This document shows positions 1 to 64,000 of a stretch of 64,000 nt of DNA, one piece after another. The stretch spans positions 124,001-188,000 of the forward strand of contig CAYXJN010000008.1 in assembly GCA_964464605.1 (NCBI GenBank). Direction: 5' to 3'. The DNA is from an uncultured Ignavibacteriales bacterium (GTDB lineage Bacteria; Zixibacteria; MSB-5A5; GN15; FEB-12). A program made the translations under genes and the position numbers. The notes below the pieces were generated by a model. It did not search any database. It was given only the letters and a program-made list of their open reading frames with translations, and was not told where the DNA came from. Within the stretch, counting starts at the first letter, position 1. Each line of letters opens with the position of its first letter.

Positions 1-1
1 C

Positions 2-751
2 GCGCCAATCCGACGAAAATCCATTTTGATTCACCTCGCGCTGTGTTGGTAGATAATCTCCGGTAAAGCTCGGATTTTGCCACGTTGAAGAGAGGTGCAG
101 CGATGTTTCTTTGCCAATAGGTGAAAAGAACAACCCAAAACTGCCGTTCAAATCCAGTTTAGTCTGGAATGAATACTCCTGCATTGCTCCGGTAAGTGCA
201 ACCGGTACGCTTATTCCTGATGAAACGATATCTTGGCTTACGACGCCGGGGTTGGCGGCAAGCGCTTCATTATTCCAGAAAATGGTTATGGAATCCTTTA
301 TTCCTTTCATATCGGTAATGCCGAATGATACAAAAGCATCTTTCCATACAATGTTTTCCGGTAAAACGTTCAACTCATCGAATTGTGGCGTAGTAAATGT
401 TGCTGAAACATCTAATTTGGTATTGTAAACGACAATATCGTAAATACCTCTGTTTCTCATTTCCGGGTCAACCACTCCATTAATAGCCAGCTTTTCAGGC
501 AGGAAATGGGCGTATTGAATACTGTTAAATACATTCTGTTGATCGATTATAGCTTGAGTCTTGACCGGGACAGTCAGGAATGGTCCGATAAGAATCTGTT
601 TTGCCGCCCAATTTTGGCTAATTTCACCAGCGACCGCGTCCCGCCGCTCTTTTCTTTCGGTCACTAACGACTCAATCATCATTGCCGGAATGAATAAAAG
701 AAGGCTCAAAAGCCCGACTATTATTAATCTTATGCCGACTGAGTTTCTCAT
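2..751 (-). CDS. creD: Cell envelope integrity inner membrane protein CreD, 5' part (runs off the left edge)
   Basis: Not in the ORF track; read by hand. GGAGG upstream of ATG at 751, then MRNSVGIRLIIVGLLSLLLFIPAMMIESLVTERKERRDAVAGEISQNWAAKQILIGPFLTVP..RNRGIYDIVVY..DYLPTQREVNQNGFSSDW, which matches the CreD pattern. Confidence 0.85.
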   Translation of the reverse strand, partial: MRNSVGIRLIIVGLLSLLLFIPAMMIESLVTERKERRDAVAGEISQNWAAKQILIGPFLTVPVKTQAIIDQQNVFNSIQYAHFLPEKLAINGVVDPEMRNRGIYDIVVYNTKLDVSATFTTPQFDELNVLPENIVWKDAFVSFGITDMKGIKDSITIFWNNEALAANPGVVSQDIVSSGISVPVALTGAMQEYSFQTKLDLNGSFGLFFSPIGKETSLHLSSTWQNPSFTGDYLPTQREVNQNGFSSDWR

Positions 752-914
752 TACCCGACTTAAATCCTCCTATCTCCAGATGCTGGTATGAAAATATATA
801 CCTGTTGTTTCATTTAAATTACACTTTTTTTGAATTTTTGCGATTTTAGCGGCAGGTCGACACTTTGAACCTGAGAGCATTTTGTTTACTGTCTCTGACA
901 TACAGGTATGCATT

Positions 915-947
915 CATCTTGACGACCGACCGAATTCATTCTACCTT
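915..947 (+). promoter_or_regulatory. sigma70-like promoter TTGACG-N17-TACCTT; includes copy 1 of a 23-bp direct repeat
   Basis: catcTTGACGaccgaccgaattcattcTACCTT upstream of ORF 995; 915-937 is identical to 3546-3568. Confidence 0.6.
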
Positions 948-994
948 TGCGTTAGGTTGACGAACCCTATGGCCGTTGATTAGCAGGGAATACG

Positions 995-1708
995 GTGAGC
1001 AGCAAAACATGTAAGATTCTGCTTTTTTCAATTGTGGTACTCAGCTGCCTATTACTAAGCGGGCAATCTAAGACTAAGCACACTTCAGTTTCCTATTGGC
1101 TCTGGGCCGGGATAACCGCCAACGAAGCACCCGCCAACTCGGAATTATATGTATTTCAGGGACGCCTGTATGTTGAGGAAGGGAAGACGGCGTATGAGCG
1201 ACTTGGTTTGTACCCACATCCGATAAAAAGCAGCAAACTTGTTTTAGTCTATCGACTGGAAGGGCAATTGCCCGATGCCAAAACTGTTATTGAGGTATTC
1301 AAACGCGGTGTCGCGCAGTGGCAGCGCCATCCGATTGTGATTTCAGGCATTCAGTTGGATTTCGATTCACCAACCGCAAAACTTTTAGAGTACAGCAATT
1401 TTCTGGAAGATATCAGAAGACAATTGCCGCAGAATTTCGAACTCAGCATTACCGGGTTGGGAGATTGGGCGATTGGGGGTAACAAAGATGCGCTTCGCTC
1501 AATTTCATCTTCAACAAACGAAATAGTTTTTCAACTGTATCAAGGTCGCCAACCGCTGCCGGATATAGAAACATACATCAATGCGCTGGTAGATTATCCG
1601 TTACCGTTTCGCATCGGACTGTTGAGCGGATCAACAATGCCGGTTTCTGTGAACAAATTGCAATCCAATCCCCAGTATCGCGGAGTTATTTACTTTATCC
1701 AGAAATAG
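995..1708 (+). CDS. DUF3142 domain-containing exported protein
   Basis: N-terminal signal; YWLWAG, GIQLDFDSPT, LSITGLGDW and FQLYQGR motifs. Confidence 0.75.
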   Translation: MSSKTCKILLFSIVVLSCLLLSGQSKTKHTSVSYWLWAGITANEAPANSELYVFQGRLYVEEGKTAYERLGLYPHPIKSSKLVLVYRLEGQLPDAKTVIEVFKRGVAQWQRHPIVISGIQLDFDSPTAKLLEYSNFLEDIRRQLPQNFELSITGLGDWAIGGNKDALRSISSSTNEIVFQLYQGRQPLPDIETYINALVDYPLPFRIGLLSGSTMPVSVNKLQSNPQYRGVIYFIQK

Positions 1709-1709
1709 T

Positions 1710-3542
1710 ATGAAACTCAAAAACTGCATTTTGTTGCTTTTGCTCACTGTTATCATTTTGCATGAGGATGCTTTGAGAGCGTGTGGTGGCCATGATTACG
1801 GTCCTTTTTATAATCCTCAATCATATATAGACCCTGGCGAAAAAAGTACTCGCTTTGACTGGTCTAAATATGGACGCAGCAGAAATTTTAAGCTCTTGGT
1901 TCGCCAGTACGCAGTGTTACAAGCCAATCAAGAAGACACCATTGATATAACTGCTCGCAAAGTTAGTGAACAAAAAGAAGCTGAATCCTACGCTATGTAT
2001 CTGCAGGGTGTTGAGTATTTTAATGCATACAAATACGCGAAAGCACTTGATGTTTTTTTAAACCTTCAGAAGACTGCTGGCTCTGGTAGCGGCTGGCCGC
2101 TTAGTATGTTCAAGAAAATAGAATACTCATGGGTTAAAGAAGCATCAACCTATATGGTCGCTCGTTGTCAGTTGGTCGCATCGCAGAATGACTGGGATGG
2201 TTATAACAATTCAACTGAAATGATCGATCAAGATCTGCTTCAGTCAGCGGATTCATCATTCCAGGAATATCTGAAAGCATATCCGGATGGGCTATATGCA
2301 AAATCAGCCCGCAGCATGAGTCGGAAAATGTACTTTCTTTCCGGAAAGCAATCGCTCTTAGACCAAGAAATTAAACAAGTTATGTGGAAATATTTCCCGG
2401 CATCTCATGAGTTTGTACCGGGTCAAACAATCAACGAAAATATAATCTATGAATTTCAAAATCATTTTGAGGGCGAGGTAGATTTTGCTCATGACTCACC
2501 CATGCTTTTGGCGTACGAATGGTTCGGGTCTCCAAAACCAGATTCACTGGATTTTAGATTATTCGAAGCGAGAGAAAAGGACTTTTCAGCTTACCCAAGA
2601 TTTTTTCAATTTCTCCGCGCTTATGCACTCTATAAGTTAGAACGTTATCAAGAACTTCTTGAAAAAACGCCGGAAGAGCAGCCAATTGAAAATATTATGT
2701 GGCTCAGTATTCAAATTTTGCGTGCTCGTTCGTTTGAAAAAGTTGGTGATAGCGTATCCGCTTTAAAGGCACTTGAGCAAATGCATCATATATCACCGGA
2801 GGATGCTCTTGATTTTGAAATAGCATACTTGAAACTCAATCATAATGATGGTTTATGGCTTTTCACGAATAGTTCTCCGATAGTCAACGTAAGAAATTTG
2901 CGCGTGTTTGCACTGTATGGATTGACAGATAAAGAGTTAGAAGCGGCAATAGCCATGAAGGATATCGCTGGGGATAAACGACAAGTTATATTAGCAGAAT
3001 TAACCCAGCGTTACATTCCTACCGGTCGATTTCAAGAATTTACACAGTTAATGAACAAAGAGTCAGTTGCGATTTTTATGCCAGTTAAGGCAGCAGTGGC
3101 AATCTTAGCAGCAAACCCTGATGATGCAAGAGCACTTGTCGAAGTAGGTGAGTTTTTGATGAACAATTATATAAATCCTCAATCCACCTTTGAAGGGGGG
3201 TATGCGAAATTTTGGACGTATGTTCATCCGGATGAATTGCCATGGCGATGCACGACTTGTGAAAACCACCAGCAAAGAACCGCATCGTTTACACCCCCAG
3301 TATGGTTTTTTCAGTCAGCAGTGAAAGTCGAGAAGCGGACAAAAAAGAAAAGCGAGCTAGAGGCAAAAGCACTACACTACATTGTAATGGGCGGACGAAC
3401 TGGTTATCATCATACTCGCACCACATGGGATACTAAAGTTTCTGATACAACATTTCTTACCGGTCAAGAAGCCTTTGCTCGCCTGCACAAACTATACAAA
3501 GATTCTGAATGGGCGAAGAAAACACCGTATTATTATCAATAG
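1710..3542 (+). CDS. Exported TPR-like helical protein, partner of DUF3142
   Basis: Signal peptide; YLKAYPDGLYA repeat; C-terminal YKDSEWAKKTPYYY; 1-bp gap after the DUF3142 gene. Confidence 0.6.
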   Translation: MKLKNCILLLLLTVIILHEDALRACGGHDYGPFYNPQSYIDPGEKSTRFDWSKYGRSRNFKLLVRQYAVLQANQEDTIDITARKVSEQKEAESYAMYLQGVEYFNAYKYAKALDVFLNLQKTAGSGSGWPLSMFKKIEYSWVKEASTYMVARCQLVASQNDWDGYNNSTEMIDQDLLQSADSSFQEYLKAYPDGLYAKSARSMSRKMYFLSGKQSLLDQEIKQVMWKYFPASHEFVPGQTINENIIYEFQNHFEGEVDFAHDSPMLLAYEWFGSPKPDSLDFRLFEAREKDFSAYPRFFQFLRAYALYKLERYQELLEKTPEEQPIENIMWLSIQILRARSFEKVGDSVSALKALEQMHHISPEDALDFEIAYLKLNHNDGLWLFTNSSPIVNVRNLRVFALYGLTDKELEAAIAMKDIAGDKRQVILAELTQRYIPTGRFQEFTQLMNKESVAIFMPVKAAVAILAANPDDARALVEVGEFLMNNYINPQSTFEGGYAKFWTYVHPDELPWRCTTCENHQQRTASFTPPVWFFQSAVKVEKRTKKKSELEAKALHYIVMGGRTGYHHTRTTWDTKVSDTTFLTGQEAFARLHKLYKDSEWAKKTPYYYQ

Positions 3543-3545
3543 CAC

Positions 3546-3578
3546 CATCTTGACGACCGACCGAATTCCCTCTAACTT
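3546..3578 (+). promoter_or_regulatory. sigma70-like promoter TTGACG-N17-TAACTT; includes copy 2 of the 23-bp direct repeat
   Basis: catcTTGACGaccgaccgaattccctcTAACTT ends 9 nt before ATG 3588, so the transcript may be nearly leaderless. Confidence 0.6.
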
Positions 3579-3587
3579 TATAGTATT

Positions 3588-4409
3588 ATGAATACCGTTA
3601 CCAATCCAAACAAAGCATTGTGGGAAAAAGGGGATTTTACCGCTATTGCCGCTGCTATGCGTCAGTCCGGAGAATCATTAATCAAATCGATCGGCGTTAA
3701 GCCGCCACTCAAAGTGCTTGATCTGGGATGCGGTGATGGCACTACTGCCGTTCCACTTGCACAAACAGGAGCGGATGTTACCGGAATCGACATTGCCCGA
3801 AACCTTGTTGAAGCCGGTAATAAACGGGCGAAAGCCATGGCGCTGACTAATCTGAGATTTCAGGAAGGGGATGCCTGTAGTTTACTAGAGGTGAACGATA
3901 ACTCATTCGATTTAACAGTTACCATATTCGGCGCGATGTTCGCACCGAAACCGGTCGATGTTGCTAAGGAAATGGTGCGCGTTACGAAGCCGGGTGGAAC
4001 AATCGTGATGGGGAACTGGATTCCGAACGATTCCACCTCTTTTGTTTCGCAATTACTCAAGATAAGTTCGGCTTTCACGCCGCCGCCGGAAGGGTTTATC
4101 AGCCCGATGTTGTGGGGCGTAGAGTCGCATATTGTAGACCGGTTTGGTCAGGCCGGAATTTCATCGGATAAAATAAGTATGACTAAAGATACGTATTCAT
4201 TTATTACGCAGGATTCTTACGCTGACTATATCGATAGGTTCAGACAGTATTACGGCCCGACTATGAACGCATTCGAAGCGGCAGAAAAAAACGGCCAAGC
4301 GGAAGAATTACTTCACCAGCTTTTAGAGCTTGCACGAACGTTTAACAAGGCAACCGACGGCAGTACGGCAATTGATGCGACCTTTATGCGTGTGGTTGTT
4401 TCTGTTTGA
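3588..4409 (+). CDS. Class I SAM-dependent methyltransferase (UbiE-like)
   Basis: VLDLGCGDG motif I, FQEGDA, FGAMFAP, VTKPGG; paralog at 45776. Confidence 0.9.
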   Translation: MNTVTNPNKALWEKGDFTAIAAAMRQSGESLIKSIGVKPPLKVLDLGCGDGTTAVPLAQTGADVTGIDIARNLVEAGNKRAKAMALTNLRFQEGDACSLLEVNDNSFDLTVTIFGAMFAPKPVDVAKEMVRVTKPGGTIVMGNWIPNDSTSFVSQLLKISSAFTPPPEGFISPMLWGVESHIVDRFGQAGISSDKISMTKDTYSFITQDSYADYIDRFRQYYGPTMNAFEAAEKNGQAEELLHQLLELARTFNKATDGSTAIDATFMRVVVSV

Positions 4410-4576
4410 ACGGTACACAAGCGTTACCTTAAAGATTTCCTGATCGTATTTATTATTTGCCTGATAACAGACTATCTATAATACAGTGCAATTTTGCCGG
4501 AAATTGTCGATACAATAAAGCATTGAGTGGCCTTTTATCGCCGGTTACTAAACAATAATAGAGTTCAAGCAGGTTC

Positions 4577-6187
4577 ATGTTCAAAGAAGCACAAAATGAG
4601 TTCAGAGCCGATTTGTTCAGGCATCTGGATGGTATTGTCACTGTCCCGTCTGCATACGTGCTCCATCAAAAGGGAGTGACCGGTTATATTCTTGAAAAGC
4701 AGAATGTTTCTCTTGCCGAGATCACTGAAAAATTCAATGCCAACGACGGTTACTTGAACGTCGCACTGCGTGTGCTCTGTTCACAGGGTTGGCTGACTCA
4801 AAAAGTCGATAATAAAAATGATCGGATCGAATTTTCGGTAAATGATAAAACAGCCGAGGCGTTCGGATATTTTCATCTGTATGAAGACGCCGTGGAGTTT
4901 CTTAAATTCACGGAAAAATATCAGACACGCCGCTATGATTTAGAGGCATTTCTGCTGCTTGAAAAATTATTCAAAAACTTTTTGGGAAACTACGGATTAA
5001 CACTATCTGAAAACGACACCAAATCGATTACCCACCAGATACTAAAGCATATCGAAGGAGTGGTTGTCGGCCCGACCTCCGTCTTTTTAGGCATGCGCGG
5101 CATGTTTCACAAGTATTTCATGCAGGCCCGGTTCAGACCGGAAGAATTTCATAGTGATGCTGATAGTTTTGAACGGCTGCTCGATTTCTTTGTGCATTTC
5201 GGATGGTTTCTCAAACAGAACGGAACCTACCAATTCACCGATAAAGGTTTTTTCTTTGCGCAGCGGGCGAGCGCCTACGGCGTGACTGTTTCCTATATTC
5301 CGACACTGCGGAAATTGGATGAACTGATCTTTGGCAATCCGAATGCAGCACGAATCGGCTCGGATATTCATCACGAAACGCATGTCGATCGGGAAATGAA
5401 TGTGTGGGGAAGCGGCGGTACGCATGCGACCTATTTCAAAGTTGTCGATGAAATCATTGTCGAATTGTTCAACAAGCGAATCGAAGATCAGCCGAAAGGC
5501 ATCGTCGATATGGGCTGCGGTAACGGGATGTTTTTGCAGCATCTCTATCAGGTGATCGAACAGCAGACCCTTAGAGGGAAAATGCTGGATGAGCATCCGC
5601 TTATTCTCATCGGCGCTGATTTTAATGAAGCGGCTTTGAAAATTACCAAAGCGAATCTGATACAGGCGGATATTTGGGCGAAAGTTATTTGGGGGGATGT
5701 CGGCCGTCCCGACCTGCTTGCGAAGGACTTGAAAGAAAATTACAACATCGATCTCAAAGAGCTGCTCAATGTCCGGACCTTTTTAGATCATAACCGGCAG
5801 TGGAAAGAACCGGCGAGCGTTGATCCGAACCGCGTAAGTAAATCTACCGGTGCGTTTGCATCTCAGGGAAAACGAATAAGCAATAACCGGGTTGAGGAAT
5901 CACTGCGGGAGCATTTGAAAAATTGGGAGCCGTTCATTAACAAGTTCGGTCTGCTGATTATCGAATTGCACACAGTCGATCCGCAGTTGGTCGCGCAAAA
6001 TTTAGGAAGAACCCCGGCTACCGCATACGACGCCACCCATGGGTATTCCGATCAATACATTCTTGAAGTCGACGTGTTTAACAAGGTGATGGAAGAAGTC
6101 GGTTTATCTCCTGAAAAAAATGTCAGCCACAAGTATCCGAACTCAGATTTAGCGACGGTTACGATCAATCTGTTCCGTAAGAGTTAA
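4577..6187 (+). CDS. SAM-dependent methyltransferase with N-terminal winged-helix-like region (AprA/PKS-associated type)
   Basis: IVDMGCGNG motif I, IGADFN, HVDREMNVWGSG, VRTFLDHNR. Confidence 0.7.
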   Translation: MFKEAQNEFRADLFRHLDGIVTVPSAYVLHQKGVTGYILEKQNVSLAEITEKFNANDGYLNVALRVLCSQGWLTQKVDNKNDRIEFSVNDKTAEAFGYFHLYEDAVEFLKFTEKYQTRRYDLEAFLLLEKLFKNFLGNYGLTLSENDTKSITHQILKHIEGVVVGPTSVFLGMRGMFHKYFMQARFRPEEFHSDADSFERLLDFFVHFGWFLKQNGTYQFTDKGFFFAQRASAYGVTVSYIPTLRKLDELIFGNPNAARIGSDIHHETHVDREMNVWGSGGTHATYFKVVDEIIVELFNKRIEDQPKGIVDMGCGNGMFLQHLYQVIEQQTLRGKMLDEHPLILIGADFNEAALKITKANLIQADIWAKVIWGDVGRPDLLAKDLKENYNIDLKELLNVRTFLDHNRQWKEPASVDPNRVSKSTGAFASQGKRISNNRVEESLREHLKNWEPFINKFGLLIIELHTVDPQLVAQNLGRTPATAYDATHGYSDQYILEVDVFNKVMEEVGLSPEKNVSHKYPNSDLATVTINLFRKS

Positions 6188-6199
6188 TCGATCGTAGTT

Positions 6200-6616
6200 C
6201 TATTTCTCTTTTAACCTCGCCACCGAAGCCTTGGCCAATTTTGTTAACACCCCAAAATCGATATCAGCAAGTTTGTTGATGTACAAGCATCCTTTACCGG
6301 CTTTGTGCTTTCCTAATTTGGCAAGCAGTTCGGTCTGCTGTTCCAATCCCCCCATCAAATACACCGTAATCGCAGCTTTGCGCGGTGAAAGGCCGACGAC
6401 AAACCAATCCCCTTCGCGGCCGCTTTTCCCGACATAGTGATACTCACCGAACCCGACAATACTCGATCCCCACATCTTCGGTTTTGCTTTCGTCACTTTC
6501 GCCATCATGTCGGCGATTTTCTTGCAATCAGCGCGGTCATCTTTGTCCGGTATTGCGGCAAGAAATTTAGCAACGCTGTCTGCGGTTGGTTTGGTTTTGA
6601 GTTCAGCCTTTGCCAT
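6200..6616 (-). CDS. DUF1801 (YdhG-like) protein
   Basis: PKMWGSSIVGFGEYHY..GLSPRK..LGKHKAGKGCLYI; start refined to ATG 6616 (MAKAELKT). Confidence 0.85.
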   Translation of the reverse strand: MAKAELKTKPTADSVAKFLAAIPDKDDRADCKKIADMMAKVTKAKPKMWGSSIVGFGEYHYVGKSGREGDWFVVGLSPRKAAITVYLMGGLEQQTELLAKLGKHKAGKGCLYINKLADIDFGVLTKLAKASVARLKEK

Positions 6617-6661
6617 TGGGGATATTCCTTCTATTACGAAAGCTAGTATCAAACTCGACTT

Positions 6662-7405
6662 TTAACCGATTTCCTTGGCTGAACTACCGCGTGCTTGTTC
6701 CAAAAAGCTGGCGAGGCTTTTTCGCTGGTTGCCCTGATCGTCAAAGTTGTTTGCAGAGAGCCAGCTCTCGAATGCGTGTCTGATACTCGGCCATTCGGTA
6801 TCGATAATTGAGTACCATGCCGTGTCGCGGCTACGGCCTTTGTAAATTGTCGCTTGGCGAAAGATGCCCTCAAACGTGAATCCTAACCGTAACGCAGCGT
6901 TTCGTGAAGGTTCGTTCAGTGAATCGCATTTCCATTCGTAACGACGGTAGCCGAGTTCGTCGAAGGCACGCTTCATCATCAAATACATAGTTTCCGTTGC
7001 CACAGCCGTTTTTTGCAACGAAGCCGAATAGTGTATGTGCCCAACTTCAATTGATCCAACGTGCGGTTGAATCCGTAAGTAACTCGCAACTCCGGCAGGC
7101 AGACCTGTTTTCAGTCCAATGATAGTGTAGAATTGTGGGTCATCTTTTTGGCAATCAGTGCGCAGCCATGAAGCAAATTCAGTATAGCTAGCGAATGGGC
7201 CATAGGGCAGGTAAGTCCAGTTTGCCATCCCCTTCTCGGATTCAGTAAACGCTCCGAAGAGATCTTTGGCATGTTCATCAGGACGAAGCGGAACAAGTCG
7301 GCAATACTGTCCAACCATGTCTGTGTGAGGGGGAAAGCTTCGAGGAGACCAGCCAGTCATAGGCGCGCCAACCGGTTGCCCATATTCGTTTCGTAGCTCG
7401 CTCAT
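6662..7405 (-). CDS. GNAT N-acetyltransferase, RimJ/RimL family
   Basis: IEVGHI..LGYRRYEWKCDSLNEPS..LGFTFEGIFRQ..KGRSRDTAWYS; start refined to MSELRNEYGQP. Confidence 0.9.
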   Translation of the reverse strand: MSELRNEYGQPVGAPMTGWSPRSFPPHTDMVGQYCRLVPLRPDEHAKDLFGAFTESEKGMANWTYLPYGPFASYTEFASWLRTDCQKDDPQFYTIIGLKTGLPAGVASYLRIQPHVGSIEVGHIHYSASLQKTAVATETMYLMMKRAFDELGYRRYEWKCDSLNEPSRNAALRLGFTFEGIFRQATIYKGRSRDTAWYSIIDTEWPSIRHAFESWLSANNFDDQGNQRKSLASFLEQARGSSAKEIG

Positions 7406-7511
7406 ATGCGAGTTTATTGATTTTAAGTTCGCAACGCCAGAGAAATTAGAAAAGTGGTTAACCCTGCGAAACACCCGTATGTGAGGCGGGTAAGATGTAT
7501 AAATCAATTTA

Positions 7512-7583
7512 TCATTTCTTTAACTTCTCTACTAAATCCATGGCCAACTTCGTTGACATTCCAAGGTCAATATCGTCGAGTTT
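7512..7583 (-). pseudogene. 3'-end remnant of a second DUF1801 gene
   Basis: Translates as KLDDIDLGMSTKLAMDLVEKLKK*; the C-terminus of 6200-6616 is KLADIDFGVLTKLAKASVARLKEK*. Confidence 0.65.
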
Positions 7584-7584
7584 G

Positions 7585-8139
7585 TCATTGCGCATTTCTA
7601 CGGAGTATAAGCCCCAAACCCATACCGATCAGCCCAACGTTGCGAATTGTGGTGCCTATGGTTTGAAGTAAATCGGGAACAGGGAGCAGGGCGACGACTA
7701 GGTTTACAACAATACCGATCAGAAATAACCGAGCGGCCCAGGACGGCAACACACCGGCTCGTACTGTGTCGATGCCAAACATGCCGCCGCCAAGAATCAT
7801 GAGTGCCCCGTGAAATGTGTAAATCCAACCCAACTGTGCCCATAGCTGTTCGTATGTGTTAACTGAGGCAGCGAGGGCATACATAGTAGTGTGAGCAAAG
7901 TAGATGAATGCAAACCCGTATAAAATGCCCCCGAGCAAACCGAAGTATGAACTACGGGGGCGCTGTACAGCATAGAGACCAACGAGTATGACTGGCATAG
8001 GTAGAAACGCGACATAGTTGAGCCAGAGCTGCACTGATGAGAATCCACCTTGTACCCATTCAAGGATGTCGGTAAGCGTGTGTAATGCAGGGGCGAGGAT
8101 CGCTCCCCAAGCAATAATTTTGCGAACTGAGTTTTCTAT
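7585..8139 (-). CDS. Multi-pass membrane hypothetical protein
   Basis: Several hydrophobic helices; the frame stays open upstream of 8034 to an ATA at 8139, 6 nt after GGAG. Confidence 0.6.
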   Translation of the reverse strand: MENSVRKIIAWGAILAPALHTLTDILEWVQGGFSSVQLWLNYVAFLPMPVILVGLYAVQRPRSSYFGLLGGILYGFAFIYFAHTTMYALAASVNTYEQLWAQLGWIYTFHGALMILGGGMFGIDTVRAGVLPSWAARLFLIGIVVNLVVALLPVPDLLQTIGTTIRNVGLIGMGLGLILRRNAQ

Positions 8140-8162
8140 AGTATGCTCCGGAGCGAATTAGG

Positions 8163-8957
8163 TCAGTTATCTGTTCTGTTTCTTGTCTGCATTTGTTTGC
8201 TGGCCGTGTGTTGCCGCCACCATACAAGCGCGATAATGAGGGCAGCTAAACCGTAACACAATGCGTTACTATGGCCGCGCAATGTAGAACTGGCAGCGCT
8301 ATTTGTCAGCCCAAATGTGTTAACCGCGCCGTGGAATAATGTTGCAATCACGACGCTTCCGCGTGTTCCCTGAGCCAAGAAGGTCAAGATTACTGACAGC
8401 GCCACAGTGTACCCAATGAACGGCAGGAATGGAGAGCCGTATTGCGGCATGCTGGAAATGAAGAAAAGCGGAAGGTGCCAAAACGCCCAGACTATTCCGA
8501 TAATCACACTTGCACCCAACCGTCCAAAGCGTGGCACGAGTCGAGGCAGTGCGAATCCTCTCCAGCCCACTTCTTCTCCCACAACCAAAATGAACACAAC
8601 CAAACTAAGAAGCGAGATAGACTGAAATTCGATAGTACCATTCGCTCCCAAAGCTTTTTCGAGTGAACTCCGTAGCGCTGTTATAGGCAGGGGGAGCAGG
8701 AGTGCAATAATGTACCAACAGAGAGGGATCCGCCATTCGGTCACGCACGTGTAGAACTTGCGCCGTTCCTCGTGATCCATAATCCCCATGACAATAAATG
8801 CGGCGATAGCCGGACCGCAGAGCGCTGCGAGACTTATCGGAATTGATGTTGCTGCCAGTGGAAGCAAAGACCATGTGAACAGAAACGAAAGTACGAAGTA
8901 GCTGGAGAGTGGCGTTTGACGAATCAGTTTTGCCAGTCGACTTATCCGGACGTTCAT
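8163..8957 (-). CDS. CPBP (CAAX/Abi) intramembrane glutamic endopeptidase
   Basis: EEVGWRG, WAFWHLP and FHGAVN motifs. Confidence 0.9.
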   Translation of the reverse strand: MNVRISRLAKLIRQTPLSSYFVLSFLFTWSLLPLAATSIPISLAALCGPAIAAFIVMGIMDHEERRKFYTCVTEWRIPLCWYIIALLLPLPITALRSSLEKALGANGTIEFQSISLLSLVVFILVVGEEVGWRGFALPRLVPRFGRLGASVIIGIVWAFWHLPLFFISSMPQYGSPFLPFIGYTVALSVILTFLAQGTRGSVVIATLFHGAVNTFGLTNSAASSTLRGHSNALCYGLAALIIALVWWRQHTASKQMQTRNRTDN

Positions 8958-9013
8958 TCGATGTTCCTTGGAAGATACTTCCAGCGCGATGGTGGAAGTT
9001 TACATCCGTCGAA

Positions 9014-10114
9014 TTACGGGCACACCGCCGGATTGGGGCCGTTATTGAAGAGATATTGAACGAGATAGGTCAGGTCAGATACGTTGACTGGGCCCACTCC
9101 GTTGATATTTGCTTCATCCGTGCATATTGGCGCAGGGCCTTGTCTAAAAAGATAAGTAACGAGATAAGTCAGGTCCTGAATAGTAATGTCTCCTACGTTG
9201 TTAGCGTTTCCGCGCATTCCCGTACAACAACTCAGTGAAGGGAGCAACAGGGTGATTTCATCTATTCTGACATCCCCTTCGTAATCGTCTGTGTGCGGCT
9301 CACCCACATAAAAATAATCGGGCTCATCCATTGCGAAAACCTTATCGAGTGGGACCGGGGGAGGGCTTTCGAGTATGTTTTGGTTTTGGTCGAATAGTCG
9401 AAGCGTGATGCTATCATCTTTCTTTTCCAGCTCCGCGTAGTACCAGGTGTTGTATGCATAGGTGTACGCGACATTCCAGTTCCACGGAGACTCATCCCAT
9501 TCGACGCCATCCCACGTTCTCAGTTTATGGCCACCTTCATTTGTCGTGGGGTCCATATAGACCATATACACCGGGTGAAAAACCTGTCCACCGCTGGCCC
9601 TGAGGTGATTGTCAACATCGATAACCATTTTGCGATGATAGTGCCACCAAAGCTCGGCGCACTGATTCCCGATGCAGGTGTCGTCCGTGATGGTAAGAAA
9701 GTACATGCCGTTTTCATACCAGCCGCCGTGATCATTGAAGTCGGGGTGATCATAATCAGCCTGATCATAGTTGGTCAAATCGTAGTTAATGTAGCCGATT
9801 TTGGTTCGTAGTTTGTATTCGTCCGGCAGTACATCAGTGCTCCGAATCAAGGCCGCGTTCTGAAAATCCTGCGCTTCCAGCCAGGCATAGCCGTTGGCGA
9901 TTGTGATGGCACCTCCGTTAATCAACTGAAAGACCAGCCAGTCGTCACCTCCGAATGTTTGACCGTGTACCCCTTGGAATGCCGAGTCGAAATGTTCCTG
10001 ATATTTAACTGTCCAGCCGGTGTCGTTAAACGCTGCGGATGACAGCGGTGGGAACAACATCGTCAGCGCCACCCCACTACAAAGCGAAATAATAGTTTGC
10101 TTCACACGAAACAT
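9014..10114 (-). CDS. Secreted beta-rich protein with C-terminal dockerin-like domain
   Basis: GAAGGAG RBS before MFRVKQ; signal peptide; tail CCTGMRGNANN..DLTYLVTYLF..GPAPIC..DLTYLVQYLFNNGPNPAVCP. Confidence 0.7.
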   Translation of the reverse strand: MFRVKQTIISLCSGVALTMLFPPLSSAAFNDTGWTVKYQEHFDSAFQGVHGQTFGGDDWLVFQLINGGAITIANGYAWLEAQDFQNAALIRSTDVLPDEYKLRTKIGYINYDLTNYDQADYDHPDFNDHGGWYENGMYFLTITDDTCIGNQCAELWWHYHRKMVIDVDNHLRASGGQVFHPVYMVYMDPTTNEGGHKLRTWDGVEWDESPWNWNVAYTYAYNTWYYAELEKKDDSITLRLFDQNQNILESPPPVPLDKVFAMDEPDYFYVGEPHTDDYEGDVRIDEITLLLPSLSCCTGMRGNANNVGDITIQDLTYLVTYLFRQGPAPICTDEANINGVGPVNVSDLTYLVQYLFNNGPNPAVCP

Positions 10115-10220
10115 GCGTTCTCCTTCAACAGCAGGGTACAATCCGGTGGCGGGGTTCTCATACAACGTAATATCGCTGCTTTACCGGTTATACAAAACAG
10201 AAAAGGTGACGCTCAAAAAA

Positions 10221-10274
10221 ATGGCCGGGGTCTGCAAGACGAGTTCACAGGCTGACATTGATCTCTGCCGATGA
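10221..10274. repeat. Degenerate copy of the tRNA-3'-end att-like repeat (family 1)
   Basis: atggccggggtctgcaagacgagttc..ttgatctctgccgatga aligns with the copies at 20129/27204/35031, with substitutions and indels. Confidence 0.6.
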
Positions 10275-10325
10275 CTGCTTTGCTAAGCTACTTTTATTTG
10301 CTTCGCACATGTCTTATGCTTTTTA

Positions 10326-11243
10326 TTGGTCCGTTATCAAAGAAAGGAAAACGCAATAGGAACTGATATAAGCATAGTCATCGTCGGTGCAGGTGTCATG
10401 GGGCAGGGGCTTGCAGAAACAATAGCCACTGCCAACCATAATGTCCTGCTGATTGACAAAACAAAGGAAACCGTGCAGCAGGGGTTGCAAAAAATCGGTG
10501 AATCGCTTGAACGTGAAATTTTGCGGTGGGGCTTAACCAAATCAGACAAAAAAGCGATTCTTGCGAGAATCAGCGTAAGCGGCGATATAAAAAAAGCGGC
10601 TTTGGCAAAAGTGGTGTTTGAAGCAGTACCGGAAGATGTACGCACAAAAAAGGAGCTTTTTGCCCAGCTCGACGGAATCTGTTCGTCAAATACGGTGTTC
10701 ATCACCAACACATCTACCCTATCGGTTTCCGAAATTGCCTCAGCAACAGTGCATCCGGATCGGGTGATCGGCATGCATTTTCTTAACCCGGTAAGCAAAG
10801 TTCCGGTCGTGGAAATCGTGAAAGGGCTGAATACCTCCCAGCCGACATTCGACCGGGCTGTTGAGTTGGCCGAGATGCTGAATAAAAAATGGATTACCGT
10901 AAATGAGTATCCGGGATATGTAACGACCCGAATCATTATTCCGCTCATTAATGAAGCGATGCACGTCTTGATGGAGGGAGTTGCCACTGCCGATGATATC
11001 GACAAAGCGATGAAGTTAGGCTTCGGGTTTCACACCGGCCCGCTTGCGATGGCCGATATGATGGGATTGGATGAATTATTGTTCTGGATGAATTCGTTGC
11101 TTGATGAACTCGCTGACCACAAATACAATGCCTGTCCGCTCTTGCGCAAAATGGTTCGTGCCGGACATTTGGGCGTCAAATCCGGACGTGGATTTTTCTA
11201 CTATGATAAAGAAGGCAACCGTATTCCTGAGCCGGCTTCGTGA
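10326..11243 (+). CDS. hbd: 3-hydroxybutyryl/3-hydroxyacyl-CoA dehydrogenase
   Basis: GAGVMGQG Rossmann motif, EAVPE, TNTSTLS, GMHFLNP, GHLGVKSGRGFF; true start may be ATA 10356 after AAGGAA. Confidence 0.9.
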   Translation: MVRYQRKENAIGTDISIVIVGAGVMGQGLAETIATANHNVLLIDKTKETVQQGLQKIGESLEREILRWGLTKSDKKAILARISVSGDIKKAALAKVVFEAVPEDVRTKKELFAQLDGICSSNTVFITNTSTLSVSEIASATVHPDRVIGMHFLNPVSKVPVVEIVKGLNTSQPTFDRAVELAEMLNKKWITVNEYPGYVTTRIIIPLINEAMHVLMEGVATADDIDKAMKLGFGFHTGPLAMADMMGLDELLFWMNSLLDELADHKYNACPLLRKMVRAGHLGVKSGRGFFYYDKEGNRIPEPAS

Positions 11244-11255
11244 GGTGATGTATCC

Positions 11256-12023
11256 ATGCATATCTTAGTACTTAATTGCGGTTCATCCTCAATCAAATAC
11301 CAGCTGATCGACTCAGAATCCGAACAAGCTTTGGCCAAAGGGCTCGTATCGCGCATAGGAATGTCCGGCTCCCTTGTTGAACATACGCCTTACGACCGTC
11401 CGAAAGTAACCGTCGCAGCTGAGATTTTAGATCATAGTTCCGGCGTTGAACATATGGTTGCCATGCTTTTGTCCCCGAATCACGGCGTCATTAAAAAAGT
11501 AACTGATATTGCTGCAGTCGGACATCGTATTGCGCACGGCGGTCAGAAATTTACCAAGACGGTGCTGGTCACGAAAGAAGTGATGACCGAACTGCGGAAT
11601 CTGATCGAGTTGGCTCCACTGCATAACCCGCATATGATTCGCGGCGTCACTGCATGCCAATCAATTCTTTCGCACGCCTTTCACTGTGCTGTTTTTGATA
11701 CCGCGTTTCACCATACAATACCGGCACACGCATATATTTACGGCATTCCGCATGTCATGTATCGCCGGTATGGCATTCGCCGTTACGGTTTTCACGGCCC
11801 ATCCCATCACTATGTTGCCGAGCGGACAGCTATGAATATGGGAAAGCGGATAGAAGATCTCCGGATTATAACCTGTCATCTGGGTAACGGAGCATCAATC
11901 ACCGCCATTCAAAACGGAAAGTCGATTGATACCTCCATGGGCTTTACGCCGCTTGAGGGGTTACTTATGGGAACACGCTCCGGTAGCAATCACATAGCGC
12001 GGTTCAGCCATCTGCTCGTATAA
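11256..12023 (+). pseudogene. ackA: Acetate kinase, 3'-truncated (homology ends at GTRSG, ~aa 244)
   Basis: [61 protein letters not shown], then reads into antisense nuoB; full AckA is about 400 aa. Confidence 0.85.
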
Positions 12024-12311
12024 CGTTCGCAACCGGGGAGCCATTCGCTTGACGATTGTTCCAGCGACAATAAGTAAATCTGCCTGACGTGGGGAAGGGC
12101 GGGCAACTTCGGCACCGAACCGGGCGATATCGTGCCGAGATGCTCCGGTTGCCATCATCATTTCAATGGCACAGCAGCTTGTTCCAAAAGTAAGCGGCCA
12201 AAGACTGTTGGAGCGCGCAAGATTGATTACTTGATCCATGCGGGTCAGGACGTACGAACCGCCCGGAACCCGTTCCAATGGTGAAACACTGTTTTCTTCA
12301 CCTACACCCAT
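11961..12311 (-). pseudogene. nuoB: NADH-quinone oxidoreductase subunit B, 3'-truncated
   Basis: [38 protein letters not shown], then an abrupt stop; lacks the C-terminal GCPP cysteine ligand. Confidence 0.85.
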
Positions 12312-12652
12312 TCCAGAACTCCCTTCTTCCAGGCGTAGAGTAGTGCTAAAAGGAGAACAGCAATGAAGATCAGTACTTCTATCAAACCGACAATACCGAA
12401 TTCACGAAATACAACCGCCCAGGGGAAAAGGAATGCCGCTTCGACATCAAACACAAGAAACAGCAAGGCGAATAGATAGTAGCCGACGTTGAAATGCACC
12501 CAGGTTGTGCCGACTGTCCGCTCGCCGCACTCATACGGTTCCCCTTTCACACCACCCGGATTATGTGGCGCGAATATCCGTGATACCAGCAGACCGCCAG
12601 CCACCAAAGCGACTGCGAGAATGGCGAAGAGAAAAATAAAGATGTATTCCAT
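12302..12652 (-). CDS. nuoA: NADH-quinone oxidoreductase subunit A
   Basis: [38 protein letters not shown]; start refined to MEYIFIF. Confidence 0.93.
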
Positions 12653-12680
12653 ACTGAGTCCGCCTCTGTTGTACTGCTCG

Positions 12681-13721
12681 TTAGACCGGCATTGTTCCCC
12701 AGCTGTCTTCGGATGGGACCGTCCAGGTCTCACCGGCATGGAGCAAGCCGTAGATATCAGCATCGCCGAATTTTTGGGCTACCGACTGCTCCTGCGAGGC
12801 AACTTCCTCTTCGTACACCGGCGCTTCCACCTGTCGGAAAATTCCGAGCGGGTATGGATACTGAGGGTAATCAAGCAACGCCGCTCGCAGCGCAAGTGTT
12901 GGATCTGCCCGGCGCGCGTCATACACAAGCAATTGGCTTCTGTTGACACCCGGATCGTTCAAGTTGACCAGTTCAAGGTCGAATCCATTCAATCGGAATC
13001 CTTTATCCCGGTTTTCGCCGTAGATGAGCGGTTCGCCATGCTTGAGCGTCATTGTATGTTCAGCGCGATTGCTCTTTTTGCTGATTTCCGTCCAAATTCC
13101 GGCATTGAAAATATCGCAGTCCTGCAATACTTCAATCAGTGCGACCCCTTTGTGCTTATATGCTTCCACCAAAATTTCAGTAGTCATGGCATTATCGGTG
13201 CCCGGTACGCGGGCAACAAACGTTGCACCGCAGGTAATCGCCAGCGCCGCGGGATTAACCGGGCGGTCGAGAGACCCATAGGGAGTCGTTTTCGTTTTGA
13301 GGCCGAGCGGCGAGGTCGGAGAAGCCTGGCCTTTTGTCAGACCATAAATGCGGTTATTCAGAAGAATAACCTTAATGTCCGGATTGCGCCGCATCAGGTG
13401 CACAAAATGATTGCCGCCAATCGACAGAGCATCTCCATCGCCGGTGACAACCCAGACCGAAAGTTCAGGACGTGTCAGCTTTACTCCCATTGCCAGCGCC
13501 GGAGCGCGGCCATGAATACCGTGAAATCCGTACGTCTCTGTGTAGTGAGGGAAGCGTGATGAGCAGCCGATGCCGGAAATAATCACAATCTTTTCCCTTT
13601 GGAGACCCAGTTGAGCCATGGCGGCCGTAAAGCTTTTCAGTACCCCGTGATCACCGCAGCCGGGGCACCAGCGCGGTTCGACTTCGCTTAGATAGTCCTT
13701 TCGTTCGGGTACTGTACTCAT
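12681..13721 (-). CDS. korB: 2-oxoacid:ferredoxin oxidoreductase beta subunit
   Basis: WCPGCGD, SGIGCSSR, TGDGD TPP-binding motif, NNRIYGLTKGQASPT. Confidence 0.92.
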   Translation of the reverse strand: MSTVPERKDYLSEVEPRWCPGCGDHGVLKSFTAAMAQLGLQREKIVIISGIGCSSRFPHYTETYGFHGIHGRAPALAMGVKLTRPELSVWVVTGDGDALSIGGNHFVHLMRRNPDIKVILLNNRIYGLTKGQASPTSPLGLKTKTTPYGSLDRPVNPAALAITCGATFVARVPGTDNAMTTEILVEAYKHKGVALIEVLQDCDIFNAGIWTEISKKSNRAEHTMTLKHGEPLIYGENRDKGFRLNGFDLELVNLNDPGVNRSQLLVYDARRADPTLALRAALLDYPQYPYPLGIFRQVEAPVYEEEVASQEQSVAQKFGDADIYGLLHAGETWTVPSEDSWGTMPV

Positions 13722-15619
13722 GACTCCACCTCTATCTCATGTTCGATTAACTCAGCGACTTCACTGACCCTGAACGGCGTTCCTTTCACCTTGTTGAATT
13801 TTTCCATTTCCAACAGGAATTCAGCGCGAAGTTTTGTCCAGAGTTGTCCCAGATTATTCTCGATTACGATTCGTTTCGGATAACGCTCAAGAATCTCGCG
13901 CAGATCGGCGGGAAAGGGATTCAAGTGCCGCAGGTGAATCGCTGCGACCGGACGACCCAGCCCATTCTGATTCATCACGGCGCGAGTAATTGCACCGTAT
14001 GAGCTTCCCCATCCGATTAGTAAGAGCTTCGCGTTCGGGTTACCTTCGATTTTGGTACGCGGGAATTCCTGTGTAATCCTCTCGACTTTTTCGGCACGCA
14101 ATGAAACCATTTTCGAATGATTATCCGGACTGAGATCGATTTCTCCGGTACCATCGCGCCGTTCCAGTCCGCTGATGCGATGTTCCAAGCCGGGTGTGCC
14201 GGGGCGCACCCACGGACGGGCCAGCGTTTGCGGATCACGTTTATATGGCTGGAATGTCTCCCTGTCCGTATGAAAGTTGGCTTTTACGTGCGGCAGTTCA
14301 TGTAAGTCGGGAATTCGCCACGGCTCGGAACCGTTTGCTATATATCCGTCACTCAATACAATCACCGGAATCATATACTTGATCGCGATGTTTGCAGCTT
14401 CAACAGCAGTATCGAAACAATCTTTTGGTGAGCGGGCCGCAAGCACGACAGCCGGCGACTCTCCATGCCGGGACCAAAGAGCCTGATAGAGATCGCTTTG
14501 CTCCATTTTGGTCGGCAATCCGGTGGATGGGCCTCCGCGCTGCACATTTATTACAACCAATGGCAGTTCTGCCGCAACTGCCAGATTCAGAAACTCTGTT
14601 TTCAGAGACATCCCCGGTCCTGATGTGCTGGTTACTCCCAGCGATCCGCCGAAAGAGGCACCGATAGCGGCACCAATTGCAGCGATTTCATCCTCGGCCT
14701 GAAACGTGGTAACGGAAAGTTCCTTATGCTTACTGAGTTCATGAAGAATATCCGACGCCGGGGTGATCGGGTATCCACCCAGGAAAAGGCGAAGTCCAGC
14801 TTGGTGGGATGCCACGATAAGCCCCAAAGCCATGGCTGAGTTTCCGTTCATATAGCGGTAGGTGCCTGCCTGCCGATTTCTTTTCGGCTGTACTACAAAG
14901 TTGCTGCTGAACAGCTCAGCGTTATCGCCGTAATGGTATCCGGCTATGAGCGCTTCGGAATTGGCTTTGGCGATTGCTTCATCCTTTCCAAATTTTTGCG
15001 CAATCCATCCGAGGGAGTTTTCTAACGGCAGACTGAAAAGCCAGCAGATCATCCCCAGTGCAAAAAAGTTTTTCGATTTATCAACCTGCATACGCGGAAC
15101 ACTCAGCGGCTCAAGTGCTTTTCCGGTCAAAGTCGAAATCTTGACTGCAAACACTTTGGCATCACTCAGCATTTCTTTTTGCAGCGGGTTTTCGGTATAT
15201 CCGGCTTTTTCGAGGTTCTTGTCGGAAAATGCGTCTTCGTTGGCAATGATTATTCCACCCTTTCGGACAAGCGCTAAGTTCGCCTTCAGCGCCGCCGGGT
15301 TCATTACCACTAACACATCCACCATATCACCTGCCGTGTAGACATCCTGCGGACCGATGTTCACTTGAAATCCGGAAACACCGGCGACCGTTCCTGCAGG
15401 GGCTCTGATTTCAGATGGATACTCCGCCAGCGTCATGACATCATCGCCGAACATCGCGGAAGCGTTGGCGAATCGCGTTCCAAGCAGTTGGATTCCGTCG
15501 CCGGAATCGCCTGCGAAGCGAATTGTCGTTATGTCCCGCTCACGCGGGTGGCTCTTCCGGCCGTCAGAGGAGGAAGAAGGTTGCCCTTTGAGGGCTCCCG
15601 CCTCGTCTGATGTTTGCAT
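13718..15619 (-). CDS. korA: 2-oxoacid:ferredoxin oxidoreductase alpha (gamma-alpha fusion) subunit
   Basis: FAGDSGDGIQL, EIRAPAGT, YPITPAS, QAEDEIAA, QRGGPSTGLPTK. Confidence 0.92.
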   Translation of the reverse strand: MQTSDEAGALKGQPSSSSDGRKSHPRERDITTIRFAGDSGDGIQLLGTRFANASAMFGDDVMTLAEYPSEIRAPAGTVAGVSGFQVNIGPQDVYTAGDMVDVLVVMNPAALKANLALVRKGGIIIANEDAFSDKNLEKAGYTENPLQKEMLSDAKVFAVKISTLTGKALEPLSVPRMQVDKSKNFFALGMICWLFSLPLENSLGWIAQKFGKDEAIAKANSEALIAGYHYGDNAELFSSNFVVQPKRNRQAGTYRYMNGNSAMALGLIVASHQAGLRLFLGGYPITPASDILHELSKHKELSVTTFQAEDEIAAIGAAIGASFGGSLGVTSTSGPGMSLKTEFLNLAVAAELPLVVINVQRGGPSTGLPTKMEQSDLYQALWSRHGESPAVVLAARSPKDCFDTAVEAANIAIKYMIPVIVLSDGYIANGSEPWRIPDLHELPHVKANFHTDRETFQPYKRDPQTLARPWVRPGTPGLEHRISGLERRDGTGEIDLSPDNHSKMVSLRAEKVERITQEFPRTKIEGNPNAKLLLIGWGSSYGAITRAVMNQNGLGRPVAAIHLRHLNPFPADLREILERYPKRIVIENNLGQLWTKLRAEFLLEMEKFNKVKGTPFRVSEVAELIEHEIEVES

Positions 15620-15631
15620 AGATCCCTGCCT

Positions 15632-15919
15632 TCATTTTCTAAAATGTGACGGAAAATCAGCGGGAAAGGATTTTTCCGGATGCAGATTTTTCGCACGAGC
15701 AAAGAGTTCATTTTCCTGTTCCTGACTATCAGGATCGGAAATACAAGCGTCTACCGGACAAACATCTGCGCATTGCGGAGTGTCGAAGAAGCCGACGCAT
15801 TCGGTGCACCGTGCAGGATCTATTATATAGGTTTCGTCACCGGGAGAAATCGCCTCATTCGGGCACGGCTCCACGCATTTGTCGCAAAGATTACAGTCTT
15901 GGGTGATTATATATGCCAT
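15632..15919 (-). CDS. YfhL-family 2[4Fe-4S] ferredoxin
   Basis: CNLCDKCVEPCPN and CTECVGFFDTPQCADVCPVDAC; start refined to MAYIIT. Confidence 0.92.
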   Translation of the reverse strand: MAYIITQDCNLCDKCVEPCPNEAISPGDETYIIDPARCTECVGFFDTPQCADVCPVDACISDPDSQEQENELFARAKNLHPEKSFPADFPSHFRK

Positions 15920-16358
15920 ACGAACTCCTTTTTTATGTGCAACGACAGAAACTTTTGTATCGTCAAACACGATGTTTTCTGTCTTTCACACAACTCAACT
16001 ATTATAACAACTTTTCGCAAGCAAGCTATACTTTTTGCATTTTTCCATTCAATACAGGATTAATTTAGTAGAGATAAAGGCGCTGACATTCTGTTAATGA
16101 ATGAGAATAAATGGCTCCTGTTGCTTGCCGATACTTCAGTAATCAGATCTGAAAAGTGAGTTTTATTTCGAATAGGAATCAGGATAAAAACGGTATTGGT
16201 TTTATAAAAAAGGGAGCGCATCTGAGTGTTTGTAGGTGTGTGTGGACAGCATCTGCGAAGAGTTATGCAGAAAATAGTTTGAACCGCGACGCTACTTGAT
16301 ATATTTCACTTTCAAATATGACAACTGTCCGTACCAATACGAAAAGAAATCAATCAAT

Positions 16359-18305
16359 ATGAACAAACCACAATTTCCAGGCGAACCGATGACGATGGAT
16401 GGCAGCGAAGCAGTCGTTTGGATCGAAATCAACGCCTGCACAGGAGCATCGAGTTATCCAATTACTCCTTCAAGCAATATGGGTGCAGGTTTTCAACAGG
16501 CAGTGGCAGACGGCAAGACCAATCTCTGGGGGGAACCGCTCATATTTCTGGAGCCGGAGAGTGAACACTCCGCCGCCAGTGTGTGCGAAGGTTACGCAGC
16601 GGCCGGCGGGCGTGTCACTAATTTTACGTCGGGGCAGGGGTTGATTCTTATGAAAGAAGTACTCTATACGATTGCCGGCAAGCGGCTGCCTGCGGTTTTC
16701 AATATCGGAGCGCGTGCACTAACAGTACACGCTCTCAATGTCCACGCCGGACATGATGACATTATGGGAGTAGCTGATTGCGGGTGGGGGATGCTCTTCG
16801 CACGCAATGCTCAGGAGGCGGGAGACCTCTGCTTGATATCCCGTCGCGTTGCCGAGGATTCTTTAACACCCTTTTTCAACGTGCAGGACGGTTTCCTCAC
16901 CACCCATACAGTTGAAGATGTGCGGCGTCCGGAAGCTGAACTGATCAAAACATTTCTCCGTCCGCCGCATGATGCAATCGAGAGCCTTATCGATCCGGTT
17001 AAGCCGCTTATGAGCGGCGTCGTGCAGAACCAGGATGCATATATGCGCGGGAAAATAGCCCAGCGTTCGTATTACAAACCGATAAAAGGGAATTTGAAAG
17101 CGGCATTTGATGAGTTCACGCGGTTGACCGGTCGAAAGTACGATTTTATCGATACCTTTCAGATGGAAGGCGCGCGCTATGCGATTATCGGAATGGGCTC
17201 CTACATGGAAACGGCAAAAGCAACAGCGCGGGTGCTCAAAGAAAAATATGGCGAGCCGGTTGGTGTGATTGCTGTCACTTCCTATCGTCCCTTTCCCGGC
17301 CCGGAACTGGTTGAGGCATTGAAGCATGTTGAAGTGATATCGGTGCTCGAACGGATGGATGATTTCAACGCACCGGAGAATCCTCTTACACGAGATTTAA
17401 AAGCAGCCTTCGCTGATGCGTTAGCCGGAATGGATGGTTACCCGCAGATCAGCAAGATGCCGGTTATCCAGCATGGTGCCGGCGGATTGGGCAGTTTTGA
17501 CGTGCGGGTGCATGACTTCCAGGCAATTGTCGAAAATCTCAAACTGGGGAAGAAGGGAAAGATTCGTTACTGCATTGGGGTGAGGCATCCCGATCGGCTG
17601 GAGTGCAACGCCGAAGAAGTTGACTTGCACGAAAACGGCTCCTTCGCCATGCGCGGGTATTCGATAGGCGGTTACGGTTCGATCACGACAAACCGTGTAA
17701 TTGCATCGGTCTGCTCCGACCTGTTCGGAATGAGTGTGCAGGCATATCCGAAGTATGGGGCGGAAAAAAAGGGAATGCCTACGATGTATTTCCTTGTCGT
17801 AGCGCCCAATCATGTTGAAACCCATCAGGAACTGCGAAACGTAAATTTTGTCGCCATTAATGACGTGAATGTCTTCCAACGCGGCCGTCCACTCGATGGT
17901 TTGCGGGAGGGGGGCGCCGTTTTCCTCCAGACAAAACATACAACAGCGGAGGCGATTTGGGCAGATCTTCCCAATCGCGTAAAATCGGAAGTCATTTCGA
18001 AAAAGTATCGTATTTACGGGTTGGATGCGACGGCAATTGCTCATGAAGTCGCACATACTCCCGATCTGGTAAACCGGATGCAGGGAATTGTGCTGCTTGG
18101 CGTCTTTCTGCGCGCTACCCCGCTGGCGAAGTCGAAAGGATATAACGAGGAGCAATTGTTTTTGGAGATGGAAAAAATCCTAAGAAAGTATTTTGGCAAG
18201 CGTGGCGATCAAGCGATCGAAGACAACATGATCTGTGTCCGAAAAGGATACCGGGATGTCATCGAAGTTTCGCCGAAGATTGAGGAGAGTATTCAACATG
18301 TTTGA
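16359..18305 (+). CDS. Pyruvate:ferredoxin oxidoreductase, alpha-gamma part
   Basis: YPITPSS, PESEHSAAS, FTSGQGL, VHAGHDD, DGFLTTH, GGYGSITTN, YGAEKKG; start refined to MNKPQF. Confidence 0.9.
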   Translation: MNKPQFPGEPMTMDGSEAVVWIEINACTGASSYPITPSSNMGAGFQQAVADGKTNLWGEPLIFLEPESEHSAASVCEGYAAAGGRVTNFTSGQGLILMKEVLYTIAGKRLPAVFNIGARALTVHALNVHAGHDDIMGVADCGWGMLFARNAQEAGDLCLISRRVAEDSLTPFFNVQDGFLTTHTVEDVRRPEAELIKTFLRPPHDAIESLIDPVKPLMSGVVQNQDAYMRGKIAQRSYYKPIKGNLKAAFDEFTRLTGRKYDFIDTFQMEGARYAIIGMGSYMETAKATARVLKEKYGEPVGVIAVTSYRPFPGPELVEALKHVEVISVLERMDDFNAPENPLTRDLKAAFADALAGMDGYPQISKMPVIQHGAGGLGSFDVRVHDFQAIVENLKLGKKGKIRYCIGVRHPDRLECNAEEVDLHENGSFAMRGYSIGGYGSITTNRVIASVCSDLFGMSVQAYPKYGAEKKGMPTMYFLVVAPNHVETHQELRNVNFVAINDVNVFQRGRPLDGLREGGAVFLQTKHTTAEAIWADLPNRVKSEVISKKYRIYGLDATAIAHEVAHTPDLVNRMQGIVLLGVFLRATPLAKSKGYNEEQLFLEMEKILRKYFGKRGDQAIEDNMICVRKGYRDVIEVSPKIEESIQHV

Positions 18306-19899
18306 GAAACGTGCTCCCGGTGATTCGGTGTCGCAAAGCGCCGAAACAGACAAAAAATCACGAGACCTTTCGCACTTTCACGAAAAAGTGCTCGACCAGT
18401 ATCTGAGTGGTGAAGAAGACTTGGGTATTCCGGCCGATGAACTTGCAGCCCGCTCCCTCATTCCCCCGGGAACGGCGCGCGAAAGAAGCTTTGCCGCGAT
18501 TAGCCCTATCATACCGGAGTTAGACCCGCAATCCTGCGTAGCCTGTATGGAATGCGTAGTTCTTTGCCCGGACATAGCAATTCGTTCACGTGCTGTGACG
18601 CCTAAGGAACTTGACAAAGGTCTGAACGCAGTCAGCGACGAATCACAGCGCGGGGATTTCAAAACGCATTTTTTCAAAACAAAAAAATTCTGGGACTTTT
18701 TCGAAAAGAAAGGGGAAACCCCTGCCTATTTTTCGCTTTGGATTGATCCCGATCGATGCAAAGGGTGCGGTGTCTGTGTCGACGTGTGCGGGACTCGCGG
18801 CGCTTTGAAAATGCGCGACAAGGAACCGGCGCAGATGAAGGCATATTCAAGCGGAATGGAATTTATCAGAAAACATCTTCCTCCGACTCCGGAAGAATTC
18901 CTGAACGAAAAACGAATCACCGATGCATACATGAAAGAATACTGCTGGGTCTGCCAGGGTGGTTCGGGCTCATGTGCCGGCTGCGGCGAAGTGTCCGCTA
19001 TGAATATGGCACTCACCGCAACGTCAATAAAGTACGGTAAGAACATGGCAATTGTCGCCGCGACTGGCTGTAATACAGTGTTCAGTTCGACGTATCCCTA
19101 CAACACGTTCGATGTCCCATGGACAAATTCACTGTTCGAGAACGCTCCCGCTACCGCGATGGGTGTTCGGATGCGGCTGAACCAGCAGGCGAAACAGGAA
19201 ACAAAAGTCTGGGTCGTCGGAGGCGATGGTTCGATGTATGATATCGGATTCCAGTCACTCTCACGGATGTTGACGACTCGGATGGATATCAATGTGCTTG
19301 TACTGGACACGCAGGCGTATTCGAATACCGGAGGGCAGGCGTCGACTGCGACGTACCTCGGCCAGAACGCAAAGATGAGCGTACACGGCAAAGCTATTCA
19401 TGGTAAAGTCGACCGACGGAAAGAACTCGGCTTGCTGGCAATGAATCATCCCGACGTGTTCGTGGCGCAAATTTGTCCATCTTATTACAATCATTTCTTC
19501 AAATCAGTGCTGTCGGCGGTCGAATATCCGGGGCCGTCTGTTCTCATTGCCTACGCATCCTGCACTCCGGAACACCAGATTGCGGATAATCAAAGTTTTG
19601 AACGTGGACTCGCTGCTGTGGCGAGCCGGGCATTTCCACTTTATGTCTATGATCCGCGAAAGGGAGAGACTTTCAAAGAACGGCTGGATCTGTCGGGCAA
19701 TCCATCCATAAACAAGGATTGGCACGTCGATTCCCGTTCGGGTGAGCAGCGTGACTTTGTCTGGTTTGCAAGAGGAGAAGGACGCTTCGCCAAACAGTTT
19801 AATAAAGATGGACAGCCGTCGGAAGAATTGCTTTGGTCACAGGATGACCGACTGAAGAACTGGCACTTGCTTCAGGAGCTGGCTGGTGTGCAGGGTTGA
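18298..19899 (+). CDS. Pyruvate:ferredoxin oxidoreductase, ferredoxin-beta part
   Basis: CVACMECVVLCPD, CKGCGVCVDVC, SCAGCGE, AATGC, GGDGSMYDIG, YSNTGGQ; GAGGAG RBS before MFEKR. Confidence 0.9.
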   Translation: MFEKRAPGDSVSQSAETDKKSRDLSHFHEKVLDQYLSGEEDLGIPADELAARSLIPPGTARERSFAAISPIIPELDPQSCVACMECVVLCPDIAIRSRAVTPKELDKGLNAVSDESQRGDFKTHFFKTKKFWDFFEKKGETPAYFSLWIDPDRCKGCGVCVDVCGTRGALKMRDKEPAQMKAYSSGMEFIRKHLPPTPEEFLNEKRITDAYMKEYCWVCQGGSGSCAGCGEVSAMNMALTATSIKYGKNMAIVAATGCNTVFSSTYPYNTFDVPWTNSLFENAPATAMGVRMRLNQQAKQETKVWVVGGDGSMYDIGFQSLSRMLTTRMDINVLVLDTQAYSNTGGQASTATYLGQNAKMSVHGKAIHGKVDRRKELGLLAMNHPDVFVAQICPSYYNHFFKSVLSAVEYPGPSVLIAYASCTPEHQIADNQSFERGLAAVASRAFPLYVYDPRKGETFKERLDLSGNPSINKDWHVDSRSGEQRDFVWFARGEGRFAKQFNKDGQPSEELLWSQDDRLKNWHLLQELAGVQG

Positions 19900-20128
19900 T
19901 ACGCGCTATCGATGAATGGCCGTGAGTTTAGAATAGTAACCAAATCGAATCTTACCTGAGGTCATTTCGGGATACCTTCGAAAATACCCGGATGATAGAT
20001 GCTTCGCCTGTCCGGTAAATTTGATTGAGAACGTCATGGTGAATGATGTTCTGCTGTTCCCCTATCGGTTTCAGAGCAGGCTCTCAAATCATTCGGAAAT
20101 TTGTCGTTGAAAAGGCTATTATTTTTTT

Positions 20129-20183
20129 ATGGCGGGGTCTACGAGACGCGTTTCGCAACTGGATCATGACCTCAGCCGCGTGA
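20129..20183. repeat. att-like repeat family 1: 20-bp core (reverse complement of a tRNA-Asp-like 3' end) plus orphan tail WRGLRDAFRNWIMTSAA*
   Basis: ATGGCGGGGTCTACGAGACG is identical at 27204 and 35031; the minus strand reads GT-CTCGT-AGACCCC-G-CCA. Confidence 0.85.
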
Positions 20184-20439
20184 GTTGACCTGCCAAAACT
20201 ACCCAAAACACCCCAAAAGTCAAGATTTGGCCGTTCTTATGGACAAACCGGAAGAGTCCCGACAAAGTTGCGTCAATGGACGTTGTTCGAACTTTTGAGG
20301 GGTCAATTCGATACCTATTGGCCGTTTGAGCAAGCCATTTCCATAGATGCTATTGTAATGTATTTTGCCAATCCATAAAAGCGCTCCTCGCTAAAAGTCT
20401 TGTCTAAGTGCTGATATAGTAATATGTTGAAACTATACT

Positions 20440-21006
20440 ATGGTTCTTGATGACTCTCAATTATGGAATGAAATTTTAGAGGGCAAGGAGCAGGCGTGGC
20501 GGAACCTGATAGTTCGTTATGCTTCTTTAGTCAATACCGTTGCTGTTCGATTGGGACTATCTTCTCAAGAAGCTGCTGATGTTTTCCAAACGGTCTGGGC
20601 TATCCTCTACGAGCGACGCAAGTCAATTAAGGAGCCATCCCGTATTTCCGCTTGGCTTGTGACAACTGCAAAAAGGGAATCGATAAAGGCAAAAGTTCAT
20701 CGAACGCCCGATGCCGATCCAGAATCAATGAAGGCGTTGGAAATTGAAGACAGTAATCTTCTTCCGGATGAGACGTTGGAACGTGTTGAACAACAGAACC
20801 ATCTGGAAACAGCACTTTTCGCAATTGATCCTCGCTGCCGGAAACTGCTTGAACGGTTGTTCTTTGCTGAAGAAGAGGTGTCCTATGAGCAGATAGGTGA
20901 AGAACTGGGCATTGCCTTTAATTCCTTAGGGCCGACTCGCCAACGGTGTTTGGAGAAACTTAAGAAAGTACTATTGGAAAGTGGCTATTTAGATGTACGA
21001 AAATAG
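20440..21006 (+). CDS. ECF-type RNA polymerase sigma-70 factor
   Basis: AADVFQTVW, ISAWLVTTAKRES (region 2), SYEQIGEELGI..LGPTRQRCLEKL (region 4). Confidence 0.92.
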   Translation: MVLDDSQLWNEILEGKEQAWRNLIVRYASLVNTVAVRLGLSSQEAADVFQTVWAILYERRKSIKEPSRISAWLVTTAKRESIKAKVHRTPDADPESMKALEIEDSNLLPDETLERVEQQNHLETALFAIDPRCRKLLERLFFAEEEVSYEQIGEELGIAFNSLGPTRQRCLEKLKKVLLESGYLDVRK

Positions 21007-21024
21007 CAATTTGCTGCTCTGTAT
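20993..21024 (+). promoter_or_regulatory. Putative cognate ECF promoter ATGTACGA-N16-CTCTGTAT, copy 1
   Basis: The same two 8-mers with the same 16-nt spacing recur at 25815-25846, each upstream of a gene of this module. Confidence 0.6.
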
Positions 21025-21040
21025 CTATGAGAACTGAAAT

Positions 21041-21622
21041 ATGAGTAAAAATCTATCCAACAAGCATTTGTCGCGCAAGGAGTTAATAGTATTCTCGAAG
21101 TCTGTGGCAGGGGCTTTACCGGAACACCTGAGCGTGTGTAAGGACTGTTCTGGATTGCTTGAACTATTCACTCGTTTTCAAGTTGCTGGAGAACGTCAAC
21201 TGGAAAACGTTCCAGCGGGTTGGATCGAAAAAGCGGTGGCAATTGCTAAACCAAAACGCGTCAAAGAGGCAATTCAACAGTTGGTTGCTTACTTGGCGTT
21301 TGATTCGTGGACTCAACCGATTCCTATCGGTGTTCGCTCGATGGGACAATTGGCTAATCGTCGAGTTCGCTACAACGTCAATGAATACAGCATTGACATA
21401 CGAATGGAGAAGCAACAGACCGAGTATGCGTTCATTGCAACAGTTTCTAAAAAAGATGAACGAGATCCATCTTTTACTCTGGTCAGCGCTGGTCGCTCAG
21501 TTGTGGCGGATGAGGATGGTTACTACCAGTGGGTTTCTTCACGGCCACCGAAGCGGATTTCATTCCATTCGTCGGATATTATTATTCATCTACCGGTGAC
21601 ACTATGGAACAAGCCGAGTTAA
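21041..21622 (+). CDS. Putative zinc-finger anti-sigma factor with soluble beta-rich C-terminal domain
   Basis: H..HLSVCKDC (HxxxCxxC) directly after the ECF gene; LAFDSW..GVRS; no transmembrane helix seen. Confidence 0.65.
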   Translation: MSKNLSNKHLSRKELIVFSKSVAGALPEHLSVCKDCSGLLELFTRFQVAGERQLENVPAGWIEKAVAIAKPKRVKEAIQQLVAYLAFDSWTQPIPIGVRSMGQLANRRVRYNVNEYSIDIRMEKQQTEYAFIATVSKKDERDPSFTLVSAGRSVVADEDGYYQWVSSRPPKRISFHSSDIIIHLPVTLWNKPS

Positions 21623-24339
21623 CTTTAGATCGCTCAGCGACGCTATTTTTGAAGAGTGGCAACCTAAACGGGCAAGATCAAGCTGCTCTTGCTTTATCAA
21701 TCGATAGTCATATACGACAATTGGCTCAGCGTTCGCTGAAAAATGCTCTTTTTCTTTCGCGAACTTACGCTAAGGCAGCGGATAAGGCTGGCGGCCAAAT
21801 GGTGCTTGCCGCACAAAGAACGCTTGCGCGGGTGACTCACCAAAACGGATTACACTCCGAAGCGGAGGCGGCATACAAGCGGGCCTGGGCACTGGCAAAA
21901 GATGATGTCATCATTCGGGCGCGTCTCGATCGGTCACTTATCGACCTGTATATGTATCTTGGTGATTTTGATGAATCGCAGCGCCGCGCAAAAAATGCTC
22001 TGCGTATCTTCGGCGCCAAAAAGATGGTTGCGGACATTGCGATGACGAATGTCAACTATGCGAATATGATGCATCGACAGGATAAACATGTCGACGCTGA
22101 ACGGTTGTATCATAAAGCACAGCGGTATTTTGAAGGTGCAGGAGACGAGCTATCTACCGCTCGCTGCTATTACAATCGAGCAAATACTCTGGTACAACTT
22201 TTCTCATTTGATCTTGCTGAAGAATTGTATACAAAAGCAGATCGGATATATCGTCATCATCAGTTTTTTCTGGATTCTACCGAATCTCGTTATGGATTGG
22301 CCTGGCTAAAGATGCTTCGTGGTGAGTTTCACATTGCTTTGTCTGAACTACAGAATTGCGAAGATGAATATCGAAAGGCGGATCATCCAAGAGGCTGTGC
22401 ACTGTGTAAGCTTGATAGAGCTGAAATTTATCTCGGATTGAATCTTTTTCCCGATGCACTTGAATCAGCAAGGCACGCAGGAAAGGAATTCAAACGATTG
22501 AAACTCCACTACGAAATGGCAAAAGCAGAGTTGTTTTGCACTCAGGCGCTGTTGGGGCTTGGTCGTACTTCTGAAGCGCGAAATGTTATTAACCGAGTGG
22601 TTGCAGCGTTTGAAAAAGAGAAAAATTCTGGCTTTCTTGGCGCATCTTTATTGACCTCAGCCGCTCTAACTACCAAGTCTGACGATGCTCTAAAAACACT
22701 TCGGAAAGCAAGGAAGCTATTTACTCATTCACAGCTTCCGCTTTGGCAGGCAATCTGCGATGTTCGCCTTATAGATATTCCAAATTCTGCCACCTCAGCC
22801 CTTAATCGACTTGAGAGAAATCGAGCTGCCCAATCGGTTCCACATCTGTTTTCAGCAGTTCAAACAGCTATCGGCGATCAGTGCGCAAAACGGGGTGAGC
22901 TGCCAACTGCCAGACGTCATTGGTCAAAAGCGGCACGACGTTTGGAATCAGTTCGTGCGCAACTTCCGCCACTTGAAATGCGAGATGCATTCTCACGAAA
23001 TCGATTGGAACCATTCCGTCGATTGATTGAAACTTACTTGGAAAGTGATCCGCATCAAGCAGCGCTGTGGATTGATAGATATCGGACAGCTGGTCTTTGG
23101 ACGCCAATATCAAACACGCTACACAATGACCCGGCGAGAATCTCTGCGGTTACTGCATTGCAAAGTCTCGCGGAACAAGTATCGAGCCTCTCACGGCAGA
23201 TAAGCTCCAATAAACGGGATTACGCCATTTCTTTGACACAATCTTCCTATTCAGTTAATAAGCTGATAGCATCACTCGAAAGGAAGATACGATTGAGAAT
23301 GGCTGCGCTGGAAAAAAGAACAAACGGCAACTTTGAAGAAACAGATATGCTGTCAGACTATTTCAAATCACTTTCATACAAACAACCGATCGTTCAATTT
23401 CACTTCGATTCTACGAATATCTTTGCCGTTATTCATTATAGAGGGGAAGCGCGTGTGCACCGTTATGAACAAGGGAAACAGAAGATCGAAGCTCTCATGC
23501 AGAGGTGGCGATTTCTTCTTGATCAAGCAATTTGTTCAGAGCAGGAAAATTACACTTCATCGGATGAAAACGTCCTTTTCGATCGTTTAGGCAAGCTACT
23601 TTGGGATCCATTGCAATTGCCGGGAAGTGCTGATTCTGTGTTGATTTTTCCAGATGGGGTACTCTCAAATCTGCCGTGGAGTGCGGTTCGTACAAAAGGC
23701 AAAGCACTTATCGATCAGATAGGAATAATACTTGCCCCAAGTGTTCGCCATTTTGCAGCAGCACAATCGCGTGAAAAACAGTATTCCCGTCGAATAATTT
23801 TTGCCGCGGCTTCCAATGATATCCCGCAGGTCAAAAAGGAAATTCAGGAAATCACAGCAAATAAAGAAAGTCTTTGGATCACCTTCGATCCTTCCAAACG
23901 TGCCGATTGGTTGCAAGCTGAGGGTTCCGATGCCTGGCATTTTGCCGGACATGCCCATTTCCGTTCCGACAATCCATTTTATTCCTACCTCAGTCTTACA
24001 GATGGGCCGTTATTTGCCGCTGATCTCCGGTTGAAACAAACTGCTGTAAATCTTGTTACTTTAGCAGCGTGTCGAACTGGTGAACAAACCACGGGTTCTG
24101 GAGAAGAACCATCAGGTTTTGTTCGCTCCCTTCTCGAAATGGGAGCCCGTACAGTGATTGCTGGGCATTGGGCTGTATCGGATACCTCAACGGCCTTATG
24201 GATGAAGACTTTTTATCAGAATTATGATTCAAACATACCAATCAGTGATGCCGTTCGAAAATCTTCTAAATGCGTTCGAGAGCGGTTTCCATCTGCTTGT
24301 CACTGGGCAGCATTTTCGGTATTTGGCACGGTTTCATAG
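21604..24339 (+). CDS. TPR-repeat CHAT-domain (caspase-like) protease
   Basis: Long TPR region, then IFPDGVLSNLPW, HFAGH (His), LAACRTG (Cys), WAVSD, HWAAFSVFG; start refined to MEQAEL. Confidence 0.9.
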   Translation: MEQAELTLDRSATLFLKSGNLNGQDQAALALSIDSHIRQLAQRSLKNALFLSRTYAKAADKAGGQMVLAAQRTLARVTHQNGLHSEAEAAYKRAWALAKDDVIIRARLDRSLIDLYMYLGDFDESQRRAKNALRIFGAKKMVADIAMTNVNYANMMHRQDKHVDAERLYHKAQRYFEGAGDELSTARCYYNRANTLVQLFSFDLAEELYTKADRIYRHHQFFLDSTESRYGLAWLKMLRGEFHIALSELQNCEDEYRKADHPRGCALCKLDRAEIYLGLNLFPDALESARHAGKEFKRLKLHYEMAKAELFCTQALLGLGRTSEARNVINRVVAAFEKEKNSGFLGASLLTSAALTTKSDDALKTLRKARKLFTHSQLPLWQAICDVRLIDIPNSATSALNRLERNRAAQSVPHLFSAVQTAIGDQCAKRGELPTARRHWSKAARRLESVRAQLPPLEMRDAFSRNRLEPFRRLIETYLESDPHQAALWIDRYRTAGLWTPISNTLHNDPARISAVTALQSLAEQVSSLSRQISSNKRDYAISLTQSSYSVNKLIASLERKIRLRMAALEKRTNGNFEETDMLSDYFKSLSYKQPIVQFHFDSTNIFAVIHYRGEARVHRYEQGKQKIEALMQRWRFLLDQAICSEQENYTSSDENVLFDRLGKLLWDPLQLPGSADSVLIFPDGVLSNLPWSAVRTKGKALIDQIGIILAPSVRHFAAAQSREKQYSRRIIFAAASNDIPQVKKEIQEITANKESLWITFDPSKRADWLQAEGSDAWHFAGHAHFRSDNPFYSYLSLTDGPLFAADLRLKQTAVNLVTLAACRTGEQTTGSGEEPSGFVRSLLEMGARTVIAGHWAVSDTSTALWMKTFYQNYDSNIPISDAVRKSSKCVRERFPSACHWAAFSVFGTVS

Positions 24340-24353
24340 GAGTTAAATAAGTT

Positions 24354-25748
24354 ATGCGCAAAATGTTTCAATTCAGCAACGCACTTGTCTGGATATCTTG
24401 CTTTCTATGCGGAAGTACTATTTTTGCTGGCAACGGTGTAGATGACAAAGTTCCAGGTGAAATAGTATTAAAACTGTTGCCGGGTGAAAACATTGACTCT
24501 GTTAATGCTCGCTTTGGAACAATTACAAAAAAATATATTCCACAAACCGGCAATTACCTTCTCACAGCTCAGTCGGGACAGGACACCGACAGTCTGTCGA
24601 CAGAAATTGAAGTGGAGAATGAAGTAGAATTTTGTGACCCCAATTTCATTCTAGATGCCCCTGAGCCAGTTCAGTCGAGCCAACCGTTCTTGGATAATCA
24701 ATTCATTGGCACATATGAAAATCAAACAGCCGCGTCTACGTTGCATCTAAGCGAAGCCCAGCAGGTGACGACCGGAAGTAATATCATGGTGGGGGTGATT
24801 GATGGCGGGGTCAATATTTCGCATCCAGTTTTTGAAGGTACTGCTTCTTATGGGTATGATTTCGTTGATGGGGATTCAATTGCGGATGACCCTATGGGCG
24901 GCAATGGATCGGGGCATGGTACATTTATTGCGGGAGTGATTAAGCTGGTTGCGCCGGACGCGCAAATAGTTTCCTACAGGGTTTTTGACACGAGTGGCCG
25001 AGGCGATGGCTTTAGTATCGCTGAAGCTATAACATTGGCCGTTGATGATGGGTGCAAGGTTATTAACCTGAGTATGGTGATGTTTGATAAGCACGGTTCT
25101 ATTGATGCGGCACTGGCATACGCAAGGCTCCACAATGTACTGGTTGTGGCTGCCGCTGGCAATGATTCATCAACCGTTGAGCGGTTCCCGGCAAAAGACT
25201 CGGATGTCTTGGCTGTTGCAGCCGTTGATTCGTTGAATCGCCGTGCTGATTTTTCGAATTTTGGTGGGAAAATCGATGTTTGCGCACCGGGAATTAATGT
25301 ATACGCGCCGTTCTTAGATACCATGTTTGCGTGGTGGAATGGTACAAGTTTCGCAACCCCCTTTGTTGCCGGACAGGCGGCGCTCCTCTTTTCGATGAGC
25401 CCTAATACACATCGAGAGGCGGTTCGGACAGCGATAATAAATACAGCGATCGATATCGACAGCTGGAATCCTGGATTGGAGGGAGAATTAGGTGACGGAT
25501 TGATCGATATCCCGTCGTCTTTATCGGCGTTTGCTCCGTTTCGTTGCGGGGACATGAACAACAATGGGTTAGGGCCGACCATAAGTGACTTAACCTATCT
25601 GGTTCAGTTCCTTTTTGGCGGTGGAAATCCCCCTCAGAACTTAGTTTCGGCTGACGTGAATGGAACAGGAAACGTAACGGTAGCAGATTTGGTCTATTTA
25701 GTGGGCTATCTCTTTAACAATGGCCCCGCGCCCAATTGCGGGAATTAG
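24354..25748 (+). CDS. Secreted S8 subtilisin-like protease with dockerin-like C-terminus
   Basis: Signal peptide; triad VIDGG / GHGT / GTSFATP; AAAGND; tail DLTYLVQFLF..DLVYLVGYLFNNGPAPNC. Confidence 0.92.
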   Translation: MRKMFQFSNALVWISCFLCGSTIFAGNGVDDKVPGEIVLKLLPGENIDSVNARFGTITKKYIPQTGNYLLTAQSGQDTDSLSTEIEVENEVEFCDPNFILDAPEPVQSSQPFLDNQFIGTYENQTAASTLHLSEAQQVTTGSNIMVGVIDGGVNISHPVFEGTASYGYDFVDGDSIADDPMGGNGSGHGTFIAGVIKLVAPDAQIVSYRVFDTSGRGDGFSIAEAITLAVDDGCKVINLSMVMFDKHGSIDAALAYARLHNVLVVAAAGNDSSTVERFPAKDSDVLAVAAVDSLNRRADFSNFGGKIDVCAPGINVYAPFLDTMFAWWNGTSFATPFVAGQAALLFSMSPNTHREAVRTAIINTAIDIDSWNPGLEGELGDGLIDIPSSLSAFAPFRCGDMNNNGLGPTISDLTYLVQFLFGGGNPPQNLVSADVNGTGNVTVADLVYLVGYLFNNGPAPNCGN

Positions 25749-25771
25749 AAATCTAAGGCGTTGAATGATAT

Positions 25772-25808
25772 AAACTCCTGTCCGGTTTACGGACAGGAGT
25801 TTTTTTTG
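25772..25808 (+). terminator. Intrinsic terminator
   Basis: aaactcctgtcc-ggtttac-ggacaggagttt stem-loop followed by a T run. Confidence 0.85.
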
Positions 25809-25814
25809 CACTCA

Positions 25815-25846
25815 ATGTACGATAGCCATGTTGCGACTCTCTGTAT
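25815..25846 (+). promoter_or_regulatory. Putative cognate ECF promoter ATGTACGA-N16-CTCTGTAT, copy 2
   Basis: Lies just after a terminator and upstream of the DUF5666 gene; boxes identical to 20993-21024. Confidence 0.6.
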
Positions 25847-25887
25847 TTGTAAACAAAGCCGGAAAACAGCTATCAGAAAGGATTATT

Positions 25888-27084
25888 ATGAAAAAGACAC
25901 GAGCGATTCACTTTAGCAGCCTAATTGCCGCCTTAGTTCTGGCAGTGATGGCGATCGGTTGTTCAGACAGCGATAAACGGGGTCAACTTACCGGTTCGGC
26001 TAATACGATTACTGGCGGTCGTTTTTCCGGAGGCGAAGTTGAAGTTGCTGGTCGTGTGTTGACCATTGACGCCAACGGACGAATCATGACTCTTTCTGGA
26101 TTCCAATCCACTATTGAAATTGCACCGGACGCTGAGGTTGTCTTGCGTGACAATAACGGTGAGACACCGATTACGCTTTCGCAAATCAATCCAGGTGACT
26201 CGGCCGAAGTACGTGGAGATATGCAAGGAAACGGCACTTTGCTTGCCGATCGCGTTCGTATTCGAATGGATGAGAATGAGAACGAAATTGAAAAAGGTGG
26301 TAGAGTAGAATCCATTGACGCCATAGCCCGCACCTTAACTCTTAAAAATGACCCTACATTGTATCAAGTAGCCGCAAACGCTCAAATAGTGCAAAAAGTA
26401 TCTGGAACCGAAACTCCTATCGACTTAGGTGATATTACTCCAGGTGATTCAGTTGATATACGTGGCAGCGCGCAAACAAATGGATCAGTACTTGTCGATC
26501 GCTTACGTTTGCGAGTCGGGTTTGATGATGACTTTGCCTCTGATTTAGAATTCAAAGGTGAAATTACTGAGATCGACTACACTGGTAGTACTTTCTCGGT
26601 AAGCACTCGCTCCGGTGTTATTAGTGTTGATGCAAATACTTACATTTTTACCAAGGTAGATTTCAATGACACAGCAAGTGGAATTGCAAAGCGCAACGGT
26701 GAGTCTACCGATACGCGCCTTAAGCAGCGCATTCAATTTACTGACCTCGTTGCCGGTGATACAGTCGAAGTGTATGCAAAAGTGACCGGGCTGAATATGT
26801 ACTATGCAGTTGCCGTAGAACTTGAAGATGGGGCGTTTGAAAATGATCAGGAAGTTGAGTTCAAATCAGTGATTGCAGCGATCGACGCGAATACTCGTGT
26901 GGTCACATTTACGACAGAATCATGGATTGGCAATGTGCATATTGACGCGGTGCTGACTGGTCTAAATGATGAGGCAATCGTACTAAGCGCATTCGCAGTA
27001 GGCCAGATCGTCGAAGTCAAAGGCTTCTCCCAGCCTAACGGTGAGCTGACAATAACGGAAATGAAAAGAGACAATAACCTGTAA
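25888..27084 (+). CDS. DUF5666 repeat (OB-fold-like) lipoprotein
   Basis: Lipobox AIGC; four repeats of the pattern GxVxxID..GDxVEVxG; AGAAAGGA RBS before MKKTRA. Confidence 0.75.
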   Translation: MKKTRAIHFSSLIAALVLAVMAIGCSDSDKRGQLTGSANTITGGRFSGGEVEVAGRVLTIDANGRIMTLSGFQSTIEIAPDAEVVLRDNNGETPITLSQINPGDSAEVRGDMQGNGTLLADRVRIRMDENENEIEKGGRVESIDAIARTLTLKNDPTLYQVAANAQIVQKVSGTETPIDLGDITPGDSVDIRGSAQTNGSVLVDRLRLRVGFDDDFASDLEFKGEITEIDYTGSTFSVSTRSGVISVDANTYIFTKVDFNDTASGIAKRNGESTDTRLKQRIQFTDLVAGDTVEVYAKVTGLNMYYAVAVELEDGAFENDQEVEFKSVIAAIDANTRVVTFTTESWIGNVHIDAVLTGLNDEAIVLSAFAVGQIVEVKGFSQPNGELTITEMKRDNNL

Positions 27085-27111
27085 CAGAAACCCTCTCTGA
27101 ACCAGGTTCAA

Positions 27112-27149
27112 AGACCTCCGGTATCCGATATTCGGTGTCGGGGGTTTTT
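27112..27149 (+). terminator. Probable intrinsic terminator
   Basis: Imperfect stem-loop agacctccggtatccga-tat-tcggtgtcggggg followed by ttttt. Confidence 0.6.
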
Positions 27150-27203
27150 CATTTTCAGATCGTTTGTAAAAAACTGAATCGATATCTGAATGTTGAAAGT
27201 CAA

Positions 27204-27258
27204 ATGGCGGGGTCTACGAGACGACTTCCGCAACTGGGTATTGAACTCGGTGGCTTAA
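27204..27258. repeat. att-like repeat family 1 plus orphan tail WRGLRDDFRNWVLNSVA*
   Basis: 20-bp core identical to 20129 and 35031. Confidence 0.85.
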
Positions 27259-27346
27259 ATCTGCGGTAACATCAAGCTAATAGCATACACTAAATTGACA
27301 TTATTTCGACAGTGACAAGCGATACCTGTCCAATTAGATTACTTTC

Positions 27347-27643
27347 ATGAAATCAAACGATGTCTGTTATCCAATTCTGCTACACAAGATACCAGGGGTA
27401 GATACACCAAACGATACTGTCACACGTCATATTGCATTTGTAAAAGATATCGACGATCAGGAAAAACTAATTCTTGCAGGGCCGTTCGGAGATTTTCCCG
27501 GCGGGATGGTGGTTGTACGAGCTGAATCAGTAGAAGCTGCAACCAAGATTGCCGAGTCTGATCCGTTTGTCACTGAGGGTGTCCGAACATTCGAAGTGCG
27601 GACCTGGCTGTTGGCTAACCGTGGAAACGGGTATTTGAAATAA
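27347..27643 (+). CDS. YciI family protein
   Basis: RHIAFV..LILAGPF..GGMVVVRAES..ESDPFVTEG. Confidence 0.85.
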   Translation: MKSNDVCYPILLHKIPGVDTPNDTVTRHIAFVKDIDDQEKLILAGPFGDFPGGMVVVRAESVEAATKIAESDPFVTEGVRTFEVRTWLLANRGNGYLK

Positions 27644-27826
27644 GGCCGAGTTAACCCTTCGGGAATGATGTTTATTGCCGTAACTTATTGCTGATCAATG
27701 AAATGATAAGAAAAGCCAGTTTGAGCGAGAAGGTTTTCGCAATTACGCCCGGTCGTTTTAAGTCCAAAATAAAAAATAAGTGAAAAAAGTAACAATTTGG
27801 CCTTGACTAAATGAAATGAAATACCG

Positions 27827-27854
27827 ATATATAAGACAAAAGACTCTTAAATCT
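27827..27854. promoter_or_regulatory. Putative Rrf2 operator, site 1
   Basis: Inverted repeat TAAGA-N8-TCTTA just before the Rrf2 start; shares AGACTCTNAAATCTG with 28338-28366. Confidence 0.45.
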
Positions 27855-27857
27855 GGA

Positions 27858-28298
27858 ATGAGTGTGTTATTATCTAAAGGTTGTGCGTACGCAATTCGAG
27901 CTTCACTTCTTGTAACGGTCAAAGAAGTGAAGGATGGCAGGAAGTTCATCCCGATCCGTGAGCTTGCCGATGAACTTGATCTCTCATTTCATTTCTTGAC
28001 GAAAATTCTTCAGACCTTGACCGAAGCTAACATACTCGAATCATTTCGCGGTCCCAACGGGGGAGTAGGTCTGGCGCGACCGGCCAAAGACCTTTATCTG
28101 CTCGACATCATTTCTGCCGTCGACGGTATGTCACTTTTCTCGGAATGTGCGCTTGGGCTGCCCGGATGCGGTGAACGTACACCTTGTCCCCTGCACGAAT
28201 CTTGGGCAAGAAGAAGAGAAGACCTCAGACGGATGTTTGAGAAAACCTCTCTTGCAGGTCTGGCTAAGGAACTAACGGCAAATCATTTACGGAAATAG
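27858..28298 (+). CDS. Rrf2-family transcriptional regulator with three Cys (Fe-S type)
   Basis: YAIRA, HTH FLTKILQTL, SFRGPNGG, CALGLPGCGERTPCPLH; start refined to MSVLLSK. Confidence 0.9.
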   Translation: MSVLLSKGCAYAIRASLLVTVKEVKDGRKFIPIRELADELDLSFHFLTKILQTLTEANILESFRGPNGGVGLARPAKDLYLLDIISAVDGMSLFSECALGLPGCGERTPCPLHESWARRREDLRRMFEKTSLAGLAKELTANHLRK

Positions 28299-28337
28299 GA
28301 TGCCATGAACGTCATAGAAAAGAAATGGTGTTTGGTT

Positions 28338-28365
28338 AGATTTAGGATATCAGACTCTGAAATCT
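28338..28365. promoter_or_regulatory. Putative Rrf2 operator, site 2, upstream of the nos operon
   Basis: Inverted repeat AGATTT-aggatatcagactctg-AAATCT, similar to site 1. Confidence 0.45.
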
Positions 28366-28425
28366 GTATCCGCTCATTTCGAAAAGCACATCTTCAAGCA
28401 AACACATATTTAAGGAGATACTTTT

Positions 28426-28971
28426 ATGAGAAGAATTAGGAAGGGCTATGTACTGCGAGCAGTAATGTTATCCGCTGTGACCTGTTTAATTTTCATTGGT
28501 TGCGCTTCAACTCAGGAGACAGAGACACAGCGGCAAGCTCGGTGGTCTCAGGGGAAACTGTCTAGTTGGGAAGTTGAGAACGGCATTGGGCCCATTACTG
28601 CTGACATCGAAATTGGCGTAGTCGATCCTGCTAAAGCCGAGCAGGGGAAACAGCTATTTGCCAACAAGTGTGCGACCTGCCATTACCTTGATTTCAAGAA
28701 GACCGGACCTCCTCTCAGAGACGTAACGAAAAGACGCAGCGAATACTATGTTGTGAATCAAATCCTCAATCCGGAACAAATGGGAAAGATGCATCCTTAC
28801 GGTAAACAACTGGTAGCTCAGTACGCACAGTATATGACAATTCAAGGAATTACTCGAGACGATGCATTCGCTTTACTCGACTTCCTCAGAACACAGGCGA
28901 CTCAGCCGCCGGTACCTATGGAGCAACAGCCCGGCTTCGGCGTTCCTGCCTCGCCGGTAGCAACGCAATAA
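28426..28971 (+). CDS. Monoheme cytochrome c lipoprotein of the clade II nos cluster
   Basis: Lipobox FIGC; CATCH heme motif; GPPLRDVTKRR; directly upstream of nosZ. Confidence 0.88.
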   Translation: MRRIRKGYVLRAVMLSAVTCLIFIGCASTQETETQRQARWSQGKLSSWEVENGIGPITADIEIGVVDPAKAEQGKQLFANKCATCHYLDFKKTGPPLRDVTKRRSEYYVVNQILNPEQMGKMHPYGKQLVAQYAQYMTIQGITRDDAFALLDFLRTQATQPPVPMEQQPGFGVPASPVATQ

Positions 28972-29022
28972 TTGAAAATGGGAAGTTGAATTTATGCAAT
29001 TGATACACAGGAAGGAAAATAT

Positions 29023-30936
29023 ATGAGAACGAAATATCTCGTTCATTGGCTCACAGTATCTGCTTTTGTTGTGTTTTCACTTGTCATCGGCTGCTCCAAA
29101 AATGAGGAGGCTGGTGGTTTTGGAGAAGCAGCGGATAAAGTATACGTAGCTCCGGGCAGTTATGATGAATTCTACGCCTTTATGTCCGGAGGTTTTAGCG
29201 GACAAGTTTCCGTCTATGGACTACCGTCGGGTCGTTTATTTCGGGTGATTCCCGTTTTCAGTCAAGATCCCGAAAAAGGATATGGATATAGTGAAGAGAC
29301 GAAGCCCCTGCTTATGACCTCTCACGGCTTTGTACCTTGGGATGATGCCCATCATCCTCAACTATCAATGACCGATGGTCAGACCGATGGGCGTTGGCTC
29401 TTTATCAACGGGAACAATACCCCTCGGATAGCGCGACTTGATCTCACGACTTTTGAAACGGCGGAAATCATCGAGATTCCAAATTCCGGAGGAAATCATG
29501 GTTCTCCTTTCTTAACGCCGAACACGGAATATGTAGTTGCCTCGACGCGATTCAGCGTGCCAATTCCGCAAAAAGATGTACCGATTACATCGTATAAGGA
29601 AAATTTCAAAGGAACTATCTCATATATCAAAGTTGATCCTGCTTCCGGACGCATGAATGTCGCTTTCCAGATTCTCGTTCCGGGAATCAACTATGATCTT
29701 TCTCGATCCGGCAAAGGTCCGTCGTATGGCTGGTCATTCTTCACTTCTTATAACTCGGAACAGGCAAATACCCAACTGGAGGTAAATGCCTCACAAAACG
29801 ACAAAGATCTCATTGCGGCGGTCAATTGGAAGTTGGCGGAAGAACTGATTGCACAAGGCAAAGGGGAAAGCTGGCCTGCATCTTATTATCACAATTATGT
29901 GGATGATGCCGATGTTGCCCAGAGCGAAGTCAAGGAAAAGGTCACCGTGTTGATCGCCAAGGATCACCCCGGGCTGGTGTATTACCTACCAACGCCTAAG
30001 TCACCTCATGGTTGCGATGTTGACCCTACTGGCGAGTATATAGTTGCCGGCGGAAAGCTTGCCGCGCTCATTCCGGTGCATTCTTTCACTAAATTCAAAG
30101 CAGCTGTTGAGAATAAAGAGTTCGACGGCGATCTTGAAGGAATTCCAATCTTGAAATACGAATCAGTATTGGCAGGTGAAGTTAAAGAACCGGGTCTCGG
30201 ACCGCTTCATACTGAATTTGACGGTAAAGGATTCGGCTATACTTCGATGTTCTTATCCTCTGAGATCGTAAAATGGAAAATTGGTACGTGGGAAGTCATC
30301 GATCGTATCCCCACGTATTATTCTATCGGCCATCTCATGATTCCAGGGGGGGACACGAAACAACCGTACGGCAAATATGTTCTCGCTTTGAACAAGATTA
30401 CGAAAGATCGCTACCTGCCGACCGGCCCTGAATTGACGCAATCCGCCCAGCTCATTGATATCACCGGTGACAAAATGAAGCTGCTACTTGATTTTCCGAC
30501 CATTGGCGAACCCCATTATGCTCAAGCGTGTCCTGCCACACTTATCAAAGATCGTTCACTACGATGGTTTCCGATTTCTGAAAACAAGAATCCCTACGGT
30601 ATCAAATCAGAGGGAGAAGCGCGGGTGATTCGAGACGGCAAAAACGTTCACGTGTATATCAGTACCATTCGCTCTCACTTTGCGCCCGATAATATTGAGG
30701 GCATAAAGAAGGGCGATAACGTCTACTTTCATGTCACCAATCTGGAACAGGATTGGGATGTACCGCACGGATTCAGCGTTTTGGGAGCGAATACCTCTGA
30801 GTTGCTTGTCATGCCGGGCCAGACGAGAACGCTGCTCTGGCAGCCGCAAGACATTGGCGTATTCCCGTTTTATTGCACCGATTTCTGCTCTGCGCTTCAT
30901 CAGGAGATGGAGGGCTGGATCAGGGTGTCGAATTAA
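29023..30936 (+). CDS. nosZ: Sec-dependent (clade II) nitrous-oxide reductase
   Basis: Lipoprotein signal without twin-Arg; CuZ His motifs DAHHP, GNHG, SPHG, PLHT, IGHL, EPHY; CuA site HGF..CTDFCSALHQEM. Confidence 0.97.
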   Translation: MRTKYLVHWLTVSAFVVFSLVIGCSKNEEAGGFGEAADKVYVAPGSYDEFYAFMSGGFSGQVSVYGLPSGRLFRVIPVFSQDPEKGYGYSEETKPLLMTSHGFVPWDDAHHPQLSMTDGQTDGRWLFINGNNTPRIARLDLTTFETAEIIEIPNSGGNHGSPFLTPNTEYVVASTRFSVPIPQKDVPITSYKENFKGTISYIKVDPASGRMNVAFQILVPGINYDLSRSGKGPSYGWSFFTSYNSEQANTQLEVNASQNDKDLIAAVNWKLAEELIAQGKGESWPASYYHNYVDDADVAQSEVKEKVTVLIAKDHPGLVYYLPTPKSPHGCDVDPTGEYIVAGGKLAALIPVHSFTKFKAAVENKEFDGDLEGIPILKYESVLAGEVKEPGLGPLHTEFDGKGFGYTSMFLSSEIVKWKIGTWEVIDRIPTYYSIGHLMIPGGDTKQPYGKYVLALNKITKDRYLPTGPELTQSAQLIDITGDKMKLLLDFPTIGEPHYAQACPATLIKDRSLRWFPISENKNPYGIKSEGEARVIRDGKNVHVYISTIRSHFAPDNIEGIKKGDNVYFHVTNLEQDWDVPHGFSVLGANTSELLVMPGQTRTLLWQPQDIGVFPFYCTDFCSALHQEMEGWIRVSN

Positions 30937-30950
30937 CATGTGATGAATAT

Positions 30951-32102
30951 ATGATTTACCAAAATGAAATCACCGGCTCCGTTGAAAGGCGTGAGCCGGC
31001 GCTTCATGCCAAGACGCAAAGCAGTCGAGTCCAGATGAAACCTATTTCCCGACTCTTCGTTGGCTTAGCGGCATTGCTTTTAGCGGCAACGTACTTTCTT
31101 CCACTTTGGGAGATATCTCTGAATGCACCGCAATATCCGGAAGGGTTAGGCATGGAAATCTGGATCAATCAGATTCAAGGTCAGCATGAAGGAGATCTAA
31201 AAAAAATCAACAATTTGAACCATTATATCGGAATGAAACAAATAAAGCCGGAATCAATTCCCGAACTTTTGATCATGCCGTGGATAATGCGGGGTGTGAT
31301 GTTGTTCGGGTTACTTGTCGCTCTATTGGGAAGGCGAGGTATGCTCTTGATGTGGCTGTTTCTCTTTTTGCTGGTTTCTGCTGCCGGGTTTGTTGACTTC
31401 TATCTTTGGGGATATGACTACGGTCATAATCTTGATTTCGATAAAGCAATTATTAAGGTCCCCGGGATGAGTTATCAACCTCCGCTCATCGGAACCAAAA
31501 AACTTCTCAACTTCGAAGCGACCTCACTGCCGGGCATGGGAGGCTACATTCTGATAGTCGCAGTTCTCATTGGCACAGGTGTGTGGGGGTATGAGAAACG
31601 GTTACGAGTGTTGCTGAAGCGAGCAATAGTGCAAACAGCTACGATAGGAACAGCCGTACTTGTGCTCATGAGCGGCAGCATCGCGTGCAGTTCATATCGT
31701 CCTGCGAGAATAAGCTATGGAATAGATCAATGCGATTATTGTAAAATGACCATAGTCGACAAAAGTTTCGGAGCAGAGCTGGTCACCACAAAGGGGAAAA
31801 TATATAAATTCGATTCCATCGAGTGCCTTGCTGCTGCCGCACTCGAAAGGGATGGCAAATCGGAATCAAATTATTCCCTTTGGGTCACCAATTTTCACGA
31901 ACCGGAAGTGTTTTTAAACGTCGAGAATGCATTCGTTGTTGCCGCAGAGCGACAAAGAAGCCCGATGGGTGTAGGGCTGGTCGGTGTTGATTCCAAAGAA
32001 GCAGCCACGGAACTGATTGGGCATGTGGGTGGTGTGCTTCTAAAATGGAGCGAAGTTAAAAAACATGTCGCGCAGGCTTGGAGGCTGCCTACTGCCAAAT
32101 GA
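30951..32102 (+). CDS. nosL: NosB-like membrane protein fused to NosL copper chaperone
   Basis: N half APQYPEGL, NNLNHYIGM, WGYDYGHNLD, YQPPLIG; C half CDYCKMTI, FDSIEC, SPMG; start uncertain (30951 or 31035). Confidence 0.85.
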   Translation: MIYQNEITGSVERREPALHAKTQSSRVQMKPISRLFVGLAALLLAATYFLPLWEISLNAPQYPEGLGMEIWINQIQGQHEGDLKKINNLNHYIGMKQIKPESIPELLIMPWIMRGVMLFGLLVALLGRRGMLLMWLFLFLLVSAAGFVDFYLWGYDYGHNLDFDKAIIKVPGMSYQPPLIGTKKLLNFEATSLPGMGGYILIVAVLIGTGVWGYEKRLRVLLKRAIVQTATIGTAVLVLMSGSIACSSYRPARISYGIDQCDYCKMTIVDKSFGAELVTTKGKIYKFDSIECLAAAALERDGKSESNYSLWVTNFHEPEVFLNVENAFVVAAERQRSPMGVGLVGVDSKEAATELIGHVGGVLLKWSEVKKHVAQAWRLPTAK

Positions 32103-33397
32103 TTCGTACGAACTATTCAACATGTGTTGCCAAGCTCATCAAGAAAATCAAGTTGAACAGACTGATACCATGTCTGCCGGCTTTGCTCCTTGTTCAGTCG
32201 GTTACACCCCGTGTTGATGGTAAAGTGCTAACGGTCGGACCCATAGATCACTATCTGACTCTTTCCTCGGCTGTTAGTGGCGCAAGAGCCGGCGATACAA
32301 TCGTCGTTCAGTCAGCAACCTACACGTTGAATAATCTTCAAATAGACAAACCAATCGCATTGCTTGGTAAAGATTGGCCTACATTGACTGCGTCTGAAAA
32401 CTCTCATTTGGTCAGCATCACTGCTTCAAATGTTGTGATATCCGGCTTCATTTTTAAAGGAGTGCCGATCAGCTTTACCAAGGAAAATGCCGCAATACGG
32501 ATAGATACAGCACATAATTGTGAGGTCATCGGTAACCGCTTTTATGACAATTTCTTCGGCGTTTACCTGGCCGGTTCTCATCATTGCCGCGTCGCAAACA
32601 ATGAGATAGTTGGTTCAGCGAAAAACTTGACGACGGCAGGCAATGGTATACATCTGTGGAAATGTCATGATATACTCATTGAACAAAACAGAATCGAAAA
32701 GCATCGTGATGGCATATACCTTGAATTCGTTACTGCGAGTGTCATGCAGCACAATATAAGTCGTGAGAATTTGCGCTACGGCCTCCATTTTATGTTCTCC
32801 GATAGCTGCCGCTATACAAGCAATCAATTCATTCAGAACGGTGCAGGTGTCGCCGTCATGTACACGGCTCACGTGGATATGACGGACAATGTTTTTGAAG
32901 ACAGCTGGGGTGGGGCTTCGTATGGTTTACTGCTGAAGGATATCAAGGACAGTCGAGTTACCGACAACCATATAGCAAACAACTCTGTCGGAATATACCT
33001 GGAAGGTTCCGACCGCATAGAGATTCAGCGTAATACCTTTATTGCGAACGGCTGGGCGGTGAAAATAATGGCTAATTGCGTTGATGCCGAAATCCATGGC
33101 AATAATTTCATTGATAATTCATTTCAAGTTACCACGAATAGCAGGCAGACGTTCAGCCGGTTTTATGAAAACTATTGGAGTACGTACCGCGGATTCGATC
33201 TTGACCATGATGGCTGCGGTGATGTTCCCTTTCGCCCGGTCAGTTTGTTTTCACTTTTGGTCGAATCTGATCCGGCAACACTGGTATTAGTACGCAGCCT
33301 CCTTGTTGATCTGCTTAATTTAGCCGAGTGCGTGATGCCATCGCTTACCCCCGAAGCGCTAACCGATGCCAAGCCGCTCATGAGGCCGGCGATATGA
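32099..33397 (+). CDS. nosD: N2O reductase maturation protein NosD
   Basis: Beta-helix repeats, GNGIHLW, RDGIYLEF, RYGLHFMFS, NYWSTY..GDVPFRP; ATGA overlap with the previous gene. Confidence 0.93.
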   Translation: MIRTNYSTCVAKLIKKIKLNRLIPCLPALLLVQSVTPRVDGKVLTVGPIDHYLTLSSAVSGARAGDTIVVQSATYTLNNLQIDKPIALLGKDWPTLTASENSHLVSITASNVVISGFIFKGVPISFTKENAAIRIDTAHNCEVIGNRFYDNFFGVYLAGSHHCRVANNEIVGSAKNLTTAGNGIHLWKCHDILIEQNRIEKHRDGIYLEFVTASVMQHNISRENLRYGLHFMFSDSCRYTSNQFIQNGAGVAVMYTAHVDMTDNVFEDSWGGASYGLLLKDIKDSRVTDNHIANNSVGIYLEGSDRIEIQRNTFIANGWAVKIMANCVDAEIHGNNFIDNSFQVTTNSRQTFSRFYENYWSTYRGFDLDHDGCGDVPFRPVSLFSLLVESDPATLVLVRSLLVDLLNLAECVMPSLTPEALTDAKPLMRPAI

Positions 33398-34104
33398 TCG
33401 AAATCCACGGTCTTTACAAACGCTTCGGGAAACAGGTTGCGCTCCAGGAGATTAACCTTTCCATTCAGCGAGGCAGAGTCACCGGAATCATCGGACCAAA
33501 CGGATCAGGCAAAACAACGTTAGTAAAATGCCTGCTTGGATTGGTAACGCCAACGAGCGGAAGAATTACCATTGACGGGAAATTACTCGATGGGGCAAGT
33601 CACTATCGAAAGAACTTAGGCTATGTTCCTCAAGCCGCAAGTTTCCCGCTTGAATTAACCGGACGTGAAATTCTGAACGTTATACGAGGCTTGCGGGATG
33701 AAACAGAAACGAAGGAATCCGAACTCCTTAAACTGTTTGGTCTCAAACATGAAATAGACAAGCGGGTGAAAGCGATGTCGGGCGGCACTCGTCAGAAACT
33801 GAGCGTAGTGGCCGCTTGCATGTATTCCCCGGAATTACTCATTCTGGATGAACCTACGGCAGGGCTTGATCCTATTTCCAACATTCGATTGAAAGAATAC
33901 ATTTCACAACTACGAGATGATGGATGCACTATACTTTTGACTTCGCACATCATGAGCGACTTGGAAGAGTTGGCTGACGATGTCGTGATATTACTCGATG
34001 GCGTTCTGCGCTTTCTCGGCTCTGTTCGGGATCTCAAAGTAGCAATGGAAGAACCGAGTCTGGAAAAGGCAGTTGCGCTGCTTTTGGAGCGAGGCGCAGC
34101 GTGA
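33394..34104 (+). CDS. nosF: ABC ATPase NosF
   Basis: GPNGSGKT, MSGGTRQK, ILDEPTAGLD; located between nosD and nosY. Confidence 0.9.
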   Translation: MIEIHGLYKRFGKQVALQEINLSIQRGRVTGIIGPNGSGKTTLVKCLLGLVTPTSGRITIDGKLLDGASHYRKNLGYVPQAASFPLELTGREILNVIRGLRDETETKESELLKLFGLKHEIDKRVKAMSGGTRQKLSVVAACMYSPELLILDEPTAGLDPISNIRLKEYISQLRDDGCTILLTSHIMSDLEELADDVVILLDGVLRFLGSVRDLKVAMEEPSLEKAVALLLERGAA

Positions 34105-34892
34105 AGTCAGTCGGTCATATCGCTTGGTATACTATCCGTGACATCACGCGCAACCGATGGGGGCTATTGTACACGCTGTTTTTTATCGTCGTGACTGTCG
34201 GCCTATTCTTGTTGCAGTCGCATGCGGCAAAAGTAGCAGTGAGCCTGATGAGCATTTGCCTGTTTCTTATCCCGCTAGTCAGTTCATTGTTCGGTACCAT
34301 TTATTTCTATAATTCACGCGAGTTTATCGAATTAGTACTTACGCAGCCAATTTCGAGGAAGACCGTCTTTCTCGGAATGTTTGCCGGATTGTCCTGTGCG
34401 CTCATCGCCGGGTTTGCTATCGGTATTGCTTTGCCGTTCATTTTTTGGAGCGCGCAAATCTCCGGTCAAATACTCTCGCTTGCGCTGTTAGTATCGGTCG
34501 GTTCTTTTTTGACCGTTATTTTTCTCGCGCTCTCTTTTTTATCTGCAATTTTATTTGATGACAGAGGAAAGGGAATTGCTGTTACGCTCGGCGCCTGGCT
34601 TTTTACGGCTTTGGTATATGACGGATTGATTTTACTCGCCGCGATGTCGTTTTCTGATTATCCCCTCGAAATACCACTATTGGCCACTTCAATGGCAAAC
34701 CCCATCGATCTCGCTCGCGTAACATTGCTTGTTCAGACTGATTGGGCTGCGCTTATGGGTTACACAGGCGCAGTATTCAGCAGATTCTTTGGAACAAATC
34801 TCGGAGTATTTGTTGCTGCAGTCTCACTAATCGCCTGGTCCATCGGGCCGCTTTTAGTAGGGATTCGCAAATTCAGAACTAAAGATCTTTGA
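34101..34892 (+). CDS. nosY: ABC permease NosY
   Basis: Six TM helices; YNSREFIEL, NPIDLARV, ALMGYTGA. Confidence 0.9.
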   Translation: MKSVGHIAWYTIRDITRNRWGLLYTLFFIVVTVGLFLLQSHAAKVAVSLMSICLFLIPLVSSLFGTIYFYNSREFIELVLTQPISRKTVFLGMFAGLSCALIAGFAIGIALPFIFWSAQISGQILSLALLVSVGSFLTVIFLALSFLSAILFDDRGKGIAVTLGAWLFTALVYDGLILLAAMSFSDYPLEIPLLATSMANPIDLARVTLLVQTDWAALMGYTGAVFSRFFGTNLGVFVAAVSLIAWSIGPLLVGIRKFRTKDL

Positions 34893-35030
34893 GCAGGAAA
34901 TTGTGATGTTCATAGCATCCAATTTCAATAAGAGCTTGCCGAGATTTCTTTCTAATTATTTGCTTAACTATAACAAACTACGCAAAGTGCCACTATATTA
35001 ATTTATTGTCTGATAATTACTTGCGGAAAA

Positions 35031-35085
35031 ATGGCGGGGTCTACGAGACGAGTTTCGCAACTGGATTCTGACTTCCGCGGCTTAA
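35031..35085. repeat. att-like repeat family 1 plus orphan tail WRGLRDEFRNWILTSAA*
   Basis: 20-bp core identical to 20129 and 27204; in-frame stop at 35014-35016 and no start codon before the core. Confidence 0.85.
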
Positions 35086-35151
35086 AAAGACGGTCAAAAC
35101 GGGTTTTGTATACCACTGTTCTCGTAACCAGTTATCTGCTTCCAAAGGCTC

Positions 35152-37143
35152 TCACGGGCACGGTGGCGGTTGCGGGCCGCTGTTAAACAAATACTGCACT
35201 AAGGACGTTAAGTCAGCCACGGTAATGCTACCCAAACCGTTTACATTTGCTTCATCCGGGCAGGCTGGTGCCGGGCCGCTGTTAAAGAGAAAGCTCACGA
35301 GATACGTGAGGTCGGCAACCGTTATTCCACCACTATTGTTTACATTTCCGCGAATTCCGACACAACAGGACGATGTACTCGGAACAATCCTAACGATCCT
35401 ACCCTCGGAGGGCACATCATCGACGAGGGCAAAAAGCATATAGTATCCAAGCATTGAAATATTTTGGTTGCTGGGGATAGTTCCTGTAACAAGCGTCCCA
35501 TTTTGCGTGAATGGGAGGCTAATATATCGAGGAACACCGCCATCGACCCAATGGGTGACGGCGTTGACACCAATGAGAATTAACTGCGTTATCGAATCAG
35601 CGTATGTCACATTCAGATTGAAATTTCCCGATCGCTCCAACTCAGTAGCACTAAGAGCGGTAATTGACGGTCGCGGACCACGGAAGAGGTACGGCGGTTC
35701 ATATGCTTCGATGTTATAGTTTGTTGGGCCGGTAAAGTTCAAGTTGCTTCCACCAGCGGTGATGACCCGACCATCCGGCACCAGCAATGTAGTTGCGTGG
35801 TACTCATGGAAGGTAGGCAGTGTGGCCACAGACCTCCATGAATTGCTTGGAGGATCATAAATGTCAGTGAGTTTGGTGTAGCCTTGACTTGTTGGAATAG
35901 CAGGATTGTTATCCTCAAGGCGTCCTGCTGCACAGAGTACCTTTCCGTTAGGGAGCATTACAACCTCTGGCTGCGATCTGGTCACTGCAGGTGTTGCCCC
36001 GAGACTCCATGTTTCACTTACGGGGTCGAAGAGTTCCACCATTGATGGATTAGATAAGCTTCCCCGATAGATGCCGCAGACCATCGGTCGGCCATCAGGA
36101 AGAAGAATCATGGAATGATCGCTGTGACCTGGCCAAAAACGATTCGGTTGAACAAACTGGCCCGTAATACGCCATGAACCAGACTCAAGCGAGTAGATTT
36201 GAGGGGGATACCAAGTTATGAGCACATCACCGGATGGGAGAAGCAAGGTAGGAGTGTATTCTGAGCCGTTTTGCATTGAATCGGTGTATACATAACTGTT
36301 TTCGGCAGGATCATATATTTCGCACGTTTTCGTTCGGGCTGCGTCGGGACTCTGCCCCCCTCCCATTACTAAAAGTCTACCATCGGCAAACCTTGCAAGC
36401 GATGGATACCAGCGTTCTTCGTAAAGACTATCCTTTAATGTCCAACTGTTGGTACCATAACGGTACACTTTGGTTGTCCTTACAGCGTCGCGAAAATCGT
36501 CACTGCCTTGTCCACCAATGAAAATTATGTCACCGTTAAGTAATAGAGAACTAACATGACATCCCTGATGTGACGAAGAGCCTGGGGCGGTCGTGCTTAC
36601 ACCGCTTTCAGGATCAAAGAGAATTGGATCCAGCGTGTTGTGACAGAAGAATAGACGTCCATCAGGAAGGAGCGCCCCCGAGTTTGATGCATCTAAATAC
36701 TCTGGCGCTGTACTCCCTACAATAGTCCACCGGCCGGGCTCGACTTCGGGATGCAACACCACATTAATAGTCGTGTCTGCACCAATGGGATTTAGCGCTA
36801 CTTGTTTGTACTGATGTCCCGGCGCAGAAGTCCCGAGTAAAAGTCGAACTAACGGAACATTATTGAAGTTGTATGCACCTGCATTATCAGTTCGAGTTTC
36901 GGAAAAGAAACTTAGTGATGAATCAAAAAGCATAACTCTAACTTTTGAGATCGGCATATTGCCTGTCATTGAATCAACAACTACACCCGAAATACGAACA
37001 CTTGATAAGTGACCGGCAACGATTTTCGGTGTGGTTTTGCCGTAAGCAGCTTTTGTAGAAATTAGTATTAGTGCTGATACGACTGAAATTGCAACTTTTA
37101 CGACAAAACGTGACTTCACAATTGACTCCAAAAAGCGATTCAC
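35152..37143 (-). CDS. Secreted kelch/galactose-oxidase-like (AA5) protein with N-terminal beta-sandwich and dockerin-like tail
   Basis: Kelch repeats; GCH, RWYPS, EYHATTLLVPDGRVITAGG, YEPPYLF, VTHW; tail CCVGIRGNVNN..DLTYLVSFLF. Confidence 0.8.
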   Translation of the reverse strand: MNRFLESIVKSRFVVKVAISVVSALILISTKAAYGKTTPKIVAGHLSSVRISGVVVDSMTGNMPISKVRVMLFDSSLSFFSETRTDNAGAYNFNNVPLVRLLLGTSAPGHQYKQVALNPIGADTTINVVLHPEVEPGRWTIVGSTAPEYLDASNSGALLPDGRLFFCHNTLDPILFDPESGVSTTAPGSSSHQGCHVSSLLLNGDIIFIGGQGSDDFRDAVRTTKVYRYGTNSWTLKDSLYEERWYPSLARFADGRLLVMGGGQSPDAARTKTCEIYDPAENSYVYTDSMQNGSEYTPTLLLPSGDVLITWYPPQIYSLESGSWRITGQFVQPNRFWPGHSDHSMILLPDGRPMVCGIYRGSLSNPSMVELFDPVSETWSLGATPAVTRSQPEVVMLPNGKVLCAAGRLEDNNPAIPTSQGYTKLTDIYDPPSNSWRSVATLPTFHEYHATTLLVPDGRVITAGGSNLNFTGPTNYNIEAYEPPYLFRGPRPSITALSATELERSGNFNLNVTYADSITQLILIGVNAVTHWVDGGVPRYISLPFTQNGTLVTGTIPSNQNISMLGYYMLFALVDDVPSEGRIVRIVPSTSSCCVGIRGNVNNSGGITVADLTYLVSFLFNSGPAPACPDEANVNGLGSITVADLTSLVQYLFNSGPQPPPCP

Positions 37144-37618
37144 ATACGCTATTTACAAGTACTTAGACAATATGCCAGACCAATTCTGTTTGTCAATGTA
37201 CCTTCAAGGGAACTTTACAGTACAATTTCTGTAAATCAGTAGCTCGAAATCGATCAGATGCACGCATTGCTGCAAACCCTGGAAAAGTGAGGAAACTTGG
37301 ATTTCCATTCTGATTTTTATGATGATCTTGGGGTCATGTGCTATCACCATTCAATCACCGTCGCATTGGCGCTTTTGGCCGAGAAGTTTGAGCTGTATGA
37401 CATTGCGAAAGTGATTATCCTCAATCTCATTCCCGGTACAATCTTGCACCTACTCAGTTCGCCCCGGTCATAACGTCAGATGGGGGTACCCGGAAACTTG
37501 AGCCAATACTATTGGGACTCATGTACTTACTGGCTTAGGCCGACATTTAATCAATGGCCAAAGTATGTCGAAGATAAAAGTAACTTTTCTTATTTGAAAG
37601 CAGTATAAATAGGCACTC

Positions 37619-38047
37619 ATGAATCGATCCGTAAAACAGTTGGTTATTCGTTTATTTATGCTGTTCACGTCGTTTTTCGCAACGACTGTTCCCGCCAACA
37701 GTGTGCTTTGCATAGGGGAAGAAGGGCATAGTCGCATAGAATTGCCTCATGTAGAATGTTGCCCTGAATTGGGGCATGAGAATTTTCATTCCATTGTTGA
37801 GCATGACGATGACTCGCTGACAAGCTGTGGATCATGTGTTGATTTCTACATCAACCTTGATGCCACGACAAAGTCATTCTCATCAAAAATCGATGCCGAT
37901 CTTTGTTCATATCCCGCAATTTCCCTTTTCAATATTGCATCAATATGTCCTCATTTCCCGCTGCTTGATTCATATAGGCAGCGATTTGGCATCATACCGA
38001 AACAGGCTCATTTCGCTATTCTCTCCACGGCAGTTATTCGCTGTTGA
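37619..38047 (+). CDS. Small exported Cys/His-rich protein heading the czc operon
   Basis: Signal-like N-terminus; VLCIGEEGHSRIE, CC, CGSCVD; ends in STAVIRC. Confidence 0.6.
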   Translation: MNRSVKQLVIRLFMLFTSFFATTVPANSVLCIGEEGHSRIELPHVECCPELGHENFHSIVEHDDDSLTSCGSCVDFYINLDATTKSFSSKIDADLCSYPAISLFNIASICPHFPLLDSYRQRFGIIPKQAHFAILSTAVIRC

Positions 38048-38147
38048 TTTTCTATCAATACTGATTTCTAAAATGGAACCCGTCATAAAGATGGGTTTGA
38101 GCCATGCTTCGGCATGGAAACCTTGAAGTATTGCTGGAGAACTATAC

Positions 38148-39464
38148 ATGCGAACATGGTTTTTTCTCTTTTCTTACTTTCTCTTATGCCTGTGGTGGCA
38201 GCCGTCCATAAAGGCCCAGTCGCTCCCGGATTCCGGTGCCCTACCTCCGTTATTGCGTGAGTATAGCCTTTCCGATCCGAGTGCGACAACAAGCGACTCT
38301 GTTATCACCTTATCGAAGGCTTTAGAAAGAGTCATCACACGAAATCCGTTACGACTGGCATCACATGCCGAGATCGCCGCCGCTCGCGGACGTTTGCAAC
38401 AGAGCCGATACCGGCCAAATCCGGAATTGTCTGCGGAGGTTGAAGATATTGGAAGAAGCTCAGCTTCCGGGGCAAGCCAGACGACGATTGGCGTTTCTCA
38501 ATCATTCGAGCTTTTCGGCAAGCGTAAGGCGCGTCGCGAAGTTGCAGAAGCAGGGGTAAAGGCATCGGAATTCAACGCGCAGTTCACGTTATTACAACTC
38601 TATTATGAAACCGCGCTTCGATTTGGGGAAGCAATTGGGGCGAAAGAACGGGAACTGATAGCGCGGGAGCGGTTGACGCTGATGCAAAGCATTCAGGAGG
38701 CTGTGCAGGTCAAAGTGACTGACGGTGCCGTGCCAAAAGTCGAACTACTTCGCGCTCAGTCTGCGACCAAACTTGCAGAGATTCAGTTATCGGCCGCTCA
38801 ATCCGAAGCGAGTGGAAGTCGGCTTACACTGTCATCGTTGTGGGGGGGACAGAGAGCGGATTTTGAAATTGAAGGCACACTCGATTGGTGGCTCAATAGC
38901 CCCGTGGACTCGTTATCCTTCACGATTACTGATAATCCCGAATTGGCTGGGCTTCATGCGGCACTTGCGACAAGTGAAGCTGAAGTTCGCTTGGCTCGAT
39001 CACTTGGGAAACCCGATATCACGCTGGGAGCCGGATACCGTCGTTTACACGATGATGGGGACAATGGAATCTTGTTCTCAGTGTCTCTGCCGCTTCCACT
39101 GTTCGACAGAAATAAAGGCGGAGTGGTAGAGGCTTCCTCCAACTTGGATATGCAGCGTGCCCGCATTTCAGCGGTGCAACAACGTCTGCACGGTGAACTT
39201 CAACGTCACCTCATTTCACTTCGAGTTCAGCAACAGCAGGTTACTCTCCTAAAAGAGCAAATCCTGCCGTCTGCGCGACAAGTATTGGAAGAGTTGGACA
39301 TGGCGTATCGATTGGGGAGCCAACCTTACATCAATGTTCTCGATGCTCAACGGACGCTTGCCGACCTGCAAAGTCAGCTCATTGACGCTCTGCTTATCGG
39401 CACACAAGCAGCAATCGAGATTGAAAGCATAACCGGGCATCGCATAGCATCGGTAAGGAGATAG
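38148..39464 (+). CDS. czcC: TolC-family outer membrane protein of a heavy-metal efflux system
   Basis: RPNPELS, ELFGKRKAR, SLPLPLFDRNKG, VLDAQRTL; upstream of the MFP and RND genes. Confidence 0.88.
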   Translation: MRTWFFLFSYFLLCLWWQPSIKAQSLPDSGALPPLLREYSLSDPSATTSDSVITLSKALERVITRNPLRLASHAEIAAARGRLQQSRYRPNPELSAEVEDIGRSSASGASQTTIGVSQSFELFGKRKARREVAEAGVKASEFNAQFTLLQLYYETALRFGEAIGAKERELIARERLTLMQSIQEAVQVKVTDGAVPKVELLRAQSATKLAEIQLSAAQSEASGSRLTLSSLWGGQRADFEIEGTLDWWLNSPVDSLSFTITDNPELAGLHAALATSEAEVRLARSLGKPDITLGAGYRRLHDDGDNGILFSVSLPLPLFDRNKGGVVEASSNLDMQRARISAVQQRLHGELQRHLISLRVQQQQVTLLKEQILPSARQVLEELDMAYRLGSQPYINVLDAQRTLADLQSQLIDALLIGTQAAIEIESITGHRIASVRR

Positions 39465-39469
39465 GATTC

Positions 39470-40850
39470 ATGAAAAAATATTCGTTGTATATAACAAGTA
39501 TCGCCGTTTTGGTATTGGCGGTTGGCAGTTATTTCGTACTCCAGACCGAACCGCCCCGACCGGTTGATCCGCACGGACATGGTGACAGTCATGATGAACA
39601 TGGCGGCGATGACCATGAATCTCATGATGGTGAAGACGCTCATGGAGATCATGACGCCGATGCTCATGGAGAAGATGAACATGGTGACCATGCATCGGAA
39701 CCAAGCGGCGCGCATGGCGGACGACTGCTTGCATTCGGTGATTATACAGTTGAGGTGAGCATTTTTGAAACCGATGTCCCGCCGGAATTCCGTCTCTATG
39801 TCACCGACAAAGAAGGTCATCCGGTGGCGGTTGAATCATCAGCAACCTCAGTTCTGTTGAAACGACCTGACCGCACTGATACGTTTACTTTCCGTATGGC
39901 CGATGGGTTTTTACAAAGTAAGCAGGAAGTCGGCGAACCACACGAATTCACGGTTACCTTTGCTACGACAATAGCAGGCAAGCGATTCGATACGACCTAC
40001 TTTCAGGAAGAAACCCACGGCCACGGCGGTGATGGTTCAAGTCTCGGAAGTATCGTTATCACGGATGAAGCATTGTCGTCAAACAACATTCGACTTATGC
40101 AAGCAGGGCCGGGGCGAATTGCGCAACTCGTGGAGTTACCGGGCGAAATTCTTCTCAATGCCGACAGAGTGGCACACATCGTTCCTCGTTTTCCCGGTAT
40201 CGTCCAGTCAGTACACAAAAACCTTGGTGATCAGGTTACCTCGGGTGAAGTTCTTGCGGTTATACAAAGTAACCAAAGTGTTGCTCCGTATGACGTGAAA
40301 TCATTGGTAAACGGAACAATAATTGAAAAGCATATCACGCTTGGAGAATTTGTTCGTGACGACGCAGATATCTTTGTGGTTGCAGACATGTCAACAGTAT
40401 GGGTAAAGATAAGTATCTATGCCAAGTATCTCGGACAAATAAAGACCGGTCAGAGCGTCCATTTAACAGCAAGCGGTGTTGAAGAGACTGCCGAAGGAGT
40501 AATCGACTACGTTGGGCCAATTGTCGGTGAGCGAACACGAACTGGTCAGGCGAGAGTTGTTCTCAGAAATCCCAACGGCCTATGGCTACCGGGACTTTTT
40601 GTAACGTCGGCTATTGCGGTGTCCGACTCCCAAGTTGAAATTGCGGTGCCAGACGAGGCAATCCAAACAGTCGAGGGAAAGACAGTGGTATTTGTTCGTG
40701 ATGGCGAGCGCTTCATTGCGCGAGTAATCACGCTTGGGCGCAGCGACGGCAAGATGGTTGAAATTCTGGCGGGCCTATCAGCCGGAGAAACGTATGCCGC
40801 ATCCAACAGTTTCGTGTTGAAGGCTGATTTTGGAAAGTCGGAGGCTGGTC

Positions 40851-40861
<11 letters not shown>
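39470..40861 (+). CDS. czcB: Heavy-metal efflux periplasmic adaptor with His/Asp-rich segment
   Basis: HGHGDSHDEHGGDDHESHDGEDAHGDH; HIVPRFPG; VADMSTVWV; C-terminal SEAGHDH. Confidence 0.88.
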
Positions 40862-44406
<3,545 letters not shown>

Positions 44407-44423
44407 GGTGATTATACCCACCG

Positions 44424-45407
44424 GTGAGCGAGAGCTTGCCGGTGGGCGCAGACAGCACGGAACACATGGATTATTTGACGATTTTTCTCAACGAATTGGT
44501 ATCGCTCATGGCTGAATTATGGCTGTGGTTGATATTGGGGTTTCTCATAGCTGGAATAGTCATGGAATTTGTTTCCAGCAAGACCGTCGTGCGTCATTTT
44601 GGGGACAACAGCCTGAAAAGCCTGACCAAAGCGTTACTGGCCGGTTTGATTGCATCAACCTGTTCCTGCGGTGCCATCCCTATGGCCGTCTCCCTTAGGC
44701 AAAAAGGAGCGAGTACCGCCGTTGCCCTGACGTTTCTGCTGGCCACACCGTGGTCGGGCATTCCGCAATTCTTGGTTCTGAGTAACTTCTTGGGTGTGAC
44801 TAATACTATCGTAGTCACCTTCGCTACTGTGTCTGCTGCCTTGCTGAGCGGAGTGATTTTATCGAGCTTGGAACGTCGAAAACTGATTGAGGAACCCTCA
44901 ATAGTCAGCAGCGTGAGTATTGAATGTGCCTGTAAAGTAGGTGAGGCATGTACTTGTCACCAAAGTGCAAGGAGGACACCTTGCAACCGTATTCGCAGTG
45001 TGCTGCTAAATGCATGGATGAGCTTCCGCGACATTGGCAAGTTTATGGTCATTGGTCTGCTTCTTGCTGCCGTTCTTTCAGCGTTTGTCCCGGACGATAT
45101 CGTTGGAAAATATCTTGGAAACGGCAACTCATCTGTCGCCATTCTGCTTGCAGTCCCGGTAAGTGTTGTTATCGAACTCTGCTCAGAAGGCTTCAGCATA
45201 CTTTCCGGTCAGCTCTATCTTATGGGTGCGAGCTTGGGCGTTGTATTCGTGATGCTGATGGTGGGCGTTACGACGGATATTACGGAAATCACGGTGGTTT
45301 GGGGGAAATTCGGTAAGCGATCAGCTCTTGCGTATGTTCTCACATCAACTGTTGTAGCAGTTGTTATCGCCTATATGCTAAATTTTGTATGGATGCGAGT
45401 TCGCTGA
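44424..45407 (+). CDS. DUF318/ArsP-like permease with Cys-rich loop
   Basis: TCSCGAIPMA, FLLATP, ECACKVGEACTC, ELCSEG; start may be ATG 44466. Confidence 0.8.
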   Translation: MSESLPVGADSTEHMDYLTIFLNELVSLMAELWLWLILGFLIAGIVMEFVSSKTVVRHFGDNSLKSLTKALLAGLIASTCSCGAIPMAVSLRQKGASTAVALTFLLATPWSGIPQFLVLSNFLGVTNTIVVTFATVSAALLSGVILSSLERRKLIEEPSIVSSVSIECACKVGEACTCHQSARRTPCNRIRSVLLNAWMSFRDIGKFMVIGLLLAAVLSAFVPDDIVGKYLGNGNSSVAILLAVPVSVVIELCSEGFSILSGQLYLMGASLGVVFVMLMVGVTTDITEITVVWGKFGKRSALAYVLTSTVVAVVIAYMLNFVWMRVR

Positions 45408-45416
45408 AAATCGGTT

Positions 45417-45548
45417 ATGTACTTACGGTTGGTATTCGGGTTTTCCATAGCCGGAGTGGCCGTCGAATTTGTCTCAAGCAAGACCATTGTTCGGCACTTT
45501 GGCGATAACAACTTGAAGAGCCTCGCCATAGCGTCACCTTGCAGTTAG
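45417..45548 (+). pseudogene. Diverged 5' fragment of a second copy of the permease
   Basis: LVFGFSIAGVAVEFVSSKTIVRHFGDNNLKSL, versus LILGFLIAGIVMEFVSSKTVVRHFGDNSLKSL in the upstream gene. Confidence 0.75.
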
Positions 45549-45602
45549 AAGGACTCTATTCAGAGCTGAAGCATATAAATTAAGAAGTTTGTGTTATGAA
45601 AG

Positions 45603-45669
45603 AGCCGGACGGTTGCTTGTCCGGCTTTCCTTTAAGTAGTGCTTTGGTGCAGTTTGGACGAATTAAGAC
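45603..45669. repeat. 67-bp direct repeat family 2, copy 1 (terminator-like hairpin plus TGGTGCAGTTTGGA core)
   Basis: 57/67 identical to 47268-47334 by hand alignment; hairpin agccggac..gtccggct. Confidence 0.8.
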
Positions 45670-45731
45670 AAACCTCGTTAAAAATGGAAATTCACTAACC
45701 AATATCACCGACTAATCGAATTTATTGCAGC

Positions 45732-45760
45732 TTGACACTGCTTAGGACTACATCTAACTT
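45732..45760 (+). promoter_or_regulatory. sigma70-like promoter TTGACA-N17-TAACTT
   Basis: TTGACActgcttaggactacatcTAACTT before ATG 45776; same layout as the promoter of the paralog at 3588. Confidence 0.6.
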
Positions 45761-45775
45761 TTTTCAATAAATATT

Positions 45776-46600
45776 ATGAGTACCATTACCAATCCAAGCA
45801 AGGCTTTGTGGGAGAAGGGTGATTTCACCGAAATTGCTGCTTTTATGCGCCAGTCGGGAGAGGCGTTAGTCCTCTCTCTTGGGCTGAAAATGCCTTTGCG
45901 AGCTCTTGACCTTGCCTGTGGAGATGGCACAACTGCGGTTCCTTTGGCGCAATTAGGTGCAGAGGTTACCGGAGTTGATATTGTCGGAAAGTTCGTTGAA
46001 GCCGGAAACAAGAGGGCAAAAGAGCAAGGTCTTAGCAGGTTGCAATTTCAGGAAGGGGATGCATGCAACTTGCACGGAATAGGCGATCATTCGTTTGATC
46101 TGACACTCTCGGTTTTCGGTGCCATGTTTGCTCCGAAGCCGTTCGACGTTGCAAAGGAGATGGTTAGGGTCACGAAACCGGGCGGCCGAATAGTTATGGG
46201 TAACTGGATTCCTGATGATCCGATTTCATTCGTGTCGCTACTACTCAAGATCAGTTCGTCTTTCATGCCTCCACCTCGTGATGGCGCTGTGAGTCCGATG
46301 GCGTGGGGGGTGGAGTCTCATATTGTCGAACGTTTTGGTCAAGCCGGAGTGTCACCGAGCAATATAGCTATGGTCAAGGGCACATATTCCTTTATTACTC
46401 CAAACACTCCAGCGAATTTCATTGAGACCTTTAGACGATTCTACAGTCCAACGATGAAGGCATTCGAAGTGGCGCAAGCAAACGGAAAAACGGAAGAGCT
46501 GCACCAGCAACTCCTTGAACTTGCCGAAGCGCAAAACAGAGCCACGGACGGCAGTACAGCGATTGATGCTACCTTCATGCGAGTGACTGTTAGCGTCTGA
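45776..46600 (+). CDS. Class I SAM-dependent methyltransferase, paralog of 3588-4409
   Basis: ALDLACGDG; colinear with the 3588 protein over its full length. Confidence 0.9.
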   Translation: MSTITNPSKALWEKGDFTEIAAFMRQSGEALVLSLGLKMPLRALDLACGDGTTAVPLAQLGAEVTGVDIVGKFVEAGNKRAKEQGLSRLQFQEGDACNLHGIGDHSFDLTLSVFGAMFAPKPFDVAKEMVRVTKPGGRIVMGNWIPDDPISFVSLLLKISSSFMPPPRDGAVSPMAWGVESHIVERFGQAGVSPSNIAMVKGTYSFITPNTPANFIETFRRFYSPTMKAFEVAQANGKTEELHQQLLELAEAQNRATDGSTAIDATFMRVTVSV

Positions 46601-46679
46601 GAATTGCATTGCCAGTCGAGTTTACCTTTTAGTATATTTCTCTATATTTGTGATACACACAGGTTACCAAAGGAGAAAA

Positions 46680-47210
46680 ATGAAAGCTGTCGTCTTCACA
46701 CTGTTAATGGCTATATCAGTTACCGTATCAGCACAGACAAGTAAGCAGGATAGTCTTTGGGCACCGTTTAAATTCTTTGTAGGTGAATGGCACGGTGAAG
46801 CCGAAGGGCAATCAGGTAAAGGCACTTACGAGCGCTCATATCAATTCACGCTTAAAAACAGATTTATCGAGATAAAGAATACCGCGACCTACCCGCCACA
46901 GGAAGCCAATAAAAAGGGAGAAGTTCACGAGGATCGCGGCTTTATCAGCTATGATCAAATGCGCAAGACCTTTGTATTAAGACAGTTTCACGTTGAAGGG
47001 TTTGTCAACCAATACAAACTGGAAAGTATATCCGATGATGGCAAAACTATTACCTTTGTAACGGAAGGCATTGAGAATATTCCAGACGGTTTTCGTGCGA
47101 AGGAAGTGTATCAACTGACAAGCGATAATGAGTTTACTGAAACCTTTTCAATTGCTGAGCCGGGAAAAGACTTTGAAGTATATTCGACCGTAAAATTGAA
47201 GAAGAAATAA
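46680..47210 (+). CDS. Exported beta-barrel protein (DUF1579/nitrobindin-like)
   Basis: AAGGAG RBS; signal peptide; FFVGEWHG; HEDRGFISYD; LRQFHVEGFVNQY. Confidence 0.6.
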   Translation: MKAVVFTLLMAISVTVSAQTSKQDSLWAPFKFFVGEWHGEAEGQSGKGTYERSYQFTLKNRFIEIKNTATYPPQEANKKGEVHEDRGFISYDQMRKTFVLRQFHVEGFVNQYKLESISDDGKTITFVTEGIENIPDGFRAKEVYQLTSDNEFTETFSIAEPGKDFEVYSTVKLKKK

Positions 47211-47267
47211 CTCCTACACAAAAATCAGAATCCGATTAAAACCAAACTAATTTTCAAGACAGTATGA

Positions 47268-47334
47268 AGCCGGACAGTTGCTTGTTCGGCTTTTCTTCAA
47301 GTAGCACATTGGTGCAGTTTGGATGATTTGAGAC
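47268..47334. repeat. 67-bp direct repeat family 2, copy 2
   Basis: See 45603-45669. Confidence 0.8.
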
Positions 47335-47385
47335 GGCTATATTCCACAAATACTCAAAAGATATTTGCTGATATTACAACTAATC

Positions 47386-48600
47386 CTATCGTTCAGCTTG
47401 TAGGGGTAAATAACCACTTTGAATCAGATGTCTTGAAACGACTGTGCTGATTGTATCGAAAGCGATCGCTTTGAAATGTACTTCGTCAAAAAAGTATTCC
47501 TGAGTTTTGGGGATATGTTTTTCAAGGTCAATGAGCTGTACACTGCGATTTTGAGCGATTTTCTTTAAGCAGTCGTTGTATTGCTTACATGCAGACACCA
47601 TATTTTCAAATGCCCATTCCTTCGTTTTTCCACTGAATTGCTCAACGAACATAGCAAGCTGCGTCTGTTCCGCGAGGGGCATATCTATTCGATAGCGAAA
47701 CGGCTGTGTTAAGAGAATAACGGGAATGCTATCTAAACGGCAGATGTCTATGAATGCATCGATATTTTTCTCAAATGAGGTAAGCCCAGGGAATGAATCG
47801 GTGCGAACAACAGTGCGGGGCTCGAAATACCATAGCCCATCAAGAAAATCAAGCGCTGATCGCTCCATCGATTTTTTGTCTACTAAACGTGCTACTGCGC
47901 CGGCATAGTGACGATAGTCGGGTTCGAACGATGTGCGGCAGAAATGATTGAAGTCAATGTTAATAAATATATCGTTGATTCCGTGCATCACTAAGATCAA
48001 ATCTGGTTTCAGCTGGCGAAGTTGAAAGAAATGCTGGAGCAATGTGTGCTGACTGGTATACCACTCACGGCCGCAATTGTAGACCTCTATCGGCCGTGTT
48101 GCTGTATACATGCCAAGGCTCTCTTGCACTAAGCGCGGCCATTCTCGACCGCGCTCATCGGCATACTCGGTGGTTGATCCGCCAACGCAAAATATTCTGA
48201 ATGGCTTTACGTCGCTTGTGGCTGTTTGCCACTGTATTGGATTGGGGGAAACTTGAAGGTAGGGGTGAAATTTTGCCAACTTTTGTTCAGAAACGTTGCC
48301 GTAGTAGATGAACGCCGCCACTGGATAGAAAAGTAAAACAGCCAAGAGCAGGCAGAGGCCTATTACAGCTATCCCCATTTTGGGTACTTTCCCGAGCCGT
48401 GTTCCCAAATAGAGTGCAAGCGCGCCTATTCCAAGCACAGGCACACCAATGCGTAATGCCCAAAGCACAATTGTCGCCGTTCCAGCACGGTTGCCATAGA
48501 ATATTCTGGGATCCGGATCCCAGAAACCTATGTAGATGAAAATGAATCCTATCAAAAAAATGAAACAAAAGAGGTAATCAAAAATTGTTAGTTTCTTCAT
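47386..48600 (-). CDS. Membrane-anchored SGNH/GDSL hydrolase
   Basis: Three N-terminal TM helices; CVGGSTT, HGIND, FFDEVHF. Confidence 0.85.
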   Translation of the reverse strand: MKKLTIFDYLFCFIFLIGFIFIYIGFWDPDPRIFYGNRAGTATIVLWALRIGVPVLGIGALALYLGTRLGKVPKMGIAVIGLCLLLAVLLFYPVAAFIYYGNVSEQKLAKFHPYLQVSPNPIQWQTATSDVKPFRIFCVGGSTTEYADERGREWPRLVQESLGMYTATRPIEVYNCGREWYTSQHTLLQHFFQLRQLKPDLILVMHGINDIFINIDFNHFCRTSFEPDYRHYAGAVARLVDKKSMERSALDFLDGLWYFEPRTVVRTDSFPGLTSFEKNIDAFIDICRLDSIPVILLTQPFRYRIDMPLAEQTQLAMFVEQFSGKTKEWAFENMVSACKQYNDCLKKIAQNRSVQLIDLEKHIPKTQEYFFDEVHFKAIAFDTISTVVSRHLIQSGYLPLQAER

Positions 48601-48954
48601 GCTAATATCATCCTATCAGTCGCTTCACGACCTCTTAGGCGCACGTCGTGGTAGTACAGCGAGCGATTACAGGGAATGGGCAGCTCATTAATTTCCATGT
48701 GCGAAATCATGAAACGCTGTACTCAGATGCACGGTAGAAAAAAATAAATGTTATAAATCGTCTACTCAAAAAATGCTTAACCGATTGAACGACAAGGAGA
48801 AGAGGTGATGCCGCGTGTTTTGCTGTCGAGTGTAGTTTTACAGGTATGATGGGTATCGTGTCGAATATTCACAGATCAACGGGCAAGGGGAGAGGGAAAA
48901 CAGTCTTGTAGCGTGTCGATTGACCAGCATTAAAAAAGATTACCGGCTTCTACG

Positions 48955-48981
48955 CTGTACTTATATACGGGGTTGTATAAT
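48955..48981 (+). promoter_or_regulatory. Possible MerR-type operator and -10 box
   Basis: Near-palindrome CTGTA-cttata-TACGG followed by TATAAT (48976-48981); -35 box poor. Confidence 0.4.
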
Positions 48982-49010
48982 AAGCAAGGAAAGTTGCGTA
49001 AAGAGGAAGT

Positions 49011-49436
49011 ATGCAATCTGGGACATTAGCAAATTTGGCGGGAGTTAACAAGGAAACCCTGCGGTTTTATGAACGCGAAGGGCTTTTACGAAAACCTGAA
49101 CGTACGGCGGGTGGATATCGGGCGTATGCGGAGACGGATCTCAAACGTCTCGTGTTTATTAAGAATGCGCAGCAATTTGGCTTCTCTCTGGCTGAAATCC
49201 GAGAACTGCTTGCCCTCGCTGACGGCCGGGTGATCGACCGATCGGAAGTACGTCACCTTGCGAAACGACGCGTTGACCAAATAACATATCAAGTAACTCT
49301 GTTGAATCACTTGCGAAAGACGCTGCAACAATTGATTGGCCGGTGTAGCCATACCCGTGTTGTAGAGCGTTGTCCAATTATCGAAAGTCTGTCAGTTGTA
49401 CCCACCAAGAAGAGTGGCAGAAAGAAGCATCAATGA
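49011..49436 (+). CDS. MerR-family heavy-metal regulator (CueR-like)
   Basis: [31 protein letters not shown]-terminal C-x9-CPIIESL; upstream of the Cu ATPase. Confidence 0.88.
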
Positions 49437-51757
49437 ATCTCCCACTTATTACTATCGATCCAGTCTGTGGCATGACCGTTTCCGAATCGTCGAAACTGCG
49501 TTCCGATTACAATGGAAAGACCTATTTATTCTGTTCACTTGGATGCTTGACGAAGTTCAAGGATAATCCGGAAAAATACATCGGTGCACCGAAAGTATCA
49601 CCTTCCTCAAGCCCGTCAGCAAAGGATATGACAACAGACGTGCGCGAGTATACATGTCCGATGCACCCCGAAATCAGCAAGATTGGTCCTGGCACTTGTC
49701 CGATATGCGGCATGGCACTGGAACCGCGCGAAATTAGTAATCATCCAGATGACAACGAAGAATTGCATAGTATGAGTCAGCGTTTCTGGGTAAGTGCGAT
49801 CTTGTCAGTGCCGCTGGTTATTTTGGCGATGGGTGAGTTTATACCGGGGCGCCCCATAGAGCATTTGCTATCGCATAACGCAATAAGTTGGCTTAAGCTC
49901 GTATTGGCAACGCCGATTGTGCTATGGGGAGGCTGGCCTTTCTTTGAACGGTTTTGGCACTCGCTACGTAATCGCCATTTGAATATGTTTACGCTCATCG
50001 GCCTCGGCGTTGCTGTCGCCTATGCTTACAGCGTGTTGACTGTACTCACACCGACCATTTTTCCGCAGGCATTTCGCATGGAGTCGGGAGTGGTAGCCGA
50101 CTATTTTGAAGCGGCTTCCATCATTGTGACGCTTGTTCTGCTGGGGCAAGTCTTGGAATTACGGGCGCGCAGCCAGACCGGTAGCGCAATTCGCGCATTG
50201 CTCAATCTCGCGCCAAAAACAGCCCGATTGGTCAAGCAGAATGGTGCGGAAGAAGATGTAGCCCTTGAAATGGTGCAGGTCGGCGATCATTTGCGCGTCC
50301 GGCCGGGTGACAAGATCCCGGTTGACGGCATAGTATTACATGGCACCAGTGTGGTCGATGAATCAATGGTGACCGGTGAGTCAATGCCAGTTGCTAAGAC
50401 ATCTGGGGCTAAGGTCATTGGCGGCACAATCAATAGTACCGGTTCGTTTGTCATGCGCGCTGAGAAGGTGGGAAAGGAAACCCTGCTATCGCGCATAGTG
50501 AATATGGTGGTTGATGCCCAGCGAAGTCGTGCCCCAATTCAGCGGTTGGTAGACACTATTTCGTCGTACTTCGTGCCTATTGTGATTGTTGTCGCGTTAG
50601 TAACTTTCGTGATATGGGCATTGATTGGGCCTGAACCAAAATTCGCCTATGCGCTCGTCAATGCAGTTGCTGTTCTCATTATTGCGTGCCCGTGTGCTTT
50701 AGGGTTGGCCACGCCGATGTCAATTATGGTCGCATCGGGAAAAGGTGCGTCGGTCGGCGTGCTGTTTAAGAACGCCGAGGCAATTGAGACTTTGCATAAA
50801 GTCGATACGCTCGTGGTTGATAAAACGGGAACGCTGACGCAAGGGAAACCCACCCTCGTGATTGTGCATGTAGTATCAGGCTGGGATGAGAGACTGATAC
50901 TCTCGTATGCGGCAGGTCTGGAACGTAACAGTGAGCACCCGTTGGCGGCGGCTATCCTCTCTGGTATCGAAGCACGAAATATCTCGCCAGCGGATATCGA
51001 ATCGTTTCGGTCTGTAACGGGAAAAGGCATCACTGGAACCGTTCATGGTAAATCCCTTGCACTTGGAAACTCAACATTGTTGCGTGAGATGAACATTTCA
51101 ATCGGGGAATTGGGCAGCATGGCCAAAAAACTGCAAGCTGAGGGGCAAACCGTCATGTACTTTGCGGTTGATCAACAAATAGTGGGGTTGTTCGGCGTCA
51201 CTGACCCTATTAAAGAAACAACTCCGTTGGCTATCGAAGAGCTGCATAAGCGAGGTATCCGCATTGTCATGCTCAGCGGCGACAACAGCGCGACCGCACA
51301 GACTGTCGCCAGTGCGCTCGGTATTGATCAAGTCATTGCCGAAGTGCTGCCAGATGAAAAAGCAGCTGTAATTTGGTCTCTCCAATCAGAAGGACACTTT
51401 GTTGCTATGGCAGGAGATGGTGTAAATGATGCCCCAGCACTGGCGCAGGCAAATGTTGGCATTGCAATGGGCACGGGCACTGACGTCGCAATGGAAAGTG
51501 CCCACGTGACGTTGGTCAAAGGTGATCTTATGGGTATCATACGTGCACTAAATCTCAGCTACTGCACCATGCGCAACATAAAGCAGAATCTCTTTTTTGC
51601 CTTCATCTATAATGTCATTGGTGTACCGATTGCAGCGGGCATACTGTATCCGATTTTTGGGCTTTTGCTGAGTCCGATGATTGCGGCTGGTGCGATGAGC
51701 CTGAGTTCGGTATCGGTGATTTGGAATTCTTTGCGCTTGCGCCGTTTGAAACTTTGA
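49433..51757 (+). CDS. copA: Cu(I)/Ag(I) P1B-type ATPase with YHS and heavy-metal-binding domains
   Basis: DPVCGM, YTCPMHP..CPICGM, TGES, CPCALG, DKTGT, SEHP, GDGVND, YN, MSLSS; start refined to MNLPL. Confidence 0.93.
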
Positions 51758-51837
51758 GTCACACATGCAAACGTGCTGAGTTCGCTAAGTATGTATGTGT
51801 AGAAGTTATAAACAGAAATTTATGAAGAAGGAAACGC

Positions 51838-52101
51838 ATGAAAAAACGATCTGTTGAAGTATTTATTGCCGGCTGTCCTGCCTGTGATGAAACGGTTGCG
51901 CTGGTTAAGGCCACGGCCTGCGCAGACTGTGAAGTCAGCGTTCACGATATGCGAACTGAGCATGCCCAAGTGGAAGCCAAGAAATACAACATTCATCGCT
52001 TTCCAACTGTGGTCGTCGATGGTCACATTGCAGGCTGCTGCCAACAACAACCAGTCGACGCAAAAATCCTGCGCGAAATGGGTGTCGGATTACCATTGTA
52101 G
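51838..52101 (+). CDS. Small thioredoxin/glutaredoxin-like protein
   Basis: VEVFIAGCPAC, PTVVVDG, GCC. Confidence 0.8.
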   Translation: MKKRSVEVFIAGCPACDETVALVKATACADCEVSVHDMRTEHAQVEAKKYNIHRFPTVVVDGHIAGCCQQQPVDAKILREMGVGLPL

Positions 52102-52115
52102 CCATGATTATGAAG

Positions 52116-52149
52116 CATCGGGGCAAGGCATCGATACTTCGCCCCGATG
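52116..52149. terminator. Hairpin between convergent genes
   Basis: CATCGGGGC...GCCCCGATG inverted repeat. Confidence 0.6.
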
Positions 52150-52214
52150 AAAGTATGCACTCCTATCTGCACTATGTAAGCGTTCATTCAGTGATGCTGG
52201 TGCGCGGTTTCGGC

Positions 52215-52805
52215 TTACTTTTCCTTTATCACCAAATCCATTCCGCACTTTGGACAGGAACTGGGTTTATCACTCGTCACCTCCGGATGCATGGGGCAAA
52301 CATATATTTTTTGTTCTACACCTGCGGTGTCGTGCGAAGGTTTCAGATCTTTTGCAGCGTACAGATTTTCGATGAATTTCAATTCGCCGTCCAGTGTGTC
52401 AATCAGGATTGCGACTTTAGCAGAGTCACCTGCATCACCGGCTTCATCCAAACGTGCCACGAGACTCGGAATACGTTTGGCTGCCTTTGTTAAGGACATC
52501 GACTTTTCCTTGATCAGCATTTTCGATTTTGCAGGCAGCATAGCGACCAAATCCTGAATGGTGAACGCGATATGGTGTATGTCATCCAAATCCTTTGCTA
52601 AAAGTTTTGTGTGTAATGCTTTCTGCTGTGTTTCGATTGCATTCCATAGGGTAGGGAGTGTATTGAGACTGTCGGTCTTATGTGTGCCTTTGACTTGCAC
52701 GGTGTCAGCATGATCATGGTTGTCCTGAGCAATCGCTGGAGTTATGCCAAAAGCGAACAGGAGTAAGAACAACGGTGTCATGCGAAATAGTTTGGTAGTT
52801 TTCAT
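52215..52805 (-). CDS. Exported helical protein with C-terminal heavy-metal-binding domain
   Basis: AAGGA RBS; signal peptide; DIHHIAF; YVCPMHPEVTSDKPSSCPKCGMDL. Confidence 0.8.
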   Translation of the reverse strand: MKTTKLFRMTPLFLLLFAFGITPAIAQDNHDHADTVQVKGTHKTDSLNTLPTLWNAIETQQKALHTKLLAKDLDDIHHIAFTIQDLVAMLPAKSKMLIKEKSMSLTKAAKRIPSLVARLDEAGDAGDSAKVAILIDTLDGELKFIENLYAAKDLKPSHDTAGVEQKIYVCPMHPEVTSDKPSSCPKCGMDLVIKEK

Positions 52806-52875
52806 TTCATATTCCTTGTCGTTGTGTGTTTTTATAGTGCCAACTGTTTGCAAATTGGGTCGTCATTCTGTTTCT

Positions 52876-53655
52876 TTAGAATCCCCATGACAAACCAACG
52901 GTAAGCGCAAGCGGAACGCGGACGACGTCATCGGTGATAAAAACATCGCTCTCGATGCCAATATCGGCAACGCTACGTACACCGATTTGCTTTCTCAATC
53001 CGATGCCAACGGTTCCAACAATGCCCTGACCTTTGACGTCGCTTTGTCGAACTGCGAACTCGCCGAGAAGCGTTTGCGTGAAGCTGCGCGGATAACCGAT
53101 AGGCACTGAATATCCGAGTATTCCGCCAAACGTAACCTCACGTTCCCCAGGATCAGTCGACGTTTTTATATTAGCATCGACGTTGAAGTGGATTTTATCG
53201 TACTGTCGCAATGCTTTGGTCATGATTGCGCGGACGTGCGCATCGACTCCTTTGGAATCGCGACCTGTTGGCACGCTCAGTCCAAACCGGTACGCCAACG
53301 CAGGCCTATTACCGATTTCTCGGCGTAGGGCGTGAAAAAAACTCATCTCCAAATCACTCGCATCGAATTGATCGGCATCCGTAACATAGGTAGGAGCGAG
53401 GGAAACACTCGCATCCATGTTAAGCGCGAATCCATACTTTGCTTCGAGCCGTGAGCCGAGCAAGGCCGACGTATGACGTGGAAATATAGCGCTCATGCCG
53501 ATGTCGACAGTTCGCTCATGATACGCAATGCTTGACGCATCTTCAAAGCGCAGGGGCCGTCCGTCGTCGATGTTGTTGTGGTCAGTTCCCTTGCTAAGTG
53601 CAGGTAACAAAGCAACGCCAGCCACCAAAACCACCGTTTGAATCAATCTACTCAT
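52876..53655 (-). CDS. Putative outer-membrane beta-barrel protein
   Basis: Signal peptide; DHNNIDDGRPLRFEDA; amphipathic strands; C-terminal VGLSWGF. Confidence 0.65.
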   Translation of the reverse strand: MSRLIQTVVLVAGVALLPALSKGTDHNNIDDGRPLRFEDASSIAYHERTVDIGMSAIFPRHTSALLGSRLEAKYGFALNMDASVSLAPTYVTDADQFDASDLEMSFFHALRREIGNRPALAYRFGLSVPTGRDSKGVDAHVRAIMTKALRQYDKIHFNVDANIKTSTDPGEREVTFGGILGYSVPIGYPRSFTQTLLGEFAVRQSDVKGQGIVGTVGIGLRKQIGVRSVADIGIESDVFITDDVVRVPLALTVGLSWGF

Positions 53656-55226
53656 ATGCCGCCTCCTTGCGAATCAGTTGTTGAATCATCCTCTGTCGGA
53701 TGGTATGGATTCGGACGGTTGATTTCTTGGTAAGTCTCAGGGGTTGGCTCGTTACGTTGTGACCATTCGGCGAGTGACAATGGCGCTTTCCCCTTGTACT
53801 CAGGATTGTAACTGACAAATGCAGCGAAGGCCGTTCGTGAGGTGAACGCGCGCGACCACGATGAGCATTCCGGATGGTCACCGATTTCCTCCAGAAAAAC
53901 GACACTGTCAAGATTCGCGTGCCAATACCCTTGATCGTCTGAAATCAAAACGAGGGTCGTTTCGGGATTTTCCGTCGCTGCGCGGATAATTGCCCTCCCC
54001 GGCGTTTCTGTTGCCATGTCTCGCGCGCACAGTAAGCATCGAACCATCATCGTCCAACCATTTGCGCTCACGCTGGCACCCCAAACCTTTCCATCGGGAA
54101 GTCGGACGGAGCAATGACCACACTCACTCATGTTCATCCAACCCATACCGGCCATATACATCACTTCCTCATCCGACCCTTTCATCATGCCCATGCCAGG
54201 CATGCCCATTGAATAACGATGGTCGTGCAATGTCCCTGGTTGCCCTTCCCCGGGCTTTTCGCTCTTATGGGTAGTCGAAAGCACCATCCATAAGGCGCGT
54301 TTAACCTGTTCTTCTTTTTGCTTTTCCGGAATCCAATCGCTGACGAGGATGTCATTGACCATATCGTGAAGCATGTGAAGATTGTCAAAGGCATTGGCAA
54401 TTTCAGGGAAGCGCTTCGAGAAGCGTGGGCTGCTCTCCGCCATCATCGGCATGAAATCACGATCGGTTCGATACAGTTCGATCTCATGGTAGCGCTGGCC
54501 AATGACCTCGTACTGTTCAACATGGGTATTTGTCGGCGTATGCCAGAGCATGTCATACATTGTTCCCTGCAACCAGTGGTATCCCCAAAACAGTGCATTG
54601 ACCTTTGGATACGCGTGACGGAATGCGCCGCTGAACGGCTGGCTGTCGAGAAACTCCATGTTCATTGGCAATCCGGTGATCACGAAAGGAGCGGACTCTT
54701 GGTAATACGTCCAAAGCCGTTCAATCTCAGCATCCTTCGCCGAGTCGGACATCTCTTTATTGGCCAACACATCAATCGTTTGCGCATGGAGAATATGCGC
54801 CCAATCAAAAGTTTTTTCCAGGTACCCATACAGACGCTGCATGGTCGGCGAAAGGGCGGCCTCATCTGGCATGAGTTTCGGTGGATGATTGAGTACCCAG
54901 TTGATGCGATCAAAAGTCGCATTTTCTAAGGTACTGGCTTTACCGGTCACCATGTCTTCATAAGCCATTGCATGCCCGGTCGCGACGGCGTTCAAATCGT
55001 ACGCGAGTTTAGGGATATTGTAGACATCGAAGTTGTACGAAGCTGATTTATAGAAAATGTGATCGGCGGTGCGGTTGGATATCCACTTCGGCAGATCTTT
55101 CGGTGGTGGCTCAAGCCGTTGCATCGAATCCGGCATCGTCATTGTGTGACCTCGATGCTCTTGCGCAAGCGCTGACCCTCCAATGGCCAGCGCTGCAATG
55201 ATGAGCAAAGTGTAGTGTTGTTTCAT
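53652..55226 (-). CDS. Exported His/Met-rich protein with a C-terminal CxxC..CxxC..HxxC domain
   Basis: AAGAGG RBS before MKQH; FDWAHILH and FDNLHMLHD helices; MGMPGMGMM; CGHC..RCLLC..HPEC..SRAFTSR. Confidence 0.75.
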   Translation of the reverse strand: MKQHYTLLIIAALAIGGSALAQEHRGHTMTMPDSMQRLEPPPKDLPKWISNRTADHIFYKSASYNFDVYNIPKLAYDLNAVATGHAMAYEDMVTGKASTLENATFDRINWVLNHPPKLMPDEAALSPTMQRLYGYLEKTFDWAHILHAQTIDVLANKEMSDSAKDAEIERLWTYYQESAPFVITGLPMNMEFLDSQPFSGAFRHAYPKVNALFWGYHWLQGTMYDMLWHTPTNTHVEQYEVIGQRYHEIELYRTDRDFMPMMAESSPRFSKRFPEIANAFDNLHMLHDMVNDILVSDWIPEKQKEEQVKRALWMVLSTTHKSEKPGEGQPGTLHDHRYSMGMPGMGMMKGSDEEVMYMAGMGWMNMSECGHCSVRLPDGKVWGASVSANGWTMMVRCLLCARDMATETPGRAIIRAATENPETTLVLISDDQGYWHANLDSVVFLEEIGDHPECSSWSRAFTSRTAFAAFVSYNPEYKGKAPLSLAEWSQRNEPTPETYQEINRPNPYHPTEDDSTTDSQGGGI

Positions 55227-55238
55227 GACGTACACCTC

Positions 55239-55796
55239 TTAATTCGAGTCATGATGATCTTCATGCTCTTCGTTTTCTTTGTCGGAAGCATCGGTTTTTG
55301 CTTTTTTAACTGCGTTGTCCAATTCTTCCGCCAATGTGAGCGGTTTGGCGTCCGTAATACCTTGAGCTTTCACGTAGGCGTCGAAAGCTGCGCGGGATGT
55401 AAAGGCGCGGGATTCGGCGGCACAGGTTTTGTGGCGCTTGAATGATGAGAGGAAAACTGTGCTGTCCGGGGCGCTCCACTTGCCTTCAGTACGCTTGATG
55501 ATAATAGGTGCGCCCTTAGTTTCGCTTGGTGCCTGTACCGTCAGGTCGCCTTTGAAGCGATCTTGATCGGCGAATACACAGTAGATGCAACGATATTCAA
55601 TCTTCTTGTTGCCATACACGACAATAACTTCGTTATCCTGTGTTTCAGTGTTCTGCACCAACTTCAGTTTGCAGTACGGGCAAGGTGCTTCATGAGCAAT
55701 AGCAGGTGAGAATATTGCACTGAGAGCGACGGCAACGGCAGCGATCGCTATACCGGTTGCGGCGGTCGATTTGAAAAGGGTGAATATGTTTTTCAT
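55239..55796 (-). CDS. Exported metal-binding protein (CxxC..CxxC..HxxC, NosL-like layout)
   Basis: Signal peptide; CPYC..RCIYC..HKTC..SRAFTSR; His-acidic tail. Confidence 0.75.
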   Translation of the reverse strand: MKNIFTLFKSTAATGIAIAAVAVALSAIFSPAIAHEAPCPYCKLKLVQNTETQDNEVIVVYGNKKIEYRCIYCVFADQDRFKGDLTVQAPSETKGAPIIIKRTEGKWSAPDSTVFLSSFKRHKTCAAESRAFTSRAAFDAYVKAQGITDAKPLTLAEELDNAVKKAKTDASDKENEEHEDHHDSN

Positions 55797-55830
55797 AACT
55801 ATCTCCTTAAGGAATTCAAGTTTTATACGT

Positions 55831-56244
55831 TTACAATCCGTAGATCAATTCTCCGCCGAAGTAACCAGCGAGACCTACGGCAACGGTGGCAAGTCCCAAT
55901 AGCAAAAAGTAAGGGGTAGAGGTTAGCTCGCGTTTACGTCGCCATATGGCGGTTGCGGCCATCAATACCACTGCACACGCTGCAGCAACAATGTGCACGA
56001 CAATGCCGCCGTTGAACGTGTACTCCGAGAGAAAAAATGCCGCGATTCCGGTTGGAATGACAACGATGGTCGACAGGGCACCGGCAGCAAGATTCCAGAA
56101 TGCGGCACGTCGAATGATGGCGTTTTTCTTCCACCAGCCGCACATGTCGAGCAACGCACCGAAGAGAAACAGCGCGATCGGAAAATGTATGACCACCGGG
56201 TGAAACCCGTGATCGGGAATGACGTCGGCAATCCATGCGAGCAT
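55831..56244 (-). CDS. DUF2231 membrane protein
   Basis: FHPVVIHFPIALF..VHI..GYFGGELIY; AAGGAGG RBS before MLAWIAD. Confidence 0.85.
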   Translation of the reverse strand: MLAWIADVIPDHGFHPVVIHFPIALFLFGALLDMCGWWKKNAIIRRAAFWNLAAGALSTIVVIPTGIAAFFLSEYTFNGGIVVHIVAAACAVVLMAATAIWRRKRELTSTPYFLLLGLATVAVGLAGYFGGELIYGL

Positions 56245-56390
56245 GGCTCCTCCTTCACAAGTGAACCGTTTAACAACGATTCTAACGATTATTGACTGAT
56301 CAGTGGTAATGGAGCGGACATGCTTTTCAAACAATGACCAATATCCGGCCACGTGTTAGATGGCCGTGAAAAGCATTCCAATTGGAAGAA

Positions 56391-56849
56391 TTAGACGCGG
56401 AATGAGTGAGTGACGAGAAACAGCGGATCGGCGGGAGCGCGATAATTCGCAGTAAGTAACGTATTATGGAGAACACGCACTGCTGAGTTGGTATATGTGG
56501 AAAAGAGGAAAGTTGATTCTTGGAAGTTGCGATCCGACGTTTGTGAAATATGAGTCGGTAATTCATACTTGTCGACCGTGAAGATATACCACGTCGAGCA
56601 ACAATACTCTGGTATGGTGTCGCCAGAATGCTGTGCCGGTGTATCGTCACAGTGTGTTGCCTCTTGGTTCGCTTCGGAATTATGACACGCCGACGATTGG
56701 CCATCGCACGTGGTCTGTTGTGCACATTCTGAGGGCAGGCACTGCTGTGCCACCTCGCAGGTCGCGCGTAGACCCATAAACGTGAGCAAGACGATGCCTA
56801 TTATTGCATTCTTCAGTGTATGGTGTTTTCCAAAAAACATTCTGTTCAT
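56391..56849 (-). CDS. Small exported Cys-rich protein heading the metal operon
   Basis: Signal-like N-terminus; scattered Cys, CH and CC; C-terminal RAPADPLFLVTHSFRV. Confidence 0.55.
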   Translation of the reverse strand: MNRMFFGKHHTLKNAIIGIVLLTFMGLRATCEVAQQCLPSECAQQTTCDGQSSACHNSEANQEATHCDDTPAQHSGDTIPEYCCSTWYIFTVDKYELPTHISQTSDRNFQESTFLFSTYTNSAVRVLHNTLLTANYRAPADPLFLVTHSFRV

Positions 56850-57257
56850 TACTCAACTTATACGGTTGGCAGGTCAAAACGGTTGAAAAATTGGCCTGCC
56901 TTGAATCCAAAAAAGAAACAACTGTTCAATTAAACAACAAAAAAGTCATCTATCGTTTCCGACGATGTTGCCGCAATTGCGGGGCCAAAACAACTGTTTT
57001 GTTAGCGTATTGAATAACAGCAAGTTGGGTGAATTCGCGAGGTTCCCTTCAGCGGATTTTTATAGGTTAGCGGCATGGATTTGCATTTAGTAACTACAGA
57101 TTGAGAGAGGTAACATATAAGCCACTACGTTAGCGACCTATCGTTCTGAGGAGTGAAAATCACATCAAACGGATTTGGGAGTGTGGGGTCTTGGAAGGCT
57201 CAAACCCCAAGATATTGGGGCAGGGTAGTATCACATTTCCAGAAAAGCGATATTGAA

Positions 57258-59729
57258 CTACGTGGTGAACAACCTACCAATATCACTGCTCTGTTGCATT
57301 TTCAAAGTTTTGTCGCGCGTTTCTTTAACGCTCATGTCGGCATACTCCCAGTCACTACCTACTTTTCTTGCTAAGATAAAGCGACCAAACACCCTGCCAT
57401 GTTCTTCGGCAAATTTTGCCAAACCAATTGCCTTTGGCAAAGTGTCAACATACGCATCGTTGTGTGGTTCGAGAATGTCGACTACGAAACCAGTGCCGGT
57501 TTTCCGTATAATGATGAAATCAGGAAAGAACGACTTCATAACACCGTTCATTTCATAAGGAATGCAGAATGACCAAATGCGGCGATCCATGTTGCGCAAC
57601 CAACAGAAAAAGTCATCTTTTTTCATTTCGATAGCGAGCAATCCCTCTTCCCATGTATTCAAATCAGCGTAGAATTTATGGTCGGCATCGACAAAGAGAT
57701 GTTTGTCCCACGCTGGCCCTTCCTTTTTCTCGACAATCTGGTCGGGGAATTCCCAGTCCTGTTCAGCGGGTTTACCACTGGACTGAATCAGAGCATTGAA
57801 ACGCACTCGAACTGAAGCGGAAAGTTTTTGAATTGCTGCTTTGTGTTTCTTCCACCATTTATCGAATTCCTCGCGCGCAAACTTTTCAAGCGCGGGAACG
57901 GTTTCTGACTGCCGCATAATAGCGATCATTTCCAACTTTGCTTGATTTGGTCTTTCCCTGTCGTGAAATTTTTTCCAATAGGTTCGGTGTAAACCTTCGC
58001 CTGAAGCAAGTGATCGCCCCGCCGCGTCAAAAAGCTGCTCGATGTTTTCCTCGGACAATGTGAGGCGCGTTGTCGTTGTTCCAGTGATGGTCATCGCGCT
58101 GGTTGCAACGGTCAGCGCATCTACCTCAATTTCTCCGCCCTCACGAAGGAAGTTACTCCACTCGGTAACCGTCTCGGCGTATCCGTCGCGCAACTCTTTC
58201 AGCTTCGTTTGGAAAATTTCTCGCATCTCGTCGTCGGCGTCTTGATTGAGGTTTTCGTGCATCAACAAACCTGCCAGCCTTAACGCCCGTTTTACTTCGC
58301 TCATTTTTGGAATCCGGTTCACGGCATAAGTCGGCAAAGTACCTAAATGTTCAAAGACTTTTGTCATAGCTGGATTGCGCACATACGTTTCAGCCGTAAT
58401 TTCAGCGCGAACACCCAAGCCTTCCGTCGGATTGCGCAGGCTCTCTAAAACTCTCTCAACTGCCTCTCGGTTGTAATGAGGAAGAAACAATTCAACCGTG
58501 TCAAGTACCTCGTTTGAGCCGATCCTCCGTGCCAACGGTGTGCGAACCATGCGCCCAACAAGCTGCGCTATGCTGGTAGGGTCTTCCGCTCTGCGGAAAC
58601 TCATTATCACTTCGGCACGCGGACAATCCCAACCCGTGGATAACGCCGTTTTGAACAATACCACTTTTGCGTCCGGTGTTTCCTGAATTCTCGACGCTTC
58701 CAATTTACGTACAATTTTGCCGGAAATCGAAAGGTCAACCGAATCTTGAAAACAATGAACGATTTCATTTACAGACAGTAAACCAGTTTGTCGCTCAATA
58801 ACGCGAATGACATCTTCCAACGATGTGCGGGTAAGTACTCCTTCAGTTCCATCTTCCACTTGCACCACGAGAATCGGACGAACTACTTCCTTTTCATTTT
58901 CTTTGACGCAGTAGTCTTCCCATTGCTTTGTGAAGCGTTGCCATGTCTTTGCAGCTTCTTCGAGCATCGTCAAATCTCCCGTGACATTACTGCTCGGATT
59001 GCGGACGATTATCAAATCTTTCAGTAATCCGCTTGCACGAACCTCTTCCGGGTCAATATTGATTGGCCGTTGCGTCCGGTTTGCTGTTCCAAGTAAGGCT
59101 GTGAATCGTTGTGGTGTCGCACTCATGCCCAGCACCAGCGGCACAGGTGGCAATCCGTCCAGCGCCGATCCGAGAATAAACTTTTGCATTATCGTCGTAC
59201 GATTGCGGTCGTTGGCAGTTGTGCCGCGATGTGCTTCGTCGATGATGAGTACAAAATCCTGAGACGAGCGGGTGATGGTGTTGGCAATGGTTTGCCAAAA
59301 CGTGAATTTCCTACGGTCGCCCGGCTCCTTGGTGAGTAGTTTGTCTTTACCGAGCAACTGCGTGTTTATGAAATATACATATCCGGGTTGCAAATAATCT
59401 TCATCGAAACTCTCGCTGTCAATGGTAACCATTTTGTGAAATGGTAGTTCGTCGCACGTGCTTAGCAGTTTGTTTTGGCTTTGCAGGTTTAATTCGGGCG
59501 AATCAGATAGCCAGAGAAAAACAGTGTTTGTTCGTGATAAAATTCCATCACCGCCTCCGAATGTGAAATCAATTACCTGCGCTAGTGTTATGGTCTTTCC
59601 TGATCCAGTCGGAGCCGCGAGTATGACAGCTTGCAATTTCCCCTTTGCAACAGATATACGCGCATCTTCCAGCTCGCAAATTATGTCACGAGCAGCCGTG
59701 TCTTGAAACGACTTCAGTTCCATTTTCAT
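57258..59729 (-). CDS. res: Type III restriction-like SF2 helicase/endonuclease
   Basis: APTGSGKT, IIDEAH, MSATP, TGWDCP, QLVGRMVR, C-terminal FFPDFII..ILEPH; ATGA overlap with the methyltransferase. Confidence 0.85.
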   Translation of the reverse strand: MKMELKSFQDTAARDIICELEDARISVAKGKLQAVILAAPTGSGKTITLAQVIDFTFGGGDGILSRTNTVFLWLSDSPELNLQSQNKLLSTCDELPFHKMVTIDSESFDEDYLQPGYVYFINTQLLGKDKLLTKEPGDRRKFTFWQTIANTITRSSQDFVLIIDEAHRGTTANDRNRTTIMQKFILGSALDGLPPVPLVLGMSATPQRFTALLGTANRTQRPINIDPEEVRASGLLKDLIIVRNPSSNVTGDLTMLEEAAKTWQRFTKQWEDYCVKENEKEVVRPILVVQVEDGTEGVLTRTSLEDVIRVIERQTGLLSVNEIVHCFQDSVDLSISGKIVRKLEASRIQETPDAKVVLFKTALSTGWDCPRAEVIMSFRRAEDPTSIAQLVGRMVRTPLARRIGSNEVLDTVELFLPHYNREAVERVLESLRNPTEGLGVRAEITAETYVRNPAMTKVFEHLGTLPTYAVNRIPKMSEVKRALRLAGLLMHENLNQDADDEMREIFQTKLKELRDGYAETVTEWSNFLREGGEIEVDALTVATSAMTITGTTTTRLTLSEENIEQLFDAAGRSLASGEGLHRTYWKKFHDRERPNQAKLEMIAIMRQSETVPALEKFAREEFDKWWKKHKAAIQKLSASVRVRFNALIQSSGKPAEQDWEFPDQIVEKKEGPAWDKHLFVDADHKFYADLNTWEEGLLAIEMKKDDFFCWLRNMDRRIWSFCIPYEMNGVMKSFFPDFIIIRKTGTGFVVDILEPHNDAYVDTLPKAIGLAKFAEEHGRVFGRFILARKVGSDWEYADMSVKETRDKTLKMQQSSDIGRLFTT

Positions 59730-61735
59730 GTTGTGTCACCTCGGCCCAGTGCTTCAGGCGTGTTTATTCGGAAGTTTTCAAGATAACTTTTGTAGAGCTG
59801 CGTACAGTGAAATTTTCGACCAAGTGCGCGGCGCATCAACCCAAAATTTTCTTCTGAGTCTGTTACAAGATAGATCCACTCGATGTCTTTTCGATCAATT
59901 ATGGCGTTACGAAAGGCTCGGAATTCCTTTTCCTTAATCAGAACAGCGAACGGTGCTTGTTTAGGAACGTACCATGATTGCGAACCTTTGGAGTCCTCGC
60001 GTCTGCCTCGACAACCAGACATCATCCAGAGAATCGGAAGAATTGCCTGAAACGCATCGCCGCGAGCAACTTCAGAAGGTTCAAGAAAAGCCAAACGAAA
60101 GTATTCCATGTTTTCCTCGAACCCTTCTTTTAGCTCACGACCGTTCAAGTATGTAGATGGCAAGTCTACTCCATTGTCTCGTTTGCCATTAATAACAAAT
60201 TTACAGCGAGGCCAAGTAACTGAATTTGCAATCCCATGCTCTTCAAAAGCATCTTCACCTTGAAAATGTCCGTTTGAGTTCAATTCGAGAGCCAGCTTTT
60301 CGCTGACTTCGTTATTTGTGACGAGTATGCACCTGCGTTTCCCATCATCATCTGCATTTAGCAATGCGGTTGCATGAAATGTTGTCCCTGAACCAGCAAA
60401 AAAGTCCAAAACGATACCTGCTTTTCGTTTTAGCATAACAGGCATGAGTGTCTCACAAACTGCATACACAGACTTAGGGTAAGAAAAGCCGGAAGTACCT
60501 CCGAAAATGTCTACCAGTAGTTCACTGCCATGTGTGCTTGCATCGAGAGGCGGCTTGCTCCATACTGTTTTCCATCTCTTTGATTGTTTTTCTTTGAGAG
60601 TATAATAGATCTGGATTCCATAATTTTGTCTTGCAGCGAACAACTTACCAGCCTCAAACTCCGCCTTTGCGCGTGCTGGCCCATAGTGCCAATTTCGCTC
60701 AACTCCGAGTTTATCAATCGGCCAAATCGGAATAGACGAACCGAGTTTTATCGCATTGCGTTTTTCAGTTTTAGGCAGTGGATTGCCAAAACCGGTTACT
60801 TCAAGTGTTTGTTCATTGACGTAGATAGGATAAAATTGACCCGGCCGTGCAAGTCGTAGCGAATTGTTGCCTGTACGTCGAAGGTTTCTTGTTTCGCCAC
60901 CGATGGTGGATTCAAGGGGTTGTTCATCAATAATGTCTTCACCTTGTGGCACAACAAACAGTGCGTATTCGTGACTTCGCGCAAATTCTTCTCCTTGGCG
61001 GCCACGCTTATTGTGTTCGATGACTATCGTGAAAAATTTGAATCCTTGGAATAACTCTTCAACTAAACACATCAGATGGCCAAGCTCATGGTCGTCTATG
61101 GTTATTACTAAGACCCCATCTGGCTTGAGCAGTCGCTTGCCAAACAATAATCGTTTCTTAATCATTGAGAGCCACTTCGAGTGACGAAAACTATCTGATT
61201 TATCTACATAATCGTTGTTGTATTTCCAATCACGTGCGCCCGTGTTGTAAGGTGGGTCTATATAAATAACGTCTATTTTGCCCTCGTAGCAATAAAGCAA
61301 AAGCTGAAGCGCGTGGAAGTTATCGGCGTTGATGAGCAGGTGCCAAGGTTTGTCAGCCCCGCCTCGCTCAACACGATCCACTGGTTCGAGCGCAGGAAAA
61401 ATCGGTTCTCCGAAACTCCTAACGACCACAAGGTCGTCGATATGAAACTCTTTTTGCGTTTGTTTTTGCGTTGATGAACGCTCCACTGAAACGCATATCG
61501 CCGTTTTCTTCTGGATGCTTTTAACGCGCCAGAGCTGGTTTCCAGATTCGCGCTTGAGTGCCACAAGTTCACTTGGCTTCACAGTCAAGTTTGGCAGCCG
61601 CACAGTTTCCGGCAGGTGTTCCTCAAAGACGAGCCCGAACTGCTTAGTCTTTTTTAGTGCCTTTACCTCGGCGGCGATTCCCTTGCGGAGTCGCTCGTCT
61701 GGAATTTGCGCAATCAAGTCTTCAATTTTAGCCAT
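59726..61735 (-). CDS. mod: Type III-like amino (N6-adenine) DNA methyltransferase
   Basis: IYIDPPYNTG, HSKWLSM, FSYPKS, VLDFFAGSGTT (beta-class order). Confidence 0.9.
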   Translation of the reverse strand: MAKIEDLIAQIPDERLRKGIAAEVKALKKTKQFGLVFEEHLPETVRLPNLTVKPSELVALKRESGNQLWRVKSIQKKTAICVSVERSSTQKQTQKEFHIDDLVVVRSFGEPIFPALEPVDRVERGGADKPWHLLINADNFHALQLLLYCYEGKIDVIYIDPPYNTGARDWKYNNDYVDKSDSFRHSKWLSMIKKRLLFGKRLLKPDGVLVITIDDHELGHLMCLVEELFQGFKFFTIVIEHNKRGRQGEEFARSHEYALFVVPQGEDIIDEQPLESTIGGETRNLRRTGNNSLRLARPGQFYPIYVNEQTLEVTGFGNPLPKTEKRNAIKLGSSIPIWPIDKLGVERNWHYGPARAKAEFEAGKLFAARQNYGIQIYYTLKEKQSKRWKTVWSKPPLDASTHGSELLVDIFGGTSGFSYPKSVYAVCETLMPVMLKRKAGIVLDFFAGSGTTFHATALLNADDDGKRRCILVTNNEVSEKLALELNSNGHFQGEDAFEEHGIANSVTWPRCKFVINGKRDNGVDLPSTYLNGRELKEGFEENMEYFRLAFLEPSEVARGDAFQAILPILWMMSGCRGRREDSKGSQSWYVPKQAPFAVLIKEKEFRAFRNAIIDRKDIEWIYLVTDSEENFGLMRRALGRKFHCTQLYKSYLENFRINTPEALGRGDTT

Positions 61736-62012
61736 TTATTTTCATGTACATAGTTGTCAAGGTTGTTTACGAATTGCTCAAGTGTTCCCATTGCCTGCCT
61801 TTGACTTTCGCCCGTTTGCCACGAAAATCCTCTCTCTGTTAAGCCCTGAAAGTGTAAGAATAGCTGAGAGATAGAGGAATTGTCAAGTTGAGCATTTAAG
61901 CAGAATTTGGCATCTCGATGCAATTTGTAATTGATTGTTCCGATACAATTAAGCAAAGTTTGGGAAATTAGGGTAACGGCCAGCGAGCCAATCGAGCAGG
62001 GAAGAAATTGAT

Positions 62013-62795
62013 ATGGGTCATACGTATTTGGGAGTGCTTGCAAAAACTCAACTTTGGAATGAGGTTGTTGCTCTTTTACAAAACGAGGCCGACACCGATC
62101 TAATTGCCGAAAAGAGCTTCTTAGCCATTGACCAGGGGCTTTCCAAGATTTCAGACGATGCGGGATTTACCCACGTTCTAACCAACATACTGCAATTCAT
62201 CGACCAATCAGCTTCCGGCAAGACAACCGACTTCTTCACCCAATTTGGGTTGAATGTCAGGGAAATTACATCGCCGCTACACGCGACCGCCGTGCTTAGG
62301 GAGACTTCCGACAAGGTTATTCGTCAGGCACGGTGCAAATCTGATCTGTCTGAATTGGCTCAAAACAGTTTCTCTGAAGCATTTCAAAGTCACCTTTATA
62401 ATCAACTTCCTACTCTGTTTTCAAATGCGCCGGAGCATGTTGAACGGGCTATCAAGAATGTAAGCAAAGGCAAAGAGTTTCAAGCTCTCATGCACGACTT
62501 TTATGCCGTTTTCACTCGGCGATATGTCAGTTACTACCTAAGCAGGGAGCTTTCCAATCATGTAGGAAGTGGGAAAAAGTTTCGTGATCTAAAAGAACAT
62601 TCAGATTTTTACAAAGCATTGGATCACCACATTCGACAGACGGTGCGGATTTCGGATGATTTCACCCCCGGTTGGTTCGGTAAGGCGAGATTTGAAAAAC
62701 GGGTCAGTCACGATGATGTCAAAAAGTATGCGTTTGTAGCGTTTAAGAAAATCCGTTCAGAGTTCAAACGGGGCATGGTCAGTGGCAAACAGTGA
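62013..62795 (+). CDS. Helical protein with N-terminal Met-Gly, partner of the QueC-like protein (QatB-like role)
   Basis: MGHTYLGVLAKTQLWNEVV..YYLSRELSNHVG; 3' end overlaps the QueC-like gene. Confidence 0.7.
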   Translation: MGHTYLGVLAKTQLWNEVVALLQNEADTDLIAEKSFLAIDQGLSKISDDAGFTHVLTNILQFIDQSASGKTTDFFTQFGLNVREITSPLHATAVLRETSDKVIRQARCKSDLSELAQNSFSEAFQSHLYNQLPTLFSNAPEHVERAIKNVSKGKEFQALMHDFYAVFTRRYVSYYLSRELSNHVGSGKKFRDLKEHSDFYKALDHHIRQTVRISDDFTPGWFGKARFEKRVSHDDVKKYAFVAFKKIRSEFKRGMVSGKQ

Positions 62796-64000
62796 ACACC
62801 TGATATGGTGCGGCACAGACAAGCCGCCTAAGAAGCCAGTTGATGGAACTTTGGTTCATCTATCGACTGATGGGCCGAACGAAAATGTCAATTGTCGCAT
62901 TGAGAATATCTCCAACAAGCTTACGCAAAACCTTTCCCCTATAATCGAAGACATGATTGAAATTGGAAGCTATGTATATGCCGCCGACCAAACGGTAAGT
63001 CGAGGAGGCCCGGCTTGGTCGAACAACGGAGCAGATTGGACACGGGACTTTCGATTTGTTATTCCAGTCAGGGAACCAGATACATGGAATAAACAGGAAG
63101 TTCGAGAATCGCTGGAGGAATTGCTGAGTTTCATGTCCGGCGACAGTTATCAGTTTGAGTTCACCGAACGGAAATCGATAAGGGCTACGACACCTTATTT
63201 TGAGTTTGGTGACAATCCCTGGTTCAGGGCCGATTCGATCGTGTTGTTTTCCGGGGGACTTGATTCATTTGCCGGTGCTTTGGAAGAAGTGTTAACTTTG
63301 AGGAACAAAACGGTTTTGGTTAGTCATCGATCTGTTCCAAAAATAGCTAAACGACAATTAGACTTGGCCGAGAAAGTACGGCAACTTGCAGGCGGCAATC
63401 AGAAATTGCTTCATGTGCCGGTTTGGGTGAATAAAGTGAAGGGCTTAACAAAGGACTCCACGCAGAGATCGAGGTCGTTTCTCTTTATGATGCTGGCAGC
63501 GAGTATGGGGGAAGTCTTCAAATCGAATACCATTAGATTCTACGAAAATGGAATTACGAGCTTTAACTTGCCGTGTAGTGCCCAAGTCGTTGATTCTCGC
63601 GCGAGCCGAACTACCCATCCCAAAACACTCAAATTGGCTTCTGAGTTTTTCACAAAGTTACTCAATCGCCAATTCGTTGTTACCAATCCGTTTTTATGGC
63701 ATACCAAAACAGATGTGGTTGGAGTAATTAAAAAGCACAATCTCGGTTCATTAGTACCATTCACGTCGAGTTGTAGTCATACTCAAACGACAAGCATTAT
63801 GAACACCCACTGCGGAACTTGCTCGCAGTGTTTCGATAGGCGAACGGCAATCATTGCAGGTGGCCTTGCCGATTTTGAGACGGGTGAATCCTACAAAGTT
63901 AACTTACCTCTCGATCCAATCAAGGAAGGTCGCGACCGAACAATGGTTGAGTCAATGGCGCGGATGGCGACTGAAATTGAGGATATGGACGAAGTTCAAT
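62782..64000 (+). CDS. QueC-like (QatC-like) PP-loop protein, runs off the right edge
   Basis: Not in the ORF track; read by hand from GTG 62782: YVYAADQTVSRG, LFSGGLDS, LVSH, TQRSRSFLF, YENG, SRTTHP, NPFLWHTK, SSCSH, HCGTCSQCFDRR; no stop seen before 64000. Confidence 0.88.
   Translation, partial: MANSEHLIWCGTDKPPKKPVDGTLVHLSTDGPNENVNCRIENISNKLTQNLSPIIEDMIEIGSYVYAADQTVSRGGPAWSNNGADWTRDFRFVIPVREPDTWNKQEVRESLEELLSFMSGDSYQFEFTERKSIRATTPYFEFGDNPWFRADSIVLFSGGLDSFAGALEEVLTLRNKTVLVSHRSVPKIAKRQLDLAEKVRQLAGGNQKLLHVPVWVNKVKGLTKDSTQRSRSFLFMMLAASMGEVFKSNTIRFYENGITSFNLPCSAQVVDSRASRTTHPKTLKLASEFFTKLLNRQFVVTNPFLWHTKTDVVGVIKKHNLGSLVPFTSSCSHTQTTSIMNTHCGTCSQCFDRRTAIIAGGLADFETGESYKVNLPLDPIKEGRDRTMVESMARMATEIEDMDEVQ

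Follow-up and report, generated by a model that had tools for sequence, protein, structure and literature searches.

Probable tandem integration scars at tRNA-Asp and recombinase-free modules beside a large serine recombinase in a Zixibacteria genome

In Dehalococcoides, tandem islands have been described at the 3′ end of ssrA, which encodes a small, essential RNA. In the part of that account drawn on here, the large serine recombinase (LSR) DsiB, a homologue of CcrB, adjoins the junction at the RNA gene, and the tandem islands that follow downstream are delimited by a 20-bp direct repeat of the gene's 3′ terminus (PMC3146451). An extra conserved motif that is unmatched in the target gene lies beside the repeat, the cargo consists of respiratory operons, and 15 islands that lack an integration module were proposed to be cis-mobilizable and to be moved by accretion (PMC3146451). 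The SCC/ECC islands (CcrAB) are likewise LSR islands, which target the 3′ terminus of a conserved gene and restore that gene on insertion, with att repeats of ~50 bp; att-bearing remnants without ccr genes are known (PMC6222049), as are composite arrays that include recombinase-less elements (10.1101/336396). In the tycheposons of Prochlorococcus, older elements are displaced into the island by successive integrations at tRNA genes, old events are marked by partial tRNAs and fragmented integrases, and an LSR is present in 27 of 937 elements (10.1101/2020.12.28.424599). In mycobacteriophage BPs, attP is located in the 3′ end of a gene, so that integration swaps the C-terminus of the protein, the free form of which carries an ssrA-like degradation tag (PMC4557955).

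The window analysed here (the whole 64-kb stretch) contains exact matches of the 20-mer ATGGCGGGGTCTACGAGACG at 20129, 27204 and 35031, all on the plus strand with 0 mismatches, as the initial annotation had stated. No additional match is found in the window even at up to 3 mismatches (0 expected from 100 shuffles). The genome (2,816,089 bases in 18 contigs) contains no copies beyond these 3, all of which are forward (0 reverse), and they are not scattered in the manner of REP or MITE sequences. The repeat is longer than the 20-mer: it has a sharp left edge there and ~35 conserved bases to the right, giving ~55 bp with right ends at 20183, 27258 and 35085, and it is composed of a tRNA-like core and an arm. 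Scar 1 (20129–20183, plus strand) is of the attR type. Its core (20129–20148) mimics the 3′ end of a minus-strand tRNA-Asp, and its arm extends to a TGA codon at 20181–20183, reading WRGLRD-AFRNWIMTSAA-stop in the frame of the LSR described below, as expected for a detached 3′ coding tail of that gene. Scar 2 (27204–27258, plus strand; TAA at 27256–27258) and scar 3 (35031–35085, plus strand; TAA at 35083–35085) have the same core-plus-arm structure, with arms reading WRGLRD-DFRNWVLNSVA-stop and WRGLRD-EFRNWILTSAA-stop, respectively. No tRNA and no Rfam family was detected inside the 64-kb window, and the repeat copies of the window and of relatives gave zero tRNA calls (cloverleaf, Rfam/ARAGORN criterion). 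They fold no better than shuffled sequences (z from −1.43 to +0.35 in 6 folds, 3 copies on both strands).

The target gene is located outside the window, where the initial annotation had placed it. The tRNA-Asp(GTC) gene is at C8:192336–192410 on the minus strand (window-equivalent 68336–68410), 4.3 kb past the window and 33 kb right of scar 3. It is single-copy among the 46 tRNAs of the genome; a tRNA-Val gene (C8:192508–192581, minus strand) also lies past the window. The expected identity between the tRNA-Asp 3′ end and the reverse complement of the core held for 16 of 17 bases, in the same orientation. It failed at one position, where the gene has C and not A, and at the CCA, which is unencoded; the scar cores carry both the A and the CCA, and have one extra C.

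The recombinase predicted beside this tRNA is present as an LSR of 490 aa (C8:190903–192375) that overlaps tRNA-Asp by 40 nt, with a tyrosine recombinase of 369 aa (C8:189570–190679) directly upstream. The LSR has the complete large-serine-recombinase architecture (Resolvase PF00239, 2.4e-23; Recombinase PF07508, 5.2e-16; Zn_ribbon_recom PF13408, 7.8e-15), and its best named matches are XisF, CcrB, CcrA and CcrC, all under the equivalog cutoffs. The tyrosine recombinase scored 42.8 bits on the XerA/integron-integrase model (cutoff 220) and is far under the Xer and integrase family cutoffs. LSR homologues adjoin tRNA-Asp in G019, G022, G027 and G031, and tRNA-Gln, tRNA-Asn or tRNA-Arg elsewhere; throughout the family, the LSR ORF extends into the targeted tRNA, whichever that is.

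Core metabolic genes lie left of scar 1, as had been noted. This chromosomal left flank contains 2-oxoacid/pyruvate:ferredoxin oxidoreductase genes (16296–19899, plus strand) with POR_N, POR, PFOR_II, TPP_enzyme_C and Fer4 domains, and its GC content is 0.49–0.50, compared with 0.44–0.47 in modules A and B. The claim that the 20129–35031 intervals are recombinase-free also held, since the 13 ORFs listed from 20440 to 34892 include no match to any recombinase family. Module A (20184–27203, plus strand), between scars 1 and 2, encodes an ECF sigma factor (20440–21006), a 193-aa ORF (21041–21622), a TPR-CHAT protein (21529–24339), an S8 subtilase peptidase (24354–25748) and a DUF5666 protein (25828–27084). 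Its counterpart in G029 also lies between scars, in the opposite orientation, with 40–46% amino acid identity. Module B (27259–35030, plus strand), between scars 2 and 3, is an N2O-reductase module with YciI (27347–27643), Rrf2 (27816–28298), cytochrome c (28426–28971), a Sec-type NosZ (29023–30936; 937.6 bits on TIGR04246, cutoff 625), a NosL-domain protein (30873–32102), NosD (32078–33397), NosF (33328–34104) and NosY (34101–34892). G033 and G035 each have a homologous nos module behind a scar, and in G015 one adjoins an LSR remnant.

Island C extends from 35086 to the end of the window at 64000 and for a further 4.3 kb to the tRNA; it carries the LSR and the tyrosine recombinase, and scar 3 is its distal end. 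Its other genes encode a Kelch/galactose-oxidase-like protein (35152–37143, minus strand), an RND efflux system (38148–44406), an ArsP permease, a methyltransferase, HMBD proteins, MerR with a Cu-type P-ATPase (49011–51757), a type III restriction-modification system (57258–61735, minus strand), ORF260 (62013–62795) and a QatC-like protein (from 62782). Domain and family searches recognised no conjugation genes in the region. Modules A and B, flanked by att-type scars, recombinase-free and in tandem with an LSR-bearing island, have the layout of a cis-mobilizable element (CIME).

The arm reads in frame with the LSR ORF through the core. The consensus peptide of 93 copies from Zixibacteria genomes is D[DEA]FRNW[VI][IV]EN[AS]AA-stop. 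The stop is located 8–14 codons past the D in 85 of the 91 copies whose frame reaches a stop, and Ala-Ala forms the arm end in 60 of 85. In 90 copies, third-codon positions of the arm (+24, +27, +30, +36 and +39) carry 0.04–0.29 bits; the range is 0.67–1.67 bits for first and second positions. Among the best 120 of 6103 LSR homologues, the C-terminus shows the antisense T-arm motif in 64 and a stop right after ..RG in 37 (101 for either state), and an arm-like tail in 5. In L071, an LSR C-terminal remnant, the core and the arm occupy a single frame. Neither 95 copies nor 285 genomes of the phylum contained a fusion of a full-length LSR to a standard arm, so that the intact attP form rests on this truncated junction and the 5 variant tails. 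The reading frame and codon pattern show that the arm is the 3′ tail of the LSR gene; severed at element integration, it would make the repeats distal junction scars (attR). Left of the cores, the DNA is unconserved (0.0–0.5 bits at −29 to −13 in 90 copies), and most sites therefore lack a full left half-site; LSR-end codons are partly kept there in about 10 of 90 copies. A tRNA-type G immediately left of ACGAGAC accompanies the arm in 6 of 90 scars, which a single fixed crossover does not explain.

Comparison with other genomes agrees with the successive capture at one tRNA that had been proposed, and with module boundaries that coincide with the cores. Same-orientation scar arrays anchored at tRNA-Asp are present in G015, G031, G032 and G033; all 13 of the 13 contigs with at least 2 copies show a single orientation, and most between-scar segments in the arrays are recombinase-free. 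An X12 contig follows 19300–35085 with 7 differences and then diverges, and the match of a second contig begins at 35037; the breakpoint of this strain polymorphism falls exactly at scar 3. The recombinase-free nos modules of G033 and G035 (9.6 kb) show 91.9% identity over the stretch that starts 16 bases left of the core's ACGAGAC and runs to the tRNA, their left flanks are unrelated, and the phosphoglucomutase (PGM) genes of these genomes show a lower nucleotide identity of 79%. The methyltransferase modules of G015 and G032 (1.5 kb), with a scar on each side in both genomes, have 80% nucleotide identity as far as the next core, a 265-nt non-coding spacer included, compared with 69% for PGM. 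Further genome pairs have one-sided homology that ends at a core, and the neighbours of modules common to several genomes are unrelated on either side. The scar-bearing genomes G014, G015, G018, G023, G026 and G032 yielded no Asp-type LSR, and decayed LSR remnants of varied lengths lie left of some cores; many scars are therefore relics.

We regard it as highly probable that the repeats are attR-type scars of islands that an LSR family inserts into the one tRNA-Asp gene at its 3′ end, modules A and B most likely being cis-mobilizable passengers. In the free element, attP would be located within the final ~17 codons of the LSR gene, so that integration would leave the gene body against the tRNA. 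The integrated LSR gene would now end in residues coded by the antisense tRNA, and its last 12–13 codons (the arm) would be left approximately one island-length off, behind a tRNA-like copy of the core. The crossover presumably occurs within the last ~5 tRNA bases (GCGGG). Each integration would rebuild the tRNA and a target-like site, where later elements could insert, pushing earlier ones outward into a same-orientation array. Island C retains its recombinases, and modules A and B, which have none, may have been left behind or carried when a recombinase-bearing neighbour recombined via a different site pair, with some decay in place. These modules would move by accretion, and the nos and methyltransferase modules probably travel with a recombinase-bearing neighbour. 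Movement without a recombinase is backed by just these two module comparisons, of which G033/G035 could also represent loss of distal modules in related species. The assembled contigs of four runs showed no excised circle, no empty site and no deletion joint.

The same sites could instead delimit dead remnants, each of which had its own LSR, lost by deletion up to the essential tRNA, leaving recombinase-free DNA that is now immobile. The LSR remnants left of some cores and the scar-bearing genomes where no Asp-type LSR was found fit this explanation, and a single-copy tRNA-Asp would fix a hard deletion boundary at the core. However, the two-scar methyltransferase module of G015/G032, spacer included, and the recombinase-free nos module of G033/G035, 92–99% identical, both exceed PGM in identity, which indicates that the recombinase-free state predates the spread of these modules. 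We consider decay of this kind unlikely as the main explanation, although it deserves more weight than the other alternatives. A different catalyst is improbable. Tyrosine integrases classically target tRNA 3′ ends, and 5 of 11 other LSR loci have, as here, a tyrosine recombinase gene immediately before the LSR gene; the 7-bp identity blocks CGGGGTC and ACGAGAC and both kinds of hybrid core would fit a 6–8-bp overlap with heteroduplex repair, leaving the LSR tail to overlap the site merely by position. The LSR, however, is the constant partner: in G019 and G022 it adjoins tRNA-Asp, and the 1.5 kb upstream lack a tyrosine recombinase, its ORF enters whichever tRNA is the target, and the tyrosine recombinase scores far under its family cutoffs. 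We infer that the LSR is the integrase.

It is equally hard to credit a true cassette platform, on which an LSR acting in trans would excise and insert single recombinase-free modules via their own core and arm. Shared modules with unrelated neighbours on both sides would suit it, as would the conservation of arm positions +7 to +21 even at synonymous sites (which the search pattern partly fixed) and the LSR-end codons retained left of some cores. A pair of attR-type sites is not known as a usual substrate of an LSR, the DNA left of the cores is unconserved, a hairpin is absent, and accretion accounts for the same data by standard reactions. The initial annotation had inferred trans service by a single recombinase, which is unsupported as written given the many relics. 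There is hardly any chance that the repeat is a REP/MITE-like element, a 5′ leader or small RNA, or a short leader peptide. Copies 1 and 2 are upstream of plus-strand operons, and the 20-mer starts with ATG after an A/T-rich stretch. These readings are contradicted by the presence of just 3 copies in one orientation, by copy 3 facing a convergent gene, by the lack of an Rfam match and of folding beyond shuffled sequences, by a conserved frame that is that of the LSR and not of the ATG, and by the anchoring of the arrays at tRNA-Asp.

Insertion and accretion at tRNA-Asp would explain by one mechanism the 48-kb accessory region here and similar regions in other Zixibacteria, and the comparison identifies a large LSR family with genes that end inside tRNA genes. 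Such LSRs are of interest as site-specific integration tools, because their natural target and element-side site can be read from sequence. Clade II (Sec-type) nosZ clusters are on att-bounded, recombinase-free modules in at least 4 genomes, two copies being far more alike than housekeeping genes, which bears on the spread of N2O consumption in sludge and sediment communities. A broader proposal, which we find doubtful, is a phylum-wide capture platform. Operon-sized, recombinase-free modules (N2O reductase included), each with its own core-plus-arm site of ~55 bp, would be shuffled at the tRNA-Asp array by a neighbour's LSR, and each recombination would rewrite the LSR C-terminus. The free or tandem LSR would end in ...FRNWVIENAA, with Ala-Ala as in the ssrA degradation tag, whereas the integrated form would end in antisense-tRNA-coded residues or stop early. 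If so, the stability or direction of action of the LSR would be coupled to its integration state, a regulatory idea whose only precedent is a phage repressor.

The closest precedent is provided by the Dehalococcoides ssrA islands. Both systems have an LSR at an essential RNA gene, 3′-end repeats, an extra motif, recombinase-less islands and respiratory cargo. They differ in the target (tRNA-Asp here, tmRNA there), in the phylum, which is Zixibacteria here, and in the partner of the LSR, a tyrosine recombinase here and a small serine recombinase there. The extra motif here is the 3′ coding tail of the recombinase itself, and we found no such statement in the consulted part of the Dehalococcoides account (PMC3146451). 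Stacking at tRNA genes with displacement of older elements is common to tycheposons, which use mostly tyrosine recombinases and have plain partial tRNAs as repeats, with no coding arm in the description consulted (10.1101/2020.12.28.424599). BPs resembles this locus in the C-terminus swap proposed for the LSR and differs in that its split gene is a repressor and its integrase belongs to the tyrosine type; by analogy, the frequent Ala-Ala ends here may act as a degron. The integron-like platform of the initial annotation reduces to an analogy, in that same-orientation site arrays bracket recombinase-free gene units beside one recombinase. Unlike in integrons, there is no IntI, attI/Pc or folded attC, each unit is an operon of several genes with regulators of its own, and the array is anchored at a tRNA. 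Integron identity is rejected by the 42.8 bits of the adjacent tyrosine recombinase against a cutoff of 220, the serine nature of the site-spanning enzyme and the lack of an attC hairpin. The SCC/ECC islands share 3′-end insertion with rebuilding, composite arrays and a recombinase type to which the LSR gives sub-threshold matches (CcrB, CcrA and CcrC), whereas their target is a protein gene (rlmH) and two LSRs act jointly. To our knowledge, their att site has not been reported inside the recombinase gene. In Streptococcus, CIMEs, att-flanked elements without recombination or transfer genes, reportedly lie in tandem with a complete element (ICE) and move with it. The layout of recombinase-less units here is similar, whereas the streptococcal elements are conjugative and use a tyrosine integrase at fda. 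With precedents this close, the novelty claimed in the initial annotation was too high: the locus is an instance of a familiar type of island stacking, with a few novel features.

The 20-mer resembling a tRNA-Asp 3′ end (hereafter the core) starts at 20129, 27204 and 35031 in the window, on the plus strand in all three cases as the initial annotation had described, and no further match with up to three mismatches is present in the window. No match occurred in 100 shuffles, and the whole genome (2.8 Mb in 18 contigs) contains exactly these three copies and no reversed one. When the copies are aligned, the left edge is sharp and the conservation runs about 35 bases further to the right; therefore, the repeat unit is approximately 55 bp long (20129–20183, 27204–27258 and 35031–35085). 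We designated the extension as the arm, and the core with its arm as a scar. Module A, between scars 1 and 2, contains genes for an ECF sigma factor, a 193-aa ORF, a TPR-CHAT protein, an S8 peptidase and a DUF5666 protein, and module B, between scars 2 and 3, contains those for YciI, Rrf2, a cytochrome c and nosZLDFY, the NosZ being a Sec-type enzyme (937.6 bits against a cutoff of 625). No recombinase-family match was found among the 13 ORFs between the copies, and no tRNA or Rfam family was found inside the window. Island C, which extends from scar 3 to tRNA-Asp, encodes a Cus-like RND efflux system, an ArsP permease, MerR with a copper-type P-ATPase and HMBD proteins (38148–51757), followed by a type III restriction-modification pair and a QatC-like protein scoring 203 bits, under the cutoff of 280 (57258–64000).

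ARAGORN detected 46 tRNAs in the genome, and the sole tRNA-Asp(GTC) is located on the minus strand at 192336–192410 of contig C8 (the window covers 124001–188000 of it), 4.3 kb beyond the right edge of the window, with tRNA-Val coming next. Both a minus-strand tRNA-Asp to the right of the window and a recombinase gene beside it had been predicted from the repeat, and both exist. A large serine recombinase (LSR) of 490 aa, with Resolvase, Recombinase and Zn_ribbon_recom domains, is encoded on the plus strand (L004:4903–6375, to C8:192375), and its ORF ends 40 nt within the tRNA gene. Upstream of it, a 369-aa tyrosine recombinase gene at C8:189570–190679 (L004:3570–4679) reads on the plus strand toward the tRNA. 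The 3′ end of tRNA-Asp and the reverse complement of the core have 16 of 17 bases in common; the mismatch, A in the scars and C in the tRNA, is located at the acceptor-stem base. The CCA is present in the scars and absent from the tRNA-Asp gene.

LSR homologues adjoin tRNA-Asp in four relatives (G019, G022, G027 and G031), tRNA-Gln and tRNA-Asn in G029 (L132 on C120 and L145 on C129), and tRNA-Arg in G008 (L137 on C12), and in every such relative the LSR ORF reads antisense into its tRNA. The entry into tRNA-Gln, tRNA-Asn and tRNA-Arg indicates that, in the course of its diversification, the family has come to use several tRNAs as targets. The tyrosine recombinase is immediately upstream of the LSR in five of the 11 other LSR loci, several of the remaining loci being cut by contig ends, and such a conserved two-recombinase module is unusual. 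The pairing is independent of the targeted tRNA, with amino acid identities of 38–42% (L131, L132, L133, L145 and L160). The genome of the window and G031 have a common tRNA-side backbone of ORF260, a QatC-like protein, ORF197, the tyrosine recombinase and the LSR (34–58% amino acid identity); ORF260, conserved in G031, is the neighbour of the QatC-like gene in island C. Viral contigs queried with the single LSR protein gave no relative, a result that is uninformative on the viral nature of the elements.

In 30 relatives searched for the core-plus-arm pattern, it is present in other genera and never within a tRNA. When one genome per species was scanned, 85 stretches with core and arm were obtained, nearly all from Zixibacteria MAGs. 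Of 95 distinct copies, two within unrelated genes (L080 and L094) were excluded as chance matches. For the 93 copies kept, extending the LSR ORF in frame through the core gives (W/K/M)RGLRD, followed by D[DEA]FRNW[VI][IV]EN[AS]AA and a stop. A stop is reached in 91 of the 93 copies, 8–14 codons past the D in 85 of these 91, and all three stop codons occur; the arm peptide ends with Ala-Ala in 60/85 and with Ala in 77/85. Codon periodicity was read at positions outside the search pattern in the 90 copies with enough flank, where the third-codon positions +24, +27, +30, +36 and +39 carry 0.04–0.29 bits and the first and second codon positions 0.67–1.67 bits, indicating that the arm is conserved as a coding sequence. 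However, only a short open frame, of 97 codons or fewer, precedes each true copy on the left; this tail is detached from its gene.

The gene behind the arm is that of the LSR. At locus L071, a single frame runs from the last ~36 residues of the LSR through the core into the arm, and truncated LSR-core-arm junctions are present in seven more of 285 genomes from the phylum. LSR homologues were collected at E ≤ 1e-20, and the best 120 of 6103 were classified by their C-terminus: 64 have a DSN-like motif (the antisense T-arm) close to the C-terminus, 37 stop directly after ...RG, five have arm-like tails (P0014, P0021, P0023, P0060 and P0066) and 14 have other C-termini. The stop after ...RG results from a tRNA-Asp variant that reads TGA at that point. 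A full-length LSR fused to the standard arm was found neither among the 95 copies nor, with the L071 junction peptide as the query, in the 285 phylum genomes, where all matches extending into the arm are in open frames of 48–95 aa.

Two other readings of the repeat were considered. A small RNA or leader peptide was initially suggested by an ATG start and by the location upstream of operons. However, copy 3 faces a convergent gene, the Rfam and ARAGORN searches were empty and no structure was found; besides this evidence, the conserved frame is that of the LSR, and this reading was rejected. A partial tRNA with an expanded T-loop was also discarded, because just ~17–19 bases are tRNA-Asp-like and the remainder is unlike.

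With the repeat read as a core and a detached LSR tail, we conclude that attP is located within the last ~17 codons of the LSR gene, so that each chromosomal core and arm is the distal junction of an integration. At the tRNA-side junctions, the tRNA-type G immediately left of ACGAGAC is kept, with protein tails of RG-RRD or RG-stop, and 84 of 90 scars have T at this position. At the fourth base left of ACGAGAC, a G in the tRNA, the scars of G033 and G035 have retained the element-type C. From these bases, we infer that the exchange occurs left of this C/G position, within GCGGG, and integration would replace just the last few tRNA bases. The reciprocal combination is observed in six of the 90 scars and one protein (P0020), which one fixed crossover fails to explain.

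The simplest account of the modules would need standard LSR reactions only. The recombinase-bearing element would excise together with a more distal scar, taking passengers along, or alternatively it would excise alone, leaving passengers against the rebuilt tRNA. The window would then represent a composite state of A, B and the LSR-bearing C. The four runs, all of them contigs, showed no excision product or joint, which speaks neither for nor against excision. Same-orientation arrays downstream of tRNA-Asp are present in four further genomes, and the initial reading of att sites and tandem capture is borne out by these arrays together with the tRNA-Asp and the LSR. G031 has an LSR overlapping the tRNA, followed by four scars. 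The array of G015 has four scars over 38 kb, no recombinase by Pfam among the 36 ORFs listed, and a decayed LSR fragment beyond it; G032 has four scars, one core-only remnant and no LSR at E ≤ 1e-5, and G033 has two scars and no LSR at the locus. In the one-genome-per-species scan, all 13 contigs with at least two copies have them in one orientation.

Several single loci are of separate interest. A lone Asp-type scar in G015 (L040:8398; G015:C1:491398, plus strand) is 150 kb from the array, in the opposite orientation, and 1.3 kb from a tRNA-Asn with a 3′ end that does not fit the core; relocation of a scar or an off-target event may account for it. In L061 (DAOUUR010000008.1), scars at ~1446 and ~1500 are only 54 nt apart; the second starts immediately past the first arm's stop, and the two enclose an empty "module". 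An ECF sigma/CHAT/S8 peptidase module between two scars of G029:C30 (L041:10321–17885) is oriented opposite to the scars and is 40–46% identical to module A in amino acids, and it looks like an independent capture of the same type of module.

Comparisons between populations and genomes bear on module mobility. The locus is present in populations from bioreactors, sludge and aquaculture. A 43.9-kb contig of another population (X12) matches 19300–35085 with seven differences and continues into unlike DNA, which resembles the sequence after arm 1. In a second X12 contig, the match to island C (about 96%) begins at 35037, and the DNA on the left is different. Thus, two natural populations have nearly identical modules A and B and differ exactly at scar 3. 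The change lies toward the tRNA, as expected if elements stack there. The stretch directly after the arm 1 stop (20184–20215) recurs after the scar-3-like arm of the X12 contig, pointing to an element "start" sequence past the arm that is conserved in one lineage.

The nos module of G033 (9.6 kb, no recombinase) and that of G035 are homologous over a stretch that begins 16 bases left of the core ACGAGAC and continues to the tRNA-Asp end, with 91.9% identity overall and 99% in the initial 1.5 kb. Nothing is in common in the ~18 kb on the left, and the phosphoglucomutase (PGM) genes of the two genomes are 79% identical in nucleotides. A 1.5-kb methyltransferase module is 80% identical in nucleotides (84% in amino acids) between G015 and G032, against 69% (71%) for PGM. 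The match spans the 265-nt spacer to the next core and ends 24 nt into the arm, and the left bound is a scar in G015 and a core-only remnant in G032. One-sided homology ending at the core is found in further pairs (L053/L063 and L076/L108). The nos module of the window resembles those of G033 and G015 at the gene level only (66–77% nucleotide identity) and has no junction DNA in common with them, giving no evidence of recent exchange. Decay also occurs and counts against mobility: LSR remnants vary in length, which also led us to reject a fixed truncation point hinting at a maintained left half-site, and scars are present in genomes without an Asp-type LSR. In four relatives (L006–L009), no tRNA-Asp was found within 1.5 kb of homologues of PFOR-beta, whose gene flanks the array on the left, so that an empty-site comparison is not possible there. 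One of these homologues (L006, G017:C3:69882–71525) has one in-frame TGA within a 561-aa open frame, which could be selenocysteine or an error; the genome of the window has a tRNA-SeC (C4:47497–47588).

Four features are apparently new: a family of LSRs directed at tRNAs, in which the gene extends over attP and integration exchanges the enzyme's C-terminus, the conserved pairing of this LSR with a tyrosine recombinase, the distribution across the phylum Zixibacteria, and nosZ as recurring cargo (G000, the genome of the window, and G015, G033 and G035). Supplements aside, we found no published account of an LSR gene spanning attP and reading into a tRNA, nor of the recombinase pair, the Zixibacteria spread or the nosZ cargo, and a literature search on Zixibacteria integrases at tRNAs gave nothing related. 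The nearest precedent for the C-terminus swap, from the text available, is the phage BPs repressor (PMC4557955). The "integron-like" label of the initial annotation was overstated, since there is no IntI and no hairpin site, and the units are regulated operons whereas integron cassettes are promoterless. Its claim of novelty also went too far, given the close match of the Dehalococcoides ssrA islands. As far as their outlines go, the SCC/ECC cassette chromosomes (PMC6222049; 10.1101/336396), the tycheposon islands (10.1101/2020.12.28.424599) and CIME/ICE accretion follow the same logic as the array. The closest match, on the excerpted description in PMC3146451, is the Dehalococcoides islands, which have an LSR beside the junction, tandem islands, 20-bp repeats of the target's 3′ end and an extra conserved motif adjoining the repeat; 15 of them have no integration module and were proposed to be cis-mobilizable.

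Follow-up and report, generated by a model that had tools for sequence, protein, structure and literature searches.

Stacked islands at a tRNA-Asp gene carry conserved protein tails in the reading frame of a large serine recombinase

Results

The window, which is the whole stretch of 64 000 nucleotides analysed here, contains the 18-mer TGGCGGGGTCTACGAGAC at positions 20130, 27205 and 35032, in each case on the plus strand. A pattern search found no further copy in the 2.8-Mb genome, in which the reversed pattern, searched as a control, had 0 matches. Repeat searching returned the same family as 58-nt copies of 74–84% identity, with spacings of 7075 and 7827 nt. The repeats were delimited as units of 54 nt, each made up of an 18-nt stretch resembling the antisense 3' end of tRNA-Asp (the core) followed by a P' arm. 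The first, attL1 (20130–20183, plus strand), has its tRNA-Asp mimic at 20130–20147 and a P' arm coding for RGLRDAFRNWIMTSAA with the stop TGA. The core and P' arm of attL2 (27205–27258, plus strand) are followed by the same arrangement in attL3 (35032–35085, plus strand), which forms the left end of the recombinase-bearing island; the arms code for RGLRDDFRNWVLNSVA and RGLRDEFRNWILTSAA respectively, and both end in the stop TAA.

Translation from the TGG of each core gave WRGLRDAFRNWIMTSAA, WRGLRDDFRNWVLNSVA and WRGLRDEFRNWILTSAA, each closed by a stop codon, as an earlier note on this DNA had written them. The in-frame stops that it had placed upstream, TGA at 27187 and TAA at 35014, were also borne out, and copy 1 has 29 open codons upstream and no more. 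Seven of the 13 variable columns among the three copies fall in codon position 3, four in position 2 and two in position 1, and over codons 7–17 the Nei–Gojobori proportions were 0.69 for pS and 0.15 for pN. Within the core, positions 1–2 track the left arm and positions 8–11 the right arm, while the invariant positions 3–7, GCGGG, would contain the crossover. A possible decayed fourth core and tail lies at 10221–10265 on the plus strand, where the core is matched with two mismatches and the frame is broken by indels. This candidate aligns with the three copies over the whole 55 nt and may mark an older island over about 10270–20129; it is kept as tentative because a lone core match could be due to chance.

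Island 1 (20184–27204, plus strand, 7.0 kb; ORFs and Pfam) carries genes for an ECF-type sigma factor, a TPR-CHAT protein, an S8 subtilase and a DUF5666 protein together with a 193-aa ORF. It has no recombinase gene, and tblastn with the large serine recombinase (LSR) described below as query gave no match in it. Island 2 (27259–35031, plus strand, 7.8 kb; ORFs and Pfam) is also without a recombinase and encodes YCII, an Rrf2 regulator, cytochrome c, the nitrous-oxide reductase NosZ, NosL and NosD, a NosF-like ABC ATPase and a NosY-like permease. Island 3 occupies 35086–64000 of the window on the plus strand, and in whole extends over ∼33.3 kb to C8:192335 of the contig. Its genes in the window encode a Kelch/galactose-oxidase-like protein, an RND efflux system, an ArsP permease, a methyltransferase, a P-type metal ATPase, a DNA methylase, a ResIII helicase and a QueC-like protein, and its right end, beyond the window, holds a tyrosine-recombinase-like gene, the LSR gene and tRNA-Asp.

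No tRNA was detected inside the window by ARAGORN. The tRNA-Asp(GTC) gene that the core mimics lies on the minus strand at C8:192336–192410, 4.3 kb past the right end of the window, and together with tRNA-Val occupies C8:192336–192581 on that strand; relatives keep the tRNA-Val/phosphoglucomutase flank. As in a tandem array, one end holds an intact tRNA with a recombinase gene beside it and the other ends hold displaced copies of the tRNA 3' end, and the three repeats are left-end (attL-type) junctions of an island stack at the tRNA-Asp(GTC) 3' end. Orphan tails paired with an LSR–tRNA unit on one contig and strand were found in two further genomes (G028 and G033). In Logan contigs from runs X1 and X4 the array was contiguous, and breaks at the sites occurred in run X9 only, at 27207–27224, where two contigs carried different sequence left of 27207, and at 35025–35054, where depth went from 61 to 38 on the right side. 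The tmRNA gene is on another contig (C1:250045–250394), and the tag of the host tmRNA is GESYALAA.

The plus-strand gene that reaches the tRNA (C8:190903–192375; L033:9904–11376) encodes 490 aa and was identified as an LSR because it has the full set of three Pfam domains expected of such enzymes, namely Resolvase, Recombinase and Zn_ribbon_recom. The resolvase-type catalytic domain with its nucleophilic serine (PF00239, E 2.4e-23) spans residues 4–149, with the N-terminus MKCVIYARVSSKEQ, and is followed by PF07508 (E 5.2e-16) and then by the zinc ribbon PF13408 (E 7.8e-15). The closest solved chains were a resolvase-family domain (3guv) and TP901-1 integrase, and residues 218–324 matched the C-terminal domain of A118 integrase (4kis, 6dnw; E 1.6e-7). 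In the chromosome the protein ends in PTYIKPFDILAKGSNFES-MRGRRDSNSRPHA, the last 13 codons of this integrated state, MRGRRDSNSRPHA and stop, being antisense tRNA. Codon by codon, ATG CGG GGT CGA CGA GAC of the LSR lines up with TGG CGG GGT CTA CGA GAC of the repeats. The earlier note had predicted a plus-strand recombinase ORF entering the tRNA in the W-R-G frame, which the 490-aa LSR proved to be, and a C-terminus that becomes antisense-tRNA sequence on integration, with which an LSR ending in tRNA-Asp in the frame of the tails agrees. Its rebuilt tail in the W-R-G-L-R-D frame was right in the frame and wrong in the W, since this LSR would give M-RGLRD...; in the orphan copies, the W (TGG) stems from the tRNA CCA end or from the final codon of an adjacent element.

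Seventy-two distinct core sites were collected from this and related genomes, 21 of them true tRNA-Asp genes and 51 not. The first stop in the LSR frame falls at codon 16–18 in 34 of the 51 non-tRNA sites. Once nine unrelated matches had been dropped, 42 of the 51 were related tails, 31 of these being intact and of 17–18 aa, and the synonymous excess claimed from three copies was recovered in this larger alignment, with pN/pS values of 0.43 and 0.31 in the LSR frame against 1.1–2.9 in the two remaining sense frames. From codon 12 to the end, mean entropy at codon positions 1, 2 and 3 was 0.78, 0.52 and 1.76 bits in the 17-aa tails (n = 15) and 0.65, 0.42 and 1.40 bits in the 18-aa tails (n = 16); directly past the stop it was about 1.8 bits, and tail similarity ends at the stop. 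The stop of intact tails is invariably at codon 17–19, and 24 of the 31 end in AA and 29 in A. The tail is under protein-level purifying selection. Codons 8–11 (TTCCGCAACTGG, nt 22–33) are nearly invariant, third positions included, so this part of the tail is constrained as DNA too and is probably a recombinase-binding half-site. The anatomy of the repeats, their common frame and the family-wide spread of the trait are likewise shown.

That the conserved frame is antisense, and represents the end of a minus-strand gene, is the least credible of the readings considered. The wobble-sharing antisense frame does give pN/pS values of 0.55 and 0.37, and 27 of the 42 tails have it open across nt 1–57, but it has no conserved start, the stop of the sense strand is exactly where conservation ceases, what lies beyond the core is different in every copy, and the sense frame has the better score and is the one that carries on from the LSR. 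Free-standing micro-ORFs, encoding peptides of 17–22 aa with a function of their own apart from the recombinase, are also highly improbable: most copies lack a start, their first codon being TGG, AAG, ACG or TAG, many have an in-frame stop 0–5 codons upstream, the tail frame is the frame in which the LSR enters the tRNA, and one natural LSR remnant, described below, is fused to such a tail. Such a reading could appeal to an in-frame ATG five codons upstream in copy 2 (MLKVKW...) and to ATG as the first codon in a few relatives (L036, L045).

Among the best 120 protein homologues of the LSR, 66 read the antisense T-arm (..DSN..) and 37 stop directly past the core. The end of the LSR ORF overlaps an antisense tRNA in 22 of 30 same-order loci (Asp 12, Asn 5, Gln 2, Ser 2, Arg 1) and lies within one in 45 of 80 metagenome loci, a further 10 running off the contig. 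The tRNA targets across LSR relatives were Asp, Asn, Gln, Ser, Arg, Glu and His, and integrated forms end in ..RPHA, ..RPPA or ..RG. Relatives that target tRNA-Asn have 16-aa orphan tails of their own, LPRLD-V(S/T)RTFxxL(I/L)x(H/Y)Fxx(A/V/T)A and stop, with AGA/CGA arginine switches and an LSR-frame pN/pS of 0.64, the lowest of six frames (n = 9). A natural case of body and tail in one open frame is a 5'-truncated LSR at G132:C146, after which come a 6.2-kb element and tRNA-Asn.

A full-length LSR with a contiguous RGLRDxFRNW-type tail was not found in the public data searched. None of the orphan tails examined by tblastn had an LSR body upstream, and scans of viral contigs and of metagenome contigs with a bridging DNA pattern gave 0 matches each. 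A protein search with the natural tail-bearing stretch gave one word-sharing candidate of at least 82 aa and none at E ≤ 10, and a search for the Asn-type tail gave only bodies without the tail. As these searches yielded no assembled LSR with a tail, the excised form of the gene is one that we infer and have not observed.

It is conceivable that the P' arms are recombinase-binding DNA only. That the frame is open, that tail length is fixed and that variation follows codons would then be by-products, and a protein with such a tail would never be produced or would be of no consequence. The near invariance of nt 22–33 (TTCCGCAACTGG) even at third positions, the lack of an assembled full-length gene with a tail and the persistence of tails in recombinase-less cassettes would all fit. 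We nevertheless consider this unlikely, since past nt 33 the variation has a period of three (1.4–1.8 bits at position 3 against 0.4–0.8 at positions 1 and 2), the stop is always at codon 17–19 with similarity collapsing right past it, pN/pS is lowest in the LSR frame, and the unrelated tRNA-Asn tail family has equal length, an Ala-rich end and its arginine switches. A serine integrase binding half-site is also not expected to extend ∼50 nt from the crossover, which counts against it.

Small cassettes without a recombinase also hold well-preserved tails, so that selection on the tails must be indirect. The recombinase-less inner islands would travel only together with the LSR island, and such cis-mobilisation would keep their tails under selection.

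The gene directly upstream of the LSR (L033:8571–9680) encodes a 369-aa tyrosine-recombinase-like protein with Phage_integrase and SAM-like domains, in which inspection by eye picked out R, H-x-x-R, H and Y motifs and which is catalytically plausible; the other upstream neighbour, a 197-aa ORF, had no Pfam match. This tyrosine recombinase might be the tRNA-Asp integrase, the LSR merely abutting the site and the tail swap being real but without a role in recombination control. In about 20 loci of the order a relative of it immediately precedes the LSR, whatever the tRNA target, and tyrosine integrases are the classic tRNA-targeting enzymes according to the Islander paper. There is, however, little likelihood of this arrangement. 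Distant LSR relatives end in antisense tRNAs (the 45 of 80 loci) without this partner, which makes the LSR the constant feature. Moreover, blastp with the 369-aa protein as query against all 105 ORFs of at least 150 aa, located up to 2.6 kb upstream of the LSR at 50 loci, gave a best E of 0.029, a Phage_integrase domain was present in one of 41 ORFs scanned upstream of metagenome LSR genes, and the tails are under protein-level selection in the LSR frame. These comparisons suggest that the LSR, and not the adjoining tyrosine recombinase, catalyses the reaction.

Discussion

The explanation that we favour, and hold as a whole to be likely, is that of stacked attL junctions at which the LSR tail is exchanged by recombination with the P' arm. 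The LSR gene of the tRNA-proximal island would cross its own attachment site, and if the junction on the tRNA side recombined with one or other of the three repeats, a P' arm would come to lie behind the LSR gene. There the arm would serve as DNA bound by the recombinase and also as a short alternative 3' coding segment, and the LSR rebuilt after excision would end in ...FES-M-RGLRDxFRNWxxxSxA and stop. The tail appears to resemble a short amphipathic helix ending in Ala-Ala, and the LSR of the excised circle may differ in stability, through a ClpXP-type degron, or in directionality. A state-specific C-terminal signal would be the most likely role of the tail, and is put forward tentatively. 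The choice between integration and excision by serine integrases is normally ascribed to separate directionality factors; if the present explanation is true, a recombinase with its last 16 residues exchanged by its own reaction would have directionality or stability control with no extra gene.

A broader and rather more doubtful reading is that these enzymes form an undescribed large clade of bacterial serine integrases at tRNA 3' ends, in which the state of the element is recorded in the C-terminus of its own integrase and the recombinase-less cargo cassettes, here the nos and the ECF-sigma/CHAT/protease clusters, each bring a spare tail to an integron-like platform. The excised circle would then code for the conserved amphipathic Ala-Ala tail, as a degron or built-in directionality switch, and the integrated copy for meaningless antisense-tRNA residues, while on such a platform the attL used for excision would give the recombinase its functional end and carry the intervening cassettes along.

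In streptococcal accretion and CIMEs, a single target site is shared by an element that has a recombinase and by tandem att-bounded segments that lack one, as it is here by the LSR island and the recombinase-less att-bounded islands. The streptococcal CIME systems use tyrosine integrases, and their att sites, unlike those described here, code for no part of a recombinase. According to the Islander paper (2015), no serine integrase is known to target a tRNA gene, a statement on which the 22 of 30 order loci and the 45 of 80 metagenome loci bear.

A partial precedent, by arrangement alone, is DsiB, a CcrB-like LSR encoded by the ssrA genomic islands of Dehalococcoides (McMurdie et al., 2011; PMC3146451). 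In that paper, 20-bp direct repeats of the target 3' end lie between successive tandem islands, and the authors propose that dsiB is perhaps fully functional only on a circular element or beside an island supplying a 3' fragment. Here too the 3' end of a serine recombinase gene extends over the att site, and repeats of the target 3' end bound the tandem islands. The Dehalococcoides target, however, is the tmRNA gene ssrA and not tRNA-Asp(GTC), and the partner is the small serine recombinase DsiA instead of a tyrosine-recombinase-like gene (PMC3146451). The overlapping part of DsiB is divergent in length and sequence there, whereas the alternative tail here is conserved, of fixed length and under purifying selection, and the trait, unlike that of DsiB as so described, reaches LSRs at Asp, Asn, Gln, Ser, Arg, Glu and His tRNA genes.

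The SSV1-type 'suicidal' archaeal tyrosine integrases also have the attachment site inside the gene of the recombinase, so that in both cases integration alters the gene product; theirs is split into two inactive halves, and self-disrupting recombinases are exclusively archaeal according to a review (PMC8371274). Here, in contrast, a bacterial serine recombinase keeps all three domains intact and the last 13–17 residues would be exchanged. In mycobacteriophage BPs, which has a tyrosine integrase, attP lies within the repressor gene and integration replaces the C-terminus, the viral long form bearing an ssrA-like C-terminal degradation tag that is absent from the prophage form (PMC4557955). The likeness lies in an attP within a gene and a C-terminus replaced on integration; the gene rewritten here, however, would be that of the recombinase itself, and a degron role of the AA tail is hypothetical.

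Island 2 places a complete clade-II-type nitrous-oxide reductase cluster in an att-bounded island without a recombinase, which bears on the spread of N2O reduction in sludge and bioreactor communities. The remaining ORFs scanned upstream of the metagenome LSR genes include T4SS coupling proteins, TrbI, relaxase-like proteins and primases, and many tRNA-ending LSR loci adjoin conjugation genes.

Organization of the repeats and tRNA-Asp

The 18-mer TGGCGGGGTCTACGAGAC was found on the + strand at window positions 20130, 27205 and 35032, with no further copies in the whole 2.8-Mb assembly; a repeat search of the window gave a repeat family length of ~58 nt. The three 17-residue peptides that the earlier note had read from the TGG of each copy were reproduced, each with a stop directly after, and the in-frame stops that it had placed upstream were present at 27187 and 35014. 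A tRNA search of the window yielded no tRNA. The minus strand of the same contig (CAYXJN010000008.1, hereafter C8) carries tRNA-Asp and tRNA-Val at C8:192336-192581, 4.3 kb past the window end, with phosphoglucomutase behind them, an order also seen in relatives. The positions of the repeats and of tRNA-Asp therefore define one array, consisting of island 1 (repeat 1 to repeat 2, 7.0 kb), island 2 (repeat 2 to repeat 3, 7.8 kb) and island 3 (repeat 3 to tRNA-Asp, 33.3 kb). GC content did not separate the islands from their surroundings, and left-flank synteny (POR gene) was uninformative in relatives at 1.5-kb flanks.

A degenerate fourth core and tail (ATGGCCGGGGTCTGCAAGACGAGTTCACAGGCTGA...) at window 10221-10265, in which indels disrupt the frame, may mark a still older island; if this copy is real, the 2-oxoacid:ferredoxin oxidoreductase region at 10270-20129 would belong to the array as an older island.

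A large serine recombinase gene ends within tRNA-Asp

A recombinase ORF on the + strand, entering the tRNA in the frame of the repeats, had been predicted. Such an ORF was present directly left of tRNA-Asp (C8:190903-192375); it encodes 490 aa with Resolvase, Recombinase and Zn_ribbon_recom domains, that is, a large serine recombinase (LSR), whose closest solved relative is the A118 integrase. Its C-terminus reads ...PTYIKPFDILAKGSNFES-MRGRRDSNSRPHA*, the final 13 codons being antisense tRNA, and the predicted frame was shared, with ATG CGG GGT CGA CGA GAC of the LSR in register with TGG CGG GGT CTA CGA GAC of the repeats. Given this register, recombination in the core with repeat 3 would yield a protein ending ...FES-M-RGLRDEFRNWILTSAA*, while recombination with repeats 2 or 1 would give the LSR their respective tails instead. 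This rebuilt LSR-tail product is a predicted join that follows from the sequences.

Core positions 1-2 vary with the left arm and positions 8-11 with the right arm, while positions 3-7 (GCGGG) are constant, which would place the crossover in positions 3-7, at the extreme 3' end of the tRNA. One orphan, a copy of core and tail away from an intact tRNA (L046:14584; G047:C30:22583), has a tRNA-type core (GGTTGAC, giving WRG*) yet an intact tail sequence behind it. Either its P' arm is a variant in which the stop comes too early, or exchange can take place at a point farther to the right within the core.

Immediately upstream of the LSR gene lies a 369-aa tyrosine-recombinase-like gene (C8:189571-190680, or 8571-9680 of the extracted locus L033), itself preceded by a 197-aa ORF. 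It occupies the same place at ~20 loci of the order, regardless of tRNA target, and the tyrosine recombinase as integrase remains a rival reading. Such a partner was absent beside more distant LSRs at metagenome loci that equally overlap tRNAs; a Phage_integrase domain was detected in 1 of 41 ORFs scanned upstream of metagenome LSRs. We regard the LSR as the integrase; the neighbouring gene may serve as a partner, directionality factor or second integrase.

Coding constraint on the alternative tails

The core (≤2 mismatches) was present in 37 of 61 related genomes. Some copies represented the antisense 3' end of tRNA-Asp(GTC), mostly with tRNA-Val after it, and the remainder were orphans with tails, e.g. 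WRGLRDDFRNWVIENSAA*. Seventy-two distinct core sites were gathered using the core alone, leaving codons 7 onward unbiased; 21 were tRNA-type, and in 34 of the other 51 the first in-frame stop fell at codon 16-18. Nine of the 51 were unrelated chance matches and were excluded, and among the 42 related tails analysed, 15 were 17 aa long, 16 were 18 aa long and 3 were 16 aa long; the other 8 were broken or extended.

The excess of synonymous change claimed for the three window copies was evident (7 of 13 variable columns at the third codon position; pS 0.69, pN 0.15) and extended to the larger alignment, where pN/pS in the LSR frame was 0.43 for 17-aa and 0.31 for 18-aa tails, vs 1.1-2.9 in the other sense frames. 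The antisense frame whose wobble positions coincide with those of the LSR frame gave 0.55 and 0.37, and start and continuation were absent from it. Mean entropy from codon 12 to the end, at positions 1/2/3, was 0.78/0.52/1.76 bits in 17-aa tails and 0.65/0.42/1.40 bits in 18-aa tails. A stop (TAA, TGA or TAG) was invariably present, and the 15 nt beyond were near random (~1.8 bits). Nucleotides 22-33 (TTCCGCAACTGG, the F-R-N-W codons) were nearly invariant, wobble positions included; this points to extra constraint at the DNA level, plausibly as the P' half-site of the recombinase. The frame-specific pN/pS, the entropy pattern and the constant stop together indicate that the tail is under protein-level purifying selection, with DNA constraint on its first half in addition.

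Distribution of the LSR family and a tRNA-Asn subfamily

By sequence similarity, relatives of the LSR number in the thousands (6103 at E≤1e-20 among 8000 candidates scored). Among the C-termini of the 120 best relatives, 66 showed the antisense T-arm reading (..DSN..) and 37 a stop straight after the core; where the tRNA-Asp gene has GGTTGA, the LSR ends in ...RG*. A relative at E≤1e-30 was found in 69 of 160 genomes of the same order, and the ORF ended inside an antisense tRNA in 22 of 30 same-order loci fetched (Asp 12, Asn 5, Gln 2, Ser 2, Arg 1). The same was true of 45 of 80 loci on metagenome contigs from many data sets, a further 10 LSRs leaving the contig; here the tRNAs were Asn, Gln, Asp, Glu, His and Ser, and genes upstream included T4SS coupling proteins, TrbI, relaxase-like proteins and primase-helicases. 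No relatives were found when the LSR protein was compared with viral contigs.

The pattern GAYNNNTTYCGNAAYTGG gave no matches on the LSR-bearing contigs of five genomes with the LSR at Asn, Gln, Arg or Ser tRNAs. Orphan junctions of tRNA-Asn consist of CTCCCCCGGCTGGAC and a tail reading, in the LSR frame, LPRLD-V(S/T)RTFxxL(I/L)x(H/Y)Fxx(A/V/T)A* or ...DLRTFQPVVDYLKA(A/T/V)G*. These tails extend 16 residues beyond the core, matching the Asp type, contain AGA/CGA arginine switches and have a pN/pS of 0.64 (n=9), the lowest among six frames. Across 60 kb upstream of the LSR at tRNA-Asn in the related genome G078, the core did not recur.

Two further arrangements were noted. Relatives (e.g. G089:C1:2963163, G052:C1:4253939 and G117:C11:60470) carry longer tRNA-Asn fragments ending at the anticodon loop (...CGCTGATTAA|), the signature of another element class, probably of the tyrosine-integrase type, at a different position of the same tRNA gene. 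Locus L100 (G133:C140:1-2600) shows a mixed junction of the two subfamilies: an Asp-type LSR fragment stops ~45 nt ahead of an orphan core with its tail, both of the Asn type and in the same orientation.

Search for the excised form

Among the orphan tails fetched up to that search, none had an LSR body upstream. The nearest natural evidence for a body-tail fusion is a sequence remnant in a related genome (G132:C146), where a 5'-truncated LSR has an open frame ...CPTYRKPFVFLDKGLSRTSW-LPWLD-VIRTFGPVIQYLHRVA*, followed by a 6.2-kb element and tRNA-Asn. Used as a protein query, the natural LSR remnant with Asn-type tail gave two matches, with the body alone covered. A natural 46-aa stretch with tail, compared with longer proteins, shared words with one candidate and gave no match at E≤10. 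A bridging DNA pattern (FDILA...RDxFRNW), narrow in that Phe was fixed as TTC, was found in neither viral nor metagenome contigs. A degenerate Gln-type tail search was discarded as unspecific, forward counts being similar to those of the reversed control. Tail-like ends were seen in the database proteins P0060 and P0066 (...WLGVRDAFRN and ...WLGVRNVFRN, one each), which are probably cut off by contig ends and whose source contigs are not among the 80 metagenome loci, and also in P0021 and P0023.

Four public sequencing runs with the window's genome (X1, X4, X9 and X12) were viewed as Logan contigs, a level at which rare excision products are invisible. The array was contiguous, straight across the sites, in X1 and X4. 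Contigs of X9 (window 18500-36500) broke at 27207-27224 and 35025-35054, with a depth of 61 left of repeat 3 vs 38 right; two contigs had different sequence left of 27207, and one jumped from 27239 to 20216 ('goes back 7024'), a joint that may derive from a relative. These features of X9 are consistent with variation at the att sites but fall short of proving excision.

Possible function of the tail and relation to known systems

The ends of the integrated form are variable (..RG*, ..RGRRDSNSRP[PH]A*) and the tails are conserved, which argues for selection on the protein made in the excised state. By eye, the tails of both families resemble short amphipathic helices with terminal Ala; a final AA is present in 24 of 31 Asp-type tails, and the host tmRNA tag is GESYALAA. 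The leading ideas are a putative state-specific degron (cf. BPs gp33) or a directionality element.

For DsiB, the serine recombinase of Dehalococcoides ssrA islands, McMurdie et al. (PMC3146451) proposed that the gene may be complete only in the circular form or when another island lies next to it, and found that 3' part divergent, whereas the swapped tail of the LSR is strongly conserved. The Islander paper (2015) states that tRNA genes are not a known target of serine integrases, and a 2021 review (PMC8371274) describes self-disrupting recombinases as exclusively archaeal. Nothing closer was found in the openly available full-text literature on serine integrases that target tRNA genes or overlap attP. 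Relative to this prior art, the case adds the strongly conserved swapped tail together with a wide tRNA-targeting LSR clade.

Inner islands and their cargo

Islands 1 and 2 contain no recombinase genes, and the 2-5-kb stretches between orphan tails in relatives likewise carry cargo genes only. Left flanks of orphans were of two kinds: the native terminator hairpin downstream of the tRNA, or non-coding element ends, part of them with a common ...ATTG...GATATAAAA, which adjoin the true tRNA in one genome (locus L015). The most fitting reading of the recombinase-less islands is that they are non-autonomous, CIME-like elements. They would spread only along with an LSR island, which would obtain a working C-terminus from whichever attL was used, and the conserved tails in cargo islands would be most simply explained by this joint spread.

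The nos cluster at window 27259-35031 is complete (cytochrome c, NosZ, NosL, NosD, ABC ATPase and permease) and, together with Rrf2 and YCII genes, occupies an att-bounded island without a recombinase; nitrous-oxide reduction may thus travel as a mobilisable cassette. The methyltransferase genes at window 3584-4087 and 45772-46275 are 73% identical copies (repeat families D1/D2). In island 3, a 67-nt repeat (45603-45669 and 47268-47334, 85% identical), beginning with the hairpin AGCCGGAC...GTCCGGCT, brackets a methyltransferase/THAP4-like pair. Just upstream of the recombinase module, window 57258-63999 and L033:5014-7651 encode a ResIII helicase, an N6/N4 DNA methylase, a 622-aa QueC-like protein and two unannotated neighbours, a group that may be a DNA-modification or defence system aboard island 3.
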